From Dehalococcoidia bacterium (GTDB lineage Bacteria > Chloroflexota > Dehalococcoidia > Lucifugimonadales > UBA3495), in assembly GCA_965247605.1 (NCBI GenBank), contig CBDFHM010000011.1, positions 86,932-150,931 of the forward strand: a stretch of DNA of 64,000 nt. The letters are read 5' to 3'. Below, piece after piece: positions 1-64,000 of the stretch. A program made the position numbers and the translations under genes. A model generated the notes under the pieces. The model saw only the letters and a program-made list of their open reading frames with translations. It was not told the DNA's origin and ran no database searches. Position 1 is the first letter of the stretch. Each line of letters opens with the position of its first letter.

Positions 1-736
1 CCAGCAGCCGGTACTCCTCCAGCTGGGCAGCAGTCGTGCCATGGAACCGGTCCACCAGCCGGTAGAGGTCCCGGGCACAGACCGAAAGGCGTCGCCGACC
101 CTCCCCCGTGCGGGCGTCCTCGTAGTGGGTCGCCTCGTCTTCTTCCTTCAAATAGCGCCCTAGGAGGCCCTCCGGAACCCCAGGGCGAAGCTCTGGGTGC
201 TCCCAGCGCAAGGCCCGCAGGAACAACCGCATCGTCTCACAGAACAGGCCCAGCCGGGTGAGTGTGGCGATGTTGCTCATGATGTGGGTGGAGTCCAGCC
301 GTTGCTTTCCGGTGCGTATGCCCAGCGCCTGGATGATCCGGTCCGTGGTCTCCTGGAAAGCCAGCCGGCCACCGTCGTGCTGCATCAGGCGAACTCGGAA
401 GTTGTGGAGGGTCTTCTGGGGCAGGTGGGTCTCCTCGATGTCTAGCCGCAGGGCGTGGTGCCAGAGCAGGTTGAACTCTAGTTGTTCCAGAGCTTCATCG
501 TCGGTGAGGTTGAACATCTCTTTGAGGAGGTGGACCCCGAGGACGGTCTGCACCGCCCGGTTGGGACGGCCGTTGTCCACGCAGTACATGGGAGCAAAGC
601 GCTCCTCGTCAATCAGGGGGAGCGCCTCGTTTCGGAAAACCTCGGCCCAACTTCTCTCCAGGCGCTTAGCCTTCTTCGGCGTCACCAGGAACTGGGACTG
701 CCAGAGGCTCTCTTGCGGGTCTCGTATTCGGAACAT
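1..736 (-). mobile_element. IS transposase gene, 5' part (DUF772-type N-terminal domain plus first DDE aspartate). The ORF runs off the left window edge.
   Basis: Absent from the ORF track because it has no stop in-window. My minus-strand translation from ATG 736 reads MFRIRDPQESLWQSQFLVTPKKAKRLERSWAEVFRNEALPLIDEERFAPMYCVDNGRPNRAVQTVLGVHLLKEMFNLTDDEALEQLEFNLLWHHALRL...GKQRLDSTHIMSNIA. The NGRP..LLK..F.L.D.E block and RLDSTH are typical of IS4/IS5/IS1182-type DDE transposases. Confidence 0.8.
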
Positions 737-782
737 CCTCCCCTCCCTCGGCCAGGCGCAGCGCCCACGACCTTTTATTACA

Positions 783-1424
783 TTATCCCCACCTTGCCCC
801 AGGCTGGCGAGGGGTTTTTACGAACAAATCAAACTTGGTATCGGGTTTGATTCTTAGAATCTCTTGACACGATTCAACAATGCTCGTCCCTGGAATTTTG
901 ATGTCCACCATGACGACATCGAATTGTCCGTTGGCTATATTGGAAACAGCCTGGCTGCCGTCCAAAGCTTCGGCGCACCGGATTCCGCTGTCTTCAAAAA
1001 CCATTTTAATAAGGTCCCGGCTTTCCGGCTCATTCTCTACCACCAGCACGCATGGCGAACCTGACAACGACTGCACGAGTGAAAGGATGTGGCGAGTATC
1101 AATGGGTTTGTACAAAACCGTGTAAGCGCCCTCATTGACTGTCTGATTGATAAAGTTGTCGGCGGGCAGCCCAGTCATCATGACGACGAAGGTGTCGGGG
1201 CTGATCTCCTTAATCCGGCGAAATGCCTCAACACCGTCTATTCCCGGCATCTGAACGTCCAAGAAAGCGAGCGTTATTTTGTCCGCCGTGACTGCTTTGA
1301 CGGCCTCATGGCCATCTCCGCTAGCGTAGACTTCATAGCCCTCGTCCTCCAAGATATCGGTAATGGAGAGCAACAGGGCTGAGTCGTCGTCCGCAACCAA
1401 TATGTTGAGATTGCGCTGCGGCAA
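783..1424 (-). CDS. Response regulator made of two tandem receiver (REC) domains. The second REC loses homology about 15 codons before the stop.
   Basis: REC1: NILVADDD...FLDVQMPGIDG...VVMMTG...YKP. REC2: VLVVENEP...VMVDIKIPG...ILRIKPDTK, followed by a non-REC tail FDLFVKTPRQPGARWG that reads into DNA flanking the transposase gene. Confidence 0.8.
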   Translation of the reverse strand: MPQRNLNILVADDDSALLLSITDILEDEGYEVYASGDGHEAVKAVTADKITLAFLDVQMPGIDGVEAFRRIKEISPDTFVVMMTGLPADNFINQTVNEGAYTVLYKPIDTRHILSLVQSLSGSPCVLVVENEPESRDLIKMVFEDSGIRCAEALDGSQAVSNIANGQFDVVMVDIKIPGTSIVESCQEILRIKPDTKFDLFVKTPRQPGARWG

Positions 1425-1448
1425 GACCTCCCCGCTACGAAGTAATCT

Positions 1449-1688
1449 TCATCGGAATAACTTGCTCGGCTTGATCCGCAAGAACGTCTCAACCCCGTTA
1501 ATGCCCGGCATCTGAATATCCATAAAGATGAGAGAGAACGGTGCATGATTCACCTGCTCGATGGCATCGAAGCCGTCTTCCGCTGTGACGACGTTCCGCC
1601 CCTCATCGGTTAGGATTTCCTGCAACGTTTCCCGCAGGGCCATATCGTCGTCAACCACCAGGATCGTACTATTCACGCCGTTATTCAT
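1449..1688 (-). CDS. Short receiver-domain protein (REC truncated after about alpha3; possible gene remnant)
   Basis: MNNGVNSTILVVDDD...LIFMDIQMPGINGVETFLRIKP, then a stop. ATG 1688 overlaps the kinase stop (ATGAATAA). The ORF-track start at 1724 would lie inside the kinase gene. Confidence 0.55.
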   Translation of the reverse strand: MNNGVNSTILVVDDDMALRETLQEILTDEGRNVVTAEDGFDAIEQVNHAPFSLIFMDIQMPGINGVETFLRIKPSKLFR

Positions 1689-3168
1689 TGATGTCGTCTC
1701 CTTTCGGCAGCGGCTCGTCTTCAACCGCCGGCAATGTTATAGCGAAAGTGCTACCGCAAGCGGGCTCTGGATTCCTTGATGCGTTGAGGGTGCCACCGTG
1801 TTTCATAATGATTTCCTGGCACACGGCGAGGCCCAGTCCGGTACCCTTGGTCTTGGTAGTAAATAGCGGGTCGAATATCCTTTCCAGGTTTTCGTCGGAG
1901 ATCCCTGAGCCGCTGTCGGTGAAAGCGATCTCAATGTGGCCGTTGACTCCCTGGGCGCTGATGACCAGTTCGCCACCATCTGGCATCGCCTCCTGAGCGT
2001 TGTTCGCTAGGTTCAAAAAGACCCGCTGCAATTGCTCGCCGTCGGCCATTACCGGGCGCAGGTCCACGGCTATCGTTTTAGACAAACGCACGTTGTCTTG
2101 CTGGTTCATCGTGGCCAGCGACTCTTCAAGGATTTCCTCTACCCGCGATGGCGTTAACGTGGGAGGACTTACTCGGGCAAAGGTCATAAGGTCGGTGATG
2201 ATCCGGTTTGACCGGACGATTTGTTGGTCGATGGTTTCTAGGTAATGGGCTAGCTTCGGATTGGCGTCGGTTGCCCCGTCACCAACCAGCCGCTTGTTTA
2301 GCATGAACGCCGCGTTTTTGATCGCCCCCAGGGGATTGCGTAAGTCGTGGGCGACGCCGCCGGACATCTGCCCGATGGCCGCCAGTTTTTCCGACCTGAC
2401 CACCTGGTCCTGGGCCTTGACCAATTCTTGGTTGGCGTCCCGCAGCTCGGCTTGGGCGCGGTCACGTTCACTCATTTCGGTCCGTAGCGCGCCTACCGTC
2501 CGTCTTAGTGACACTCCCAGGATTCCTCCGGATATCAAGACCAAGACACTGACACCGGCCAGGAGCACCTGAGCATTACGCTGGGAAAGGAGTTGTCTAC
2601 TCGTCGCCACGAAGAAAGATGTTTCTTCTTGGTCGTAAAGCACCTTCACCTGGCGTTCCAACTGGATCACGGTTTCATCTAAACGGACGGAACTGGCAGT
2701 CTCTCCGTCGCTCAACCCGGCACGGTACCGGACGATTTCTTGGTCATAGGCTACCAGCGTTTGTTTTAACTCATTCAATTTGGCGGAGAGTTCCGGGTCG
2801 TCTGTCGCCTTTGAGCCGACCAACCTGACTTGGTTGCCCAACAGGGCGCGGCGGACGTCGTGGGCATCGAACCCGCGGTCCGGGTCCCGAAGTAGCCGGC
2901 CCAACTCCGATTGCAGCACCAAGGTTTCACGTTGGATATTCGCCAATCCGGTAATTTCGAAACTGGCCGATTCCACACCGTTGGCAGTTTCGCCAGCGTC
3001 GATATATGCGCGAACAATCAAGACCAAGAAGACGACGACAAAAACTCCGACCACGAAAAATAGGCCTAATTGTATTGGCGATAGTATCTGTCTGGGACTG
3101 GTAGTCGAGGCTATCATTGGTCTTATTTTCTCCCGTGGTGAGTCCAGCTTGACAGGGGCTCGCCCCAA
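1681..3168 (-). CDS. Membrane sensor histidine kinase (HisKA + HATPase_c)
   Basis: Two TM segments (LGLFFVVGVFVVVFLVLIV; VLLAGVSVLVLISGGILGV). H-box GGVAHDLRNPLGAIKN, N-box FLNLANNAQEAM, G-boxes DSGSGI and GTGLGLAVCQEII. Confidence 0.9.
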   Translation of the reverse strand: MGRAPVKLDSPREKIRPMIASTTSPRQILSPIQLGLFFVVGVFVVVFLVLIVRAYIDAGETANGVESASFEITGLANIQRETLVLQSELGRLLRDPDRGFDAHDVRRALLGNQVRLVGSKATDDPELSAKLNELKQTLVAYDQEIVRYRAGLSDGETASSVRLDETVIQLERQVKVLYDQEETSFFVATSRQLLSQRNAQVLLAGVSVLVLISGGILGVSLRRTVGALRTEMSERDRAQAELRDANQELVKAQDQVVRSEKLAAIGQMSGGVAHDLRNPLGAIKNAAFMLNKRLVGDGATDANPKLAHYLETIDQQIVRSNRIITDLMTFARVSPPTLTPSRVEEILEESLATMNQQDNVRLSKTIAVDLRPVMADGEQLQRVFLNLANNAQEAMPDGGELVISAQGVNGHIEIAFTDSGSGISDENLERIFDPLFTTKTKGTGLGLAVCQEIIMKHGGTLNASRNPEPACGSTFAITLPAVEDEPLPKGDDINE

Positions 3169-3197
3169 CGGCGGCCCCCATCCAAGCTACAGATCCT

Positions 3198-3782
3198 TTA
3201 ACTCACGTCCATGGATTTGAGATTCCAAATCCAGAACTTGTTGTAGGTTTCCAAGTCGAAGGTCCCGGTATGGTAGGGAAAGATTATCCGGGTGGGACCC
3301 GCGTTTTCGATATCCATGTAATCGCCGTTGATCCGGGTGGCCAGCATTATCGGCCAGCGGTCGATGTCGGCGACCGAAATGTCTACTGAGAAGTCGTCAA
3401 GAGCCGTCATCTGGATGGATGTAGCGGCAGCAGACATCCCGGCGTACTTTTTGATGTCTGACATGAGAACGCCAGTGTAGGTCGTCCTGACTTCCAGCCA
3501 GGGGTCGTCGACGGTGTATTTGACCAGACCCAGCTGTTCGATAGTCGCCATGTCCAATTGGAGGGTCTCACCGGAGTTGGTCACGGAAATATCTCCGAAG
3601 AGAGTGAGGACCACGTCGCCGGACGGCGCCGGGATCGGTTCCCCGGGTGTGAGTACGGCTGGGGTCACCACGTCGTACTCGGCGGTGTCAGTGCCTGCGG
3701 CGTTGCTGCCGCAGGCCACCAGAGCCAAGGCGACTGTCAGCAGCCCAGCCACTAAGGGAAGTCTAATAGTCTTGTGAAACAT
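3198..3782 (-). CDS. Periplasmic lipoprotein with a molybdopterin-oxidoreductase-like (Oxidored_molyb-type) domain
   Basis: RBS AAAAGGAGAAAAT-ATG at 3782 and lipobox LALVAC. The body TYTGVLMSDIKKYAG...MTALDDFSVDISVADIDRWPIMLATRINGDYM...GPTRIIFPY matches the small periplasmic proteins of this fold that often accompany sensor kinases. Confidence 0.6.
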   Translation of the reverse strand: MFHKTIRLPLVAGLLTVALALVACGSNAAGTDTAEYDVVTPAVLTPGEPIPAPSGDVVLTLFGDISVTNSGETLQLDMATIEQLGLVKYTVDDPWLEVRTTYTGVLMSDIKKYAGMSAAATSIQMTALDDFSVDISVADIDRWPIMLATRINGDYMDIENAGPTRIIFPYHTGTFDLETYNKFWIWNLKSMDVS

Positions 3783-3980
3783 ATTTTCTCCTTTTATTAC
3801 CTGTATCCTACTAAGGGGCCCCATAAACTTCTAGTGAGGGGAACGGTTCTTGGGTCCAATTACTTTTTTATAATTTCGTTGAAATTCTTTCGCTCCTTAC
3901 TTTTTCTCTCGTTTACCGCCGCCATGCGGTTCCAAATGTCCTGTTGTATGAAACGGCGGGAGGCCGACTTCCAGTTGAAG

Positions 3981-4871
3981 TTAAATCACCGCCACTCCAC
4001 CAACTATCATCGAGACCGAGGCGAACTTTATGACCAACGTCTTTCGGTTCACCGACTCGTTTATCAGCCGTAGTCCCGGCAAGGCGAGCAAGACACTGAA
4101 GGCAAATATGAATATTGGGCGCGAGGCCGTAGCCGTTGCCACCAGAGATACAGGCCCTAGCTTGGTGGCCCAAATTAGCAAAAGAATCGCGACCGGGGCC
4201 ATTAAGACCTCGGTGACCACCAATAACAGCACGGCCTCTTTGTGGCGCATCGCTTGTCGGAGATGAGACACCGTGTTCGGCCGAACGAACATCAGAAGTA
4301 CCACCGCCATGCCCAAAAAGTGCAGAGAGGTGACCAACCAGACCGACAACTCCTCTAGAGCGTACTTGGCGGTCAAATGGCCGACGGCCGTCAACAAGCT
4401 GGCCATTAGCAAGACCGGTAGCACTTTGGTTAACTTCGTCCACCCGGTGGTAACCGAACCGGTCATTGAAATCAACGAGGCGCCCATGACCACGACACAG
4501 ATCGCGAGCCATTGGAGCGGCTCCAGTACTTCGTCCAAAAACACCACCGCGAAGATGGCCACGAATGCCGGGAAAGTGAATACCATCGCGCTGGCCCTGG
4601 AAACTTCCTGTAGCTTGAAGCCCAGGAACATCATGGCCACGGCGCCTCCCCAGGCCAAGCCTGAGATTGCCCCCACGGCGACATGACGGCCCGCCGAAAA
4701 ATCCGGCGCTCCTTCCACGAACAAGAAAGTAATGCCGTATACCAACACGCCGATACCGACCCAGACGTAATACGAACCCATGCTGGGCATGTAGCGGTCG
4801 ATCAGACGTTTGTCGATCACGGCCATAGACGCGTAAATAAGAGAACTGCATATTGCCAGGAGCATCCACAT
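3981..4871 (-). CDS. EamA/DMT-family transporter
   Basis: 296 aa, about 10 hydrophobic helices in two similar halves. The N-terminus LLAICSSLIYASMAVIDKRL is typical of EamA domains. Confidence 0.8.
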   Translation of the reverse strand: MWMLLAICSSLIYASMAVIDKRLIDRYMPSMGSYYVWVGIGVLVYGITFLFVEGAPDFSAGRHVAVGAISGLAWGGAVAMMFLGFKLQEVSRASAMVFTFPAFVAIFAVVFLDEVLEPLQWLAICVVVMGASLISMTGSVTTGWTKLTKVLPVLLMASLLTAVGHLTAKYALEELSVWLVTSLHFLGMAVVLLMFVRPNTVSHLRQAMRHKEAVLLLVVTEVLMAPVAILLLIWATKLGPVSLVATATASRPIFIFAFSVLLALPGLRLINESVNRKTLVIKFASVSMIVGGVAVI

Positions 4872-4874
4872 GAA

Positions 4875-6455
4875 TTAGCTTGCCAGCTTTGCCGATGCCA
4901 GGGTGGAGCCGGCCACGGTTAACTCCGATCCGTTCTTGATGAACCGGGCAATCGTGGCAGTGGGAAACGTGCCGTAAACACTATTGTTGGACGGGCTGGC
5001 GTCAGACTGGCCGGGGACAGACCAAAGGCTGGCCAACTCCTCGCTCACGGTCAGGTAGGCCCCGTTGATGCGAGATGGATAGATCCGGCTATTGTCGTTG
5101 CCCACCACCAATCGCAGTCTTGTGCCGAGTTCCTCTTCACAGTTCATCATTTCGATGACCGAAGGGGCCCCGGTCCAGAACGGCTCGTTAAGGTCGCGAA
5201 ACCGCCAACCCTCTTGCCGACGGATTTTCCGGGTGAGCCAATCGTTACTGGTTGGATTGATGCCGAGGGCGATACCGCGGTTGGTCAACGCCGCAAACAC
5301 CCGCCACTGAAGTTCGGAAATCGAGTTCCATTCGGCTTGGGAGTAATGCTGCTTCGAGCTCGATGAGTCTTTGGCGGCAAAAAGCGCGTTGGCGTTGTCC
5401 AAATGGTCCAAGACCCCATTGTTGGTCAGCTCTTGGAGTCCTTCTAGAGCCTCGATTAAGCCGCCTTCGTGCCACGACTCCCCACAGTGGACCGCGACCC
5501 TTAGGTTGCGTCGAGCGGCGTTGCTCCGAAGTGATTCCTGTTGCTCGTGCGGCCACCCGGAATCGACGCCAACGCTGTCGACGCCGATAATCATCGGCCC
5601 CATTTCCGCGGCCAGATCATAGATATAGCTCAGCGGATTGACCGGAGAGACGGCGTCGTGGCGGCCGCCATTCTGGCTGTAGTCGCCGAGGCCGTCGTTT
5701 GCTACATGTTTGCGCATGCCGATCATGAATTTCACTTGGAGACTTTCGCCTGTTTCTCGCTCGGCCTGTCTGGCGCCTTCCAAGGCAGCCCGGGCGAAAG
5801 AACCGTCGGCATGGTCTCCCATGGTCGTGCGGAGCCAAACTTCGGTCACCCCGTCCGCAAAATTCTCCAAGCCTACTTGGCGATAGGCTTGGCGGAACAG
5901 GGTCATCGCCTCAGGATGGCTGCTACTGAAGGCAAGCCGGGCCATGTTTAGGTGCCGGTCGGATTCGGCGAAATTCCCTGGCTCACGGTTCAAAGGAATC
6001 TGCCGTTCGAACCACTCTGCCAACGAGCTATCCGGCATTTGAAATAGCTGGTCCCGGGCGCAACTGTCCAAAATGCCCCGAGACTCGGCGTAGTCCAGCA
6101 GCCGTTCCTTTATTTCCGGGTCGGCGCGGTAGACTCGAACAACCTGTTCCAGCAGTTCACGCTGGCCGATTGAGCCGGTGATGTGCTGGTGCGGGTTCAC
6201 TTTCTTGACCTTTCTCAATGCGGAGACCATCGAAAGGAATCCATCGCGCGCCTTGCCGGGCTCGCGTTCTCCGACAAGCTCGTCTAAGGTTCCGCACATC
6301 TGCAGCCCAGTCATGACCGAAGGATCGATTCCTGCGTCGCGATTGGGCCCAGTTTCGAAAACGCCGTTATGGCTTGTATGTTGGCCCTTGGCCGGCAAGC
6401 TCAATCTCCTGTGACATTGTAAAGTTTCTAAAACAACCGCCGTTTCGGGAGGCAT
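4875..6455 (-). CDS. Divergent adenosine/AMP-deaminase-family metallohydrolase (start codon uncertain)
   Basis: Motifs occur in ADA order: IIGVDSVG (cf. GxDLxG), VAVHCGES (cf. HAGE), GINPTSN (cf. CPxSN), VVGNDNS (cf. NSDDP). There is only a 3-nt gap to the EamA gene downstream. Confidence 0.55.
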   Translation of the reverse strand: MPPETAVVLETLQCHRRLSLPAKGQHTSHNGVFETGPNRDAGIDPSVMTGLQMCGTLDELVGEREPGKARDGFLSMVSALRKVKKVNPHQHITGSIGQRELLEQVVRVYRADPEIKERLLDYAESRGILDSCARDQLFQMPDSSLAEWFERQIPLNREPGNFAESDRHLNMARLAFSSSHPEAMTLFRQAYRQVGLENFADGVTEVWLRTTMGDHADGSFARAALEGARQAERETGESLQVKFMIGMRKHVANDGLGDYSQNGGRHDAVSPVNPLSYIYDLAAEMGPMIIGVDSVGVDSGWPHEQQESLRSNAARRNLRVAVHCGESWHEGGLIEALEGLQELTNNGVLDHLDNANALFAAKDSSSSKQHYSQAEWNSISELQWRVFAALTNRGIALGINPTSNDWLTRKIRRQEGWRFRDLNEPFWTGAPSVIEMMNCEEELGTRLRLVVGNDNSRIYPSRINGAYLTVSEELASLWSVPGQSDASPSNNSVYGTFPTATIARFIKNGSELTVAGSTLASAKLAS

Positions 6456-6476
6456 TACGCCAGGTGTTGGGCAGAG

Positions 6477-7319
6477 TTACGATTTTGAATCGAAACGATG
6501 CCACTCCACGCTCCCGAAAACGTTGTGGTTGTGTATGCTCTCGTGGTTCACGGTCTTGACGCGGAACCATAAGACTCTGCCGTCTTGACTCAACTGCCAA
6601 GCTGCTTCCCGGACGATGTCCTCGACGAAAGCCGGGTTCTCGTAGGCCTGCATAGTTACATACCGTTCGTCGGGCCGCTTTAGCACCGGATAGACCGGTG
6701 CCGAAGCAGAACTTTCAGCAACTTCAATCAGATCGGCCAACCAAATCTGGTCCTCAAGGTGGACCGTCTTCACTTCGATATTGACATAGCCTCTTTGGTT
6801 GTGAGCCCCGTAGTCGCTAATGGCCTTGCTACATGGGCAAAGAGAGGCTACCGGGACCCGTACGCCAATAACGAATTCGGAACCAAACTGGTCCATCTCG
6901 CCCGAAAACGAACACTCGTAATCCATGAGGGCCTTGGCGCCGCTGACCGGCGCGGTCCGCTCCATGAAATACGGAAACGTAATCTGAATTTGGGCGTGGT
7001 CGGCGTCTAGCTTTTCTCTAACCACATTCAACATCTTGGGCAGTTCCATAATGCCGATCTCCCCGCGATAATCGCCGAGGATTTCGACGAACCGGCTCAT
7101 ATGAGCGCCTTTCATTTCCTCTGGAAGGTCGACCCCCAAACTGAGTTTGGCGACCGTGTTCTGCGTGTAAGACCCGCGGTCCTTGATGATTACTGGATAC
7201 TGTATGTCGCTGATCCCAACCAGGTTGAGGGCGATACGCCGGTCGGAACCCTGCAGGTGAACGTCTTCCAACATCATCGTGGAGCTACCGTTTTGGCCTT
7301 TTAGATGTGCCACGTTCAA
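6477..7319 (-). CDS. folE2: GTP cyclohydrolase IB (FolE2/MptA type)
   Basis: GISDIQYPV, KGAHMSRF, FPYF, SLCPCSKAISDYGAHNQRG, LKRPDERYVTMQAYENPAFVEDIVR: the full FolE2 motif set. Confidence 0.85.
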   Translation of the reverse strand: MNVAHLKGQNGSSTMMLEDVHLQGSDRRIALNLVGISDIQYPVIIKDRGSYTQNTVAKLSLGVDLPEEMKGAHMSRFVEILGDYRGEIGIMELPKMLNVVREKLDADHAQIQITFPYFMERTAPVSGAKALMDYECSFSGEMDQFGSEFVIGVRVPVASLCPCSKAISDYGAHNQRGYVNIEVKTVHLEDQIWLADLIEVAESSASAPVYPVLKRPDERYVTMQAYENPAFVEDIVREAAWQLSQDGRVLWFRVKTVNHESIHNHNVFGSVEWHRFDSKS

Positions 7320-7693
7320 TTTTCTTCTCCTCGATAAACACAGCCGGCGGTACTGGTTTCGTGAACGACTACTTTGTCGAGCAACGGTAGCGCCCTGTGC
7401 AATTCGTTCCAGACCCAGCGAGCTAGATTTTCGCTGGTAGGATTAATTAGTCCGTCGATTTCGTTCAGGTATTGATGGTCCAATTGATCAAGAATTGGTT
7501 GGAATGCTCGCGATACATCTCCTAGATCCGTGACCCAGCCGGTTTCTTCATCTACCGAGCCCCGAAGCCAAATATCAAATTTATAGTTGTGCCCATGAAG
7601 ACGGGCACATTTGTGTCCTTCTGGAGCGTTGGGCAGCCGATGCGCTGCTTCGAACATGAATTCTTTGTAGATCTGCATCAGGGTGACTCTCAA
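7316..7693 (-). CDS. queD: 6-carboxytetrahydropterin synthase / PTPS family
   Basis: YKEFMFEAAHRLPN...HKCARLHGHNYKF (the CxxxHGH motif), and a C-terminal VVVHETSTAG. Overlaps the folE2 start by 4 nt. An alternative start is at 7678. Confidence 0.85.
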   Translation of the reverse strand: MRVTLMQIYKEFMFEAAHRLPNAPEGHKCARLHGHNYKFDIWLRGSVDEETGWVTDLGDVSRAFQPILDQLDHQYLNEIDGLINPTSENLARWVWNELHRALPLLDKVVVHETSTAGCVYRGEEN

Positions 7694-7928
7694 TGTTCCC
7701 AGATTGGTTCTGGTTTACCCTGTAAAGATGGCGGATGGCAGAGAAAGCCATTTCACTACCACGCCAATACACTCTCGCTATTCTCACACCGGGTTTTTCT
7801 ACGTTTAAGGCCCTGGAGGGCCGAGAGAATCGGTCCATTGGTACCACTATTCTTGTACCTGCCAGGCCACTCGCCACCGTTATTTGGTATTTTGGATGAT
7901 GTTCGGGCTTCCCATTATTAGTCCGGTG

Positions 7929-8222
7929 TTAGTCCGGTTGGATCGGGGTCTCGATCCTCGTGCCGCAGATATCGCAAATCCACTCGTAGAAGCTATATCC
8001 GACATAGAGGATATGGAGCGCGTTCGAGGAACATTCCCGGCACTCGGCGGCAAAATTGTGTGCCCGGTTATGAAATTCTCCAGGCCTGCCTACGGTGCCC
8101 CCCGGCCAACCCGTGCAGTTCTGGGACGGTCTACTGGGGCTTCGATTCACTGCGGCCTGAATAGTTGTCCCGTTTCGGTGTTCCGCTTGCGCTGTCTGCG
8201 CCTCTAAACCTGATTGCGTCAT
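7929..8222 (-). CDS. Hypothetical small protein with a C-terminal zinc ribbon
   Basis: CRECSS...(18 aa)...CDICGT at the C-terminus. The N-terminal half is low-complexity, so the real start (if any) may be internal. Confidence 0.3.
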   Translation of the reverse strand: MTQSGLEAQTAQAEHRNGTTIQAAVNRSPSRPSQNCTGWPGGTVGRPGEFHNRAHNFAAECRECSSNALHILYVGYSFYEWICDICGTRIETPIQPD

Positions 8223-8518
8223 GTAACGTTCACCATCCGTTAGGACTTCTGAACCGGGTTCGCTTTAGCAGACGTAACGTTGTAATGGTCGAGGATTGCT
8301 ACTTAATAACTGAGTACCTCTGGGGCCAAATACCCGCATTCCTAAGGTGCATTCCCGTGACCCATTGCGGGCCATCACCGGTCCGGCCCGACATCAGCCG
8401 TGGATTCCAGACGAATGTAGCAAGGGGCTGCAGCAATCGCACCGTGTTAAGATATGCCCGGCGCAGCGCTGGCATCCATCGACGATTGACGCAAGCCAGG
8501 TGACGCCGGGCCAAGGCT

Positions 8519-9766
8519 ATGCAACAGGAAGCTACTCCACCGTTCGCCATCTTCGACGATTACAGGCCAACCGTTGCCATTACCGTCGCCATCAGATGGC
8601 TCCTGCTATCTACCTGGTTGGCAATGGTCAACTACCGGCCTGACGACGAATCGCCCCGTCTGCTATTCAACTCCATGGGTTTGGCCATCGCGATAGTCAA
8701 CGCTTATGTAACGTGGCTTATCCTGACAGACCGGCGAATCACCTGGCGTCACGCATTGGGGCTGAGTTCGCTGGACCTCATCGTGATCACAGCCGGGCTG
8801 TACATGTTCGGCGGGTTACAGAACCGGTTTTACGTCTTCTATTACCCAGCGCTCCTCGGCTTCTCCCTCATGTTCCCCCGGCGGGCAAGTTTCATCGCGA
8901 TAGGAGCAGTCGTTGCTCTCTACGTGACGATGGCATTGACCATCCAACCCACCTTGGACAGAAGCAGTTTTCAGGAGAAGGTGTTGGTGGTTCGGGTGAT
9001 GACCATGATCGGGATCGTCGTCGCCGGCATCCTGCTGGCAATGTGGGAACGGGCCAGGCGTCGCGAGGCGGTGTCTGCGGAACAGCAACGGGCGCAGGAA
9101 AACTTGGAGCTGCAACGCCGCGCTCAAGAGGCCGAGCTGGCGGCAGTGGAGGAACGAGGCCGCATCGCCCGGGAGATACATGACGGTGTGGCCCAATCGA
9201 TTTACATGCTCAGCCTGCAACTCGAGACCTGCGTCGATCTGGCCGACAGCAACCCCACCGGTCTCAGCGACCGGTTGAAGAGTCTCGTGTCCCTCTCCAA
9301 AGAGAGTCTCTTGGAGGTAAGGCACTATATATTCGACTTGAAGCCCTACCTGGCCGGAGAAAAGGGCCTCGCCAGCATGGTCGAAAGCCAAGTCCGGGAA
9401 TTCCGAAACGTGGCGGGCGTGGCGACCGAGCTGGAAGTCAGCGGTCAGGAGCGCGAGGTTCCCATGCCGGTTTCCACCTGCCTCTACCGGGTAACCCAAG
9501 AGGCGTTAGCCAACGTGTTCAAACACGCCCAGGCCTCCCGCGTGGATGTAACGCTGGAATATGGAACCTTTGACGTAGCTCTCGCGATACGCGACAACGG
9601 CCTGGGATTTGATACTTCTACGGAAACGGTTGGTCTGGGCCTCAACAACATGCGCCAAAGGGCGGCGGAGCTAGGCGGGTCGCTGGTTTTGGAGAGTGCG
9701 CTCGGCACAGGCACTAGGGTTGAAATTCGATTGCCCACCCAAGCTCAGGTACCGGCGTCGCCTTAA
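8519..9766 (+). CDS. Polytopic membrane histidine kinase, NarX/DegS (HisKA_3) type
   Basis: Five to six N-terminal TM helices. H-box ERGRIAREIHDGVAQSIY, then HATPase_c (RDNGLGF, GLGLNNMRQRAAELGG). Confidence 0.9.
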   Translation: MQQEATPPFAIFDDYRPTVAITVAIRWLLLSTWLAMVNYRPDDESPRLLFNSMGLAIAIVNAYVTWLILTDRRITWRHALGLSSLDLIVITAGLYMFGGLQNRFYVFYYPALLGFSLMFPRRASFIAIGAVVALYVTMALTIQPTLDRSSFQEKVLVVRVMTMIGIVVAGILLAMWERARRREAVSAEQQRAQENLELQRRAQEAELAAVEERGRIAREIHDGVAQSIYMLSLQLETCVDLADSNPTGLSDRLKSLVSLSKESLLEVRHYIFDLKPYLAGEKGLASMVESQVREFRNVAGVATELEVSGQEREVPMPVSTCLYRVTQEALANVFKHAQASRVDVTLEYGTFDVALAIRDNGLGFDTSTETVGLGLNNMRQRAAELGGSLVLESALGTGTRVEIRLPTQAQVPASP

Positions 9767-9807
9767 CCCAAGAGTAAGGCACACCAAATAAAAAGGCAGA
9801 TGTCTAC

Positions 9808-10476
9808 ATGGCAAAAGTTCGGATAATGATCGTGGACGACCATGAGGTGGTCCGCTCGGGATTGAAGGCCATCCTGGAACCGGAGAGCGACTTTGCTATA
9901 GTCGGTGAGGCCGCCTCGGGAGAGGAGGCGATCGCACAAGTCGCTGCCCACCGCCCGGGAGTGGTGTTGATGGACGTGCGTATGGAGGAAATGAGCGGCA
10001 TCGAAGCGTGCCGGGCCATCAAGAGTGCGCATCCCGAGGTCAACGTCTTGATGCTCACCTCATACAACGAGGAAGCGGCGGTGACTGCGGCGATCATGGC
10101 CGGAGCTTCCGCTTACTTATTGAAGAACGTGGGCCGCTCGGAGTTAATCAAAGCCATCCGCGCCGTGGCGGCCGGCCAGAACCAGCTAGACCCGGCCGTT
10201 ACCCGACAGGTAATGGAAAAACTGGCCCAGCTGAGCGCCCGCGAGGAGGCCCGGGAAGTTGCCGAGCTGTCACAACGGGAGCGGGAGGTTATGGCGTTAA
10301 TCGCCCAGGGAGCTACCAACCGCGGCATTGCCGAGCGATTGGTGATCACCGAGAACACCGCCCGAAACCATGTGAGCCGTATTCTGGACAAGTTGGGGTT
10401 GTCCCGGCGAAGTGAGGCCGCCGTCTTCGCAGCCCAACACGGATTGGTGAACCAGGACCCGCCAGAGGAGCGCTAA
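9808..10476 (+). CDS. NarL/LuxR-family response regulator
   Basis: REC (IMIVDDHEVV...VLMDVRMEEMSG...MLTSY) plus LuxR HTH (LSQREREVMALIAQGATNRGIAERLVITENTARNHVSRILDKLG). Confidence 0.95.
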   Translation: MAKVRIMIVDDHEVVRSGLKAILEPESDFAIVGEAASGEEAIAQVAAHRPGVVLMDVRMEEMSGIEACRAIKSAHPEVNVLMLTSYNEEAAVTAAIMAGASAYLLKNVGRSELIKAIRAVAAGQNQLDPAVTRQVMEKLAQLSAREEAREVAELSQREREVMALIAQGATNRGIAERLVITENTARNHVSRILDKLGLSRRSEAAVFAAQHGLVNQDPPEER

Positions 10477-10525
10477 TGACCGCCCATTTTACCGGCTCCA
10501 GACCATCCTCGATGAGACAGACTTC

Positions 10526-10909
10526 ATGACGACAGTCCTGCTAGTAGGCGCCGGCGGGTTTATCGGTTCTGCTCTCCGGTACCTCATTAATAAGGAAGTC
10601 CAACAACTTCTGATCGCCCCTAACGGGTTCCCCTACGGCGTCCTGTTGGTGAACGTCGTTGGCTGTCTGGTCATCGGGATATTGGGCGGACTGGCCGCAA
10701 CCCACGGGATATTCAACGTTACCAGTGGAAGCCGAGCTTTTTTGTTTCTGGGCGTTCTCGGCGGGTTCACCACGTTCTCAGCGTTTGGCTACGATACCAT
10801 TGAATTGGCTCGGGAGGGCGATATCACCCAAGCAATCGCCAACGTAGGCCTTCAGATCGGTTTGGGGTTGGGCGCTGTGTGGGTTGGCTACAAGCTGGCG
10901 GTCTGGTAG
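10526..10909 (+). CDS. crcB: Fluoride channel CrcB/FluC
   Basis: 127 aa, 4 TM, with GGFIGSALRY, LLVNVVGCLVIG and LGGFTTFSAFGYD. Confidence 0.9.
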   Translation: MTTVLLVGAGGFIGSALRYLINKEVQQLLIAPNGFPYGVLLVNVVGCLVIGILGGLAATHGIFNVTSGSRAFLFLGVLGGFTTFSAFGYDTIELAREGDITQAIANVGLQIGLGLGAVWVGYKLAVW

Positions 10910-10917
10910 ACCTTTTT
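10900..10917 (+). terminator. Weak intrinsic terminator candidate overlapping the crcB stop
   Basis: GGTCT-GGT-AGACC stem (5 bp) followed by TTTTT. The stem is short, hence low confidence. Confidence 0.3.
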
Positions 10918-10957
10918 GCTTAACTGGACAGCAGTGGCACGCTAGTACTCAGTCAAC

Positions 10958-11605
10958 CTAATTGTTGGCAGGATAGAGATGGTGACGCTTGACTCGGGCG
11001 TCCACAGTGGAGAATCTCCAGTCAATGGTTGCTCCGGCTTGGTTTCGTTCTGCCTCCAGGGCCGCGATCTCGCCACTCAAAGTCTCTTCATCGGCAATAC
11101 GGCGGCGCAGGACTCGCCTGGCCAAGACACTGAACTCGATCTCTGCCATGTTGAGCCAACTACCGTGCTTGGGAGTGTAGTGAAACTCCAAGCGTTTGCG
11201 TATTCGCCTAGCCTCCTTGGGCTCGAAGGTTTCGTAGAGGGAAGCTGGTTTGTGGGTGTTGAGGTTGTCCAGCACCACCCGGATCTTCTCGGACGCTGGG
11301 TAAGCTTCATCGGCCAGCCACCGCATCTGCTGAGCGAAGTCCACCATGGTACGACGTTCGGTCACTGCCACATGCCTCCAGCCCGCCAGGGGCTCGCACA
11401 GCATGAACAGGTTTCGGGTGCCATTGCGCTGGTACTCGTAATCGTATCGCTCCCGTCGTGCCAGCTTGGGCGGGATCGGAGACCTCTTTTCCGCCAGCAA
11501 CTGCTTGGAGGTCTCGTCGAAACAGACCACCGGGCGCTCTGGGTCATAGGGTTCCGCGTAAAGGTCCAGCACATCCTCCATACACGCCACAAACTCGGCG
11601 CTCAC
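10958..11605 (-). CDS. IS630 transposase OrfB (DDE_3 catalytic part)
   Basis: VCFDETSKQL..., VVLDNLNTHK..., HYTPKHGSWLNMAEIEFSVL. This frame stays open upstream and encodes KNSLKPWQKKEWCIPQ, the conserved IS630 linker. Confidence 0.85.
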   Translation of the reverse strand: MSAEFVACMEDVLDLYAEPYDPERPVVCFDETSKQLLAEKRSPIPPKLARRERYDYEYQRNGTRNLFMLCEPLAGWRHVAVTERRTMVDFAQQMRWLADEAYPASEKIRVVLDNLNTHKPASLYETFEPKEARRIRKRLEFHYTPKHGSWLNMAEIEFSVLARRVLRRRIADEETLSGEIAALEAERNQAGATIDWRFSTVDARVKRHHLYPANN

Positions 11606-12081
11606 CTGGGGAATACACCACTCCTTCTTCTGCCACGGCTTGAGACTGTTTTTTTCAACCGCTTGCGAATTCCCTCGTGGGACATGGAGGGCGCCAGCCC
11701 CAACTCCACCACCTTGTTTGCCAGGAGCCGCAGGGTCCAGTGGTCATGGCCTGGAGGGGCCTCGCTGCACGCCAGGGCAATCAGGTGCGCTTCCCCCCGC
11801 TCATCCAGTTTGGTCGGATGTCCTGGCCGAGGATCTTCCTCCAAGGCCCGCTTCAGTCCTCCCTCCAGGTACCGCCGCTTGGTACGGCACACCGTACCCG
11901 CAGACGTGTCCAGCGCCTCCACGATGCGCATCACCCCCCAGCCCGTATCTGCCTTTAGCAGAATACGGGCCCGGGCAACCTTTCGCGCTGGGCTCTTTCC
12001 CCCGCGAATCAGTCGTTCCAACTGGTCTCGTTCTTCCCTTTCCAACCGGACCACATACCGATCTCGTCCCATGGCTGCCAC
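11602..12081 (-). CDS. IS630 transposase OrfA (HTH DNA-binding part)
   Basis: RERDQLERLIRGGKSPARKVARARILLKAD...TVCRTKRRYLEGGL: paired HTH motifs typical of IS630/Tc1 N-termini. Confidence 0.85.
   Translation of the reverse strand: MAAMGRDRYVVRLEREERDQLERLIRGGKSPARKVARARILLKADTGWGVMRIVEALDTSAGTVCRTKRRYLEGGLKRALEEDPRPGHPTKLDERGEAHLIALACSEAPPGHDHWTLRLLANKVVELGLAPSMSHEGIRKRLKKTVSSRGRRRSGVFPR
11649..11655 (-). other. A7 slippery run: candidate programmed -1 frameshift site joining OrfA and OrfB
   Basis: Minus strand reads CGG TTG AAA AAA ACA. A -1 slip gives ...RLKK-NSLKPWQKKEWCIPQVSAEF..., restoring a canonical single-chain IS630 transposase. Confidence 0.6.
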
Positions 12082-12163
12082 CCTCCTACGTCAACACTCC
12101 TAAAAAAGGGTAGCAACCTTAGACGTTTTCTTAAACAATTACCAAAACCGAGTTGACTGAGTA

Positions 12164-12892
12164 CTAGTCTGGACTGACTGCACTCCAACGAATATCAACG
12201 TTATCGACGGTTGCAATCGTCCTCTTGGGTATCGTGAAACTGAACTTGCTGCCCCGGCCCAGCTCACTCTCCACCCATATGCGGCCGCCGTGGGCTTCGA
12301 CGATGCCTTTGGCGATGCTCAGTCCCAGGCCGGCGCCGCCTGAGGTTCGGGACCGGGCTTGATCGATGCGGTAGAACCGCTCGAACAACCGCTCTTGGTC
12401 TTGCCCGGCTATTCCTTCGCCGGTGTCCACGATCGCCCATCCCTCGTAGTGGTATCCGTTAGCAAGGGGCTGAATGCGGGTGAGCATCAGAGCAATAGAG
12501 CCGGTTTCCATGGCCATGGCGTCACCATCCTCGGCCATCTTGTCGTCTGCCATCGCCTCGCCATCCTCGGCCATCTTGTCGTCTGCCATCGCCTCGCCAT
12601 CTTCGGCCATTTTGTCGTCTTCCATGGCCTCGCCATCTTCGGCCATCTTGTCGTCTGCCATGGCCTCGCCATCTTCGGCCATTTTGTCGTCTTCCATGGC
12701 GTCCCCATCCTCGACCATCTTGTCGTCTGCCATCGCCTCGGCGTCGGAGGCAGCCGGCGCCTCAGTGGGTGGAGGCTGTGTGGGTTCAGGCCGGGGTGTG
12801 GCCGTAGGATCGGAGCCGCAAGCGGCGATGAGAAACAAAACTGCAATGAGCAGGGCCGGTAACGTTAGCCGGCTTTTAAGAAAAGTAGGCAT
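12164..12892 (-). pseudogene. Chimeric ORF: lipoprotein with acidic tandem repeats fused to the C-terminal half of a histidine-kinase ATPase domain
   Basis: Lipobox LIAAC-G, then (A/E)[11 protein letters not shown] repeated about 7 times, then an RskA-like [13 protein letters not shown]. It then passes directly into the G1 box DTGEGI...FERFYRID...[25 protein letters not shown] with no HisKA domain or N-box. The stop TAG uses the IS630 target TA. Confidence 0.6.
12514..12750. repeat. 36-bp tandem repeat, about 6.5 copies (coding)
   Basis: Units start at 12514, 12550, 12586, 12622, 12658 and 12694. Plus-strand consensus is CATSGCSTCRCCATCYTCGRCCATYTTGTCGTCTKC. There are no spacers. Confidence 0.9.
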
Positions 12893-13061
12893 CTTTTCCC
12901 TCCAGATTAAGGATTAGCCTGATTCTGGAGGGGAGATATTGCTATACCCTTGCAAATATTACGAAATTCTTAACTGGGCGGACTGGTTTGTTTTTCTCAT
13001 TTGGGAAAGGAGAAGTGAAAGGTGGTCGGGTCGTCCAACTACTCCGAGTCACGGGCCGTAG

Positions 13062-13700
13062 TTACAACGGTTCGGTGAAGGCCCATATCTGGCGGTTGGC
13101 GGCCTCTGCGGTACAAGTATCGAGAATTAGGCCATTGGCGACGAAGTTGTTTCCCCCGGCGTCTCGATGAGGCGCATCGGGAATACTGATGCAGAGCTCG
13201 GGATTGCTGACAAGGACAATCTGGCCGGTCTCCAGATGCTCAAATTTCTGCCTTGGATTCCCGTCGCAGGCCTTCACGAAAAAAGTTGAGCTAGGCTCTA
13301 GGGAGGAGGCCTCCAAGCATCTTCGGAAGTACGGCATCTCAAGGCGCCCCTCCAGAAGCGCCGCTTGATCGAACCTACCGTCCATGTTCCACAGACCATG
13401 CTTGCAGGTATGGGACTGGACGGGGATCTCGAAGTTTATGTTGTTGGGAGTCCATCCCGGTAGATCGATGCACAATCCCCGCTCGTCGCCCAGAGCAGCC
13501 ACGGTCCTCACAAACCAACGGTCCTGGCCCACGTTCGGGGGCGCAACGCTGTCGGTGCCCAGCGGGGTACTTGAGAGCCCTGTGTCGTCGTTATCGCCGC
13601 AAGCTGCCAGCAGCAACAACATGATTGCACCGAGCGTCAGAACCAAGAAATAGAACGGTCGACGAAAGGAGTTGTTTCGGGTTGACTGCTTGTCGTCCAT
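13062..13700 (-). CDS. Secreted lipoprotein with ricin-type beta-trefoil lectin domain
   Basis: Start at ATG 13700 gives MDDKQSTRNNSFRRPFYFLVLTLGAIMLLLLAAC-G (lipobox). Body has LCIDLPG, CLEAS, RQKFEH, ELCISIP and ANRQIWAF (QxW-like repeats). Confidence 0.7.
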   Translation of the reverse strand: MDDKQSTRNNSFRRPFYFLVLTLGAIMLLLLAACGDNDDTGLSSTPLGTDSVAPPNVGQDRWFVRTVAALGDERGLCIDLPGWTPNNINFEIPVQSHTCKHGLWNMDGRFDQAALLEGRLEMPYFRRCLEASSLEPSSTFFVKACDGNPRQKFEHLETGQIVLVSNPELCISIPDAPHRDAGGNNFVANGLILDTCTAEAANRQIWAFTEPL

Positions 13701-13810
13701 GTGTTGCCTGGCGCCTGCGTCAAAAAGGGTCGAGATTAAAGGAAGAGCGCCGCTTTTGAAGGCGGCGCCCCTTGTCAACGTTGGTCAGCCGAATCCTCGT
13801 TGGTCCTGCC

Positions 13811-14806
13811 TTAGAGGGTCAGCGCGTGTTCCTCGTATTCTTTTTCTTTATTGTAGATCTGGAAACGGTGATTCCCCGATTCCAGAATGAATATCCGGTC
13901 TTGGGCGTCCACTTTGACCGCCGTCGGCCTCCGGAAACGCCACTCGGGTTCCAAGTTCGTCCGCCGCCTGGCTTTCATATTGTCCGGGTTGGCCTCAATG
14001 AGTGTCTGAGCCCAAGGCGAGGGTTGCTGGGCGTCGCCTACCAGAGTGGTGATGAAGGTCCCATTGGGAGCGTACACCTGAACACGGTGGTTGCCCCAAT
14101 CGGTCACGTAGACATCACCTTCCGAGTCTACGGCCACGTCGGTGGGGTTGGACAGCCCGCCGACTCCCGAGAGGGTACCCTCGAACTTGACCAGCAAGTT
14201 GCCGTTGGCGTCGAATTTCTGGACTCGGTTATTTCGCCAGTCCGCAACGAATACGTTGTCAGTGGAGTCAACGCATATTCCCCACGGCATGTCCAGTTCC
14301 CCGTCGCCGGAGCCTTGATTGCCGAAGGTGGCAAGAGGGGTCCCGTCTTTGGTGAACTTTTGGATCCGGTGATTGAGGCTGTCGACGATATATAGATTGT
14401 CGTCGGAGTCGAAGGCAATACCGGCCGGGGCGTTCAATTGCCCGTCGCCGTCGCCCGGATTGCCCCATTTTGACAGGAACTGCCCATCCTTGTCGAAGAC
14501 CGAAATACGGTGCAGGTAGTCGTCCGATACATAGATATTACCGGCACGGTCCAAAGCAATGGAGCGAGGCCAAACGAACTGGCCGTCGCCGGAGCCGGGT
14601 CCGCCGAACTGAGTGACGTACTGATGGTCGAGGGTGCAGATGGTAATCCGCTGGCCCAAGTCCTCAGCGCCTCTATTGACTACGTAGAGGGTATCTCCGT
14701 TTAGGGCAAAGTCTTGGGGTGTCCAAAAGCCTTGTCCAGACAAGGCATACATGCCGAATGAAAAGCTGTGATCAAATACCCGCCCCGCCGCAACGGTTGT
14801 TAGCAT
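13811..14806 (-). CDS. NHL-repeat beta-propeller protein (copy 1)
   Basis: Six repeats ending in NHRIQKF / NNRVQKF / NHRVQVY / NHRFQIY, with GSGDGQF/GDGDGQL motifs. No signal peptide. Confidence 0.85.
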   Translation of the reverse strand: MLTTVAAGRVFDHSFSFGMYALSGQGFWTPQDFALNGDTLYVVNRGAEDLGQRITICTLDHQYVTQFGGPGSGDGQFVWPRSIALDRAGNIYVSDDYLHRISVFDKDGQFLSKWGNPGDGDGQLNAPAGIAFDSDDNLYIVDSLNHRIQKFTKDGTPLATFGNQGSGDGELDMPWGICVDSTDNVFVADWRNNRVQKFDANGNLLVKFEGTLSGVGGLSNPTDVAVDSEGDVYVTDWGNHRVQVYAPNGTFITTLVGDAQQPSPWAQTLIEANPDNMKARRRTNLEPEWRFRRPTAVKVDAQDRIFILESGNHRFQIYNKEKEYEEHALTL

Positions 14807-14834
14807 TGGGAAACCTCCGCGTGAGTACTATTGG

Positions 14835-15965
14835 CTAAACAAAATCTAGCTGCTCAAATTTTCCGCCCACGATGGGCACCGGGTCGAGGCCCAACCAGCG
14901 ATCCACCACGGTGGAGTAGAAACCTCGGAAATCGTAGTTTGGCGCCAGGTCGCCCTGGGTCAGGTCCTCAGGTCGGATCGACGGATAGGTGCCGTACATG
15001 CCGCCCTTGACCTGGTTTCCAATGACGAAAGCCACGCCGCCAGCCCCGTGGTCGGTACCGGTGCCGTTGTCTTTGACCCGTCGGCCAAACTCGGTGAAGA
15101 GCATCATTACCAAGTTGTCGCCGGCATCATGTTCTTTCAGGTCGTCGAAGAAATCGCCGATGGCCCGGGATACGTCGGTCCACAGTTTGATATGTGCCGG
15201 CGGTTGGTTGAAATGGGTATCAAAACTGCCGTGCTGGGTGTAGAAAACCTGAGTACCCAGGTCGGCCAGGTAGACCCTGGCAACATCCTTCAGGACCGTG
15301 GCGATGGGAGTTTCTGCGTACTCAATTGTGGAGGAGTATTTTTCAGGCGCCACCTTGATGATGTCCGCGCCCCTGAGAGCGTCCCTGCCCGTCTGTCCCA
15401 GGTAGTCCATAACCACACCGGTACCCACGGCCGGTGAGTACATCCTGGCGAAACGCTCAAGGATTTGGTCTCGGTCGTCGCCAACTCCCGGAACGTTCGA
15501 CAACACACCGTAGGACTCCAGGTTGGAAACTGAGGTTACAGGAACGCCGCGCAGCGCCAAAGCCCGCGGCAACCCCTGCCCAAAGTTGACTCCCTTTAGG
15601 ACGTTCTCACCGGCGGGGTCCAGGTCGCGAATGACTTTGCCTGCCCAACCCTCGGTGCCCACGATGTCGGGTTCGCAGGTGTGCCAGATGTCCATGGACC
15701 GGAAGTGGGACCGCGGCGAGTTTTCGTAACCTATGCCGTGAATAATCGCCATTTTGCCGTCGTCATAGAGCTGCTTGACCGCCCCCATATTGGGGTTGAA
15801 GCCCAGTTCGTCGTCGATGGGCAAGACCTCGTCTTCCGCTATGGCGACCCTGGGCCGGGCGTCACGGTAATACGGGTTGGTGTAAGGGACGATCGTATTA
15901 AGGTAGTCGTTGGCACCGGTAAGCTGTAAGACCACCAGTACCGGATCTTTTTTTGTTGTTGCCAT
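14835..15965 (-). CDS. DUF1501 (sulfatase-fold) protein (copy 1)
   Basis: Start chosen at MATTKKDPVLVVLQLTG by alignment with the paralog at 39412. Has RSHFRSMDIWHT and FTEFGRRVKDNGTGTDHGAGG. Confidence 0.9.
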   Translation of the reverse strand: MATTKKDPVLVVLQLTGANDYLNTIVPYTNPYYRDARPRVAIAEDEVLPIDDELGFNPNMGAVKQLYDDGKMAIIHGIGYENSPRSHFRSMDIWHTCEPDIVGTEGWAGKVIRDLDPAGENVLKGVNFGQGLPRALALRGVPVTSVSNLESYGVLSNVPGVGDDRDQILERFARMYSPAVGTGVVMDYLGQTGRDALRGADIIKVAPEKYSSTIEYAETPIATVLKDVARVYLADLGTQVFYTQHGSFDTHFNQPPAHIKLWTDVSRAIGDFFDDLKEHDAGDNLVMMLFTEFGRRVKDNGTGTDHGAGGVAFVIGNQVKGGMYGTYPSIRPEDLTQGDLAPNYDFRGFYSTVVDRWLGLDPVPIVGGKFEQLDFV

Positions 15966-16024
15966 GCTCCGCTCCTCTTCTGCCAGCAAAGTCGTAAAAC
16001 CCGTATTTCGGGAGAACTGCTATG

Positions 16025-17428
16025 TTAGGCGAACTGGAAATCCCGGGACGCGGCGATTAACGCCAGCATCACTCCGATACGCTTTTCGGACTCAGCGGAT
16101 TCTGCTTCAGTGCTCCAAGCAAGGTTTCCGCCGGTCTGGGCCTGATCCAAGAGTTCATTCCTGGTCGTTTCGCTGATCTCCAACGGTCCAACCAACTCCA
16201 GGCAGCTATCTACGAACTCCTCGGGCGCCAGAGCGCCGCGTCCACGTATGTTCTCTACCATCGAATGGACGCCGGGCAGCGAGGTGTCTCCCAGCAGGTT
16301 GGCCGCGAAATTGACCCGCCGCACCAGCGCTCCGCCGTCGATCCATTCCGAGCCGGTGTGCCAGCTTTCCACGCTGGGCGGGTTGAGCAGTTCCTGTCCC
16401 TGATAGGCGGCTTCAAGGGCCAGTTTATCGAACCCAGGGCGCGGGCCTTGGTAGCTGCCCGCCAGGCGGGCGGTGCCAATCACCAACTCCGCTGGGCTCT
16501 TCACATGTGAAAAACGCGCCTTCTTGAAAAATTCAGAGTTGAACAGGACCCTCATCATCACGCGGACTTCGCCGTCGGAATCGTTGTAGGCCTGCACCAA
16601 CTGATCGATGGCCTCTGGATCGTTGGGCGGCGTAATGTTCCAACTGGGGACCTGGGGTTCGTCAGCGACGAAGAAGTTATAAAGGTGGCGAGCCAGGAAG
16701 CGGGCGGTCGCCGGCTGGTTGACCACGATGCCGATGATGTCGTCTCCGTCAAATGCCCCAGTCTGCCCCAAGAAGGTCTTCTGCCCGTCATCGTGGTCTT
16801 CCGGCCGGAACTCGAAATTCCAAAGGTACCGGCCCAACGGAGCGCGAGGGATCTTGCTGCCGACGGTCCATCCAGTGAAGGCGCGGGACGCCTCCTTGAT
16901 GTCGTCCTCGGAGTAATTGCCGACTCCCATGGAAAAGAGCTCCAAAAGCTCCCGGCCCCAGTTCTCGTTGATGGCCCCCATGTGGTTGCCGTTGTTGTCC
17001 AGCCAGTAGAGCATGGCCGGATTTTTGGCCAGCGCCACCAATAAATCGCGGAACTTACCCAGGCCCTGGCTGCGGAACATCGCAATCTGCACCGTCAGTT
17101 CCGGTGGGTTGTCCACCTTAGAGTTGCCGGTGGCAAACAACTGGTGCCAGAAGAGGGCCATCTTCTCTTCCAAGGGCCGCTGAGTGTTTATCATGCGATA
17201 GACCCACTCGCCTTGGTTGATGGCCGGCGCCCCAGCTAATTCGTACCCGGGCATGAACCGGAAGAGAAGGTCGTCGTCGATGGGAGCCTGGTTCTCGGGG
17301 TGTAGCAGCTCCTCCACGGTGGCCTCGTACCCCTTGCCCACGCGGGCCTCCAACTCTTCCCGAGATGCGCCGAACCCGGCCCGCCGCATCAGATGAGCGA
17401 ATAGCGCAATTTCTTCCCTGTCGGGCAT
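16025..17428 (-). CDS. DUF1800 protein (copy 1)
   Basis: Start at AGGAGGGAAACC-ATG (17428) gives MPDREEIALFAHLMRRAGFGASREELE, matching the paralog. Has LFWHQLFATG, NENWGRELLELFSMGVGNYSEDDIKE and WHTGSEWIDGG. Confidence 0.9.
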   Translation of the reverse strand: MPDREEIALFAHLMRRAGFGASREELEARVGKGYEATVEELLHPENQAPIDDDLLFRFMPGYELAGAPAINQGEWVYRMINTQRPLEEKMALFWHQLFATGNSKVDNPPELTVQIAMFRSQGLGKFRDLLVALAKNPAMLYWLDNNGNHMGAINENWGRELLELFSMGVGNYSEDDIKEASRAFTGWTVGSKIPRAPLGRYLWNFEFRPEDHDDGQKTFLGQTGAFDGDDIIGIVVNQPATARFLARHLYNFFVADEPQVPSWNITPPNDPEAIDQLVQAYNDSDGEVRVMMRVLFNSEFFKKARFSHVKSPAELVIGTARLAGSYQGPRPGFDKLALEAAYQGQELLNPPSVESWHTGSEWIDGGALVRRVNFAANLLGDTSLPGVHSMVENIRGRGALAPEEFVDSCLELVGPLEISETTRNELLDQAQTGGNLAWSTEAESAESEKRIGVMLALIAASRDFQFA

Positions 17429-17638
17429 GGTTTCCCTCCTGTGGGAAATCAATCTTGAAGTGATTAACATCCTACGGACTGCATAATGGACTGTCAAGAA
17501 GAGAATAATATTTATGTAGTAACGAATATTGTAAACCAACCCTCGGACCCTTGGGCACAGGCATAGCGGGCGGCAGGATTTCAGCTTAAGATGTACTCCT
17601 CTGAGACACGAACCACCCGACATTTACGGAGGCAGGCC

Positions 17639-19948
17639 ATGACCTACGCGGGCCAATCGGTAAAGAGGTTTGAGGACCACCGTTTGTTGACTGGCCAGAG
17701 TTCCTACGTTGATGACCTGAAGTTTCCGGGCCTGCTCCACGCCGCCGTTCTTCGCAGTCCCCATGCTCACGCCAGCATCGAGTCTATCGACGCAACGGCC
17801 GCCAGTCGGCTGCCCGGCGTAGTGGCGGTTATCACCGCCGATGACATTCAAGGAGTCGCGTCACACATCCCCACTAGGGCAGCAACCGACGCCGACGAGC
17901 TGCGCCCTCCCCGGCACCCGGTGCTGGCCACCGGCAAGGTCTGCTACGTAGGCCAGGCGGTGGCTGTGGTAGTAGCCAAAGACCCTTACGCTGCTGGAGA
18001 CGCGTTGGAAGAAATATTGGTGGACTACCGGGTGCTTCCGGCCGTCATCGATCCGATGGAAGCCGTCAAAAAAGAGACCACGGTGGTACACGAAGACCTG
18101 GGCAGCAACGTTTCTCTCCAAACCGTTAATTCCGGTGGCGATTTGGACGCGGCCTTCGCTGCCGCCGACCATACCGTGAAGCAGCAGTACGAAGTGCAGC
18201 GGCTGGCCCCGGCGCCGATGGAGCCCCGGGGAGTGGTGGCCGATTACCGGAAAGACGAGGACCTGCTCACCGTTTGGGATTCCACTCAGCACCCCCACGA
18301 AATCAGGGACCACTTGGTCCATCTGCTCGGACGGACCGAAGCCAACGTGAGGGTGGTCGCACCCGATGTCGGCGGCGGATTTGGCGAAAAAGGATGTTTG
18401 TTCCCCGAAGAGGTGGCCATCCCCTACATTTCCATCTTGTTGGGCCGACCGGTCAAGTGGATGGAGTCCCGGCAGGAAAATATGTTGTCGTTCCACGGGA
18501 GAGGTTACACCGTGGAACTGGAGGCGGCGGTCAAGAACGACGGAACCCTTTTGGGCATCAAGGTCAACATCGTGGCCGACCTTGGCGCTTACTATTTTCT
18601 ATCGACGCCGACTATCCCGGTCCTGACCAGCCACCGCCTCACGGGCCCGTACCAGACCCCGGCCATGGCGGTGCACGTGCAGGGCGTAGTGACCAACAAG
18701 CCGCCAACCGGCGCTTACCGCGGTGCCGGAGGGCCGGAAGCCGCCTTTTGCATGGAACGCACCATCGATCTGATCGCCGCCGACCTCAATCTGGACCCGG
18801 CTGAGGTCAGGCGCCGGAATTTCCTTCCACCCGACGCCTTCCCCCACGACACGCCCACGGGCATTACATACGATTCGGGGAATTATGAGGCGGCGTTTGA
18901 CCGCTCACTGGAAATGGCGGACTACGAGGGTTGGCGCCGGCGTTCTGCCGAAGGTAACGCCGCCGGTGGCCCGTTGATCGGTGTGGGCTTGGCCACGGTG
19001 GTAAAGGGGTCCGGGGCCCGGGGAATCGTTCTCACCGACCACGCTCGGGTAATTATCGAGCCGTCGGGAGAAGTCACTGTTCACACCGGGGTTTCGCCCC
19101 ACGGGCAGGGAACCGAGACCACCTTCGCTCAAATGACCGCTGACGAGCTCGGCATCGGGCCGGGCGACATCCGGGTCCTGCACAGCGACACCGACGTCCT
19201 GCCCGCCGGTGGGGGAACCTCGGCCAGTCGTGGTCTGATCGCGGGGGGCACGGCCCTGCACGTCGTCCTGCAAGAAGTCAAACAGAAACTGGCCTTCATC
19301 GCCTCTCATTTGTTGGACTGTCCGCCGGATGATGTATCGTTTCGGGAGGGACAGGCCGTCAACCGCTACCGGCCCAATCGAGGCCTGCCCTTCTCCCAGG
19401 TTGCGGCGGCCGCCTACAACGAGGAGCTCCTGCCACAGGGAGCCGAGCCGGGCCTAGACTTCAAGGGAACAAATACGTTGGGGAAGAGCCCATACTCCTT
19501 CGGGGCCCATGTGGCGGTGGTCGAGGTCTCCCGGGAAACGGGTACCATCAAGATCCTGAAGTACGCGGCGGTCCACGATGCGGGCAAGATCATCAACCCG
19601 ATGTTGGCGGAAGGTCAGGTACAGGGAGCGATCGCCCAAGGGCTGGGCCAGGCGTTGTTGGAGGGAATGGTCTACAGTCCCGAAGGCCAGCCGCTAACCG
19701 GCAGCTTGCTGGACTACGCCCTGCCCACATCCACCAACACGCCCGACTTCGATCTAGAAACGATGGAGACACCTTCACCTATAACCGCACTGGGTGTGAA
19801 GGGCATCGGCGAACTGCCGACTTTGGCGGCCCCAGTGGCAGTTGCAAACGCCGTGATGAACGCGCTATCCGGCGCTGGAGTGCGCCATATCGACACGCCC
19901 CTCACCCCGGAGAAGGTCTGGCAGGCCCTGCAAGAGAGCGGGAGCTAG
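17639..19948 (+). CDS. Molybdopterin-binding large subunit of the xanthine dehydrogenase/CoxL family (form-II-like AYRGAGG motif)
   Basis: GGAGG RBS before ATG 17639. Has VKRFEDHRLLTGQSSYVDD, GGGFGEK, PTGAYRGAGGPEAAF and GIGELPTLAAPVAVANAV. Confidence 0.9.
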   Translation: MTYAGQSVKRFEDHRLLTGQSSYVDDLKFPGLLHAAVLRSPHAHASIESIDATAASRLPGVVAVITADDIQGVASHIPTRAATDADELRPPRHPVLATGKVCYVGQAVAVVVAKDPYAAGDALEEILVDYRVLPAVIDPMEAVKKETTVVHEDLGSNVSLQTVNSGGDLDAAFAAADHTVKQQYEVQRLAPAPMEPRGVVADYRKDEDLLTVWDSTQHPHEIRDHLVHLLGRTEANVRVVAPDVGGGFGEKGCLFPEEVAIPYISILLGRPVKWMESRQENMLSFHGRGYTVELEAAVKNDGTLLGIKVNIVADLGAYYFLSTPTIPVLTSHRLTGPYQTPAMAVHVQGVVTNKPPTGAYRGAGGPEAAFCMERTIDLIAADLNLDPAEVRRRNFLPPDAFPHDTPTGITYDSGNYEAAFDRSLEMADYEGWRRRSAEGNAAGGPLIGVGLATVVKGSGARGIVLTDHARVIIEPSGEVTVHTGVSPHGQGTETTFAQMTADELGIGPGDIRVLHSDTDVLPAGGGTSASRGLIAGGTALHVVLQEVKQKLAFIASHLLDCPPDDVSFREGQAVNRYRPNRGLPFSQVAAAAYNEELLPQGAEPGLDFKGTNTLGKSPYSFGAHVAVVEVSRETGTIKILKYAAVHDAGKIINPMLAEGQVQGAIAQGLGQALLEGMVYSPEGQPLTGSLLDYALPTSTNTPDFDLETMETPSPITALGVKGIGELPTLAAPVAVANAVMNALSGAGVRHIDTPLTPEKVWQALQESGS

Positions 19949-19997
19949 AGCCTGAAAGTCCTTCGACAAGCTCAGGACGAACGGAGAGAGTCGGCTG

Positions 19998-20528
19998 TTA
20001 GGATGTCTTGGCTGGCTCCGCCTGGCAGGCGTCTTCGACAAAACCCGCAGCCTGGGTCCACCGCAAATTGTCTGAGTCTTGCGTAAGACCTAGCTTTGTT
20101 CCTTGGGAGTCCTCGAGGCCAAGCGGGTGGTAGACCAACTCGACCAGGTTGTTGTCGGGGTCGCTGATGTAGGTGTAGTGCTCGTTCGTGTCTTCCCGGC
20201 GTCCCTGGTACGGATCATCGCCGCCGGTATTGTTGAATGAGCCACCGGGAGAACGGCTGTAGGCCACGCCCAGCACATCCAGTTGGGAGAGCATCCCGTC
20301 CCAGTCCTCCACCTCTACCGCGAAGTGGACCCTAGGTACTTCGACAACTTGGTCAACGTCGCTGGTGTGAATCTCGCCGGAACCGATGCGCAACTGGAGT
20401 TGCCGCTTGTTCAACGCCGGCCCGCGGTCCAGGAACTGCGCGCCCAACACCTGTTCGTACCACTCCCTGGTCCGCTGGCGGTCCGTTATCTGAATGTTGA
20501 TGTGGTGGATCATGGTGATTTTGGACAT
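19998..20528 (-). CDS. VOC/glyoxalase-family protein
   Basis: IHHINIQITDRQRTREWYEQVLG...HFAVEVEDWD...HYTYISDPDNNLVELV. Confidence 0.8.
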   Translation of the reverse strand: MSKITMIHHINIQITDRQRTREWYEQVLGAQFLDRGPALNKRQLQLRIGSGEIHTSDVDQVVEVPRVHFAVEVEDWDGMLSQLDVLGVAYSRSPGGSFNNTGGDDPYQGRREDTNEHYTYISDPDNNLVELVYHPLGLEDSQGTKLGLTQDSDNLRWTQAAGFVEDACQAEPAKTS

Positions 20529-20652
20529 CCGTCAACCTCCCGCGTCCTATGCGCTTCTGGCAAGAAATTGTACACATTATCGGTCATAGCGAACTCGGCT
20601 ACAACCGCCGGATCACCGGTTTACCTCGATCACCGAATTTGACCGCCAGCGG

Positions 20653-21987
20653 CTATGGAGTCGGTCGCTCTCCGGTAAGCACGGAAAGGGTCTGGCTGGC
20701 GACGCCGCTCTGCAACAGGGAGAAATGGGGGTTCAACTCGAGCGCGCGTTCCAGGTGTTCTCGGGCTCTCGCTCGATCTCCAAGTTCGTAATGAATCATG
20801 CCGGAATGGTAGTAGAGCGTGGCATCCTGAGTCCCCAACTGCATCGCCTGGGCGATGGCCTCTGCCGCTTCGGCGAAGCGTCCGTTCTTGTACAGGGTCC
20901 ACGCCAGCGCATCGTAGCCGTAGATATCTTGACGGACCTCAAGCTCCAGCACCGCGTGCTCAAGGGCTTCTTGCGGTTTCAGGTCATGGTCCGCATAGAA
21001 AAGGGCCAACTCCCGGTTGTACGGCTGCTGTCCGACCGCAGGCAAATAGGCGACTTCTTCCACAGCGTCATATTTCAACCGGGCTTCATCGGCCTGGCCG
21101 GAAAGCGCAAGCAGGTCGCCCAAGGCAGCCATAGCCTCGATATCAGGATAAACCGATAGGGAACGTTGGAATAGCTCCTTAGCTGCGTCGTCGTCGCCCT
21201 CGGCCGCTCGAATATGGCCCAGACCGGTCAATGCTTCGTGGTAGCCAGGGAAATCATTAAGTGCGGCTTGGAAGTATTTCTCCGCCTCGTTGAGATTTCC
21301 GGCATCGAAGTAAATATCGGCCAACTCGTGGTTGGCCCAGGCAGAGTTTTCCGTCCCCCTTGGCGCGGCGGCCACCGCCAATTTCATAGCTTCTACGGCG
21401 CCATCGGCGTCACCCGTTAGGTTACGAACGTAGGCAACGTTGGCGTACGAGGCCAAGTTGGGTTTCAGGTCGACCATCATCTGGAAACTGTCTGTCGCCG
21501 CAGCGTACCGGCCGAGCTCGGCTTGGGCGCTGCCTAGGACTCCGTAAGCGTCGGGGTTGATTCGGTTGACCCCCAGGGAGCGCTCCGCCCACTCCATGGC
21601 CTCGGCGAACTCGTGGCGGGCCAATGCCACCGAACCCAACGAGTTCATGGCGCTGGAATTTTCGGCGTCCAAGTCCAACGCGCCAAACAGCGCGTCTTCC
21701 GCTCGGGCGTAGTATCTGGGCGCTGATGTCTCTCGCCCCTTCTGCAGATAAGCTTCAGCTAGTTGGATGTGAAGGTTGGGGTCGACAGGCCGCAACGCCA
21801 GCCGTGCCTGCAGGGCCTCTATCTGGCCGTCGGTGGACTGCGATTGGACCCGAGCGCCTGAGGTACTTGAGGCGCCGCTCCATTCAACAACAAGGCTTAA
21901 GGCCCAAACAACGATCAGGATCGCCCCGAGCAGCACCAGGCCGTAGGGTAACCGTCTCAAGACTCGCGATTGGAGAATTCCAGCCAT
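20653..21987 (-). CDS. Membrane-anchored TPR-repeat protein
   Basis: N-terminal TM (LPYGLVLLGAILIVVWALSLVV) followed by about 10 TPR-like A..Y...G....A repeats. Confidence 0.8.
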   Translation of the reverse strand: MAGILQSRVLRRLPYGLVLLGAILIVVWALSLVVEWSGASSTSGARVQSQSTDGQIEALQARLALRPVDPNLHIQLAEAYLQKGRETSAPRYYARAEDALFGALDLDAENSSAMNSLGSVALARHEFAEAMEWAERSLGVNRINPDAYGVLGSAQAELGRYAAATDSFQMMVDLKPNLASYANVAYVRNLTGDADGAVEAMKLAVAAAPRGTENSAWANHELADIYFDAGNLNEAEKYFQAALNDFPGYHEALTGLGHIRAAEGDDDAAKELFQRSLSVYPDIEAMAALGDLLALSGQADEARLKYDAVEEVAYLPAVGQQPYNRELALFYADHDLKPQEALEHAVLELEVRQDIYGYDALAWTLYKNGRFAEAAEAIAQAMQLGTQDATLYYHSGMIHYELGDRARAREHLERALELNPHFSLLQSGVASQTLSVLTGERPTP

Positions 21988-22080
21988 TATTCGACCCCTG
22001 ATTTGAAAATTATAGTGCCTGAAACTTTGTTGCCCGGCGCCGCCCAGACCAGGCGACGCCGAGCGTAAGGCGAAGGGCGA

Positions 22081-23712
22081 CTAGTCGCTAACTTCGGAAT
22101 CGTTGTGAGAGTCCTTGCGTCGCCGCCAAGCGAACACTCCTCCCAGGAGTAATCCGCCACCGATTAGAGCGGCGTTGGTCGACATGATCATGGCCGAAGG
22201 GCCCTTACCGTGATCATGGCCGTGGTTATAGGCCTCGTGAGGCGTGCCGAGGTAGGGGAAGCTGTCCAGGTACTCCACATCGTTTTCCTGGACGTTGTCG
22301 GTGACCTCAAGAGAAGCTAGGCAGAGGTCGTTTTTCTCGTCCAGCAATTCCAGAACTGCTCCTGCGCCGGCCCGGGCGAAGATGTCGGCCACATCGTCGC
22401 CGACCCTGCGCCCGTTGGGGAACCCGGCTACGTCACCGCCAAACACGCCGAGGGGATGCGGATCGGCAGCTACCGGGACATCGAAGTTTAGGCGAAGCAT
22501 ATCGGCCTGGACCGGTCCACCCTCTTGCTGGGTATCCTGAGTGCCGGGAAGCATCAGAAGTCCCGCAGGAATGCCCTTGAGGAGGACGAGGTCGAGGTCA
22601 ACCCGCTCGTTGACGGGCGTTAGGCAGGAGTCTGGTGGGTTGTTCAGGGCACCAACCAACACCGGTATAAGTGCGGCTGCGCCCTGGCTCGATGCCGGGT
22701 TGATGATGAAGTCGGCAAAATTTTCACCGTCGTCCTTGGGCTCCGTGGCGTTGAAGCGGTCCTTGTGTTCCAAAGGCATGAGCAATTCATTGACCAAGGG
22801 GTTGCCCAGCCGAGAAACCTGAACCATTGACCGGGATGTCCCGCTCGGCCTACCACCTTCATTCCGTATGGTCAGCCGGGGCCGGCTGGCCGAGGACCAA
22901 ACGCCGATGATGCCGTCGGTGTCACCCGCGGCGGCGAATTGGGACTTGGGTATTTCCAGTGCTATCGAATGTACGTTGAACCCGCTGAAGGTGTCGAATG
23001 CCGGGTCGCGCAGGTTCAGCAGGTCGAAGAAACCCATCAGGTCGATGTAGAACCCCTCGTCGCGAGGGCCCACGAATACCTTGCCGCCGTTGGCTATGGG
23101 ATGGATGGCGGCATCGGCTAGGGCTTCGTAGAGAGGGGGCTTGGTGCCGGTGGAGACCGGGCCTACGTTGGCTGGGGCCACGCGCGCGTCCTTCAGGAGC
23201 ACCGTGCGGCGCATTTCACCACCGTCGTCGCTGCTGTCGTCGTCATGGTCCCCAGCAGCCACGATCTCGGTCAGGGTGAAACTCTGTTGTACGTTGAGGT
23301 TTTCGTATTGGGATGAGGGGTCGCTTGGATCAGAAGGTAGGCCGATCTTCCCGGCGTTGTATAGAATTGTGTTACCGTTGGCGACGTTGTTTTCGAACTG
23401 GAACTGGTACGTGATGTCCTCTTGGGCATCGCCATCGACATCTACCATGATCTCGTACAACGCTTGGTCGGAGAACCGGTAATGGGTAGGCCCGTTCCCC
23501 GGCTCCTCCATGGGTATGTAATTCGCCATGAGGGTTATGTAATCGGAGCGGCCTTTCTCCGTGCTGACGAAGGCGTAGACGTCCGTGTTATTGACGGTTG
23601 GGTCCTCCGCGATTAGCGGCGCATCATTATGGCTGGAGCCGCTAACTACCAGAGCGGAGATTCCTGCCATGATGAGGCCCGCCACCACAGCGATAAGGAT
23701 TTTATGTCGCAT
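22081..23712 (-). CDS. DUF4331 secreted protein with C-terminal TM anchor
   Basis: Signal peptide, then SSHNDAPLIAEDPTVNNTDVYAFVS (the DUF4331 signature start). C-terminus is LIGGGLLLGGVFAWRRRK. Confidence 0.8.
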   Translation of the reverse strand: MRHKILIAVVAGLIMAGISALVVSGSSHNDAPLIAEDPTVNNTDVYAFVSTEKGRSDYITLMANYIPMEEPGNGPTHYRFSDQALYEIMVDVDGDAQEDITYQFQFENNVANGNTILYNAGKIGLPSDPSDPSSQYENLNVQQSFTLTEIVAAGDHDDDSSDDGGEMRRTVLLKDARVAPANVGPVSTGTKPPLYEALADAAIHPIANGGKVFVGPRDEGFYIDLMGFFDLLNLRDPAFDTFSGFNVHSIALEIPKSQFAAAGDTDGIIGVWSSASRPRLTIRNEGGRPSGTSRSMVQVSRLGNPLVNELLMPLEHKDRFNATEPKDDGENFADFIINPASSQGAAALIPVLVGALNNPPDSCLTPVNERVDLDLVLLKGIPAGLLMLPGTQDTQQEGGPVQADMLRLNFDVPVAADPHPLGVFGGDVAGFPNGRRVGDDVADIFARAGAGAVLELLDEKNDLCLASLEVTDNVQENDVEYLDSFPYLGTPHEAYNHGHDHGKGPSAMIMSTNAALIGGGLLLGGVFAWRRRKDSHNDSEVSD

Positions 23713-23981
23713 ACCGGTTTCCTCCGATTGGTTTTGGTTTCCAGGACCATCTCAAATTGGTCCGAAGATGAAGCGTTTGCGGATACGGTCTATGCTGGGT
23801 AAGGTCCTCCTTTCGTGCCTAAACTCTGCGCCTTGTGCCTTTAAGCAGCAGGTCCCCGTTGATCCATGCGAATTTTTCGGACTGTTGGATCATCGCGGTT
23901 TGGGAGGGCAATTGAAGCGGGAATGATCTGGAGCCGGCCCGAACCTCGTAATTTCTATGTGAGGCCCGTTAAAATCCACAT

Positions 23982-24551
23982 ATGAACCGGGAAACCGCCA
24001 CCGATGAAGAGCTACTTCAAGCACTCCAGCAGCAGAGCATCGAGGCCCTCGAGGAGTTGTATGATCGCCACCACCGCAGAGCCCTGGCGGTGGCGTATCA
24101 GGTGTTGCGGGACAGTCAGTTAGCTGAAGACGTGGTGCAAGAGGCCTTCTTGGCAGTCTGGCGTCGGCCCGAGTCGTTCAGCCCCGACCGTGGAAGGGGC
24201 CGCTCCTGGCTGCTAAGCGTGGTTCGACACCGGGCGATCGACTTTACTCGAGGTCGCTCTTTTGGCTGGGAACGCCTATCGTTGGAGGAAATTGAATTCG
24301 AGCCACGCTACCCCGATCCGTGGCAGGAGGTGAGCAGAATCCTGGAGCGAGACCGCATTAAATCGGCGGTGGATTCGCTGACCCCGGAGCAAAAGGAGGC
24401 CATCGATCTGGCTTATTTCGGAGGCTACACGCAGCGGGAGATATCGGAGCTTACGGGTACGCCCCTGGGGACCGTAAAGGGCAGAATGCGTTTGGGACTG
24501 CAGAAGCTCCGGGGAATCGTCGCCCCGCCCGACAGCGGAGAGAACGATTAA
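23982..24551 (+). CDS. ECF-type sigma-70 factor
   Basis: Region 2 (LAEDVVQEAFLAVWRR...WLLSVVRHRAIDFTR) and region 4 (EQKEAIDLAYFGGYTQREISELTGTPLGTVKGRMRLGLQKLR). Confidence 0.9.
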   Translation: MNRETATDEELLQALQQQSIEALEELYDRHHRRALAVAYQVLRDSQLAEDVVQEAFLAVWRRPESFSPDRGRGRSWLLSVVRHRAIDFTRGRSFGWERLSLEEIEFEPRYPDPWQEVSRILERDRIKSAVDSLTPEQKEAIDLAYFGGYTQREISELTGTPLGTVKGRMRLGLQKLRGIVAPPDSGEND

Positions 24552-24585
24552 CCAATTACCTTTTGAAACAAGGGCCGTTCATTCG

Positions 24586-25383
24586 ATGCGGTCAGACGAC
24601 CTGGAAGAGCTGGCCTCGGCCTTGGCGTTGGATGCGATGGAGCCGGAGGAGCGGCAGGAATACCTGTTGCACGTCGAAGGCTGCTACCTTTGCCAGGGGC
24701 TAGTCGGCGAGTATCAGGGGTCCGCAGAGTTGTTGGCGGAAGCGTTGGACGATGTCGTCGCCTCTCCCAGTCTCAAGAGCCGGATTTTCACTGAGGCGGC
24801 CCGAGATGTAGCCGCACCCGCCGCCGCTCCACCCCGGACTACTAAAGCTGTAGGCGGATGGACTTGGGGTTGGCCGAGTTGGCCGCATTGGACAGTTTTG
24901 CGGCCGTTGCGGCTGTCGGCGGCCCTGGTCGTGGTGGTAGCTGGGCTGGTGGCCTGGAATATTTCCTTGCAGGTGGGTGGTGACGGAACTTCAGAAATCT
25001 CTCAGCAGCAACAAGCGGTGATAGACGCTATCCGCGAGGGTGGAACGGTCTACGAACTCTCCGGCACCGACGCCCTTCCACAAGGAAACGCCAGGGTCGT
25101 GGTGGTCAACGAGGGGAACGTGTTGCATCTTCTGCTTCAAAACGTGGCCCCCCTATCCCAGGATGAGGTGTTCGAGGTCTGGAGCATTAGAAACGAGGTG
25201 CCGGAAAGTCTTGGTACGTTCGCCCTCTCCGCAGGCTTGGAACATTTGGTGACGTTGGAGACCGATATCTCAGGGGAGAGCGACATTTCCGGCGCCGATG
25301 CCGTAGCGATTAGCATCGAGGCGAAAGGCGGCAGTCCCACCGGCCAACCCCAAGGCCCCATTGTGCTCCAAGGTCCGGTCTAG
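24586..25383 (+). CDS. Anti-sigma factor (zf-HC2 N-terminus, one TM, RskA-like C-terminus)
   Basis: HVEGCYLCQ, TM LRLSAALVVVVAGLVAWNI, and the extracytoplasmic FEVWSI...AISIEAKGGSPTGQPQGPIV. Confidence 0.8.
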   Translation: MRSDDLEELASALALDAMEPEERQEYLLHVEGCYLCQGLVGEYQGSAELLAEALDDVVASPSLKSRIFTEAARDVAAPAAAPPRTTKAVGGWTWGWPSWPHWTVLRPLRLSAALVVVVAGLVAWNISLQVGGDGTSEISQQQQAVIDAIREGGTVYELSGTDALPQGNARVVVVNEGNVLHLLLQNVAPLSQDEVFEVWSIRNEVPESLGTFALSAGLEHLVTLETDISGESDISGADAVAISIEAKGGSPTGQPQGPIVLQGPV

Positions 25384-25393
25384 CCGGTACGCC

Positions 25394-26872
25394 TTATCTG
25401 TGGATAACCACCGGAAGGGTCAGTCCCACCGCCACCAGCAGCGTCCACAGCGCAGGCGCCGACGTCATTAGCTGCTCCTTTCGATTGGCAATTACCGCCG
25501 CTCCCGCTTGAGTGCGAGTCAGCCACCAAGGACGGTAACGGGCTTCCAGGAAATAAAACATTAACCCGAGCCCGACGCCGAAGGCCAGGTGGCCGATCAA
25601 ATTAGGAAAGGCGTAGGCCACCGAATCGATGGTCCACTTGGGACTCCCGCCAAGAAAAACCGGCATCAAAGTCAGCGGGCCTAGAATCGACCAGAAGAAC
25701 CCGTATGAAACTCCCCAACCTAGGGCCGAACTTATGTTGTAGCTGTGTCGCCGGAAGAGCAGTCCGTAACTCATCCCGACCATGGTGGCAATAAACAGAT
25801 GGACGAAGAACCCCGCGACCTTGGAACTGGAGCCAACCAGGTCAGCCACATCGGGCAGGAACCCGGTCTGGAGCATGATCAGACTAAAGATCAGCCCCCC
25901 CAGCCAACCGCCGACCACACTTCGTCCCACGATCCTGAGTCCTTGGGTGCCGATCCCTTCGTTGTCCTCGCCCCCTAGGTGGTCTGAAAAGAGGATATTC
26001 AGGACCGATCCGATCCACTGGTAGAACAGGGCCACGGCCGCTCCGAACAGAAAGTAGCCCGGCAACGCGGCCGAGACCTGCCGGACTTCGCCCAGCGACC
26101 AGGTCAGTCCGGACCCGCTGAGCAACGGCACCACGGTCAGTCCGGCCGCCACCCACCAGAAGAACCCGTAAACAGTACCGCGAATCAGTGCGCCGCCGGC
26201 TCCGTCTGTGGGATTGGGGTAGAGCACCGCGTAAACGCCGCCTGCCAGCAGTCCAATCAGAAGTGTGATAAACCAGGCGCCGACCCGCGAATCCCCGGCG
26301 GACATTGAGGCGAAATTCAGCAACTGGTCTTGGGAGTTGAGGCACACGGCCAGAAGCACTGCGGCCAACAGCCCGGCCACCATGCCCCGGGCCAGGCCGC
26401 CCGGGGTGGCGAAAAACACCCGGTTGGGCACTCGGGTACCCACCCGTCCCGCCCACTGCAAGGTCAGTAGCGTCAGGGCGGTCCCCGCTCCGTACAGCAC
26501 CAATGCCAGCAGCAACGGGAACGCAGACTGAGCGGAAGGAACGTCCCAATGCAGTCCATCACCTTGCAACAAGGGTTTCAAAGTTAGCGGCCCCAAGTAC
26601 CACCAGAAGACTCCATAAGCCAGGCCCCAGAACAAGGTCTCACCTACTCCCGGCCTCTGGTACCAGACGAGCACCCCGAAACCGGCCCCAATCACCGTTC
26701 CGGCCACTAGTGAAACAGCGAACCCGGCCCCCGGAGAGCTTGCCCGGAACAACTGGGCGATTTCGCCAAGGCGGTCCATCTCCCACGCGGTAACCGCAAA
26801 GATCACCCCGCCGACCAGTCCAGACAGGGCGCCAAGCAGCAGCCCCGTTCTTGCAGCTTGGTCCAATTTCAC
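25394..26872 (-). CDS. Polytopic membrane protein built from three copies of a roughly 150-aa 4-TM module
   Basis: The repeats share the block G.(A/V/S)YG.FWW..GPLTL.P...G....W....(A/V)..AFP. Examples: GLAYGVFWWYLGPLTLKPLLQGDGLHW; GTVYGFFWWVAAGLTVVPLLSGSGLTW; GVSYGFFWSILGPLTLMPVFLGGSPKW. Confidence 0.75.
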   Translation of the reverse strand: MKLDQAARTGLLLGALSGLVGGVIFAVTAWEMDRLGEIAQLFRASSPGAGFAVSLVAGTVIGAGFGVLVWYQRPGVGETLFWGLAYGVFWWYLGPLTLKPLLQGDGLHWDVPSAQSAFPLLLALVLYGAGTALTLLTLQWAGRVGTRVPNRVFFATPGGLARGMVAGLLAAVLLAVCLNSQDQLLNFASMSAGDSRVGAWFITLLIGLLAGGVYAVLYPNPTDGAGGALIRGTVYGFFWWVAAGLTVVPLLSGSGLTWSLGEVRQVSAALPGYFLFGAAVALFYQWIGSVLNILFSDHLGGEDNEGIGTQGLRIVGRSVVGGWLGGLIFSLIMLQTGFLPDVADLVGSSSKVAGFFVHLFIATMVGMSYGLLFRRHSYNISSALGWGVSYGFFWSILGPLTLMPVFLGGSPKWTIDSVAYAFPNLIGHLAFGVGLGLMFYFLEARYRPWWLTRTQAGAAVIANRKEQLMTSAPALWTLLVAVGLTLPVVIHR

Positions 26873-28743
26873 GACGTCCGCTCATCGAGCGCGTTAGGGA
26901 GCGCGTCAGGGAGCGCGTCAGGCCGGTCAGGATCGTCGGGAACCGCTGGTGGCGCAAGATGAGACCCGGTGGCACGATTCTCGGCTCGGGTAACGACGAT
27001 GTCCCTGGGGAAAAACAGGTCTAATGACCAGTCCAGGGTCACCCGCACCTTTTTTTCGATACCCGGCAGCTTGCTGAGGTAGATGGAACGCCACATCAGC
27101 CAAGCCAACAGGCCGGAGAACCGCAGTCCTCGGATTTCGGCCGCAGCAGTCCGGTGGCCCAAGCCGACCAGGACACCGATGGCCCGGAATCGAAACTGTT
27201 TCAAGGGCTTGCCAGCGATGGACGCAGCGATGTTCTCGGCCAGAACCTTGCCTTCCCGCAACGCATGCTGGGCCGTGGGCGGGTAGGCCCCACCGTCGCT
27301 GTCAGGGTCGGGAATCTGGGCGCAGTCGCCAACGGCCCAGACATTGGTGAGGCCGGGCACCGCCAAAGTGCTGTCGACGATCACTGCGCCTCACCGGTTT
27401 CGCTCGCAAGGCAACAGCCGCAGAAGGGGGTTCGGCTGGTTGCCAGCAGTCCACACCAGTGTGGCATTGGGCAGCGACTGGTTCTCCGGGGACTCGTTCT
27501 GATCGAACAGCACCTCGCCCGCCGTCGCGCCGGTAACACGGCTATTGAGCAAGAACTCGATACCCCGCGCCTCCAGTTTCCGCAGCGCATATTCCCCCAG
27601 CTTGACACCAAGCTCTGGTAGGATCCGCTCCCTGGGATGAATCAGCACGAACCGGGGATCGTCGTGGCCGATCGTTGGATAGAAACGACGCACATTGCGC
27701 ACAAGGTCGAACATCTCGGCTGCGGTCTCGGTCCCCGCGAAGCCGCCGCCCACCACGACGAAAGTAAGCTGGCGTTTGCGTTCCTGCGGGTCGGTTTCGG
27801 AATCGGCGTGTTCCAGCAACTCGATAACATGGTTGCGCAAACTGGTGGCGTCTTCCAGGCTTTTTAGCGTGAATGAATTCTCTTCAACTCCGGGCAAGTT
27901 GAAATAATGAGGAACAGACCCCAAGGCCAACACCAAGTGGTCGTACGGTATTTCTTCGGCGGGCGCCCCACCGCCCGAGCGGCTCACCACCACTTGTCTC
28001 TCGGTATCAATCTCCGAGACCTCCGCCCGTAGAAACCTGGTATGCACACAGGCGGAACGTATCGGGGCGCTGATGTGCTGCGCCTCCAACCCACTGGAGG
28101 CCACCTCCGCCAACATCGGGGTGAAGAGGAGATAGTTGCTCTCGCTGATCAGAGTGATTTCCAGGCTTTGGTCCCTGGAGTAGATCTGTTCCAGCCGTTT
28201 GGCCACACTCACGCCCCCGAAGCCGCCTCCAAGAATCACCACCCGCTTTTTCTCAGGCTCGGGTGAGGTTTCGGTGCCTTCCGGTTCCGGCCGCACCGCC
28301 AGGTACAGGGCGACCAGACCGTAGACACCTAGGCCGGTCAGCCCTCCATACAGTAGGTGGCCAATCAGGCTGGGAAAAGCGTTTCCAGCTTCGAACAATG
28401 ACCATGCGGGGCCGTCGCCTTCGTAGACGACGCCCAAGGTGATGGGACCGACGATCCACAAGAGCAGCCCATACAACGCGCCGGTGCTGATGGTAGAGGC
28501 GTGGCCGCCGGGTTGGTAGCCAACTACAGCGGCGAAGACAGCGCCAAGCAGCGCGGCTGCCACCAGATGCAGGACTACCCATTCCGGCGACACAGAAATT
28601 CCCAAAAGCCCGGGAACGCTACCTGCAATTTCCTGAGCTTGGAGGGCCCACCAGAAGATCAACCCGCCCACCAGACCGGAGGAAGCGCCGGCGGTCGAAT
28701 TGCGGAGGAACGGCCGCAGGCGCTGCCTGTCCAAAATCTTCAT
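26869..28743 (-). pseudogene. Type II NADH dehydrogenase (NDH-2) with an N-terminal 4-TM module, interrupted by one in-frame TGA (27391-27393)
   Basis: KKRVVILGGGFGGVSVAKRL and FVVVGGGFAGTETAAE lie in the 450-aa ORF. The FAD motif NVWAVGDCA lies in the 171-aa ORF in the same frame. The minus strand reads ...LLPCERNR-TGA-GAVIVDSTLAVPG. Confidence 0.8.
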
Positions 28744-28797
28744 ACCTATCCGCCCCGATACCGTCGTTTTGATGCGGTTGGTTTTTGGTGTAGTTAG

Positions 28798-30633
28798 CTA
28801 ATTAGAGGAGCTCAGGGTGCGGTCCAAGTTGAAGGCCGCACTGATGAGGGCCAGGTGAGTGAAGGCTTGGGGAAAGTTGCCCAGTGCCTCGCCGTTGGGT
28901 CCTGTTTCCTCGGCATAGAGTCCAAGGTGATTGGAATAGCTCAACATCTTCTCGAACATGAGGCGGGCTTGGTCCAGTCTCGGCCGGTCGTATCGCCCCG
29001 CCCGGGTCATGGCTTCGACCAGCCAGAAGGAGCAGATGTTAAACGTCCCCTCCTCCCCATCCAACCCGTCTGACGATTTATTCACGTCGTACCGGTGGAC
29101 CAGGCTATTGGAAACCAGGCCGCCTTGGTCGGGCGACCGGTTAATTACGTCCAGGGTGCTCAGCATTCGAGGATCTGTGGGCGAAAGTAAGAATACCAAT
29201 GGCATAATCAAGTTCGAGGCGTCGAGGTGTTCGCTGCCGTAGGCCTGAACGAACGCCTGCCGGTTGGAGCTCCAACCCTTTTCCATGATCTCTTCGTAGA
29301 TCTGGTCTCTGACCCGCTGCCACCTCTCCCGGTCAGCGGGGAACGACCTTTTGTCTGCCAAGCGCAGGGCCCGATCCACCGCCACCCAACACATGACCTT
29401 GGAATAAACAAAGTGCTGTTGGCCGCCTCTAACCTCCCAAATCCCTTCGTCGGTGCGCTGCCAGTTGTCACAGACCCAGTTGACCAGCTCCCTGAGGTGG
29501 GTCCAGAAATCGTAGGAGATGGGCGCTCCGTACTTGTTATACAAGTACACGGCATCCATCAACTCGCCGTAGATATCGAGCTGCAATTGACCGTATGCGC
29601 CGTTGCCGACGCGGACTGGGCGAGACCCTTTGTAGCCCTCCAGATGGTCCAGCGTTTCTTCCGTCAAATGGCGGCGTCCATCGATGCCATACATGATTTG
29701 TAACGAGCCGTCGGGGTTCAAGTCGTGACAACGTTCCTCGATCCAGTGCATGAACCGCGTGGACTCGTCGGTGGAGCCGATGCCGTGGAGCAGGGCGTAG
29801 AGTGTGAAGGCGGCATCGCGGATCCAGGTATAGCGGTAGTCCCAGTTGCGCTGCCCACCCAGGTCTTCGGGAAGGCTACAGGTGGGAGCAGCCACAATGG
29901 CCCCGGTCGGCTCGAAAGTCAGCAACTTCAGCACCAACGCCGAACGCTCGACCATCTCCCGCCAGCGGCCTTTGTACCGGCACTTGGCCAACCAGCGCCG
30001 CCAGTAATCGACGGTCCGCGTGAACAAATCGTCGGTTTCACGTCCGGTCAGCGGCCTGGGATGTTCCCCGGCGACGTTTTGGGTGAGGGCGAAAGTAGTG
30101 GTCTGGCCTTCTTTCAACTCGAAGTCCGCAATTGCGCCCCGCTTTCCCCTTTTTAAGGGAATACTGGTGCTCAGTGTCAGGCCCGCCAGAGCCGATTTGA
30201 AGACCGCTCCTTCGTTGGTGACAGTGGTTTTGTGGGCGTCTCTGGCATAATTAAAGGCCGGGATGCACTCCAGGTGGAAATCCATGTGCCCCCGAACCAC
30301 CGTAACCCGACGAATAATCTGATGGGTCGCCTCAGGAGCCAAATTGGGGCCTACCGGCATGAAATCGACAACCTCAGCCACGCCTTGGGGCGACAAGAAT
30401 CGGGTCACCAGCACGTTGGTTTCCGGCCAGTACATCTGTTTGTTGGTGACGCCGCCGCCGGACGGAGCAATGCTGAAGTGCCCGCCTTTCTTGTCGTCGA
30501 GTATCGAGGCGAAGACGCTGGGGGAGTCGAAGTGAGGAAAACAGTACCAATCGATGGACCCGTTCATGCCCACCAAGACGGCGGTGTGCATGTTCCCGAT
30601 GACGCCATAGTTCTCTATCGGCTGGTACCCCAC
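28798..30633 (-). CDS. Glycoside hydrolase family 15 (trehalase/glucoamylase-like)
   Basis: [59 protein letters not shown], and GLYAEE...[16 protein letters not shown]. Confidence 0.9.
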
Positions 30634-30690
30634 GTTCTCCTCCTGTCATATTCCGGAATCGGTCAAGGTGGCCAATTCCCATTCAAGCGA

Positions 30691-31623
30691 TTACGCCTCT
30701 TGTAGGGTAGCCACACTGAACACCACGCTAAACGGTACGCAATATATTACTACGCTGTTGAAAACCGAAACGTCCACCCCGTTGGGTATGGGGTAGTTCT
30801 GGTTTCCACGGTTGCCTTTTAGATCGCCAAGGTCGATGTACCCCTCAGTTTTGACCTCCGAGGAACTCCCTGGGTCCGCATGGGGCGACAGGAACACATG
30901 CAGGGCTGGGCCGTTGGTCACATCGAGATTTTCCAGCCGCAACAGGTGAGAACCGTCGGGAGTGGTATAGATGGTAGCTTGGCCGCTGCCCCGGTGGAAG
31001 CTATCGGCGTCCTTGAAGTCGCCCCGCTTGACCTGTGATACCTCCGCCTGACCACCTCCGGATTCGGTCGCTTGATCGAAGGCCCCCTGTATCATTCCGA
31101 CGGCCTTTTCGATCGTCTCGGCGTCCATCATTTCGCCGCCGGATACCATGGCCAGCCCCTCCTCCAGCGCCGATTGGTTAGCCTCGGTCAGCACAACCAT
31201 ACCATCCAAACCGCTGCCATCAGTGGCGCCCAGGGCGGCGCCGACTTTTATCGCGTCGTTGCCGGGCATTGCCTCGGTAACTTGGTTGCTGACCTTGGCC
31301 ATGCTAGCCATGGCCTCTTCAACGTCCTCCCGCTCCATGCCCGCCGGTACGACAGCGTTTATAGCGAAGGGAAACTCTTCCTCGACCGTGACGTTGGTGA
31401 AAAGAGGCGACCCCAGAGACCAGCCCAGCCAAATGGTAATTACCAAAAGCGGGGCCGATACGACCCCAAGGGGCAGCCGGTTGCGCCAGATTACTTGGTG
31501 CCAGCCGCGCCAGTATCCGAATGCAATAACCGCGGCGATGAATACCAGGACGCCGGCGCCGACAGCCCATCGGTATTCATAAAGGTCGGCGAATGTTCGT
31601 TCAATATCTCCAAAGGTCGACAT
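30691..31623 (-). CDS. Membrane-anchored DM13-domain protein
   Basis: Two N-terminal TM segments. The C-terminus is GDFKDADSFHRGSGQATIYTTPDGSHLLRLENLDVTNGPALHVFLS...VVIYCVPFSVVFSVATL (DM13 pattern). Confidence 0.75.
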   Translation of the reverse strand: MSTFGDIERTFADLYEYRWAVGAGVLVFIAAVIAFGYWRGWHQVIWRNRLPLGVVSAPLLVITIWLGWSLGSPLFTNVTVEEEFPFAINAVVPAGMEREDVEEAMASMAKVSNQVTEAMPGNDAIKVGAALGATDGSGLDGMVVLTEANQSALEEGLAMVSGGEMMDAETIEKAVGMIQGAFDQATESGGGQAEVSQVKRGDFKDADSFHRGSGQATIYTTPDGSHLLRLENLDVTNGPALHVFLSPHADPGSSSEVKTEGYIDLGDLKGNRGNQNYPIPNGVDVSVFNSVVIYCVPFSVVFSVATLQEA

Positions 31624-31827
31624 ATCAGTCCTCTTCGGCCTCTCTTAGTTGATTCCACGGGGCAAGGGATAGCTACGGTCCGGATTCATCAGACCGAACT
31701 AATTAGACCCCCAAGATTCTAACGCCAAATACGTAAATTTCGAATGCTTGGGAGAGCCGGTTAGGGACCATTCGCCCCAACACCCGCTACGGGTGGGAGC
31801 TAGTGATCAATGGAACTGGGAAAGTGC

Positions 31828-31878
31828 CCGGTCGTCGGTGAACTCCGGTCATTGGTGAACTCCGGTCGTTGGTGAACT
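31828..31878. repeat. 17-bp tandem repeat, 3 copies, intergenic
   Basis: CCGGTCGTCGGTGAACT / CCGGTCATTGGTGAACT / CCGGTCGTTGGTGAACT. Confidence 0.9.
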
Positions 31879-31987
31879 AAGGAAGATAGGGCCCAAACAG
31901 GCATGAAAGGCGGTCGGTCCGCCGGAAACGACAGTCGTGTCGTGTTGGTCCTCCGGTAATACGGATTAAATTGCCGTAGTGGATGGA

Positions 31988-32809
31988 TTAAGTCTGAACG
32001 GCAGGTTGAGGACGTGACCAGATAGTCTTGGTGTAGGCTACTTTCAGGCCGGCCCGCTCCAATTTGCGGTGGCTGGTTGAGGCAGGGACTGCTTGAGCGA
32101 TAACCAGTTCGCAACCCTCGGCAGCGGCATCGGCGATTCGCCGGGTTAGCAGTGCCGTATGGGCGCCCCGGCCGCGGGAGGACGGAGCCGCAGCGGCCAT
32201 CGCCAGCGACCCGATGCGGTCTTGCACGTAGAGACTGGCGAAGGCGGCCGGTGCTCCGTCGACCGCCGCCAGATACAGGCGCCAACCCGGTTGCCGGTAT
32301 TCCTTTATGATGTTGGCCCGCACCCGGGCTTTCAATTCGTCGGGATACTTGAAGTCGTCCAGGTACACCATGTAGAGGTCGGCAAATATCTCCATGTGTC
32401 CCGCAAGCACTTCAATTACATCGATGCCGGTGGGCGGCTCGGGGAAATCTTCGACCGGTACCACAAATAGCGAATCGTGAGAGCCGGACTCGGAGAAACC
32501 GCGATCAGCCAGAGTTTGAAGAAGTGCTTTGCTGGCTAGTGGCGAAACAATGTCGAAGTGGCATGAAGCGTCATATTGGGCATACCAGGCCAGAATCTCG
32601 TCCACTTCGGAGGGGCTCTGGTCGCGGAGGCCCAACACCCGATTGAACTCCCAATCGTTGATTTCTCGCATCAACAACGCGGTGGCCCGACCGAAACTGT
32701 GCACTCCAACTCCCAGGGGGTTGTCGGCCGTGCCCGCCAACATCGCCATATCGGAAGCAACATAGGCAGCCTCCGCGCGGTCGATGCGGGCGGCGAGGGC
32801 CGGTGTCAT
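31988..32809 (-). CDS. GNAT-family N-acetyltransferase
   Basis: Start moved to ATG 32809 (MTPALAARIDRAEAAY) to avoid overlapping the upstream gene. The acetyl-CoA site is AAAPSSRGRGAHTALLTRRIADAAAEG. Confidence 0.75.
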   Translation of the reverse strand: MTPALAARIDRAEAAYVASDMAMLAGTADNPLGVGVHSFGRATALLMREINDWEFNRVLGLRDQSPSEVDEILAWYAQYDASCHFDIVSPLASKALLQTLADRGFSESGSHDSLFVVPVEDFPEPPTGIDVIEVLAGHMEIFADLYMVYLDDFKYPDELKARVRANIIKEYRQPGWRLYLAAVDGAPAAFASLYVQDRIGSLAMAAAAPSSRGRGAHTALLTRRIADAAAEGCELVIAQAVPASTSHRKLERAGLKVAYTKTIWSRPQPAVQT

Positions 32810-32835
32810 TCTTGGAAGGGTCACGGTATTCGCCT

Positions 32836-34710
32836 TTAAACTGGACTGCCTATCGACGAATTCGCTGCCTGAGCCCAAGGCCGGGCGGCAGACAACCGGC
32901 CAACCTCTTGGGCCGAATGGATGGGCGCCAGGCACATATTATTCATACACGCGTACAACACAGGTATTTCCCTGACCGGAAACCCCAGAGACGAGATGCG
33001 TTCGCGGTCCCGCTGGGGGTCCAGCGCCTGCACGACTTGGTGTGGCGCGTAGGTTTTGAGGGCGGCCGCCAAAAGTTTCTTGGTGATTGGATGGGCCGAC
33101 CTGCCCACGATAACTAAGTGGACCGGACCCAAGTCCAAAAGCTGCCTGGCCCTGGCCCAAGCCGAGCCAGCGGGCAGGAAAAGACTTTCCTCATCTTCTT
33201 CCACACGCCGAGAGGGTCTTGGGCCCCGGTAGCTGCTGCCGGGAACAACAACCTCGAATGTTTTGAGGGCATCCGACGCCCAGGCCTGGTACTCGTCGTT
33301 ACCCGTGAGGCACGCCATGACGATAAGGCCCTCGGCAAGCAGAGCGTTGTCCAGAACCGGCTTCTCTTTCGCCAGAGGGGCGCCAGCAAAAGTTTCCCCA
33401 CTTTCCCAAACGTCGTAGTAACCGCCGTCATCGGCATGGAACAGTTTCTGGATGGTCAGGGCAACATCGACGGCTCTTTGGAGGTGTTTCCCATCGCCGG
33501 TGGCTTGGTGGAGGTCCAACGACGCCCGCAGGAACATGACGTGGTCTTCCAATATTTTGGGTTGTTCGCCCGAGACGCCGATCGCGTGCCGGAACCCCAT
33601 TTCACGGTCCCAGGAGTCCGCCCAAAGGACCTCCAAGTTGCGAGCGGCAATTCGGAGATAAGATGCAGCACCCAGAACAGCGTAGGCCTTGATAAAAGCA
33701 GTCGCGGCCAGTGCATTCCAACCGAGATAAGGCCTACGATCGACCGTCGGCTGGTCGGCTGAGTCCCGGTCTTTCCAAGGCAACCGGTAGAAGTCTTCCC
33801 AAGCGTCCTGGCTGGAATAGAAGAGGCCGGAGGATTCGTCGTATAGAGTCCCCAACATGTATTCAAGGGTCCCGGTAGCTACCTCTTTGTAAGCCCTCTT
33901 GCGTGTAATTTGGTAGGCCTCGAGGAAAAGGACTGCCAAATTGGCATTGGAAACGATCATTTTTTCGTAATGCGGAACTTTCCAGTCCCGCGACACAGAG
34001 TAGCGGAAAAACCCTTGGTCCTTGCTGTCGTAGAGGCCAGTGATCATTCCGTCCAAGGAATCGACCGCCATCTTCAGGTAGGACTTGCCACCGGTACGGC
34101 TATGTAGCGCCAGTAAGAAGCGCAGTCCTTCCCACGGCGGCTGTTTGGGCTCCGAACCGAATCCGCCGAAGTCAAAGTCGTATATCTCCTCCAACCGCTG
34201 TAAGACGCGGCTGTCGGGTGATTCGCCAGTTTCCGGTTGCGGTCGTTGAGGTTGCTCAGTTTGAGGTTCTGCCGTGCGGCCATGCAGTGTGACCTGGCCT
34301 GAAGCCGGGTAGCTGGCCACTACCCCTTCCAGCAGACCGAGCATCTCCTCCGGTGGTGTGTAGACCCGGCCAGCCAGCAAGTCACCTTCGCTATTCAGGA
34401 TGGCCACCGATGGAAATCCCCCCTGGTTGTAGCGACGTGAAATATCGGGTCGCTGGTCGACGTCCACTCGCACCGGAATGAAATCGGAGTTGATTAGAGC
34501 AACTATTCGCGGATCCGAGTAGGAAGTCTGGTCCATCACGTGGCACCAATGGCACCAAGTGGCCGTCAAAGTCAGCAGGACCGGTTTTCGTTCTTGGCGG
34601 CCGGCTGCGAAGGACTCCTCGCCCCATTCCCGCCAGCGGACAGCTTCAGTTTCAGTATGGGTTGTCACGGTCCAGTCCTCCGAGGCCAGCGCCTCATCAG
34701 GGAGATTCAA
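32836..34710 (-). CDS. Thioredoxin-domain protein of the YyaL/DUF255 family (thioredoxin_7 + six-hairpin glycosidase-like domain)
   Basis: PVLLTLTATWCHWCHVMDQTSYSDPRIVALINSDFIPVRVDVDQRPDISRRY, followed by a long alpha/alpha-toroid-like region. Confidence 0.9.
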   Translation of the reverse strand: MNLPDEALASEDWTVTTHTETEAVRWREWGEESFAAGRQERKPVLLTLTATWCHWCHVMDQTSYSDPRIVALINSDFIPVRVDVDQRPDISRRYNQGGFPSVAILNSEGDLLAGRVYTPPEEMLGLLEGVVASYPASGQVTLHGRTAEPQTEQPQRPQPETGESPDSRVLQRLEEIYDFDFGGFGSEPKQPPWEGLRFLLALHSRTGGKSYLKMAVDSLDGMITGLYDSKDQGFFRYSVSRDWKVPHYEKMIVSNANLAVLFLEAYQITRKRAYKEVATGTLEYMLGTLYDESSGLFYSSQDAWEDFYRLPWKDRDSADQPTVDRRPYLGWNALAATAFIKAYAVLGAASYLRIAARNLEVLWADSWDREMGFRHAIGVSGEQPKILEDHVMFLRASLDLHQATGDGKHLQRAVDVALTIQKLFHADDGGYYDVWESGETFAGAPLAKEKPVLDNALLAEGLIVMACLTGNDEYQAWASDALKTFEVVVPGSSYRGPRPSRRVEEDEESLFLPAGSAWARARQLLDLGPVHLVIVGRSAHPITKKLLAAALKTYAPHQVVQALDPQRDRERISSLGFPVREIPVLYACMNNMCLAPIHSAQEVGRLSAARPWAQAANSSIGSPV

Positions 34711-34953
34711 AAACCTGACGCATAGTCCTGACGCATCATAAGGTCATTATAGATGAGGCTTGCGATCGGAGGGGAAGACACTCGTGTTATAAATTCGCCT
34801 CGAAATGGGCTTCTTTTTTAGTCAAAAGGCCAAACCGGTACTCTGCCTAACTGAGAAAGCGGCTTCAGCTTCCGGTCGCGTAGACGAAAACTGTCCTGGC
34901 GAGTAACGTGCAGCCCATCAATCAAAGAGGTGATGGCGCTCCCTACTAAATTA

Positions 34954-35060
34954 AAATCGCGGGGTGTAGATATGATTTAGATGTCTTGCCGGAGTATCCC
35001 TATCGAGACGATGCGCTTTTGATTTGCAACACCCTTGGCAAATTCGTCAGGAACTACTTA
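34954..35060 (+). pseudogene. Lipoxygenase gene relic (frameshifted fragment)
   Basis: Reading KSRGVD-(shift)-DVLPEYPYRDDALLICNTLGKFVRNYL. LP.YPYRDD.LL....I...V..Y is a highly characteristic lipoxygenase block. Stops and a frameshift flank it, and no catalytic His region follows. Confidence 0.45.
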
Positions 35061-35113
35061 GCGCTCGCCTATATCAAACGATGTCAATCCGTAAACAAGA
35101 AGAGAGGGGTGGG

Positions 35114-35437
35114 TCAGTAAAGGCCTTCGTCGGAGAAAAATTGTTGGTCCGCATAATCGGATTCCACGCCCAGAATTCGGGCGGTGTCTAGGAGCGTGGC
35201 CCGGTACCAGAGCACCAAGATTGCGCGGTCCATCATGGCTTTGGGCAGATTGACGCGGCGGCCGTGTTTCCGCACCAACCACTCGGTGTGTCCGGCAGCG
35301 AAGTACTCTTCGTGGAATTTGGTGGGTTCGATATCAGAGGCGCAATCCTCCAGAATCTCCGCAGGTGCTTCCGAACAACGAATATCCGGCCGCTCCAACG
35401 CTATTTGGAGAAAATGCTGTTCCATGTGGAGATCCAT
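35114..35437 (-). CDS. Hypothetical protein, possible HTH (sigma-70 region-4-like segment)
   Basis: VNLPKAMMDRAILVLWYRATLLDTARILGVE resembles LP...R.....L......s..EiA..lg. No other motifs seen. Confidence 0.35.
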   Translation of the reverse strand: MDLHMEQHFLQIALERPDIRCSEAPAEILEDCASDIEPTKFHEEYFAAGHTEWLVRKHGRRVNLPKAMMDRAILVLWYRATLLDTARILGVESDYADQQFFSDEGLY

Positions 35438-35655
35438 CAGCTATCTGGTCCAAGCCTGGCCGGTATCGAAAAGGGTGGCATCAATGCGAGATCCAATCGT
35501 AAATCGAGATTCCGGCGCTTTACGCCTTGCGGCTATGTTCCAAAGAGGATTGGCAAAGGCCGCCCGGCACATACGTCCTGGCGGCCTTCCTGTTATTTCG
35601 TTGCGGTCCAACGCTTGGGCCGTTAACGCGATGCCCCGCTCGGCGATGATTTGTT

Positions 35656-36687
35656 CTACCGCTTCTGGTATACCTGGAACCGGTGGCGGTTAGCTTCTGT
35701 CACGTAAATGCGGCCTTCTCTGTCCAATGAAACCGACACCGGCCCCCAGAAATATGGCTCGGTCTGGGAGGATATGTGATAAGGCGTGTCGAGGTGAGCC
35801 GGGAGCTCCGGAAAGAGATTTGCTTTGTCCCGTTCCACTCTCTCTTCAGGATTGGACGCAAAGTAGTCCTCGGCCCATTGGGATAGCGTGGCTTGCCCGC
35901 GTAGTGATAGCTGGAAACTACCATCGGGCCCCAGAATTTGGAGCCTCTCGTTACCCCAGTCAGACACGTAGATGAACCCTTCCGAGTCGACGGCCACGCC
36001 GGAGGGGCGGTCGAACTCACCCTCCCCGTTTCCGTGTTTGCCATAGCTGGCCAAGAATTGGCCGTTGCCGCTGAATTTTTGAATTCGGTTGTTGCGCCAA
36101 TCAGCGACGTAAACATCGCCATGAGAGTCGACCGCAATACCCCAGGGAAGATTGAACTGCCCCTGACCGCCGCCGAATTCACCCCAACTAAGTTGATAGA
36201 CTCCATCGGTGTTGAATTTCTGGACGCGGTGGTTATGCTGGTCCACCACGTATACGTTGTCGTCCTGGTCTATCGCAATGCCAGCGGGACCGTTAAGTTC
36301 ACCTTCGCCCGATCCAAGGACGCCCCAATTGCTTAGAAAGGCGTTAGATGAATCGTAAATCGAAACTCGGTGATTCTGTTCGTCTGTGATAAATAGGCGG
36401 TATTTGGAATCGAACGCCATAGCCACCGGCCACAACGACTGCCCGTCTCCGGAACCGTAGCCGTAGGCGAACTCTCCCAGGTATTCTTCGTCCAGATTAC
36501 AAATGCCGACTCTAATGGCGTCTGAGCGACTGGCGTCGGAGCGGTTCAAAACAAAGATGCGCCCATCCCTGTGCACCGCCAGGTCGTAGGGGTTGGCAAA
36601 TCCCCGCCCGTTGTTGCCGTTGTTGACAATGCCGATGGTCTTCACGTAGTCGATCTTAACGGTCTGTATCTCGGTCTGGGTGCTCAC
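35656..36687 (-). CDS. NHL-repeat beta-propeller protein (copy 2)
   Basis: NHRVSIY / NHRVQKF / NNRIQKF / NERLQIL / NRHRFQVY blades. No signal peptide. Confidence 0.85.
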   Translation of the reverse strand: MSTQTEIQTVKIDYVKTIGIVNNGNNGRGFANPYDLAVHRDGRIFVLNRSDASRSDAIRVGICNLDEEYLGEFAYGYGSGDGQSLWPVAMAFDSKYRLFITDEQNHRVSIYDSSNAFLSNWGVLGSGEGELNGPAGIAIDQDDNVYVVDQHNHRVQKFNTDGVYQLSWGEFGGGQGQFNLPWGIAVDSHGDVYVADWRNNRIQKFSGNGQFLASYGKHGNGEGEFDRPSGVAVDSEGFIYVSDWGNERLQILGPDGSFQLSLRGQATLSQWAEDYFASNPEERVERDKANLFPELPAHLDTPYHISSQTEPYFWGPVSVSLDREGRIYVTEANRHRFQVYQKR

Positions 36688-36784
36688 GTTTGTATTTTCC
36701 TTTTCTAAACAGAGCCGGCCGGATCGTGGTTACTCAAGACGGGTACTTTACGGTCCAACCGGCTCTAGTTAGAGCTATTCGTGG

Positions 36785-38212
36785 TTACGCCAATTGGAAC
36801 TCTCTGGTCGATGCAACCAGCCTTAGCATGTTGCCTACCCGCTGTTGGGCTTCGTCACCCGCTTGGTGGTCCCTCAGGTCCAGGTCACCTTCCCGTTTGG
36901 CATACTCCACCAGGGTATTCCGGCTCGAGTCAGAAACTTTGATGGGGCCGGCCAGGTCCAAGCAGCGGTCAACAAGCTCCTCTGGGGTCAACTTGCCACT
37001 ATCTTCCCGGGCCAAGCGGCCGATGATTGCCTGAACACCGGGCTTGGCCACGTTGCCCAATTCCTTTGCTACGAAGTTGACCCGCTCCACCAGGGCCCCG
37101 CTATCGATCCATTCCGTGCCTTCATGCCACCCTTCGACCGTGGGCGGCCTAAGAAGGCCTTGGCCCATGAAGAAGGACTGGTTGGTCACATTCTCGATGC
37201 CTAGGGTTGGAGTCTGGTAGCTGCCTGCCAGGCGCATGGCCCCTACCATCAACTCCACCGGTCCCTTCACCCGCGCGAACCGGGCGTCTTCCGACTTGAA
37301 ATAGTCGGAGTTAAATAGCGTGCGAAGCACCGACCTCATCTCGTAACCCGAGTCGAAGTAGGTCCGCATCATGTCCTTTACGGCGCTCTCGCCAGCCTCG
37401 TCAACTTCATCGGCGGCGAAGAACTGGAACAACCTGGTGCAAATGAAATGCGCCGTCGCTTCCTGCTTGACAATGATGTCGATGATGTCTTCGCCGTTGA
37501 AGTTACCGGTCTCACCCAGGAAGGTTTTCTCCCCGTCATCGTGGTCGTAGTCTCGATACTCAAAGAACCAGGCGATGCGGCTATAGGGCCAGATGGAGTC
37601 TTTGAAAGCCCGCATGGCCATGTACTCGGCGTTGCCCAGCGTCCATCCGGTGAAGGCCCGCGACGCCTCTTTAACGTCTTCTTCGCTGTAGTTGCCGATT
37701 CCCATGGCAAAAAGCTCCAGCAGCTCCCGGCCGTAGTTTTCATTGACGGCATCTTTGTGATTTTCGTTATTATCCAGCCAGTGAAGCATGGAAGGGTCCT
37801 TGGACAACTGCAGCAACAATTCGCGGAAACTGCCCAGGCCATCTCTGCGGAACATGTCGATCTGGTTTAGTAGAGCTCTGGCCTGGTTACCCTTGGCATA
37901 CCCAGTAGCGAATAGCCCGTGCCAAAAGAGTGTCATTTTTTCTTCCATCGGGCATTCGGTGGTAATCATCCGGTACATCCAGTAAGCGCCCGACGCAGAG
38001 AGGAGCCTCAACTCGGACTGCTCCGGGTGGTACCGCCGAATTAGGTCGTCTGGCAGGTTTTGGGGTTCCTGCGGATGCAGCAACTCCTCGACCACCGTCT
38101 CGTAGCCTTTGGACAAGTATCCTTCCAACTCGTCGCGCGTGGCGCCGAAACCAGCCCTACGCAGCAGGTGGGCCATCAGTGCGGTCTTGTCAGCAGTATC
38201 CGAACCACTCAT
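36785..38212 (-). CDS. DUF1800 protein (copy 2)
   Basis: LMAHLLRRAGFGATRDELE, LFWHGLFATG, NENYGRELLELFAMGIGNYSEEDVKE, WHEGTEWIDSG. Confidence 0.9.
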   Translation of the reverse strand: MSGSDTADKTALMAHLLRRAGFGATRDELEGYLSKGYETVVEELLHPQEPQNLPDDLIRRYHPEQSELRLLSASGAYWMYRMITTECPMEEKMTLFWHGLFATGYAKGNQARALLNQIDMFRRDGLGSFRELLLQLSKDPSMLHWLDNNENHKDAVNENYGRELLELFAMGIGNYSEEDVKEASRAFTGWTLGNAEYMAMRAFKDSIWPYSRIAWFFEYRDYDHDDGEKTFLGETGNFNGEDIIDIIVKQEATAHFICTRLFQFFAADEVDEAGESAVKDMMRTYFDSGYEMRSVLRTLFNSDYFKSEDARFARVKGPVELMVGAMRLAGSYQTPTLGIENVTNQSFFMGQGLLRPPTVEGWHEGTEWIDSGALVERVNFVAKELGNVAKPGVQAIIGRLAREDSGKLTPEELVDRCLDLAGPIKVSDSSRNTLVEYAKREGDLDLRDHQAGDEAQQRVGNMLRLVASTREFQLA

Positions 38213-38278
38213 TTTTTCTCCGGTGAATTCGATTATCGATTTTCTTAATTTTAACTAAAGGAAGAGCTAGGCCGTTAC

Positions 38279-39412
38279 TTAGGCTCTAACCAGGTCAAAC
38301 GGCTCAAATTGGCCGTTCACGATTGAAGGGGCGTCCAACTCCAAGACCTGGTCCAAGATTGAGGTGTAGGTGGAGCGAAAGTCGCTGTTCGCTTTAAGGT
38401 CGCCTTCCAGTTGGTCGGGCTCCTTAAGCGAAGGATATTCGCCGAACATCCCGCCATTGACGTTGCCACCGATGAGGAAAGCGCCACCGCCTGAACCGTG
38501 ATCGCATCCCGATCCGTTGTCTTTAATTCTCCGGCCAAACTCCGTAAAGATCAGTATGGTGACATCGTCTTCCCGGCCGTGTTCTTTCAAATCTTCCATG
38601 AAGTCGCCCACGGCGTTGGACACGTTCTTCCAGTTCCCGTTATGGGTCGGGAGTTCTCCGGAGTGGGTGTCATAGCCTCCGTGGGAAGTGTAATAAATAC
38701 GGGTCCCCAAGTCGGCAAAAAGTACCTGGGCTATGCTCTTCATGCTCTTGGCCAATTCGTGGGGCGCATACTCGACATCTGACGAGTACATCGCCGGCGC
38801 AGTCCGCAGAATGTCGGCGCCCTTCAGGGCATCGTTTCCTGTTTGCCCCAAGTAGTCCATCACCGCGTTTTTGCCTTTATCCCCGCCGTACATCATGGAG
38901 AAGGCCTCCAGGCTATACTGGCGCAACGTCTCATCCTGGATGTCAGTAAACAGCCCGTAGGTCTCCAAGTCGCCAACCGAAGCTACCGGTACCCCGCGAC
39001 ATCCCAGGGCTCGGGGCAACCCCCGGCCGAAGTTGATGCCGGTCAAAACATTCTCGCCCTTGGGGTCCAGATCCCGAATAGCCCGGCCCAGCCAACCCTC
39101 GGTGCCGATCGCGTCCGGCTCGGCTGTGTGCCAAATATCCATGGACCGGAAGTGGGAGCGGTTGGGATTGACGTATCCAATACCGTTGACGATAGCGACC
39201 TTCCCTTGATCCCAAAGCCCTTTGATCTCGGGCATGTTAGGGTTAAAGCCCAGTTGGTCGTTGATGGGTAGCACCTCGTCCGCCGCAATGCTGATCGCCG
39301 GGCGAGAGTCGTAGTACAGCCCCTCGTTATACGGAACGACGGTATTCATATAGTCGTTACCGCCGGTTAACTGTATTACCACGAGAGATTTGTCCCGCTT
39401 AGTTGTAGCCAT
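38279..39412 (-). CDS. DUF1501 protein (copy 2)
   Basis: MATTKRDKSLVVIQLTGGNDYMNT, RSHFRSMDIWHT, FTEFGRRIKDNGSGCDHGSGG. Confidence 0.9.
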   Translation of the reverse strand: MATTKRDKSLVVIQLTGGNDYMNTVVPYNEGLYYDSRPAISIAADEVLPINDQLGFNPNMPEIKGLWDQGKVAIVNGIGYVNPNRSHFRSMDIWHTAEPDAIGTEGWLGRAIRDLDPKGENVLTGINFGRGLPRALGCRGVPVASVGDLETYGLFTDIQDETLRQYSLEAFSMMYGGDKGKNAVMDYLGQTGNDALKGADILRTAPAMYSSDVEYAPHELAKSMKSIAQVLFADLGTRIYYTSHGGYDTHSGELPTHNGNWKNVSNAVGDFMEDLKEHGREDDVTILIFTEFGRRIKDNGSGCDHGSGGGAFLIGGNVNGGMFGEYPSLKEPDQLEGDLKANSDFRSTYTSILDQVLELDAPSIVNGQFEPFDLVRA

Positions 39413-39754
39413 TCAGTAATTACCTCACCTGACAACTGATTGTTGGAACTCAGTTAATAATTTCCAGTGTACAAGCGAACGAAATCCGGCTGGATACTCC
39501 GCAGCTCGCGCCACCACCGGCCGGTCGATATCTTCACTGTAAAAGTCGTGTTGGGTGGACAGCTTCTTTGTCCTGTTTGAGATGTTTTCTGACTCCATTG
39601 GCACAAATTGTACATTCGGGAATCGATGCAATCAATTGGCGATTCCGGCCAATCCGCTATTCCGGTATTGGCGAACCGCCCAACGGCGGGGTAATGGCAT
39701 CATGTTTGGCCACCGGCCACATGGCTTACGACTGGCTGAATTTCTCGTACCGTT

Positions 39755-39763
39755 TGGTATAAT
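39755..39763 (+). promoter_or_regulatory. Extended -10 promoter candidate (TGgTATAAT) upstream of the tRNA
   Basis: TGGTATAAT sits about 100 nt upstream of tRNA-Arg. The -35 is poor (CTGAAT at 17-bp spacing). Confidence 0.3.
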
Positions 39764-39861
39764 CACCTAATCAGGCAGTGCCCTTCATAGAGGCGTTGCT
39801 TCCAATATTGCGGCAAAGCCATTATGCCCCTGATAATGGTTCTCGGTTAACCACCAAGCAC

Positions 39862-39937
39862 GTCCCAGTAGCTCAGGGGATAGAGCGGCTGCCTTCTAAG
39901 CAGCGGGTCGCGGGTTCGAATCCTGCCTGGGACGCCA
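39862..39937 (+). tRNA. tRNA-Arg (anticodon TCT), CCA encoded
   Basis: Folded by hand: acceptor GTCCCAG/CTGGGAC, D arm GCTC-AGGGGATA-GAGC, anticodon arm GCTGC-CTTCTAA-GCAGC (anticodon TCT), variable GGGTC, T arm GCGGG-TTCGAAT-CCTGC, discriminator G, CCA. 76 nt. Confidence 0.9.
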
Positions 39938-40140
39938 CTTAAATCCTTTAGAACAGCTACACAATGCTATCTAACTTCCAATTCTAGCTACAATTTAGCT
40001 ATAAACTGTCAGTCCTATAGTGTATTGTATAGTCTCTTAACGTCCTATATAGTCCGCACGAAAACGTATGACGTAACGATAGACGTGCCAATTCAGAGCC
40101 ACTGTTCGGCCCTTAATACAATTGGGCACAGGGTAATAAC

Positions 40141-41313
40141 ATGCCGCAACGCAAAGGGAAGCATCCACACAACTCGCTTAGCGCAGCTTTCGTTAACACC
40201 GTTAAACAACCGGGTCGCTATGCTGACGGGAACGGACTGTATCTCCGGGTGGACCCCTCGGGGCGCAAGGGATGGACCCAAAAGATAACCATCCACAGCA
40301 AGCGGCGGGACTTGGGCTTGGGTGGTTATCCCCTGGTATCTCTCAAGGAAGCTAGAGAAAAGGCTCTGTTCAATCGGCGATTGGCCCGTTCTGGCGGCGA
40401 CCCCTTGGCAGAAAAACGCAAGGTTGCTGTCCCCACCTTCGCTGAAGCTGTCGAACAGGTGATAGCCTTGAACGCTCCTACTTGGCGCAACGCCAAGACT
40501 GCTGCATTGTGGACCGCCCGCCTGGAAACCTACGCTCTCCCGCAACTAGGGGACATGCCAGTAAACCGGATAACCCCTGCCGACGTGCTGGGAGTTCTCA
40601 TCCCGGTATGGACATCCAAGCGGGCGGTGGCCCAAAAGCTGAAGCAGTACATTCACAGCGTTATGGACTGGGCTGTTGTCAAGGGCTGGCGGCAGGACAA
40701 CCCGGCCAGCGCGGTAGCCGCCGTGCTGCCTAGAACCGAAGGGGCCAAGTCCCACTTCGATGCCCTACCCTACGCGGGGGTCCCAGCGGCGCTGGAGTTC
40801 ATACGGGCGTCCACTACCAAGCCCGCCACCCGGCTGGCGCTGGAGTTCTTGGTACTGACTGCCGCCCGCTCCGGTGAAATTCGTGCCGCCAGGCGGGAAG
40901 AAGTCTCTCTGGACTCCCGGGTCTGGACCGTTCCGGCGGCGCGGATGAAGGCAGGCAGGGAGCACCGCGTACCGTTGTCGAGGCGCGCCCTGGACATCCT
41001 GGAAGAGGCGCGCAGCCTGGATGACGGTCCCGGGCTGATTTTCCCCGGACGTTGGGGCAGACCGTTGTCGGATATGACTTTCACGGCGTTGCTCCGGCGG
41101 CTGAACATCCCCTGCGTACCCCACGGATTCCGCTCCAGCTTCCGGGACTGGGCGGCTGAGCAAACCGATGCACCGCACGCGGTCATGGAGGCGGCTTTAG
41201 CACATGTTGTGGGAAACTCTACCGAAGCCGCCTATTTTCGCTCGGACCTGTTCGAGCGGCGGAGGACGCTTATGATCCAATGGGCGGACTATCTGTGTGA
41301 GAGCGATGTGTGA
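40141..41313 (+). CDS. Tyrosine integrase, P4-like (DUF4102 arm-binding N-terminus)
   Basis: LSAAFVNTVKQPGRYADGNGLYLRVDPSGRKGWTQKITI...LGGYPLVSLKEAREKA. Catalytic part has LTAARSGE, HRVPLS, HGFRSSFRDWAAE, LAHVVGNSTEAAYFRSD. Lies 200 nt downstream of the tRNA. Confidence 0.95.
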   Translation: MPQRKGKHPHNSLSAAFVNTVKQPGRYADGNGLYLRVDPSGRKGWTQKITIHSKRRDLGLGGYPLVSLKEAREKALFNRRLARSGGDPLAEKRKVAVPTFAEAVEQVIALNAPTWRNAKTAALWTARLETYALPQLGDMPVNRITPADVLGVLIPVWTSKRAVAQKLKQYIHSVMDWAVVKGWRQDNPASAVAAVLPRTEGAKSHFDALPYAGVPAALEFIRASTTKPATRLALEFLVLTAARSGEIRAARREEVSLDSRVWTVPAARMKAGREHRVPLSRRALDILEEARSLDDGPGLIFPGRWGRPLSDMTFTALLRRLNIPCVPHGFRSSFRDWAAEQTDAPHAVMEAALAHVVGNSTEAAYFRSDLFERRRTLMIQWADYLCESDV

Positions 41314-41689
41314 GGATCAGAGCTATGGGCAGGACCCGGACCTGCTGAGGGCTATGCAGGATCAGGCCAAGGAGCACAACCCCTCGGCCATCTTCGTCGA
41401 AGACGCGGCCAGCGGGCAGTCGGTGGTCCAGAGCCTCCGGCGCGAGACCAGGCTGCCGGTGTTGCCAGTCAAGCCCGTGGGAGACAAGGTGCTGCGGGCC
41501 AACCGGGTCACCGGAACCGTGGAGGCCAAGAAGATCACGCTCCCAAGGACAGCCCCGTGGCTTCAGGCTTTCCGCGAGGAGCTGGCAGCCTTCCCCAACG
41601 GAGTCCATGACGACCAGGTGGACGCCTTCGTGGGCTGTCTCACGCAGTTCATGGGCAGGGCTGGAGGCATTGGCGGGTTCTATATATAG
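41297..41689 (+). pseudogene. Terminase large subunit, C-terminal (nuclease) fragment only
   Basis: IFVEDAASGQSVVQSLRRET.LPVLPVKPVGDKVLRANRVTGTVEAKKITLP..APWLQAFREELAAFPNGVHDDQVDAFVGCL: the typical terminase C-terminal block. The ATPase two-thirds is absent, and the fragment overlaps the integrase stop. Confidence 0.7.
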
Positions 41690-41752
41690 GTGGAGGGCAC
41701 AGGATACATTTGCAGTAAGGAGGCTTTCGGTGCCTGAGAAAGAGGGATAGGG

Positions 41753-41959
41753 ATGCCGCTCAGTGAGCACGAGGAGAGGGCGTCAGAGTCGCTTTTGAAG
41801 TTCCAAGAGATTGTAACCAGTGATTGGGGACTGCGTGCGAATAGTGCGGAATTCTACGGAGCTATACACACTCTTCAGTCATTTATCGTCCAGCACATGC
41901 TCCAGCGCCAGGAGCCAGAGTATTGGGCATCATGGTATCAGAAGGCGCCCGATGCCTAA
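41753..41959 (+). CDS. Hypothetical 68-aa protein
   Basis: GAGGG 7 nt upstream of the ATG. Non-repetitive, balanced composition. No recognisable motif. Confidence 0.35.
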   Translation: MPLSEHEERASESLLKFQEIVTSDWGLRANSAEFYGAIHTLQSFIVQHMLQRQEPEYWASWYQKAPDA

Positions 41960-41974
41960 GAAGGAGGACACACG

Positions 41975-42499
41975 ATGATACTTGGACGACAGATGCTAGC
42001 GATGCGGGGCATGTTGGGCTTGGTGAGACGGCCCAGAGGCGGCGTCCAGCGCGCCAACGAACCCTACGCCGCCATGGCCCAGGCGGGCGGCGGTACAGGG
42101 CTTACCACGGAGCAGATCACCCAGTGGATGAACAACCTCGGCAAGAGACAGTCGGGTGGTGTGGAGGGCTACTACCGCACCTCTGTTCCGGTCTACAGGG
42201 CGATAAAGCTACGGTCGGACGCCGTTGCCCGCACCCGGCTCAAGGTCTACCGCCAGGACTCTGACGATGAGTTGGAGTGGGTGGGTGAGGACGACCCTGT
42301 GCAGGGACTCCTTGACCGGGTGAATCAGGACTGGACGAGGCTTCAGCCGCGTCGTTGGCCTTGGAGATCATCGACGGGGTGTTTCGAGGCTGGCATACCG
42401 GAGGGTTGGTCGATGAAGAGGTGGTGGCCCACTCCGCCAGGCTGTCGGGATATCACAAGCGAAGGCTCATTCAGACGTTCAGGACGGCGCTCGGTATAG
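41975..42499 (+). pseudogene. Phage portal protein, N-terminal ~120 aa, then out-of-frame tail
   Basis: YYRTSVPVYRAIKLRSDAVARTRLKVYRQD...EDDPVQGLLDRVNQDWT is the usual start of an HK97-type portal. Similarity ends near 42345, and the remainder is R/W/P-rich junk. Confidence 0.65.
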
Positions 42500-42951
42500 A
42501 TATCCGGCCCAGGCTCTTGGACTCGGCCATCGAGCCGCTGATGTCGGCGTGGCGCCGTGAGAACATCTCGCTCATACGGACTATCCCAGAGCGGTTCCAC
42601 GGGTCGCTGTACCAGCGGGTGAGTGAGACGTTCGCGCAGCAGCCCTTTGACCAGCAGGCGCTATCGAAGGTGCTGAACCGAGAGTTCAAGGTATCGGGCA
42701 GCAACCTACGGCGCATCACAAGAGACCAGACCTCAAAGGCCGTTGGTCAGTTGACCCATGCGAGACACCGGCAGCTAGGGATACAGGAATACACCTGGCG
42801 GACGTCCCAAGATGAGCGGGTCCGCGTGACGCACCAGGCACTGGAAGGCAGCCCACAGAAGTGGGACAGCCCTCCGGCGGTAGGCCACCCTGGTGAAGAC
42901 ATCATGTGTCGATGCGTGGCCATCCCGGTCATCGAGGAAGCCGATGGCTGA
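42355..42951 (+). CDS. Phage head-morphogenesis protein (SPP1 gp7 / Mu F family), probably N-terminally truncated
   Basis: YTWRTSQDERVRVTHQALEGSPQKWD......GHPGEDIMCRCVAIPV matches the W.T..D.RVR..H..l.G....hp.CRC signature. Starts at TTG. Confidence 0.75.
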   Translation: MALEIIDGVFRGWHTGGLVDEEVVAHSARLSGYHKRRLIQTFRTALGIDIRPRLLDSAIEPLMSAWRRENISLIRTIPERFHGSLYQRVSETFAQQPFDQQALSKVLNREFKVSGSNLRRITRDQTSKAVGQLTHARHRQLGIQEYTWRTSQDERVRVTHQALEGSPQKWDSPPAVGHPGEDIMCRCVAIPVIEEADG

Positions 42952-43102
42952 GCGGACGGCGGCGCCTCAGACGGACTACAAGCCCCGCTGTTGGCGATGC
43001 CACCGGGTGCTTGCGGCGCGGCTGTCGAGGCCATGGGAGATATGTTGCAGGCGGTGCAAAGCTGTAAACGTTCGTGAGGCCGGTCTCACAACAACGGCGT
43101 GA
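42944..43102 (+). CDS. Com-like zinc-ribbon protein (52 aa)
   Basis: RCWRCHRVLAARLSRPWEICCRRCKAVNV has the CxxC..L.......eI.CxRCk..N layout of Mu Com-type proteins. The ATG overlaps the upstream stop. Confidence 0.5.
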   Translation: MAERTAAPQTDYKPRCWRCHRVLAARLSRPWEICCRRCKAVNVREAGLTTTA

Positions 43103-43195
43103 TGTGATAGCACTCTAGAATCACTGACCCCAGCTTCCACAATTGATCCGGAAGGCTACCATGTTGGGCAGAGACGGCCAAAATTAGTTTTCCAC

Positions 43196-43627
43196 ATGGT
43201 GCTCCTTGACGGAATATGTCAGACTAAAATCATGGAGGGAATACAGGCAGCATTACAAAACAAGATAGGGGACTTGGCACAGGCCAAGCAGAGGAGCAAG
43301 CGCCTCCAATCAGAGGAAGCGCGCTATACGTTTGTTTTGCATTCCGCTCGCAAGAAACTCGGCATCACCATCAATGAGTACTGCCTAACGGACACGATCC
43401 ATAAGCTGTCGAGCAACAGAAGCAGCGTACCTGGCTGGTGCTATGCCGCCAAGGAGAGCCTTGCTAATGGTTTGGGTCTGTCCCGCCAATCGATCCACAC
43501 CATGATAAATAAACTGAAAAAGCTCGACTTGGTAGAGGTAGATTCAGAGACCGGATATGTTCGCACAACTGAAGTATGGCGGGCTGAGGTAGAGGTCACC
43601 AAAGACCGAGTGTTCGGGACTAGATAG
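43196..43627 (+). CDS. Winged-helix DNA-binding protein (possible replication initiator or regulator)
   Basis: ESLANGLGLSRQSIHTMINKLKKLDLVEVDSETGYVRTT is wHTH-like. The stretch is visibly more AT-rich than its surroundings. An alternative start is at 43232. Confidence 0.55.
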   Translation: MVLLDGICQTKIMEGIQAALQNKIGDLAQAKQRSKRLQSEEARYTFVLHSARKKLGITINEYCLTDTIHKLSSNRSSVPGWCYAAKESLANGLGLSRQSIHTMINKLKKLDLVEVDSETGYVRTTEVWRAEVEVTKDRVFGTR

Positions 43628-43632
43628 CCAGT

Positions 43633-43752
43633 GTCAAACTTTTGACAGGGTGTAAAGAAACTTTACACGGTGTCGCCTGGCTATCCACAGGTGTAGAAAA
43701 TCATGACGCAAAGCGTCAAGAAAGTTTACGAAGGCGTAAATAATCTTGACAC
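43633..43752. promoter_or_regulatory. Array of AT-rich palindromes (operator or origin candidate)
   Basis: GTCAAA-CT-TTTGAC (43633-43646). GTGTAAAG-AAA-CTTTACAC (43650-43668). GTCAAGAAAGTTTACG-AAGG-CGTAAATAATCTTGAC (43715-43750, 13/16 matching arms). Followed by ATAGATATAGATAAACATAAATATA. Confidence 0.5.
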
Positions 43753-43854
43753 TATAGATATAGATAAACATAAATATACCAACAAACGGCTCTCCTCAAG
43801 GAGGCTCCCTATCGGGAATGAACTGGTTGGGGCCGTCGGTCAGGCTTAACAACC

Positions 43855-43993
43855 CCGCCCGACTCCGAGTTTTCCCCACCAGCCCTCTACTTGAGTTAGT
43901 ACAACATGCTGCGAGAGGGGAGGGCTGGTGGCTCCGTCCAAAGGACTTCGGGCCGTCACTAACGCGCCGACCGAAAAACTCGGAGTCGGGCGG
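43855..43993. repeat. Nested long inverted repeat (19-bp outer arms, 12-bp inner arms)
   Basis: Outer arm CCGCCCGACTCCGAGTTTT (43855-43873) pairs with AAAACTCGGAGTCGGGCGG (43975-43993). Inner arm CCACCAGCCCTC (43876-43887) pairs with GAGGGCTGGTGG (43920-43931). Confidence 0.7.
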
Positions 43994-44078
43994 CCTCCAC
44001 CGCCGACGGCCCCCACTGGCTGCCCGCGCCAGCCGCAGCTGGCCAGCGCGCTACTAGTCCAACTAACTCCAACTACCT

Positions 44079-44954
44079 ATGGCCAAATACACCTACAAGC
44101 GGTTCGCTCGAAATCCAGACCTCAAACCATTCCGCATGCAGGAACGAGACGTAGAACTGCTCCGACTGCTGGCAGACTACCGCTTCCTGGACACCTACCA
44201 AATCGCCTCGCTCCAACCCCGTGGACTGCGTAATCTGCGCCGCCGCTTGCAATATCTATTCCATGCTGGCTTGGTGGACCGACCGCCCAGGCAACACGAC
44301 TTTTTGAAGCCGCCAATGCCTTTGGTGTACGGTCTCGCTAACAAAGGGGCCGACACCTTAGCCGAGGTGCTAGAAATCGACCGAGGAAAGATCGATTGGC
44401 AGACCAAGAATAGGGAGGCTGGACTCCCTTACATCGACCACACCCTGATGATTTCTAGGTTTCGAGCAACACTAACCTTGGCGCTAAACTCCCTCGGCGA
44501 CACCTGCATGACTACCTGGCAGGAAGGGCCTCGATTGAAGGCAGGGGTTAAGTTCAAAGGCCAGCGTTTGGCTGTAGTCCCGGACGGCTTCTTCACCATC
44601 GAGCACAAAGGTCAGGACCACCATTTCTTTTTGGAGGCAGACCGTTCCACCATGACCAATGGACGATTCTTCCGCAAACTGCGGGCCTACTGGCTTTGGT
44701 GGAAAGCAGGTGGCCACAAGCGAAAGTTCGGCATCCCCCGATTTAGGGTTTTGACCGTAACCACCAGCGAAAAACGTAAAGAGAATCTCAGGAAACTTGC
44801 GAGGTTAGCTGACGATGGGAAGCGCGGTAGCCCCATGTTCTTATTTGCCTGTGACAAGAGCTTCAGCTTAGACGACCCCCAGACGATCCTTCAACCCATC
44901 TGGCGAACCCCTCTGAATGATACCGTGCACCCGCTACTATCAGATCTCCATTGA
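44079..44954 (+). CDS. Replication-relaxation family protein
   Basis: MQERDVELLRLLADYRFLDTYQIASL......LRRRLQYLFHAGLVDR...HTLMISRF...VVPDGFFTIE......FFLEADRSTM matches the family layout (wHTH plus nuclease-like core). Confidence 0.7.
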   Translation: MAKYTYKRFARNPDLKPFRMQERDVELLRLLADYRFLDTYQIASLQPRGLRNLRRRLQYLFHAGLVDRPPRQHDFLKPPMPLVYGLANKGADTLAEVLEIDRGKIDWQTKNREAGLPYIDHTLMISRFRATLTLALNSLGDTCMTTWQEGPRLKAGVKFKGQRLAVVPDGFFTIEHKGQDHHFFLEADRSTMTNGRFFRKLRAYWLWWKAGGHKRKFGIPRFRVLTVTTSEKRKENLRKLARLADDGKRGSPMFLFACDKSFSLDDPQTILQPIWRTPLNDTVHPLLSDLH

Positions 44955-45079
44955 TTGAATATATTGGGTCCAACAGCAGAAACAATAGGATGTCTCCGAT
45001 TCACTCGTGTAGCCCACGTAAAACGTCTTAAAGGGCCTCTAATGTGCCTTATATGCCCCATCGATACATATTGGTGGCG

Positions 45080-45116
45080 CTAGGGGAAGAGGCGTTGTTT
45101 CCGCCTCTTCCCCTAG
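45080..45116. repeat. Perfect 15-bp-stem hairpin with TTGTTTC loop
   Basis: CTAGGGGAAGAGGCG-TTGTTTC-CGCCTCTTCCCCTAG. There is no flanking T-run on either strand. Confidence 0.85.
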
Positions 45117-45247
45117 CTGAAACCTGCTTGTCCCTATCTACCCCGCCATTGTTTCCGCTGGCGAATTCTACGCCGTGGAAACAATGCCTGGGACAGAAAC
45201 AATCCAGCTCTTGTCAATTCTTGCGAACCCACCCCCAGCCAATGTGG

Positions 45248-45892
45248 TTACAGGTAAGTCTCGCGCTGGTCCCGTTTTCTGATGACGCGAGCCGGAATTC
45301 CATACGCAACAATCCCGTCTGGCAGATCCCGGGTCACCAAGGACCCAGCACCTACGACCGCATGCATGCCAATGCTGATGCCATGCAACACGGTCGCCCC
45401 AATGCCAACGGCCGTATAGTCGCCAATGTGGGCCGTTCCACCCGTCACGGCCCGCGGAGCAAAGGAGGCATAGTTACCTACCACATTGTCGTGTTCGACT
45501 ATCGCCCCTGTGTTGAGGATGCAATGCGCTCCTACCCTGGCGCCAGTATTGACGATGGCTCCCGCTAGCACTACCGTCCCCTCTGCCACCGACGCTCCCG
45601 CCGAAACCGTGGCGCCCGGATGAATGACTACGGCGAAGACCCCGTGGGGCAAAGTGGACCGGATGCGCTGGACTACCTGCGCCCGCCGCCAGTTGTCGCC
45701 AATTGCGACAATGAGATGGGTCTCACGACAGAGGTCCGGTAGGTCCCTATCAGTACCCAGCACAGGGTAGCCATGTACCGACCCCTCGGGGCTCCCGTCC
45801 GGTAATACGAAGCCGGGTGTGTAGCCGGCCAGCGTGGCCGCTTCAGCGACGACTCGCCCGTGGCCACCGGTTCCTGTGATCGCAAGTTTCAT
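45248..45892 (-). CDS. NeuD/PglD-like sugar acetyltransferase (Rossmann N-domain plus left-handed beta-helix)
   Basis: MKLAITGTGGHGRVVAEAA, then hexapeptide repeats (IHPGATVS.GASVAEGTVVLAGAIVNTGARVGAHCILNTGAIVEHD...IGIGATV). Confidence 0.8.
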   Translation of the reverse strand: MKLAITGTGGHGRVVAEAATLAGYTPGFVLPDGSPEGSVHGYPVLGTDRDLPDLCRETHLIVAIGDNWRRAQVVQRIRSTLPHGVFAVVIHPGATVSAGASVAEGTVVLAGAIVNTGARVGAHCILNTGAIVEHDNVVGNYASFAPRAVTGGTAHIGDYTAVGIGATVLHGISIGMHAVVGAGSLVTRDLPDGIVAYGIPARVIRKRDQRETYL

Positions 45893-46243
45893 ATCGGCCC
45901 CCATACGCCGAAGATCGAGTCTACGAGAGGTTGCGAACAGAACAACAACGTGGCCCGCATCAGTTGGGCAGGATTGAGGCCAATATTTAATGGGAGTCTC
46001 GCCGTCTCCGCATGGTCTTTCGATGTTCCGCCTGGAAACCCACTAGGCTCCGCTAGTTGCTCCGTTGATTGGTTTAGATGTTTGTTGAATGTTGGACCAC
46101 TCGGCTGGCCTGCGAGAGCCTAGGGCCTAGAAGGGCCGTTGGGCGTTATAGAAGCGGTCTGAAACCACGGCCCAGTAATGTTTAAGACATGGTACCAAAT
46201 TGCGGACTGCAATTCAGGCAGCCTATGCTCCTAGAAAAAAGAG

Positions 46244-47560
46244 CTACTCTATTACGAGTAGCTCTGCTGCGGAGATGGATGGGCGCCTAGGATACGATCC
46301 TTTATTCACCACTAATTCCGAGGTGAACCGCCGGGTCGTGACCCACTTGGGTAGCCATCCACCAGAAAGGCGGTAGGCGGGCAGGGCTGAGGCGTTCGCA
46401 TAGGCCGAAGTCGTGGCGGTGGGTAACGAAGTAACGCCCTTGACGCTGGCGCCGATGAGCAGCCACCAAAAGCCGCCAAGGTGGCCCATCCAAGTGTAAT
46501 AGTCCAACAGCGAGAGCAAAACAAGCGTTAGAAGTAGCCAGCGATGAACGTTATTGACGCCTTTGGGTTGGGACTCTTTGCTGGCGTGTCGGCGGGCAGC
46601 ACCCTGTTGTTTGGTTGGTCGAAGTGCCCAAAGCGTAATCCCGACCCACAGCCCGGCGGCGGCGATACCGGACTCGAAAAGGATCCTTAGTGGTACGTTG
46701 TGCAACCCAGGGTGCTCCGCTATCCCGCTGGGCAGGAACGTGGGGATGTGGGGGACAGCTAACCGCACGCCAACGTCTATCTTGGCGGCGTAGACCGCCT
46801 GCATGAATGAGTCCGTGCCCGCCACTGCGTAACCGGCGGGTGTGAACTGCCCCAGGGCCACCACCGCTCCGGCCACTGCCGCCCCAGCAACCGCCAAAGG
46901 CCGCCAATCGGCCGCTCGCAAAACCACCATCAAAACCAGCACGCCGGCTATGACCAACAGCCCCCAACGGCTGCCGGTGAACAACAGAGCAATGAGAAAT
47001 GGCACGGAGACCCATTTTAATGGTCCTGTTCTGTTTGAGATGGTGTAGACGACGGCAAGAGCCAGAAATCCAGCGGCCAAATTGGGGTTGTTGGCAAGCC
47101 CCGTGGGCGCTCCGTTGTTTATCAACGCCCCGTCACCTGACATCCCCCATTGCGTGAACCCCTGCCAGATTATCAACCCCGCATGGGCCAGCCACGCCAG
47201 CATTAGCCAAGCGAAGACCTGCTGTTGGTTGTTGATGAAGTACAGAATGAAGGATGGCACCATCCACAATAAGACGCCCAACGTCAGCTCCCAATTACCG
47301 GCACCCCAAATGATGCTCCCGGGGATGGCCAGCGCGTGTAATGCCAATAGAAGGGCGAGGCCATACAGGATCGGGCGTGGCCCATAGGACCGGCGGGAAA
47401 CCACCAGGGCCAGCGCCAAAGCCGTCCATCCGACGCCGATCCAGGGGCTGTAGAAGGACCGCACCAACAGGCTCGAGACGAGGAATAATGCGGTGGCTGG
47501 AGGGGCCAGGTCCTGAAGATCTAAATGCCAGCGGTCCAGCGCGGCTTTGAGCGCGATCAT
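46244..47560 (-). CDS. O-antigen ligase/polymerase-like (Wzy_C) membrane protein
   Basis: About 10 TM. LLFTGSRWGLLVIAGVLVL, and the periplasmic-loop motif AEHPGLHNVPLRILFESGIAAAGLW (cf. HN..L..l.E.G..G). Confidence 0.65.
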   Translation of the reverse strand: MIALKAALDRWHLDLQDLAPPATALFLVSSLLVRSFYSPWIGVGWTALALALVVSRRSYGPRPILYGLALLLALHALAIPGSIIWGAGNWELTLGVLLWMVPSFILYFINNQQQVFAWLMLAWLAHAGLIIWQGFTQWGMSGDGALINNGAPTGLANNPNLAAGFLALAVVYTISNRTGPLKWVSVPFLIALLFTGSRWGLLVIAGVLVLMVVLRAADWRPLAVAGAAVAGAVVALGQFTPAGYAVAGTDSFMQAVYAAKIDVGVRLAVPHIPTFLPSGIAEHPGLHNVPLRILFESGIAAAGLWVGITLWALRPTKQQGAARRHASKESQPKGVNNVHRWLLLTLVLLSLLDYYTWMGHLGGFWWLLIGASVKGVTSLPTATTSAYANASALPAYRLSGGWLPKWVTTRRFTSELVVNKGSYPRRPSISAAELLVIE

Positions 47561-47577
47561 CTGGGCTTAAATCGGCT

Positions 47578-48021
47578 TCACAAGAAAGTGCGGGCAATCA
47601 GGGATACCGCGCCGCCTGATGCCAGGAATGGGCCATAGGGGAGCGTGGCTGGCCGTATGCGGCTTGGGTAAATGAGTAAGATGATGGCCCCGACGCCTCC
47701 CGCTAGGCCGGCTATGCCGAAGGCCATCATCGCATAAGGGAAGCCCAGCATCAGCCCTACCATGCCGGCGAGCTTCACGTCGCCGCCGCCCATCCCAGCT
47801 GGGTACACCATGGCGATCAACAGGAAGACCCCACACGCGGACAGCCCCGCGAGTGATGCGTTTATCAGCGATGGGCCGAACGCGGGCCATAAACCCGCCA
47901 GCGCCAGCAGCGCCAGGATCCCTGGGTAGACGATCACGTTGGGGATAAGGCCAGTTTTGATGTCGGCGATCGCGATGATTGCCAGCAAGACCAGCAAGGC
48001 GCAGGTGATAGCGATGGTCAC
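47578..48021 (-). CDS. Small A24-family prepilin/preflagellin-type aspartyl peptidase (CpaA/FlaK-like)
   Basis: Start chosen at GTG 48021, which overlaps the upstream stop (GTGA). Has [11 protein letters not shown] and [19 protein letters not shown] (the two catalytic Asp motifs). Confidence 0.7.
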
Positions 48022-48797
48022 CTTGCGTCCAACTCCACGAAAGTCACCTTGGGGTCGAGTTCGCCGTCGCCGTGGATTACCGCCCTGACCAGAAAGTTTG
48101 TGGAAGCCGCGAACCGCGGGATCGCGTACCAAAGGCTGGCCTGAGGGGTGTAGGGTTCCACCGCTTCTCCGAATGGAGGCATCAACGCCAGCCATTTATT
48201 CGCAGACGGTTCGTAATACTCCACGGACAGCTTGACGGTGGCGCTGTTCAGGTTGTGGGCCCACTGGGCGCGGAACGACTGTTTTTCGAACCATTCCACG
48301 TTGCGGCGGGAGATTCGGTTCGGAAACTCCAGATTGGTGGCGTTCTCCACCAACACGCCCGAACTCTCAAAGAAGAGGATATGGTTCACGTTGGGCTTCT
48401 GGAGTGAGGCCGGCGCGGCGATCAGGAAGCCTACGTCTCCTGTCGGCCCCTGCGGGCCGGGCGGGCCAGCTGGCCCTGCGGGACCAGTCACGCCGGTGGA
48501 ATCACCCGCTGGCCCTGTGGGGCCGGGAAGCCCGGTCTCGCCGGCGGGTCCGGCGGGGCCCATGGCGCCAGTGTCCCCCGGGGGGCCTGGAGGTCCTGAG
48601 GTGACGGTGGCCTCTCCTGGAGGCCCAAGCCGTCCGATTTCTCCCTGTAACCCCTGCGGCCCGATGGCGCCCTGAGGGCCGGTGCAATAGCCGCCGATGG
48701 CGAACAGCACCAGGAAGCCGAGGAACACGGCGATGATGCCTTGAAGACCCCAACTTACGTTTCGTGCGATGTTATTGGGCTTTGGTTGTTCCATCAA
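48018..48797 (-). CDS. Collagen-like (G-X-Y repeat) protein with a pilin-like or TM N-terminus
   Basis: [36 protein letters not shown], then about 30 GXY triplets ([17 protein letters not shown]...[17 protein letters not shown]), then a ~130-aa globular C-terminal domain. Confidence 0.85.
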
Positions 48798-50289
48798 CTA
48801 TTCTCCACAGATGGGTAGTCCCGCGTTCGTACATCAGGGACAGCCACGGCACCTCTGGAAGGTCAGCCCACGGCTCAGCGACGTTGGGCGCCAACCAGAC
48901 GCCTGGAGCCCGCGCATTGTAATAAGGGAACCGGCTCTCGATCAGCACATACCCCGCGTTCAGACGTTGGACGCTGGCCGCCACATCACATCCCGACCGC
49001 CAGCCCAACACGCACCTCACCTCCCGGTCGGTCTCCGTCCAGGTCGGAGGAGGCTCCCAGGTCCAGGTGTGCGGCGCCGGCGTCTTGTGGAGGGCGGCGA
49101 TCCATAGAGCCAGGGTGAAGGAATTGCTGACCACCGCCCGGCCGTCATCGGGGATCAGGGCAATGGCGGTCTCCGTGTCCCGGCTGACCATCCGTGAATA
49201 CTCCGCCTGCCGGTTAAATTGACTCACGTACCCCACAGCTAACACGGCCGCCACGGCCACTGAGAGGCCCACAGCGGGTTTTAGCAGCCTTTCTGGTAGC
49301 GACGGCAGCCACTTGACGAAAACACACCACGTTATTCCGATGTAGAACGGTAGAGCCAGTAAATACCGGCTCCGGTAGAAAACATTGATGATCGTTTCGT
49401 CGGTTGACAGGAATATCAGCAGTGTCCCCAGCAAACAGGTCAACACGCCGAGGGACCGGAGCCAGGGTTCGCCGCCCTTGCGGATGAGGTAAAGGCCCAG
49501 GGGCCAGGCCAGGAGGAATTGGAACCATGATGAGTCGCCCCAGTGGGTGAGGTAGATGAAGGGGCCGGGGTAGTCAAGGACCCCGGAGACCGGGAGTACC
49601 TTGAGATACCAAGGGAGGGCGCCCAAGGCGATGGCACCGCCTATAAATAACGGGGGGGCCATCCGTAACAAGGTGGAAGTGCTGGTGCCGGCTGCCGGTC
49701 CGGCATCTTTATAACTCCGGTGGAACCACATCAAAGCGGACAGATAGACCGGGATTGTGACGATTGCCAGGCCGGCGGTGGTCTGGTTCACCCAAGGGAT
49801 AAGGCCGAGGCACGCGGCTAATACCCCGGCCTTCGGAAGTGACCATTGCCCGGCCAGCTCTGCCATTGCCCACCAGACCATTCCCAGGAGCGCGAAGCCT
49901 ATCAGCGGCAGTGCGCCGGTGACGATCATTTCGGCGTGTAGCAGATCCAAGAGTAGGAGGCCCGCCGCGAACATAGGGGCGAAGGCAGCCCAGGATAGGA
50001 GTGGTCCTGGGGCGCCCCCGATGCGGCGGGCCATCAGATACACGGGGACAGCGGGCAAGATGCTGGCAACCGCGGACCAGACTTTATACCCGACGTCGAT
50101 TCCGAGAAGGCTGGTGAACGGGACTAAGAGCCATCCTGGGGCCAGTGGCGGTCTTGGGAACCCCGCGCCGGTGGGCTCATAACCAAGGACGGCATTGACG
50201 TTTAGCAGGTACGCCCCACCGTCCACGCCCAGCAGGCCACCGTGATTCAGGGTGAGGACCAGGTGGAAGGCTAGAAGTCCAAGTATCAA
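48772..50289 (-). CDS. Large polytopic membrane protein, tentatively a GT-C-type glycosyltransferase (ArnT/PMT-like architecture)
   Basis: About 11-12 TM helices followed by a ~140-aa soluble C-terminal domain. The assignment rests on architecture and context only. Confidence 0.45.
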
Positions 50290-50307
50290 GGCGAGAAAGC
50301 GGATGGG

Positions 50308-50652
50308 CTAACTCCCCAGCCGCGACGCCAGAATGGTGGCCGCTCCAGCCAGCGGCAGTACCACCGCAGTTTCGGCCAGTGTGTCGACGTCAGACCTACG
50401 CCTTGTTGCTGCCGGGCGTTTCTTGCCAATCACCTTGGCGGGGAACCCGTGGAAGGGGCCCCGCCCTGCTTTTATATTGGAGACCGCTTGGGCCGCTTCT
50501 ACCATCGACTTGACGCCAACCTTGACGGTGCGGCCCCGAGTGTCTTTCCCGGTGATGGTGAAACCTTTCTCGGATGGCCTAACTTGTAAGCGAGCGGTGA
50601 CTTGATCTCGTTTGCTTGGCTTGACCCGCTTGCGGCCTATCGTGCGCGCCAT
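50308..50652 (-). CDS. Hypothetical basic protein with a hydrophobic C-terminus
   Basis: K/R-rich (MARTIGRKRVKPSKRD..., KKRPAATRRR). C-terminus is AVVLPLAGAATILASRLG. Confidence 0.45.
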   Translation of the reverse strand: MARTIGRKRVKPSKRDQVTARLQVRPSEKGFTITGKDTRGRTVKVGVKSMVEAAQAVSNIKAGRGPFHGFPAKVIGKKRPAATRRRSDVDTLAETAVVLPLAGAATILASRLGS

Positions 50653-50728
50653 GGGCCCACTCCCTCTATGGATATAAATAAGGCGGGGATCTCTCCCCGC
50701 CTTTGTTGCTGGCTGTTAGTTGGCGGGT

Positions 50729-50842
50729 CTAGCGTTTCGCTCGGGCCACCATGCGCTTGGCGGTCGCCCTTGCCCTTTTTACGGTCCGCTTCCCTGCCGC
50801 CCTGGCCTTTTTAACCCGGGCGATTTTGGTCTTGGCCTTCAT
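50729..50842 (-). CDS. Unlisted 37-aa, extremely basic small ORF
   Basis: GGAGGAATGCCAG-ATG. Translates as MKAKTKIARVKKARAAGKRTVKRARATAKRMVARAKR. Below the ORF-track size cutoff. Confidence 0.4.
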   Translation of the reverse strand: MKAKTKIARVKKARAAGKRTVKRARATAKRMVARAKR

Positions 50843-50909
50843 CTGGCATTCCTCCTTCTAATTTGTCGCGGGTGATTTGATTTACCTGCTTGGAACGTTG
50901 AAGAAGGAG

Positions 50910-51287
50910 CTACCTAACCGCCGGCCCGCGGCCAGTGAAGCCGAGAGCGCCCAGACCCATCATGCCGACAGCTATCATGACGACAACCGCATAGTAGATC
51001 AGCGGTACGAGGTCGTTAAGTGCTTGGGCACCTGCGAAGGATCCGATATTGGCGTTCGAGCCGGAAGACGCCGCTTGCGCCAAAATGGTATCTGCCAGAA
51101 CTACGCCGACCACGATGGTAATGACGCCCATAACGATCAGCATGATACGGGAGTCGATGGCGCCGCGTTGATTGGCTAGAACACTCCGGGGGTCGCCAAC
51201 GACCGTCCCGAAATAGGCCAACAGGACAGCCATTTGGGTCGGTGCGGCGGCGCTCAGAGAGCTTAGCGTTGTTTGTACGGCTTTCAC
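50910..51287 (-). CDS. Hypothetical membrane protein (125 aa, 2-3 TM)
   Basis: RIMLIVMGVITIVVGVVLADTIL and LIYYAVVVMIAVGMMGLGALGF. Confidence 0.5.
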   Translation of the reverse strand: MKAVQTTLSSLSAAAPTQMAVLLAYFGTVVGDPRSVLANQRGAIDSRIMLIVMGVITIVVGVVLADTILAQAASSGSNANIGSFAGAQALNDLVPLIYYAVVVMIAVGMMGLGALGFTGRGPAVR

Positions 51288-51330
51288 ACGAAAACCTCCT
51301 TGAAAATAAGAATAGCTCCCGTGTGGGAGC

Positions 51331-51585
51331 CTACCGGTTAAGGATCCAATTCAGCACACCCGCCACCGCCCCCAAACACACAACCCCCGTTGTCAGCATC
51401 ATCATGAAGGTGGTGGTGCCGAGGATGGTGTTGACCGCTCCGCTGGTCAGAGGTTTGCTCTGGTCTTGGAGCGTGCTTACCTCGCCGACAGCCAGCAAGG
51501 CGACGGGGATAGCCACCAGTAAGGCGAGTGCTGCAACCGGACCCATAACGAAACAATGTTGCGCATGCAATAATTGGGGTGTCAA
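51331..51585 (-). CDS. Hypothetical small membrane protein (alternative start at 51546 gives 71 aa with a signal-like N-terminus)
   Basis: MGPVAALALLVAIPVALLAVGE, then a polar stretch, then TTFMMMLTTGVVCLGAVAGVLNWIL. Confidence 0.45.
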   Translation of the reverse strand: MTPQLLHAQHCFVMGPVAALALLVAIPVALLAVGEVSTLQDQSKPLTSGAVNTILGTTTFMMMLTTGVVCLGAVAGVLNWILNR

Positions 51586-51756
51586 TTGTTGTTTTGTACA
51601 AGATGACTATCGCAATTACCGCCTCAATCTTGTAAGGTTAACGGCACCATGTTGCCGACGAACAACGGCTTAACCGTAGACGTGCCTCTGAGGATTTACG
51701 CGCCCGCCTGGCAGAGTAATGGCGCATCGAGCCGATACCCCACCCACGCGGCATCG

Positions 51757-52095
51757 ATGAACAGCCTTCATTTTCTGATGGACAGTCTTCACATCTCGTC
51801 GAAGTATCAGCTGGGGATGCTTCTTGGACTGGGCGCCGCCAACGTCCGTAATGTCTATGGCTACTTCACCGGGCAAAGGCAGCCCGCCGCCATATTTCTC
51901 AACCGTGGCTTCCACCTCCTCGACCTCTACCACCAAGGGGTGCCACTCAACCGCGCCAGCTATATCGACTGGCCTCATGGGTTTATTGCTTGGAAAAACG
52001 GCAAGGTGTCTTACGCAGATCCTAAAACCGGCGAATGGGGAGGCATACCAACTCCAGAGACCGCCCAGACTCCCAAGAAGGTCGCCTATGTTTAA
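51757..52095 (+). CDS. XRE-like HTH protein (start uncertain; the ORF opens at 51649)
   Basis: ISSKYQLGMLLGLGAANVRNVYGYFTGQRQPA fits the Cro/C1 HTH pattern. It is the first gene of the plus-strand operon. Confidence 0.5.
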   Translation: MNSLHFLMDSLHISSKYQLGMLLGLGAANVRNVYGYFTGQRQPAAIFLNRGFHLLDLYHQGVPLNRASYIDWPHGFIAWKNGKVSYADPKTGEWGGIPTPETAQTPKKVAYV

Positions 52096-52606
52096 CCGGC
52101 TGTCCTGCTTGTATATATCCGTTGGGAATGTTTATAGACGGCGGAAACTGACCCAGGAATCGGCCAGCCCAGTCACGTTACTCAACAACAGGGACAAGCA
52201 GCTCCATCTTCTATATGGGGACCCCATCTTCCCCAAGACGGTCCCGGCCCCGGTGGCCACCGTCCAAGACCTGCTGACGGTGGAACCTCCGCCGATGATG
52301 TCAGTTCAAGAAGACCGGATGCTGATCTGCGAAGACAACAATCCCTTTGCCCTACACCGGCTGCCGGAAGCCATCCCAGCCGAGGAACAGTTGAACGTGC
52401 TGCAGGACTCCTTCCAGGAGTGGTACCAAGCGGCCGAGGACCGGGCTTGGAAGGACGCTGGGGGCACAGCCATGTTTAACAACAAGGCCACCGGTGTCTT
52501 GGCGGTGATACTGGGGGTAGGCATCTTGGCCATGGTGATCAAGATTGTCCTCGATCGGGATCCCGAGCCGGTCGCCTACCTGTTGCAAGGGATATTCGGA
52601 GCGTAA
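52088..52606 (+). CDS. Hypothetical tail-anchored membrane protein (172 aa)
   Basis: The ATG overlaps the upstream stop (ATGTTTAA). C-terminal TM is ATGVLAVILGVGILAMVIKIVL. Confidence 0.55.
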   Translation: MFNRLSCLYISVGNVYRRRKLTQESASPVTLLNNRDKQLHLLYGDPIFPKTVPAPVATVQDLLTVEPPPMMSVQEDRMLICEDNNPFALHRLPEAIPAEEQLNVLQDSFQEWYQAAEDRAWKDAGGTAMFNNKATGVLAVILGVGILAMVIKIVLDRDPEPVAYLLQGIFGA

Positions 52607-53353
52607 ATGGCAAAAGCAACCCCGGCCCTCCAAGGGCACACCGACCCGGTGACCGCCGCAGTGGGTGTGCTCACCTCGGCTTGGGCGGCCGCGAAAGAGA
52701 CCGAGAGCGTCTACGTGTACGACCCGGACAACTATCAGGTGATCCGGTGCCAGATGGACTTCGATGACATCCGAGGCGTGTTCCCGGCGTCCTGCCGGTG
52801 GATGCCCGATTACGGCTTGTTGCGGCGTGTGGGCGCCGCTGTGGGCGCGGCGATCGGTGTATTGCTGGTGGTATTCGGGGTCCTGCTGGCGGTGAAGGGT
52901 TCGGGGCAGGCCGGGACCTGGATGGGGATTATTGGCGTGCTGCTGGCGGGGCCGCTGGCGATGGTGGGCTGGATGATGGCGCCGAGTTTCCCGTGGCACG
53001 ATTACCGGCCGTTCTCAATACTGCGTAGGGTGACGGTGCAGGAGGGCGACGAAAAGCCCAAGCGGGCGCTGCCTGTGTCCCATACCAACGACGACGGCAG
53101 CACACGGTATCTGGTGCCTTACATGCACACCAACCTCAACCTGCCTAGCCTAGTAGAAGTCGACGACGCCCGTGACCACCACCCGTTCGTGGTCCGGGCC
53201 GAAACCCTTTTCAACGATGCAAAGATGGAAGACATTCAGGAGTTCATCACGCCGGTGGCGGGCATCAAGGACTTCATCAAGGCGTATGGCTTGCTGGGGC
53301 TGATTGCGATGGAGAGCATCGTGTTGTTTCTGATGTACGCGATGACGTTATGA
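52607..53353 (+). CDS. Hypothetical membrane protein (248 aa, 3 TM)
   Basis: Abuts the previous stop. TM segments VGAAVGAAIGVLLVVFGVLLAV, MGIIGVLLAGPLAMVGWMM and GLLGLIAMESIVLFLMYAM. Confidence 0.6.
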   Translation: MAKATPALQGHTDPVTAAVGVLTSAWAAAKETESVYVYDPDNYQVIRCQMDFDDIRGVFPASCRWMPDYGLLRRVGAAVGAAIGVLLVVFGVLLAVKGSGQAGTWMGIIGVLLAGPLAMVGWMMAPSFPWHDYRPFSILRRVTVQEGDEKPKRALPVSHTNDDGSTRYLVPYMHTNLNLPSLVEVDDARDHHPFVVRAETLFNDAKMEDIQEFITPVAGIKDFIKAYGLLGLIAMESIVLFLMYAMTL

Positions 53354-53805
53354 CACAAGCAACAGACGAACTACAACAGCCTGACGATCAATCGTCCAAC
53401 GGCAACGCTCCGAAGCCCCGGGTTGGGGTCCAGGACGGCCTGGGGATTACGGGTGAGGGCGGCGGCTACTTCGAACTGCCGAAGATCCTACTAGAGGCGC
53501 CGGCCGACTTCTCGGAGCTGCTGGCTCGAAGTCGCCTGTCCTCGCGTCAAATCACCATTGCCACTCGTTTGCTGGCCAAGGCCGGGCGCTACGAGCGAGG
53601 TAGCGTGAAGGTCGAAGAGATCATCTTCAACACGGCCCGGATGCTGATAGGGAAAGACGGCGAGGCGCGGTCCGAGGCCATTCAGGCGTCCACCGGGAGC
53701 CAGACCTGGCAGTCGCGGCTCAAAAACGGGTGGCTGGGCAACTTGTTCGGCCGCGGGCAGGAGGGCCGCCCCAACAACGTGGCTCAACGTGAAGTGAACC
53801 AGTAA
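53350..53805 (+). CDS. Hypothetical soluble protein (151 aa)
   Basis: ATGA overlap with the upstream gene. No TM and no recognised motif. Confidence 0.55.
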   Translation: MTQATDELQQPDDQSSNGNAPKPRVGVQDGLGITGEGGGYFELPKILLEAPADFSELLARSRLSSRQITIATRLLAKAGRYERGSVKVEEIIFNTARMLIGKDGEARSEAIQASTGSQTWQSRLKNGWLGNLFGRGQEGRPNNVAQREVNQ

Positions 53806-54848
53806 TGCAACTTCAGACCGCGCCTCGCTTTGATGTCTACCCGAAGGCGCTCACGACGGCACACGAGTTTAGCGTGTACCCGTCGGCGACCCACGGCGAG
53901 GCGCGCGGTCCACTAATCATTACGCCCGAAGCGGCTATCGCCTATCACCGCTTCGACCCCGTCACCCTCATGTTGAGCGGCCGGCGCGGCCGCGGCAAAA
54001 CCGCCGCCTTGACCTACTTAGGGAGGTTCTTCGGAGACATATACCGGCGGCAGGGGTCGGACGTGCGGATAGCGTCCAACTACAACACCACAGTGGCGGA
54101 TCCCGACCTGCGCCGCCAAGACATCATGGACGATATCCTGAGCTTTCCGCCTTGGGCCACCAAGATGCTCGTGCTGGTGGACGAGATCGCCGCCTACTAC
54201 CCCAGCCGGAAAGCCATGGCGACCCGGAATGTTGACGCGTCAACCTTTTTGCAGCAGATCCGGAAGCGCGACATCGAGATGATTTTCACCACCCAGTTCC
54301 CGGGGATGTTGGACCAGCAAATGCTTGTCAACATCGACCTCTATGTGGTGGTGAATATGTGGCCGCGAGAGGGCTGGAACGCTGGGAAATACTGCGACCT
54401 TAAGATATGGGACTGGCACGGGCAATGGGCGGGCGAGCCGGTCCAGCCGCGGATACCGCCTCAGGGCCCGCCCACATGGTTCCGGCGGATGCACAACGTC
54501 AACCGGATCTTCGGGATGTACAACACCAAAGAGGTTATCGGCCGCGCTTGGGCCGATTTCGAGGAACGGGCCACGATCGACGCCCAGCATTGGGGTGGCG
54601 AAGCGGCGGCGGCGGAACTCGCGGTAATGGAAGCCCAAGCGGCGTCCCTGGCAGCAAGTCCGGAGCCCACGACGCTCTCCGAATATGTGACCGGACTGGG
54701 CCCCAGCTTCAATGTCGCCCATGAATACACCGGAGCACGGGCGTTCAGCGACGAGATCGAGAACGTCAAGGACTGGGAGCGGTTCTTGGAACTGATGGGC
54801 TTCGAGATTCTGCAGGAGCGCCGGAGCCGCATGGCGGTGCGGAGGTGA
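53805..54848 (+). CDS. Zot / inovirus pI-like P-loop ATPase (no TM segment)
   Basis: LMLSGRRGRGKTAALTYL (Walker A), VRIASNYN, MLVLVDEIAAYYPSRK (Walker B), and LQQIRKRDIEMIFTTQFPGMLDQQMLVNIDLYVVV (cf. the Zot block HRH.G.DI.LITQ....D..I). TAATG overlap with the upstream gene. Confidence 0.7.
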   Translation: MQLQTAPRFDVYPKALTTAHEFSVYPSATHGEARGPLIITPEAAIAYHRFDPVTLMLSGRRGRGKTAALTYLGRFFGDIYRRQGSDVRIASNYNTTVADPDLRRQDIMDDILSFPPWATKMLVLVDEIAAYYPSRKAMATRNVDASTFLQQIRKRDIEMIFTTQFPGMLDQQMLVNIDLYVVVNMWPREGWNAGKYCDLKIWDWHGQWAGEPVQPRIPPQGPPTWFRRMHNVNRIFGMYNTKEVIGRAWADFEERATIDAQHWGGEAAAAELAVMEAQAASLAASPEPTTLSEYVTGLGPSFNVAHEYTGARAFSDEIENVKDWERFLELMGFEILQERRSRMAVRR

Positions 54849-55096
54849 ATATGCCAAGGCCAATGGTAATCACAGGCTATTGCTTGATGTTAACGGCCGC
54901 TGTGGTACCTGTTATCGGGGCAATGATGGCATGCGCCGGCGTTCTCGCAATTATAAGTACGCCGCTGTTGGGGATTGTCGAGCTGCTGATTGGCGTCCCA
55001 ATGCTCGTAGCAACCTTTCCGATAGCGATGCTAGGTATGGAGATGGCCTGGCGGCCCGATAGAGTTACAGCACACGCGCAGAGGCAACAAAGTTGA
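54845..55096 (+). CDS. Small hydrophobic protein (83 aa, about 3 TM)
   Basis: GTGA overlap with the ATPase stop (alternative ATG at 54851). The sequence is nearly all hydrophobic. Confidence 0.55.
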   Translation: MNMPRPMVITGYCLMLTAAVVPVIGAMMACAGVLAIISTPLLGIVELLIGVPMLVATFPIAMLGMEMAWRPDRVTAHAQRQQS

Positions 55097-55284
55097 ACAC
55101 AATAGCGCACATGCTAGCCATGGTGGCGCTGCTCTGGTTGGGCGTGGATTACGGCTACGGAACGCTTGCCGAGCCGAATATCGGATTTGTGTTCTCGATG
55201 ATGTTCTTTCTTTGGATACCGCTGACGTTCAAGGCAGTTCTAGACGATATCCACCGGGCTGGGAGGAAGGATGACGGCGAGTAG
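55093..55284 (+). CDS. Small hydrophobic protein (63 aa, 2 TM, charged C-terminus)
   Basis: TTGA overlap (alternative ATG at 55111). MLAMVALLWLGV...FVFSMMFFLWIPLTF...HRAGRKDDGE. Confidence 0.5.
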   Translation: MNTIAHMLAMVALLWLGVDYGYGTLAEPNIGFVFSMMFFLWIPLTFKAVLDDIHRAGRKDDGE

Positions 55285-55561
55285 GGCGGTTAACTATATC
55301 GCCAACGAGTTGTTGGCCTTCACCATCGGCATCAGCGTGTTCTGGGCCTACGGAGTCCTAATGGTGGGGCTGCTTGCAGTCAGTCCGGCGGTGTTGGCGT
55401 TCGCGGCAGGACAGGGTGGCGGCGGCGTTTGCCTGGTACCTGGTAATAATCACCGTGCCAATGAGCGTTATGGGCTGGATGGAGATGAAACATCGGGGTT
55501 GGTGTCTGGCTCCATCCTTCACGCCAGCCCAATAACGATATCTTGCCTGTGCGAACGATAG
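55271..55561 (+). CDS. Small membrane protein (96 aa, 2 TM)
   Basis: LLAFTIGISVFWAYGVLMVGLLAVSPAVLAFAAG. Overlaps the upstream gene by 14 nt. Confidence 0.45.
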   Translation: MTASRAVNYIANELLAFTIGISVFWAYGVLMVGLLAVSPAVLAFAAGQGGGGVCLVPGNNHRANERYGLDGDETSGLVSGSILHASPITISCLCER

Positions 55562-55693
55562 TGGCCGCACCCGTCACAGTGATGTTGCTGGGTGGGGTGA
55601 TTGCAGGGATTTACGCGTCGTAGACGCCTGCAAGCCTTGACGTTTCCTAGGAAACGCAGCTCCGCCATCTTCCCAATGGGGCAGGAGGGACAG

Positions 55694-56752
55694 ATGCCGA
55701 AATGCTCACCCGATCGGCGCCGCCGGCGTAGCGTCTGGCTGCTCCTAACTGCGTTCGTAGCGGCTTGGCTGGCCTCCCACGCGCTGGCCGCAGTGGTTTT
55801 CGCCATCTCAGACCCCGACGCGCTGCCCAGCATCGATAGGGTCCTGGCTTACCAGGGCGTGCTGGAGACCGGCGACCTCTTAATCGTCGTGGAATATGAC
55901 CTGCCCTATGCCAGCACACCCACGGAAATAGTGAGCGATACCTATTTCGCCACCTTCCGGCGGGCTACGACGGTCCTGAATTCCGTGGAACCCTTCGCCT
56001 TCAATAACAAGGGTTACGGTGTGGGCGTGTTCAGCTTCTATTGGACGGCCAGCGAGGTATCCACCGATTCCATCGAATTCAGCAACACCAACAGCGAGGA
56101 CTACAAGGTGACGCTCCAAGGCAAGGTGGGCGTATTCCCCGGGTCAGTTCCCAGCACGACCACCGGCACCATAACCTGGGACACCAGTGGGACCGCCGGG
56201 CTGCAATCCTACATATCCGACCATGCCTATGTCCTAGAGAACAACTCTGCTTGGGCCGCCAACAGTCAGGACCTAATCGCCAATACGGTCGGCGTCAATC
56301 AATTGACGGACACCGGTGCGGAGTACTTCTCAAATGCGGTGCCGCAATCGCGGAACATGGTCCCAGACCTTTTCCCCTCGGGCGTCACGGCGATTGGGTT
56401 CACCGAGGAAACGTTCAGCGACTCCCACAACAACAGCATCAATGACTTCTGGGCCACGGATGGGAACTGGGTGGACCAGCGGTTCCAAACTCTGGCGGAC
56501 CGGTACGAAGCGCCCAAATCGGTCATCACGTCGATGGTCGCCCTATTCTTTATGTTCTTGATCGTCTGGTCCGTCGCAAAGGTTTTGGGAAATGAAAGCA
56601 ACTCGTGGCAGTTCGGCATGATGACGCTGGCGCTGACCCTGCCGCTCTTCGGAGCCATCAACTGGATACCGATGGACATCGTATTGGCGGTGGCCTCGAT
56701 CGGCGTCCTTGGCATCGTATGGACGCTGTTTCTGCGGAGGTCTGGGGCGTGA
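55694..56752 (+). CDS. Secreted protein with C-terminal triple TM anchor (352 aa)
   Basis: GGAGGGACAG-ATG at 55694. Signal peptide MPKCSPDRRRRRSVWLLLTAFVAAWLASHALA, a beta-rich S/T-rich ectodomain, and a C-terminus with three hydrophobic helices. Confidence 0.7.
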   Translation: MPKCSPDRRRRRSVWLLLTAFVAAWLASHALAAVVFAISDPDALPSIDRVLAYQGVLETGDLLIVVEYDLPYASTPTEIVSDTYFATFRRATTVLNSVEPFAFNNKGYGVGVFSFYWTASEVSTDSIEFSNTNSEDYKVTLQGKVGVFPGSVPSTTTGTITWDTSGTAGLQSYISDHAYVLENNSAWAANSQDLIANTVGVNQLTDTGAEYFSNAVPQSRNMVPDLFPSGVTAIGFTEETFSDSHNNSINDFWATDGNWVDQRFQTLADRYEAPKSVITSMVALFFMFLIVWSVAKVLGNESNSWQFGMMTLALTLPLFGAINWIPMDIVLAVASIGVLGIVWTLFLRRSGA

Positions 56753-56901
56753 TACCGCTGCTGTTTGCCCCACTGCGGCTAGCGTTGGCCGCAGCGGGCC
56801 TGGTAACCAACCTCATTTCCAATCTGCTGGGCGCCCTGTTCATGTTGGGAGCGGTGGGCATTATCGCCGTGGTGGTGGTGGCTTGGTACAGCAGCACTTA
56901 G
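56749..56901 (+). CDS. 50-aa hydrophobic protein (major-coat-like or pilin-like in size)
   Basis: GTGA overlap with the upstream stop. Sequence (M)IPLLFAPLRLALAAAGLVTNLISNLLGALFMLGAVGIIAVVVVAWYSST. Confidence 0.45.
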   Translation: MIPLLFAPLRLALAAAGLVTNLISNLLGALFMLGAVGIIAVVVVAWYSST

Positions 56902-58244
56902 CCCGCAGTCTCATAGCCCTGATGGTCTTTGTGAGCCTCGCCGTTCTGGGCGCGACTCTGACGGCCCGTGCGCTGAACGCTCAAACCACCGTGACATCCG
57001 CCCTCTACACCATAAGCATCAACACCACCAATATCGGGTCAACCGACCTTGCCAGTATCCAGGCGCCCTTCAATATTTCGGTGGTCTCTCTGATCGATGG
57101 CAGTTTCTTGTCCTCCGACGCCCTCACCGCCATCGTGCAGAAGAGCGGAACCGACATCCCTTCCATGCCCGCCACCGGCCTGATACAGGTTGAGGGAGCG
57201 ATCCAATTCGCAGGCGCCACCTATACCGAATACACTACCGCCGCCCAGAACGCCGCCCAGAACGACATCCCGGTGCTTCCGGGGTCCCCGGCGGTGAATG
57301 ACGCCATATATTTCGGGTGCGACAATCCTTGCCGAATCATCACCTGGGATACGGACACCGCTGGTGTTGGCACCTGGACAATCACCTATGAATACTGGGA
57401 CGGCAGTAATTTCACCGCCCTGTCCAATGTCGATGACCGCACCAACGGCTTCACCGTCTTGGGCCAGAAGGCGGTAACGTGGGATATGCCGGCCGATTGG
57501 GCCACCCGCACTATTACCGGCTCCGCCGTGTCGTCGTATTGGGGCCGCGCCCGGGTGAGCGCCTTCACCAGCATCACCACCCAGCCGCTGGCGTCCCGGA
57601 TCCGGTATGAAAACGGTCAATGGTGGACCTGGATAGCGGACCTTGATGTAGACAACCAGGAACAGGTAACGCTCTATTTCGGAGGCCCCTCTAATCTAGT
57701 TACCAGCCACCAGTTATTCCCTGGCGTCTCTGGCATCATCACCGGTGATACTGCAGGGCTTGAGCTGGGGAGTGCCTATTCCGTGGCCGTCAACGGCAGG
57801 TTGGACTTCAGCGCTGCTGCAGCCGACGCCTGTATTCTTTGCAAGACCGGCGCTATTACCGTGAATGTCAGCGGGTCCGCCTCCAACGCCGTGATCGGCA
57901 CGCTGTTGATAGGCACCGGCGGCAATAGCGCCGCTGACACGCCGTCGCTGACAATACCGGACGCCGGTGCGCAGACGGTCATTGTGGCTTCGGACGGCGT
58001 GAGCGCGTCTGCCACTTGGGTAGACGCTGGCGGGTTTCGCAGCTATGCGCCGCAGACGATTACAGATACTGCCAATAACCTAACGTGGGCCAGCAACAGC
58101 GGCGTCGACTACATTGAGGCGATACGGTTGGACGTGGCGGTGGCGACGGTGTTTGACTTTGACACCGGCTACACAGACTTTACCGGTGGGACTTTGACGA
58201 ACACAGACGCCTATACCGGCGCACTGGGCTTGGCCAATGAGTAA
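56883..58244 (+). CDS. Secreted or anchored beta-rich structural protein (about 450 aa; start is TTG 56883 or ATG 56922)
   Basis: N-terminus ARSLIALMVFVSLAVLGATLTARALNA. The rest is rich in T/S/G/A/N with no TM segment, the composition typical of fibre or spike proteins. Confidence 0.65.
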   Translation: MVQQHLARSLIALMVFVSLAVLGATLTARALNAQTTVTSALYTISINTTNIGSTDLASIQAPFNISVVSLIDGSFLSSDALTAIVQKSGTDIPSMPATGLIQVEGAIQFAGATYTEYTTAAQNAAQNDIPVLPGSPAVNDAIYFGCDNPCRIITWDTDTAGVGTWTITYEYWDGSNFTALSNVDDRTNGFTVLGQKAVTWDMPADWATRTITGSAVSSYWGRARVSAFTSITTQPLASRIRYENGQWWTWIADLDVDNQEQVTLYFGGPSNLVTSHQLFPGVSGIITGDTAGLELGSAYSVAVNGRLDFSAAAADACILCKTGAITVNVSGSASNAVIGTLLIGTGGNSAADTPSLTIPDAGAQTVIVASDGVSASATWVDAGGFRSYAPQTITDTANNLTWASNSGVDYIEAIRLDVAVATVFDFDTGYTDFTGGTLTNTDAYTGALGLANE

Positions 58245-61200
58245 GAGTAAGTACCGCCTATTTCTAGCAGCGTCCATAATCGCCTTTGCGGTGCTATGGG
58301 GCGTTTTCGCTTCGCTTCACTACACCATGGCGCCGGTTGGTGCCGCAGGCCCCGACTTCCGCATTATCGCCGTCAGCGAACACGATGGTCATTTGTTGGT
58401 CGAGGTCGAACACTTCAACCCTGACGGCGACTTCTCGTACTTCGAAAACTACATATGGCAAGGCCGTGAGGGCACCCGCAAGCCGCGGCTACTGGACGCC
58501 CAAGGCTTCCTACAACTTGAAAGCGGTGGCACAGCCCCTTGGAGGCTGGATACCGATAGCCGGCTCATCGAGTACCTGCCGGAAGGACAGGAGTGGCTAC
58601 GGAGTTCAGAGCCTCATTTAGACGACGCCAGCATCCTAAGCGTTATCCAGCAAGTACACACCTCCCGGACCGAAACCGGTTGGGCGCGAGGCCAAAGCCG
58701 CCTATCGGAACCGCCGCTTCAGCCACGCGCCGCCGACACAGCAGGCATCGGTACCCTGTTGAGCACGTTCCAACCCCTGGCCGATACAGCCTACCTATCG
58801 AGCGAAACCGGCACAATCATGGCTTACGCCGGCTCACTCCCAGCCGTCAACCCGGGTCTCGGGCTGGTCGAATACGGGACCATCACCACCGTCTACCCTG
58901 ACGCCCATACAGAAACCGATACTGTGGACGGCGACCTGGCCGACAATAACACTGGCCCTGACGCTGTTTGGGGCACGTTCAGAGCCGCCGGCGGGCTCCG
59001 CTGTTGCGGGGCCAGCGACAGCGGCGCCACGGCGATCAGCGGGCATTCTACCGGCGGCACGACCGACCTATGGAACCAGTGGCATCGCTATATCGCGCTG
59101 TTCGACGCCAGCGGCATTGCCGACACCGATCAAATAACCTCGGCAACCCTGGATATCGTTCTAACGGCGTCCAACGACGACTTTACCGACAGCGTGTCGA
59201 TGGTAACCAGCACGCCGGCCTCCAACACGTCTTTGACCGCAACTGATTACGCTCAACTCGGCACGACCAAGCAAGCGGGTGACATTGCGATTGCCAGTTT
59301 CACGGTCGATAGCTCCACCTACAACAGCTTCACGCTAAATTCAACTGGGCTTGGCAACATCAGTAAGACCGGAATTACTAAGTTTGGCCTGCGGTCCACC
59401 CAAGACAACGACGACGCAGAGCCAACATGGTCTGCGGACGATAACAGCACCATCACGTTTGCCACGGCCGATGAGGTCCTGAGCGGCGACAAACGGCCCC
59501 GGCTGGTCATAACCCACTTCGCTATTACCGCTGCCGTCACCGGCACCATCGGCGGTGGCGCTAGTGAGCAGGAAGTGCGCGACGGTGGAACCATCATCGT
59601 GACTCTGACCAACGATACTTGGGTAGCGGCCGGGGCGACGTTCGACGCGCAGCGCCAAGCGATCATCAACGGCCTAGACGCCGCTGAGGCGGAACCTGAC
59701 GGATGGAACGCCCGCATCCGAGACCAACTCGGGCTTGGGTCCGTCGTGCGAACCTCTGGCACCGTCGCCACCATTACAATCACTGAAGCCGAAGCAGGCG
59801 ATTACCGGGTTGCCGCTGCAGAGACCGTTACCGCTACTGTCCCCAACGCAGCGTTGGTGCTGGGGTTTTCCGATCTGACCGCCACGCCAACCATTGCGTT
59901 AACTGCCGCTGCAGAAGCTGTTGCGGTTACCGGCACACTGTCTGACGGCGGCACGCCAGCCGAGATCGTAGCGGGTGGCCAGACGGTCATTCTTAGTCTG
60001 GCCAATACTGTTTGGTCTTCTGGCGGTTCTGCTGCTACCACCGGGGCTGGGCAGTTTGTTGCAGCCAACAGCGAATATCTCAGCATCGCCGACAACCCCA
60101 GCCTGTCCACCGGGGATATCGACTTTACAATGCTCGGATGGGTTTACCTAGATAGCGGCGATTCTAACCAAACATTCTTCGCTAAGTCACAAGATGCAGG
60201 GGACAACAGCGAATATGTTGTCCAATATTTGACCAGCAACGATAAATTTCGGTTTGTTGTTAGCCCGGATGGGACATCTAACACAACGGCTGTAACGGCC
60301 AATGTCCTCGGCGTGGCTTCAACCGGCACCTTCTATTTCATCGTTGCCTGGCATTCTGCTGCGGCCAACACGATTAACATCCAAGTCAATGACGGAACGG
60401 CGGATTCTGGAGCATATTCTTCTGGGTTATCAGACCAAGATGGAGACTTTACAATCGGGTCTGAGCATGGTGGCGGAACGTCGATGGATGGGCGTGGAGC
60501 ATCTGTTCTTTTCTGCAAATGCATCTTTACCGCTCCGGAAAAGTCATGGCTCTACAACAGCGGCAGCGGACGACGATACCACGAATTGGGGATTGCTGGT
60601 ACGGCATGTTCGAACTGCACAACTTCGCTTGAGGGAGCTTGGGATCTCTCCGAAACTTCCGGCTCCCGTGCAGATTCCCACGGGTCTAACACGCTCACAG
60701 ACAACAATACAGTAACCAGCGCAGGGTGGGCCGTAAATGATTTTTCGACGGCTGAACAACAGGCTATTTTAGACGGCCTAGATTCGGACCTATCGGATCA
60801 GAACGGATGGGACTCCCAAACTTTTGCCACTAGCGACGTCGTTAAAGATTCAAGCACGCGGGCCACCATCACCTTAACCGCTGAGAGTGATTACGCCATA
60901 CCTGCCACTGAGACCATAACCCCAACGGCGCCAGCGGCCGCCATGGTATTCGGTGAAAACTTGGCTGGTTCCACCTTCAATATCACCGCCAGCTTCCAAG
61001 CGTCCGGCACAAGAGTATCTGAGGCCATCGACCTGAGTTCGGTTACCGATGTGGCCTACTGCGCGTTGGGGTGGGAGGCGACCACGCCCACTAACACCAC
61101 GGTCGCTGTTGAAACTTCGGTGAACGGCGGCACCGATTACTCCCTCGCCGCCAACGGATCTTGTCCGACCGGCATCGCTGTGGGCGCAACGCTGGCCGCC

Positions 61201-61833
61201 ATTACCGATTTCCGTCTCAGAATAACCCTCTCTACCACCGACAGCAGCGTTACACCACTGGTGACCGCCATTGGCCTGATTATCGAAGACGACTCTGGGC
61301 AAGACCTGTATTACCAGCTCAATACCACGCCCAGCGCGACTCTGACAGACCGAAGCGGGAATTCCAATACTGGGACCATGAGCTTCCCCGTGGCCCCAAG
61401 CGGGATATCCACCACTAGTGACCCGTTGGAATCAACCGCTGCGCAACTAACCACCGGGCAGGCACTGAGTCTTTCCGAAGTGGCCTCAACCGTATCCGGG
61501 GCAGCCGTGTCCTCTAACCTGTTCAACACAACAGAGACCGGAGATGCCGATATCCCGGGCTACGGGCTGGTTTCCGCCATCGCCGGCGCGGGAGACAAAT
61601 TACCCATCCGGCTTGTATGGTTCCTTTTCTTCGGGTTCGTCACCATTGTGGCTGGTGCTCTGACCATGATGGCCACCAAGAGCCTCGCCCTTGCCGGGCT
61701 CGCCATGGCCTCCACGCTGGGGTTCGGCGCCACGATCAACTCAGGCCTGATACCTGGATGGATCATTTGGGTATACCTGCCGGTCATGGGAGCGATGGTC
61801 CTCATAGGCACGAGAAATCGGCTGCCGGTATGA
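58237..61833 (+). CDS. Giant (1198 aa) surface protein: N-terminal TM/signal, repeated ~100-aa modules, LamG (concanavalin-like) domain, C-terminal triple TM anchor
   Basis: YRLFLAASIIAFAVLWGVFASL. LamG_3-like DFTMLGWVYLDSG..QTFFAKS...YVVQY...FRFVVS...GTFYFIVAWHS..NTINIQVNDG. C-terminus LVWFLFFGFVTIVAGALTMMA..LALAGLAMASTLGF...WIIWVYLPVMGAMVLIG. Confidence 0.85.
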   Translation: MSKSKYRLFLAASIIAFAVLWGVFASLHYTMAPVGAAGPDFRIIAVSEHDGHLLVEVEHFNPDGDFSYFENYIWQGREGTRKPRLLDAQGFLQLESGGTAPWRLDTDSRLIEYLPEGQEWLRSSEPHLDDASILSVIQQVHTSRTETGWARGQSRLSEPPLQPRAADTAGIGTLLSTFQPLADTAYLSSETGTIMAYAGSLPAVNPGLGLVEYGTITTVYPDAHTETDTVDGDLADNNTGPDAVWGTFRAAGGLRCCGASDSGATAISGHSTGGTTDLWNQWHRYIALFDASGIADTDQITSATLDIVLTASNDDFTDSVSMVTSTPASNTSLTATDYAQLGTTKQAGDIAIASFTVDSSTYNSFTLNSTGLGNISKTGITKFGLRSTQDNDDAEPTWSADDNSTITFATADEVLSGDKRPRLVITHFAITAAVTGTIGGGASEQEVRDGGTIIVTLTNDTWVAAGATFDAQRQAIINGLDAAEAEPDGWNARIRDQLGLGSVVRTSGTVATITITEAEAGDYRVAAAETVTATVPNAALVLGFSDLTATPTIALTAAAEAVAVTGTLSDGGTPAEIVAGGQTVILSLANTVWSSGGSAATTGAGQFVAANSEYLSIADNPSLSTGDIDFTMLGWVYLDSGDSNQTFFAKSQDAGDNSEYVVQYLTSNDKFRFVVSPDGTSNTTAVTANVLGVASTGTFYFIVAWHSAAANTINIQVNDGTADSGAYSSGLSDQDGDFTIGSEHGGGTSMDGRGASVLFCKCIFTAPEKSWLYNSGSGRRYHELGIAGTACSNCTTSLEGAWDLSETSGSRADSHGSNTLTDNNTVTSAGWAVNDFSTAEQQAILDGLDSDLSDQNGWDSQTFATSDVVKDSSTRATITLTAESDYAIPATETITPTAPAAAMVFGENLAGSTFNITASFQASGTRVSEAIDLSSVTDVAYCALGWEATTPTNTTVAVETSVNGGTDYSLAANGSCPTGIAVGATLAAITDFRLRITLSTTDSSVTPLVTAIGLIIEDDSGQDLYYQLNTTPSATLTDRSGNSNTGTMSFPVAPSGISTTSDPLESTAAQLTTGQALSLSEVASTVSGAAVSSNLFNTTETGDADIPGYGLVSAIAGAGDKLPIRLVWFLFFGFVTIVAGALTMMATKSLALAGLAMASTLGFGATINSGLIPGWIIWVYLPVMGAMVLIGTRNRLPV

Positions 61834-62396
61834 GCACAAATCTTTACATGGGACTCGTTACAGCGTTCATCGCTCTTACCATCTTGTCTTTCGTTGTCGA
61901 TAGCGCCGTGGGAATTGCCTCGACCAACCTAACATCTAAGGTCACCGCGGCCGCAACCACAATCCCGGTAAACACCACCCAGGGATTTAAGGCGACGAAT
62001 GGCCGGATTATCGTTCAGGGCGAGGCTATCTGCTACACCGCGTTGACGGCGACATCATTCACCGGCGCCACCCGTGGATGTTTGGATACCACCGCCAGCC
62101 CGCATTCCACTAACGACCGCGTGTATACCGAATCCGCCGGGCGCATCAATGACCTGGTCCAGTTCAATGAAGCTTCGAGCACGATCGACGATAGCAGCGG
62201 CGGCATCGTGGGGGCCATTAAAGGCACCGTCAGCGCCCTCAAAGCCGTACCAGGGTTTCTCGGCGACATCGCCCACATGCTGGCGTGGGATTACAGCTTC
62301 TATGACGGCAACATGGTCTATTTCAAGTACATCTTTCTGTATCCATTAAGCGCAGGGTTGGTCCTGGGCGGGCTGATGCTGTTGAGGGGGGTTTAG
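61830..62396 (+). CDS. Hypothetical bitopic membrane protein (188 aa)
   Basis: ATGA overlap with the upstream gene. N-terminal TM LYMGLVTAFIALTILSFVV and C-terminal TM YIFLYPLSAGLVLGGLMLL. Confidence 0.6.
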   Translation: MSTNLYMGLVTAFIALTILSFVVDSAVGIASTNLTSKVTAAATTIPVNTTQGFKATNGRIIVQGEAICYTALTATSFTGATRGCLDTTASPHSTNDRVYTESAGRINDLVQFNEASSTIDDSSGGIVGAIKGTVSALKAVPGFLGDIAHMLAWDYSFYDGNMVYFKYIFLYPLSAGLVLGGLMLLRGV

Positions 62397-64000
62397 ATGC
62401 CCTCGCAATCCGAGCAACTGCAAGATCTCGGTCTAACCGAGAATGAAGCGCAAACATTAATCGACCAAGGCCAAGCCGACCAGGTGCTAGAGGCCGTCGC
62501 CGATGCCGGTGGCGTCGCCGCCGTTGATACTCCGTCGCCGGAGCCTGTGTCGTCTCCCGAAGAACCGGACCCGGCCGTGGTCGAGCCCGACGAACCGGGC
62601 CCGGCTCCAACTGAAACATCCGGTACGTCGGACGATTCGCCCACCGCCTCGCCAACTGCGGATCAGCCGGTAGCCACTATCGGCAGTGGGGGCATCAACG
62701 TAGTAATCGGCGGCGTGAGTATTGGGACCGGCACAACGAGTCCAGCCGTCGCCACCCAAGTGTTGCGGGCCCAAGGTGTAGCGGAAGAGGATATCCTGGC
62801 GGCCATCAAACAAGTGGTTCCCGACGAAACGCGCCGACAGATTGAGCAAGCCGAAGCGGAAGTGGCAGTAACGGAAGATATTCTGGAGGACGTTCGCGGC
62901 GCTCTCGCCTCAGGCGTGCCCGTAAGCCCGAAGCTGTTACGCCGTCTCAGGGTGCCAGAATCTCAGATCGCCGGTATCTTGCGGCAACAGGCGGCGCTCC
63001 GGGCCTTGGCGCCGTTCAAAGAGGGTCAGTCGTTCGACCTCGTGGCGGCAACTCAGGCGGGTGTGAGCCTCAAGATAATGGCCGAGGCTGGTTTTAACCC
63101 TGCGGTTATCGACCGGGCTCGTGCCGCCGCCAGCGAATTGCCAGTAACGGAAGATATTCTGGAGGACGTTCGCGGCGCTCTCGCCTCAGGCGTGCCCGTA
63201 AGCCCGAAGCTGTTACGCCGTCTCAGGGTGCCAGAATCTCAGATCGCCGGTATCTTGCGGCAACAGGCGGCGCTCCGGGCCTTGGCGCCGTTCAAAGAGG
63301 GTCAGTCGTTCGACCTCGTGGCGGCGCTTGAAGCTGGAGTCCCTAGACAGACGCTCGTAGCGCGTGGTTTCAAGGCATCGGACTTACGAGAGGCAGAATT
63401 ATTCCTAGCAGCGAGGGCCGGTATAGCGCCGTTTACAGCTGCCGATGGAAGCGTTAACCTAGCGGCGGCGTTCGCCGCCGGGATATCTAGCCAAACGTTG
63501 CTGTCTGCGGGGTTCAAGGCATCGGACTTACGAGAGGCAGAATTATTCCTAGCAGCGAGGGCCGGTATAGCGCCGTTTACAGCTGCCGATGGAAGCGTTA
63601 ACGTAGCGGCGGCGTTCGCCGCCGGGATATCTAGCCAAACGTTGCTGTCTGCGGGGTTCACCCGCTCCCAGTTGCAGGAGGCGATCACCCCTGTAGGGGT
63701 TCCAACGCCGAAGCCGCGGCTGGTGCCGCTGCCGGGCGAACGGTTGCCGCTGCCGGATGATATTCGGCGTGAGGTGGCTTCGGCCAGGGCGGAGGCGTTC
63801 ATTGGGGTCGGGACTTCTAGCCGCTTTGTGGTTGATAACCCGGTGCTGTCGGCCGCCATTACTCGGTCTGAGATTATCAAGGGGTTTGCCGATGCGGTGC
63901 AGACAGGTGATGTGTCTGCCGATGACGCTCGAACCGGAATTGCTGAGGTTAACGAGCCGCCCGAATCGCGCCCGGAAGACCTGATCTATTTGGTGCCCGG
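62397..64000 (+). CDS. Large repeat-containing protein, 5' part (open to the window end; absent from the ORF track)
   Basis: The ATG directly follows the previous TAG. My translation is MPSQSEQLQDLGLTENEAQTLIDQG..., an acidic P/E/S linker, then repeated AG(V/I)S...L..AGF....L.EA units. No stop occurs in this frame through 64000. Confidence 0.7.
   Translation, partial: MPSQSEQLQDLGLTENEAQTLIDQGQADQVLEAVADAGGVAAVDTPSPEPVSSPEEPDPAVVEPDEPGPAPTETSGTSDDSPTASPTADQPVATIGSGGINVVIGGVSIGTGTTSPAVATQVLRAQGVAEEDILAAIKQVVPDETRRQIEQAEAEVAVTEDILEDVRGALASGVPVSPKLLRRLRVPESQIAGILRQQAALRALAPFKEGQSFDLVAATQAGVSLKIMAEAGFNPAVIDRARAAASELPVTEDILEDVRGALASGVPVSPKLLRRLRVPESQIAGILRQQAALRALAPFKEGQSFDLVAALEAGVPRQTLVARGFKASDLREAELFLAARAGIAPFTAADGSVNLAAAFAAGISSQTLLSAGFKASDLREAELFLAARAGIAPFTAADGSVNVAAAFAAGISSQTLLSAGFTRSQLQEAITPVGVPTPKPRLVPLPGERLPLPDDIRREVASARAEAFIGVGTSSRFVVDNPVLSAAITRSEIIKGFADAVQTGDVSADDARTGIAEVNEPPESRPEDLIYLVP
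62866..63325 (+). repeat. Direct repeat: two identical 184-bp copies spaced 276 bp apart (in frame)
   Basis: 62866-63049 and 63142-63325 read identically (CAGTAACGGAAGATATTCTGGAGG...CGACCTCGTGGCGGC). Confidence 0.9.
63368..63658 (+). repeat. Tandem 144-bp repeat, 2 copies, near-identical
   Basis: TTCAAGGCATCGGACTTACGAGAGGCAG... starts at 63368 and again at 63512. I saw one difference (AACCTA versus AACGTA). Confidence 0.9.

Follow-up and report, generated by a model that had tools for sequence, protein, structure and literature searches.

The window (the whole stretch of 64,000 nucleotides that was analysed, situated on the 395-kb contig C11) contains a single tRNA gene, tRNA-Arg(TCT) (39862-39937, plus strand; ARAGORN), which is present in one copy in the assembly and forms the left anchor of a composite of foreign DNA. 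After a spacer (39938-40140), by sequence inspection the candidate attL arm region, an intact gene for a P4-type tyrosine integrase of 390 aa starts 204 nt past the tRNA on the same strand (40141-41313). It is one uninterrupted open reading frame with three Pfam domains (Arm-DNA-bind_3, Phage_int_M, and Phage_integrase), all above the curated cut-offs, and the same genome contains paralogues with 58-72% identity, each located around 170 nt from a tRNA (tRNA-Ser, tRNA-Ala, and tRNA-Met). It is followed by scraps of tailed-prophage head genes, i.e., terminase-like, portal N-terminus, and Mu F (41331-43079, plus strand; nucleotide identity and Pfam), with a weak Phage_portal match at 41975-42499 (E 2e-4, over the first 53 positions of a 321-position profile) and a Phage_Mu_F match at 42355-42951 (E 4e-16). 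The scraps are 89-93% identical at the nucleotide level to the head genes of larger prophages (C13:1113047-1115587 and C12:283774-286164), compared to which around 1.06 kb is deleted inside the portal, and, with respect to the integrase, they run in the opposite orientation from the head genes of the full prophages. A complete set of head, tail, and packaging genes is absent from this piece (A, 39938-43079), and what is left amounts to 1.7 kb of scraps (terminase, portal, and Mu F) with an internal deletion, by which a full tailed prophage (Caudoviricetes) is ruled out.

The adjoining piece (C, around 43176-45247, plus strand; Pfam and repeats) comprises a wHTH ORF (43196-43627; Pfam), nested inverted repeats, a Replic_Relax ORF (44079-44954; Pfam, E 2e-23), and an iteron/hairpin region. 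Palindromes exist with 19-nt perfect arms at 43855 and 43975 and as a 16-nt perfect hairpin at 45079-45117, and the repeat region also contains the iterons GAAACAAT. Piece C is 78-80% identical at the nucleotide level to the ENA contig L104, in which a XerC-like integrase and a 45-nt displaced 3' piece of tRNA-Gly(CCC) come after the wHTH-RepRelax module, next to DNA 99.7% identical to C10:108165-108738 of the genome studied here. We regard piece C as the core of a different, RepRelax-type island, the own integrase of which is missing here; in the sister strain, this type of island sits in tRNA-Gly(CCC) together with the XerC-like integrase. Judged from this one environmental contig and by analogy, the segment 43080-46243 (wHTH, RepRelax, PglD) may belong to piece B or to a separate element.

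The largest piece (B, around 45248-75614) contains two divergent operons, a minus set from 45248 to 50652 or 51287 and a plus set from around 51.6 kb to past 64000. The minus-strand operon (module 2 of piece B; 45248-51287; Pfam and copies on contig C10) encodes a PglD-like acetyltransferase (45248-45904), an O-antigen-ligase-like membrane protein of 438 aa (46244-47560), an A24 prepilin-type peptidase (47578-48195), a collagen-repeat protein (48018-48797), a multi-TM protein of 505 aa (48772-50289), a basic protein of 114 aa (50308-50652), and a 2-TM protein of 125 aa (50910-51287). The plus-strand operon (module 3; 51649-64000 and on to 68563; ORFs and Pfam) comprises about 14 mostly membrane proteins, including a Zot-like P-loop ATPase (53805-54848), proteins of 383, 511, and 1198 aa, and a repeat protein of 1333 aa that starts in the window (from 62397). 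Nearly no operon gene has a match in Pfam, PHROG, or NCBIfam. In 11 of the 12 gene pairs compared (the remaining pair being saturated at synonymous sites), dN/dS amounts to 0.11-0.28 in the minus and 0.15-0.34 in the plus operon, which indicates that the cargo is under purifying selection (0.11-0.34 throughout).

These observations agree with most of an earlier note on this DNA, which had described a mobile-element-like mosaic of at least three modules to the right of the tRNA, with a P4-type integrase 200 nt after it, decayed phage head genes, a wHTH/replication-relaxation block with palindromes, and two divergent operons of mostly unrecognisable proteins. That the region is accessory, mobile-element DNA is supported: the cargo ATPase occurs in 7 of 200 genomes of the order, and all 39 other species of the genus lack it. 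As the note had also expected, the right end lies beyond 64000, the foreign DNA continuing to window-equivalent 75614. Past the plus operon (68563) follow a 264-aa gene on the minus strand, ParB-like scraps, an IS (window-equivalent 70702-72695), a second integrase gene (Phage_integrase; Pfam; 73568-74188, plus strand), a gene for a tyrosine integrase of 346 aa (Phage_integrase; 74519-75559, minus strand), and, 55 nt from the latter, the right anchor tRNA-Glu(TTC) (75615-75692, minus strand), 11.6 kb past the window. Each flanking tRNA thus has a tyrosine integrase 55-204 nt downstream on its own strand. Beyond tRNA-Glu(TTC) lie argC-type and endoIII core genes, and the synteny of tRNA-Glu and argC is kept across the genus and in the relative G065.

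A second version of this arrangement exists on contig C10, of which positions 1-36115 correspond, in colinear order, to window-equivalent 81650 down to 46337. Identity between C10 and C11 exceeds 99% in the core flank, tRNA-Glu, and the integrases and is 84-67% in modules 3 and 2 (a colinear copy of module 3 at C10:13400-28900, diverged copies of module 2 at C10:29342-36160). Their common 8.5-kb flank differs by 9 mismatches and 10 indels, and the two versions may stem from two strains that were merged in a single bin. The C10 copy sits at tRNA-Glu and is bounded by flank found beside tRNA-Glu in six relatives: there, the DNA 0.1-1.5 kb past tRNA-Glu matches C10:61842 onward, i.e., an empty site, such that C10:6019-61840 constitutes an insertion at tRNA-Glu. 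In G001 and G002, the native neighbour follows 0.1-0.2 kb after tRNA-Glu (uninterrupted site). At tRNA-Arg, the likeness to relatives is limited to the tRNA sequence itself and the native right flank is not definable from them. Within the genus, tRNA-Arg(TCT) is supported as a hot spot of integration: at this tRNA, G002 possesses a P4-like integrase with a frameshift, five other species possess an integrase of another type, and G012 has a displaced 49-nt tRNA-Arg fragment.

Concerning att repeats, a second copy of the tRNA-Arg 3' end was found neither in the window, as had been noted before, nor in the 395-kb contig or the assembly of 13 contigs, and the best local alignments did not exceed the null from random 36-kb segments. 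The prediction of an attR beyond 64000 consequently failed, both downstream in the contig and on all 13 contigs. For tRNA-Glu, an attR-type repeat is present in neither C11 nor C10 (best local alignments within the null range); the C10 island is likewise without a textbook att-repeat signature, and the displaced tRNA fragment of Islander-type islands was found for neither tRNA in the contig or the assembly.

Piece B belongs to a family of elements of 33-56 kb in Dehalococcoidia (SAR202-type Chloroflexota), which have in common the Zot-like ATPase, the block of membrane and surface proteins, and GT-C-like or O-antigen-ligase-like membrane enzymes. In the Dehalococcoidia MAG G065 (OZ252215.1), an element of 44.7 kb is delimited by perfect 47-bp direct repeats of the tRNA-Glu(TTC) 3' end; the integrase adjoining this tRNA is 44% identical to the 346-aa integrase, and the ATPase, 505-like, and 1333-like genes are situated inside the repeats (tblastn and profile matches), while no 383-aa-like gene was detected in the element and the block of modules 2 and 3 is inverted relative to the tRNA compared to the source genome. 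Of seven homologues of the 346-aa integrase in other Dehalococcoidia, five are situated immediately downstream of a tRNA, which in three cases is tRNA-Glu(TTC); in three other genomes, integrases of 44-53% identity adjoin tRNA-Glu(TTC), and G065 uses the same argC-linked site. The ATPase is accompanied by 505-like and 438-like genes in G042, G052, and G062 and by a 505-like gene in G065. Both G042 and G052 show the gene order 438(-), 505(-), ATPase(+), 383-like(+), integrase(-), tRNA(-), which matches the tRNA-Glu side of the source genome. G073 contains three copies with 98% identity, one of which is bounded by a 17-nt exact repeat (19/20 nt) of the tRNA-Ala 3' end; one copy is an element of 32.7 kb with att repeats. 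The membrane-protein block of 17 kb recurs in conserved, colinear form in at least 55 metagenome contigs and in two IMG/VR contigs.

From this evidence, we consider it probable that the locus is a 35.7-kb composite of integrative-element remnants (39938 to window-equivalent 75614) wedged between two convergent tRNAs, of which the window holds the left two thirds and which is made up of at least three element pieces, namely A, C, and B. The large cargo, i.e., both operons, belongs to the tRNA-Glu element and not to the tRNA-Arg integrase: the C10 copy has its native far flank, the G065 element its 47-bp repeats, and in relatives the integrase and tRNA lie downstream of the operon. By means of the P4-type integrase, an element would once have integrated at the 3' end of tRNA-Arg(TCT). 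Its residue would be piece A, in which the intact integrase gene is joined to head-gene scraps (about 1.7 kb) of a tailed-prophage family; fuller copies of that family exist elsewhere in the same genome. Piece B, anchored at tRNA-Glu(TTC), would have been mobilised by the 346-aa integrase. A rearrangement would have brought together the two tRNA loci, which in relatives are separated by 254 kb to 1.45 Mb; the order of these events is inferred. As the distal att sites of pieces A, B, and C are all missing and a rearrangement would have joined the tRNA loci, the composite is probably locked in place, with excision no longer possible.

The earlier note had instead proposed one island at tRNA-Arg with attR downstream, of which the accessory mosaic stands and the single island does not: a second tRNA with its own integrase ends the foreign DNA 11.6 kb past the window, the tRNA-Arg repeat is absent from the whole assembly, and both operons (about 20 of 24 kb) have a colinear copy at tRNA-Glu on C10. 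Linkage to tRNA-Arg is possible for just about 3 kb (integrase and phage scraps). Nevertheless, a single island of around 30 kb, inserted at tRNA-Arg by the P4-type integrase, might extend to around 69-70.7 kb and have lost its attR, e.g., by IS insertion and adjacent deletion, with the block of tRNA-Glu and integrase as an unrelated older abutting remnant. An IS and a deletion of 978 bp compared to C10 are indeed situated exactly at the expected attR, the near-identical C10/C11 segment stops around 69293, such that the integrase arm at tRNA-Glu could be an older flank common to both, and the 32.7-kb G073 element with att repeats is close in size to 39938-70700. In addition, G042, G052, and G073 carry B-like cargo together with P4-like integrases 56-63% identical to that at tRNA-Arg, on account of which the latter could once have belonged to a B-like element. 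However, besides the missing tRNA-Arg repeat, the C10 cargo is directly continuous with tRNA-Glu and C10 lacks any P4-like integrase, the integrase/tRNA end in G042 and G052 lies downstream of the plus operon, which is the tRNA-Glu side, and here the integrase is fused to tailed-phage scraps, with a wHTH-RepRelax module from another island type; we therefore hold the single island to be unlikely.

An assembly or binning artefact appears quite unlikely. In that case, two co-occurring strains would have the tRNA-Glu arm in common, and the path of C11 would pass to another haplotype or locus, either inside the shared 8.5-12 kb or at the multi-copy IS, such that modules 2 and 3 are not truly beside tRNA-Glu or tRNA-Arg is not beside them. 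Bin contamination amounts to 6.4%, contig ends overlap at 99.6-99.9% identity (C10/C11, C11/C12, and C5/C11), a 2-kb IS with at least six copies lies between the shared segments, and the essential-looking argC and tRNA-Glu(TTC) are present twice; but the colinearity of C11 and C10 extends to either side of the IS, which means that a switch there would leave the topology as it is, no repeat that could cause a false join exists at the junctions near 41.3, 43.08, or 45.25 kb, and the C11-specific cargo (67-84% identity to C10) runs unbroken into both neighbours. Ordinary core genome of the lineage is consistent with the GC content of 0.52-0.63 across the stretch, near the genome mean of 0.587, but has a negligible probability given the two integrases, the IS, the phage scraps, the diverged second copy, and the patchy occurrence of the ATPase in the order; its absence from 39 species of the genus and the empty tRNA-Glu site in relatives refute this reading.

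With the composite as the preferred reading, the island phenomenon itself is textbook (hot spots at tRNAs, tyrosine integrases, elements that decay and stack up), and what has to be corrected is ownership. Since the integrase in the window does not own the large cargo, a search for attR, excision, or an empty attB from tRNA-Arg would fail, and tRNA-Glu(TTC) is the proper site for such questions. The locus shows island junctions brought face to face by rearrangement and intact integrase genes without partner sites, and a recurrent mobile element family is defined in SAR202-type Dehalococcoidia, with repeat-bounded relatives. Within this family, it is the 17-kb core of unrecognisable membrane proteins that merits closer study. 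Our best guess for the cargo is a temperate non-tailed provirus (membrane-containing or filament-like) or a mobile island for surface structures and glycosylation. The hint of a non-tailed virus comes from the conserved and colinear 17-kb block, the purifying selection, and the three near-identical copies in one genome. With considerable doubt, piece B might represent an undescribed family of temperate, non-tailed, membrane-containing or filament-like viruses of SAR202-type Dehalococcoidia, 33-56 kb in size, with assembly by a soluble Zot-like ATPase, tRNA integration by exchangeable tyrosine integrases, and a surface-glycosylation module of their own.

The tRNA-integrated islands and prophages of the Islander database are marked on one side by an intact tRNA adjoining a tyrosine integrase and on the other by a displaced fragment of the tRNA (PMC4383910). 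The composite shares with them the tRNA-adjoining tyrosine integrases and the accessory cargo, and the full signature is present in the relatives G065, G073, and L104; unlike those islands, it is without displaced tRNA fragments, and its two junctions lie face to face, native DNA being absent between them. Islands with P4-type integrases decay and pile up at tRNA hot spots, e.g., the pheV island of E. coli (PMC11537424). The P4-type domain architecture, the reuse of the hot spot by different elements within the genus, and the mosaic, partly deleted content resemble such islands, whereas the SAR202-type host, the lack of recognisable virulence or metabolic genes, and the bulk cargo belonging to the element of a neighbouring tRNA differ from them.

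Integrative mobilisable or conjugative elements with Replic_Relax (PF13814) are similar to piece C in the wHTH upstream, the flanking inverted repeats, and the iterons, and Replic_Relax homologues adjoin an integrase (L104) or coupling proteins (L105). Piece C differs from them in having no coupling protein, VirB4, or own integrase. T4CP and VirB4 had no match in Pfam, NCBIfam, or PHROGs, and with Replic_Relax alone of the set of relaxase, coupling protein, and VirB4-type ATPase, an integrative conjugative element was rejected.

The best sequence match of the ATPase profile is PDB 2r2a (E 6e-5), which we take to be the Zot N-terminal domain of Neisseria meningitidis; the Pfam match to Zot (PF05707) reaches 17 bits (E 0.004), under the curated cut-off of 20.3. 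Similar to pI/Zot of filamentous phages are the order of Walker A and B and the small membrane proteins and large C-terminally anchored proteins beside the ATPase, and a 7.2-kb IMG/VR contig encodes a relative with 25% identity. The ATPase has no TM segment or membrane anchor, no Rep family of rolling-circle type was matched in Pfam, NCBIfam, or PHROGs, and there was no match in 50,697 phage records. Unlike inoviruses (around 5-15 kb), the elements are 33-56 kb long, i.e., 3-6 times larger, the conserved block alone measuring around 17 kb; by size and the missing rolling-circle initiator, an inovirus-like prophage (Tubulavirales) was rejected.

Also similar is the 44.7-kb element of G065, of which no printed description was found in the literature. 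It differs from the composite by its 47-bp perfect repeats, the inverted operon block, a 3.1-kb repeat in four tandem copies, and a different set of replication genes, whereas both have in common tRNA-Glu next to argC, integrases of 44% identity, the Zot-like ATPase, the 505-like enzyme, and the C-terminal part of the 1333-like protein.

The tRNA-Arg(TCT) gene (39862-39937, plus strand) is the sole tRNA gene of the window (ARAGORN) and is followed by an ORF of 390 amino acids (aa; 40141-41313) with three P4-type integrase domains, each above its Pfam cut-off. Downstream of this integrase, phage head scraps are represented by ORFs that match portal weakly and Mu F clearly (Pfam). The genes that come next, for a wHTH protein (43196-43627) and for a Replic_Relax protein (RepRelax; 44079-44954; both assigned by Pfam), are surrounded by perfect inverted repeats and iterons. 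A minus-strand operon (45248-51287; module 2) encodes a PglD-like acetyltransferase, an O-antigen-ligase-like protein of 438 aa, an A24 peptidase, a collagen-repeat protein, and a 505-aa protein with multiple transmembrane (TM) segments, and a divergent plus-strand operon (from ~51.6 kb onward; module 3) a Zot-like ATPase (53805-54848) and numerous membrane proteins. Apart from the five named module 2 proteins and the ATPase, family matches are nearly absent from both operons, and ten cargo proteins found no match in PHROGs and NCBIfam. The gene content described in the earlier note is borne out throughout. Its interpretation is partly supported, namely as regards the mosaic of mobile elements but not as regards one island at tRNA-Arg; at least three remnants of integrative elements sit between two tRNA genes.

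As had been assumed, the right end lies outside the window. Within the assembly (3.89 Mb, 13 contigs), on whose contig C11 the window occupies positions 86932-150931, foreign DNA continues to a tRNA-Glu(TTC) gene at 75615-75692 (minus strand; window numbering is continued past the right edge). The last ORF of the window, a 1333-aa gene (62397-66398, plus), is followed by genes of 515 aa (66502-68049, plus), 195 aa (67976-68563, plus), and 264 aa (68560-69354, minus), by ParB-like scraps (~69530-70236, plus), by a DDE-transposase insertion sequence (IS) that is multi-copy in the genome (70702-72695), and by two Phage_integrase ORFs of 206 aa (73568-74188, plus) and 346 aa (74519-75559, minus). 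The 1333-aa ORF contains long in-frame repeats (62866-63660 and 64949-65180), i.e., 184 bp twice at a spacing of 276 bp, 144-bp tandems, and tandems of 15-18 bp. Beyond tRNA-Glu, an argC-type semialdehyde dehydrogenase and then endonuclease III are situated, an order kept throughout the genus and beyond. The non-core stretch thus measures 35.7 kb and is enclosed by two tRNA genes in convergent orientation, both of which have a tyrosine integrase directly at their 3' side.

The IS comprises 1,994 bp with a 566-aa DDE transposase (DDE_Tnp_1_6/DUF772) and exists in at least six nearly identical copies (1-837 of the window, i.e., C11:85776-87768; 70702-72695; C10:31029-32970, 64729-66719, 113351-115348, and 260309-262302). 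One copy splits the 505-aa-like gene of the island on contig C10, and in the C11 island another copy replaces 978 bp. A further repeat of 1,226 bp (10942-12167), probably a small IS, recurs at 99.3-99.9% identity in at least eight other places on C10 and C11.

That the window holds no second full copy of the tRNA-Arg 3' end was confirmed, and the downstream search for such a repeat, where attR had been expected (beyond 64000), yielded none on the 395-kb contig or on the other twelve contigs of the assembly. Likewise, no direct repeat of the tRNA-Glu(TTC) 3' end was found. Both 3' ends were searched for exact and mismatch-tolerant repeats in the contig and the whole assembly, and in Smith-Waterman scans against a null of random 36-kb segments nothing exceeded chance, the best local alignments falling inside the null. 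One 10-nt stretch that matches the acceptor arm of tRNA-Arg (TGCCTGGGAC, position 45185, with an iteron on either side) was discounted, as ~0.5 such matches are expected by chance in 36 kb.

From 41331 to 43079, the piece adjoining tRNA-Arg (39938-43079) has a nucleotide identity of 89-93% to two prophages of ~27 kb (C13:1113047, C12:283774) at the end where these carry head genes; compared to them, ~1.06 kb are missing inside its portal gene. These prophages bear their P4-like integrases at the other end, by tRNA-Ser and tRNA-Ala, on the strand opposite to the head genes, whereas here integrase and head scraps are adjacent and in the same orientation. Since one internal deletion could not produce this arrangement, the piece itself is a rearranged remnant. 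The tRNA-Arg(TCT) gene is an integration hot spot in the genus. A frameshifted P4-like integrase is found next to it in one genome (G002) and another integrase type in five species, and in a further genome (G012:C1:3745578-3745626) a displaced 49-nt 3' fragment of this tRNA lies 271 kb downstream of the intact gene, too distant for one ordinary island.

An ENA contig (L104) carries the closest relative of the wHTH-RepRelax block, at 80% protein identity; homology extends from the wHTH gene across the inverted-repeat region to the RepRelax gene (43176-44940) and ends there. The module is followed in L104 by a XerC-like integrase that shares 28% identity with the 346-aa integrase and is unrelated to the P4 type, by the 3' 45 nt of tRNA-Gly(CCC), and then by DNA 99.7% identical to C10:108165-108738 of the present assembly; the tRNA-Gly(CCC) at the corresponding place (C10:108135-108209) is intact and unoccupied, i.e., an empty site. 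Judged by these sequences, the block represents the core of a third type of tRNA-integrating island of the same population, here without its integrase. This sister strain (ENA sample ERZ26167216; the locus comparable to the empty site is L104:12865-13439) has in its tRNA-Gly(CCC) a RepRelax-type island with type I restriction cargo. More distant RepRelax homologues are accompanied by coupling proteins, ParA, and primase, neighbourhoods that fit a role as relaxase or in replication. A paralogous RepRelax gene (44% identity) at C13:695-703 kb, with HsdR-like neighbours resembling those of L104, may mark another RepRelax-type island in the same genome.

Both operons are assigned here to the tRNA-Glu side, based on four lines of sequence comparison: a second copy on C10, an empty site, a repeat-bounded relative, and the architecture of related elements. 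Contig C10 begins inside the core genes named above, and its sequence there, tRNA-Glu and both integrases included, is nearly identical to C11 (8.5 kb, with 9 mismatches and 10 indels); it continues with colinear, diverged versions of module 3 (84-67% at the nucleotide level) and module 2 (~70%) as far as the 438-aa gene, and contains neither a P4-like integrase nor a homologue of anything in 40141-45904. At a distance of 0.1-1.5 kb downstream of tRNA-Glu, six species of the genus have DNA that corresponds to C10 from 61842 onward; the 55.8 kb of C10:6019-61840 therefore constitute an insertion at tRNA-Glu, flanked by native DNA on either side. The comparison with island-free relatives proposed in the earlier note was hence successful for tRNA-Glu, which is empty in these six species, but not for tRNA-Arg, whose native right flank was not recovered from the closest relative (G010) and ten others. 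A Dehalococcoidia MAG from another family of the order (G065, OZ252215.1) possesses at the orthologous tRNA-Glu/argC site an element of 44.7 kb, at whose boundaries the tRNA 3' end is repeated perfectly over 47 bp; the integrase adjoining the tRNA shares 44% identity with the 346-aa protein, and homologues of the ATPase, of the 505-aa protein, and of the C-terminal part of the 1333-aa protein are found inside. This element also contains a fourfold tandem 3.1-kb unit (ORFs of 107, 146, and 563 aa; 39.5-48.7 kb of the concatenated loci L086-L088). Of seven further homologues of the 346-aa integrase, five immediately follow a tRNA, which is tRNA-Glu(TTC) in three cases.

Two other genomes (G042, G052) exhibit the order 438-aa-like (minus), 505-aa-like (minus), ATPase (plus), 383-aa-like (plus; a further cargo protein), integrase (minus), tRNA (minus), which is the arrangement found here towards tRNA-Glu, not towards tRNA-Arg. 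In these two and in G073, however, similar cargo is accompanied by a P4-like integrase 56-63% identical to the one at tRNA-Arg, and therefore a single tRNA-Arg island that lost its attR near the IS keeps some weight. Integrase modules have evidently been swapped within this family of elements. The cargo region (~45248-75614), assigned to the tRNA-Glu side, is a member of an undescribed element family with tRNA-Glu(TTC) as its proper anchor. The adjacent stretch 43176-45247 is treated here as a separate remnant, but could instead have been recruited as its replication module. At the same end, other elements of the family bear unrelated genes for replication or partition (encoding ParB and DnaA_N proteins in C10 and, in G073, a large primase-like protein).

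The distance from tRNA-Arg to tRNA-Glu is 254 kb to 1.45 Mb in relatives, and around tRNA-Arg sequence similarity to these is limited to the tRNA itself. Its left neighbour in most species is not DUF1501 but an orthologue of C11:12550-13515, here 114 kb off; together with the missing native right flank, this means that the tRNA-Arg locus is rearranged on both sides. The NHL/DUF1800/DUF1501 cassette to its left is not its ancestral neighbour; such cassettes (35656-39412 and many other loci) are highly multi-copy in the genus, each genome having dozens of paralogues. If an inversion had one breakpoint in a tRNA-Arg island and the other in a tRNA-Glu island, it would produce exactly the head-to-head layout seen and would shift both distal att sites to the reciprocal junction, which was not found in the assembly. 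An assembly artefact as the source of the C11 arrangement is unlikely, because C11 is colinear with C10 on either side of the IS and the internal junctions are free of repeats. The C10 and C11 tRNA-Glu arms may stem from two co-occurring strains, C10 being native and C11 rearranged, or may alternatively constitute a true duplication. The bin (completeness 92.5%, contamination 6.4%) contains contig-end overlaps of 99.6-99.9% identity (C11:1-11286 with C12:1001351-1012643; C5 with C11:332121-339154; C10:1-8499 with C11:160065-168582), which point to unresolved repeats or strain variants.

The ATPase occurs in none of 39 other species of the genus and, across the order, in 7 of the 200 genomes that were sampled. 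G073 possesses three copies of a similar element, 98% identical over a core of ~13-20 kb (its C2 around 731 kb, 1444 kb, and 1608 kb; loci L068-L073). One copy forms a unit of 32.7 kb, delimited by an exact repeat of 17 nt (19/20 nt) of the tRNA-Ala 3' end, and two adjoin different tRNAs (Ala-CGC, Arg-TCG) with different P4-like integrases, a pattern suggestive of recent activity and of integrase swapping. In metagenomes, 55 homologues of the 383-aa protein were found (37-55% identity), and two IMG/VR contigs and several long environmental contigs carry module 3 in colinear order. Among the C10/C11 gene pairs, 11 of 12 exhibit dN/dS values of 0.11-0.34 (the remaining pair is saturated at synonymous sites), and the genes are therefore maintained.

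The ATPase profile matches best PDB 2r2a (E 6e-5), followed weakly by AAA+ proteins, and its Pfam Zot score is below the cut-off; tblastn against 50,697 phage records yielded no match, and a scan of genome contigs with the two-copy ATPase alignment no relative. Nearly all module products other than the ATPase contain TM segments. For the 383-aa protein, the AlphaFold model (pLDDT 85) predicts a helix at the N-terminus, then an Ig-like sandwich, and at the C-terminus a helical membrane anchor, for which Foldseek against PDB and BFVD found generic beta-sandwich matches (TM-scores 0.28 or less) and no specific structural relative. The composite locus is ordinary in kind and instructive in detail, and the features of its cargo region are compatible both with a non-tailed temperate virus and with a mobile island for a surface structure and glycosylation.
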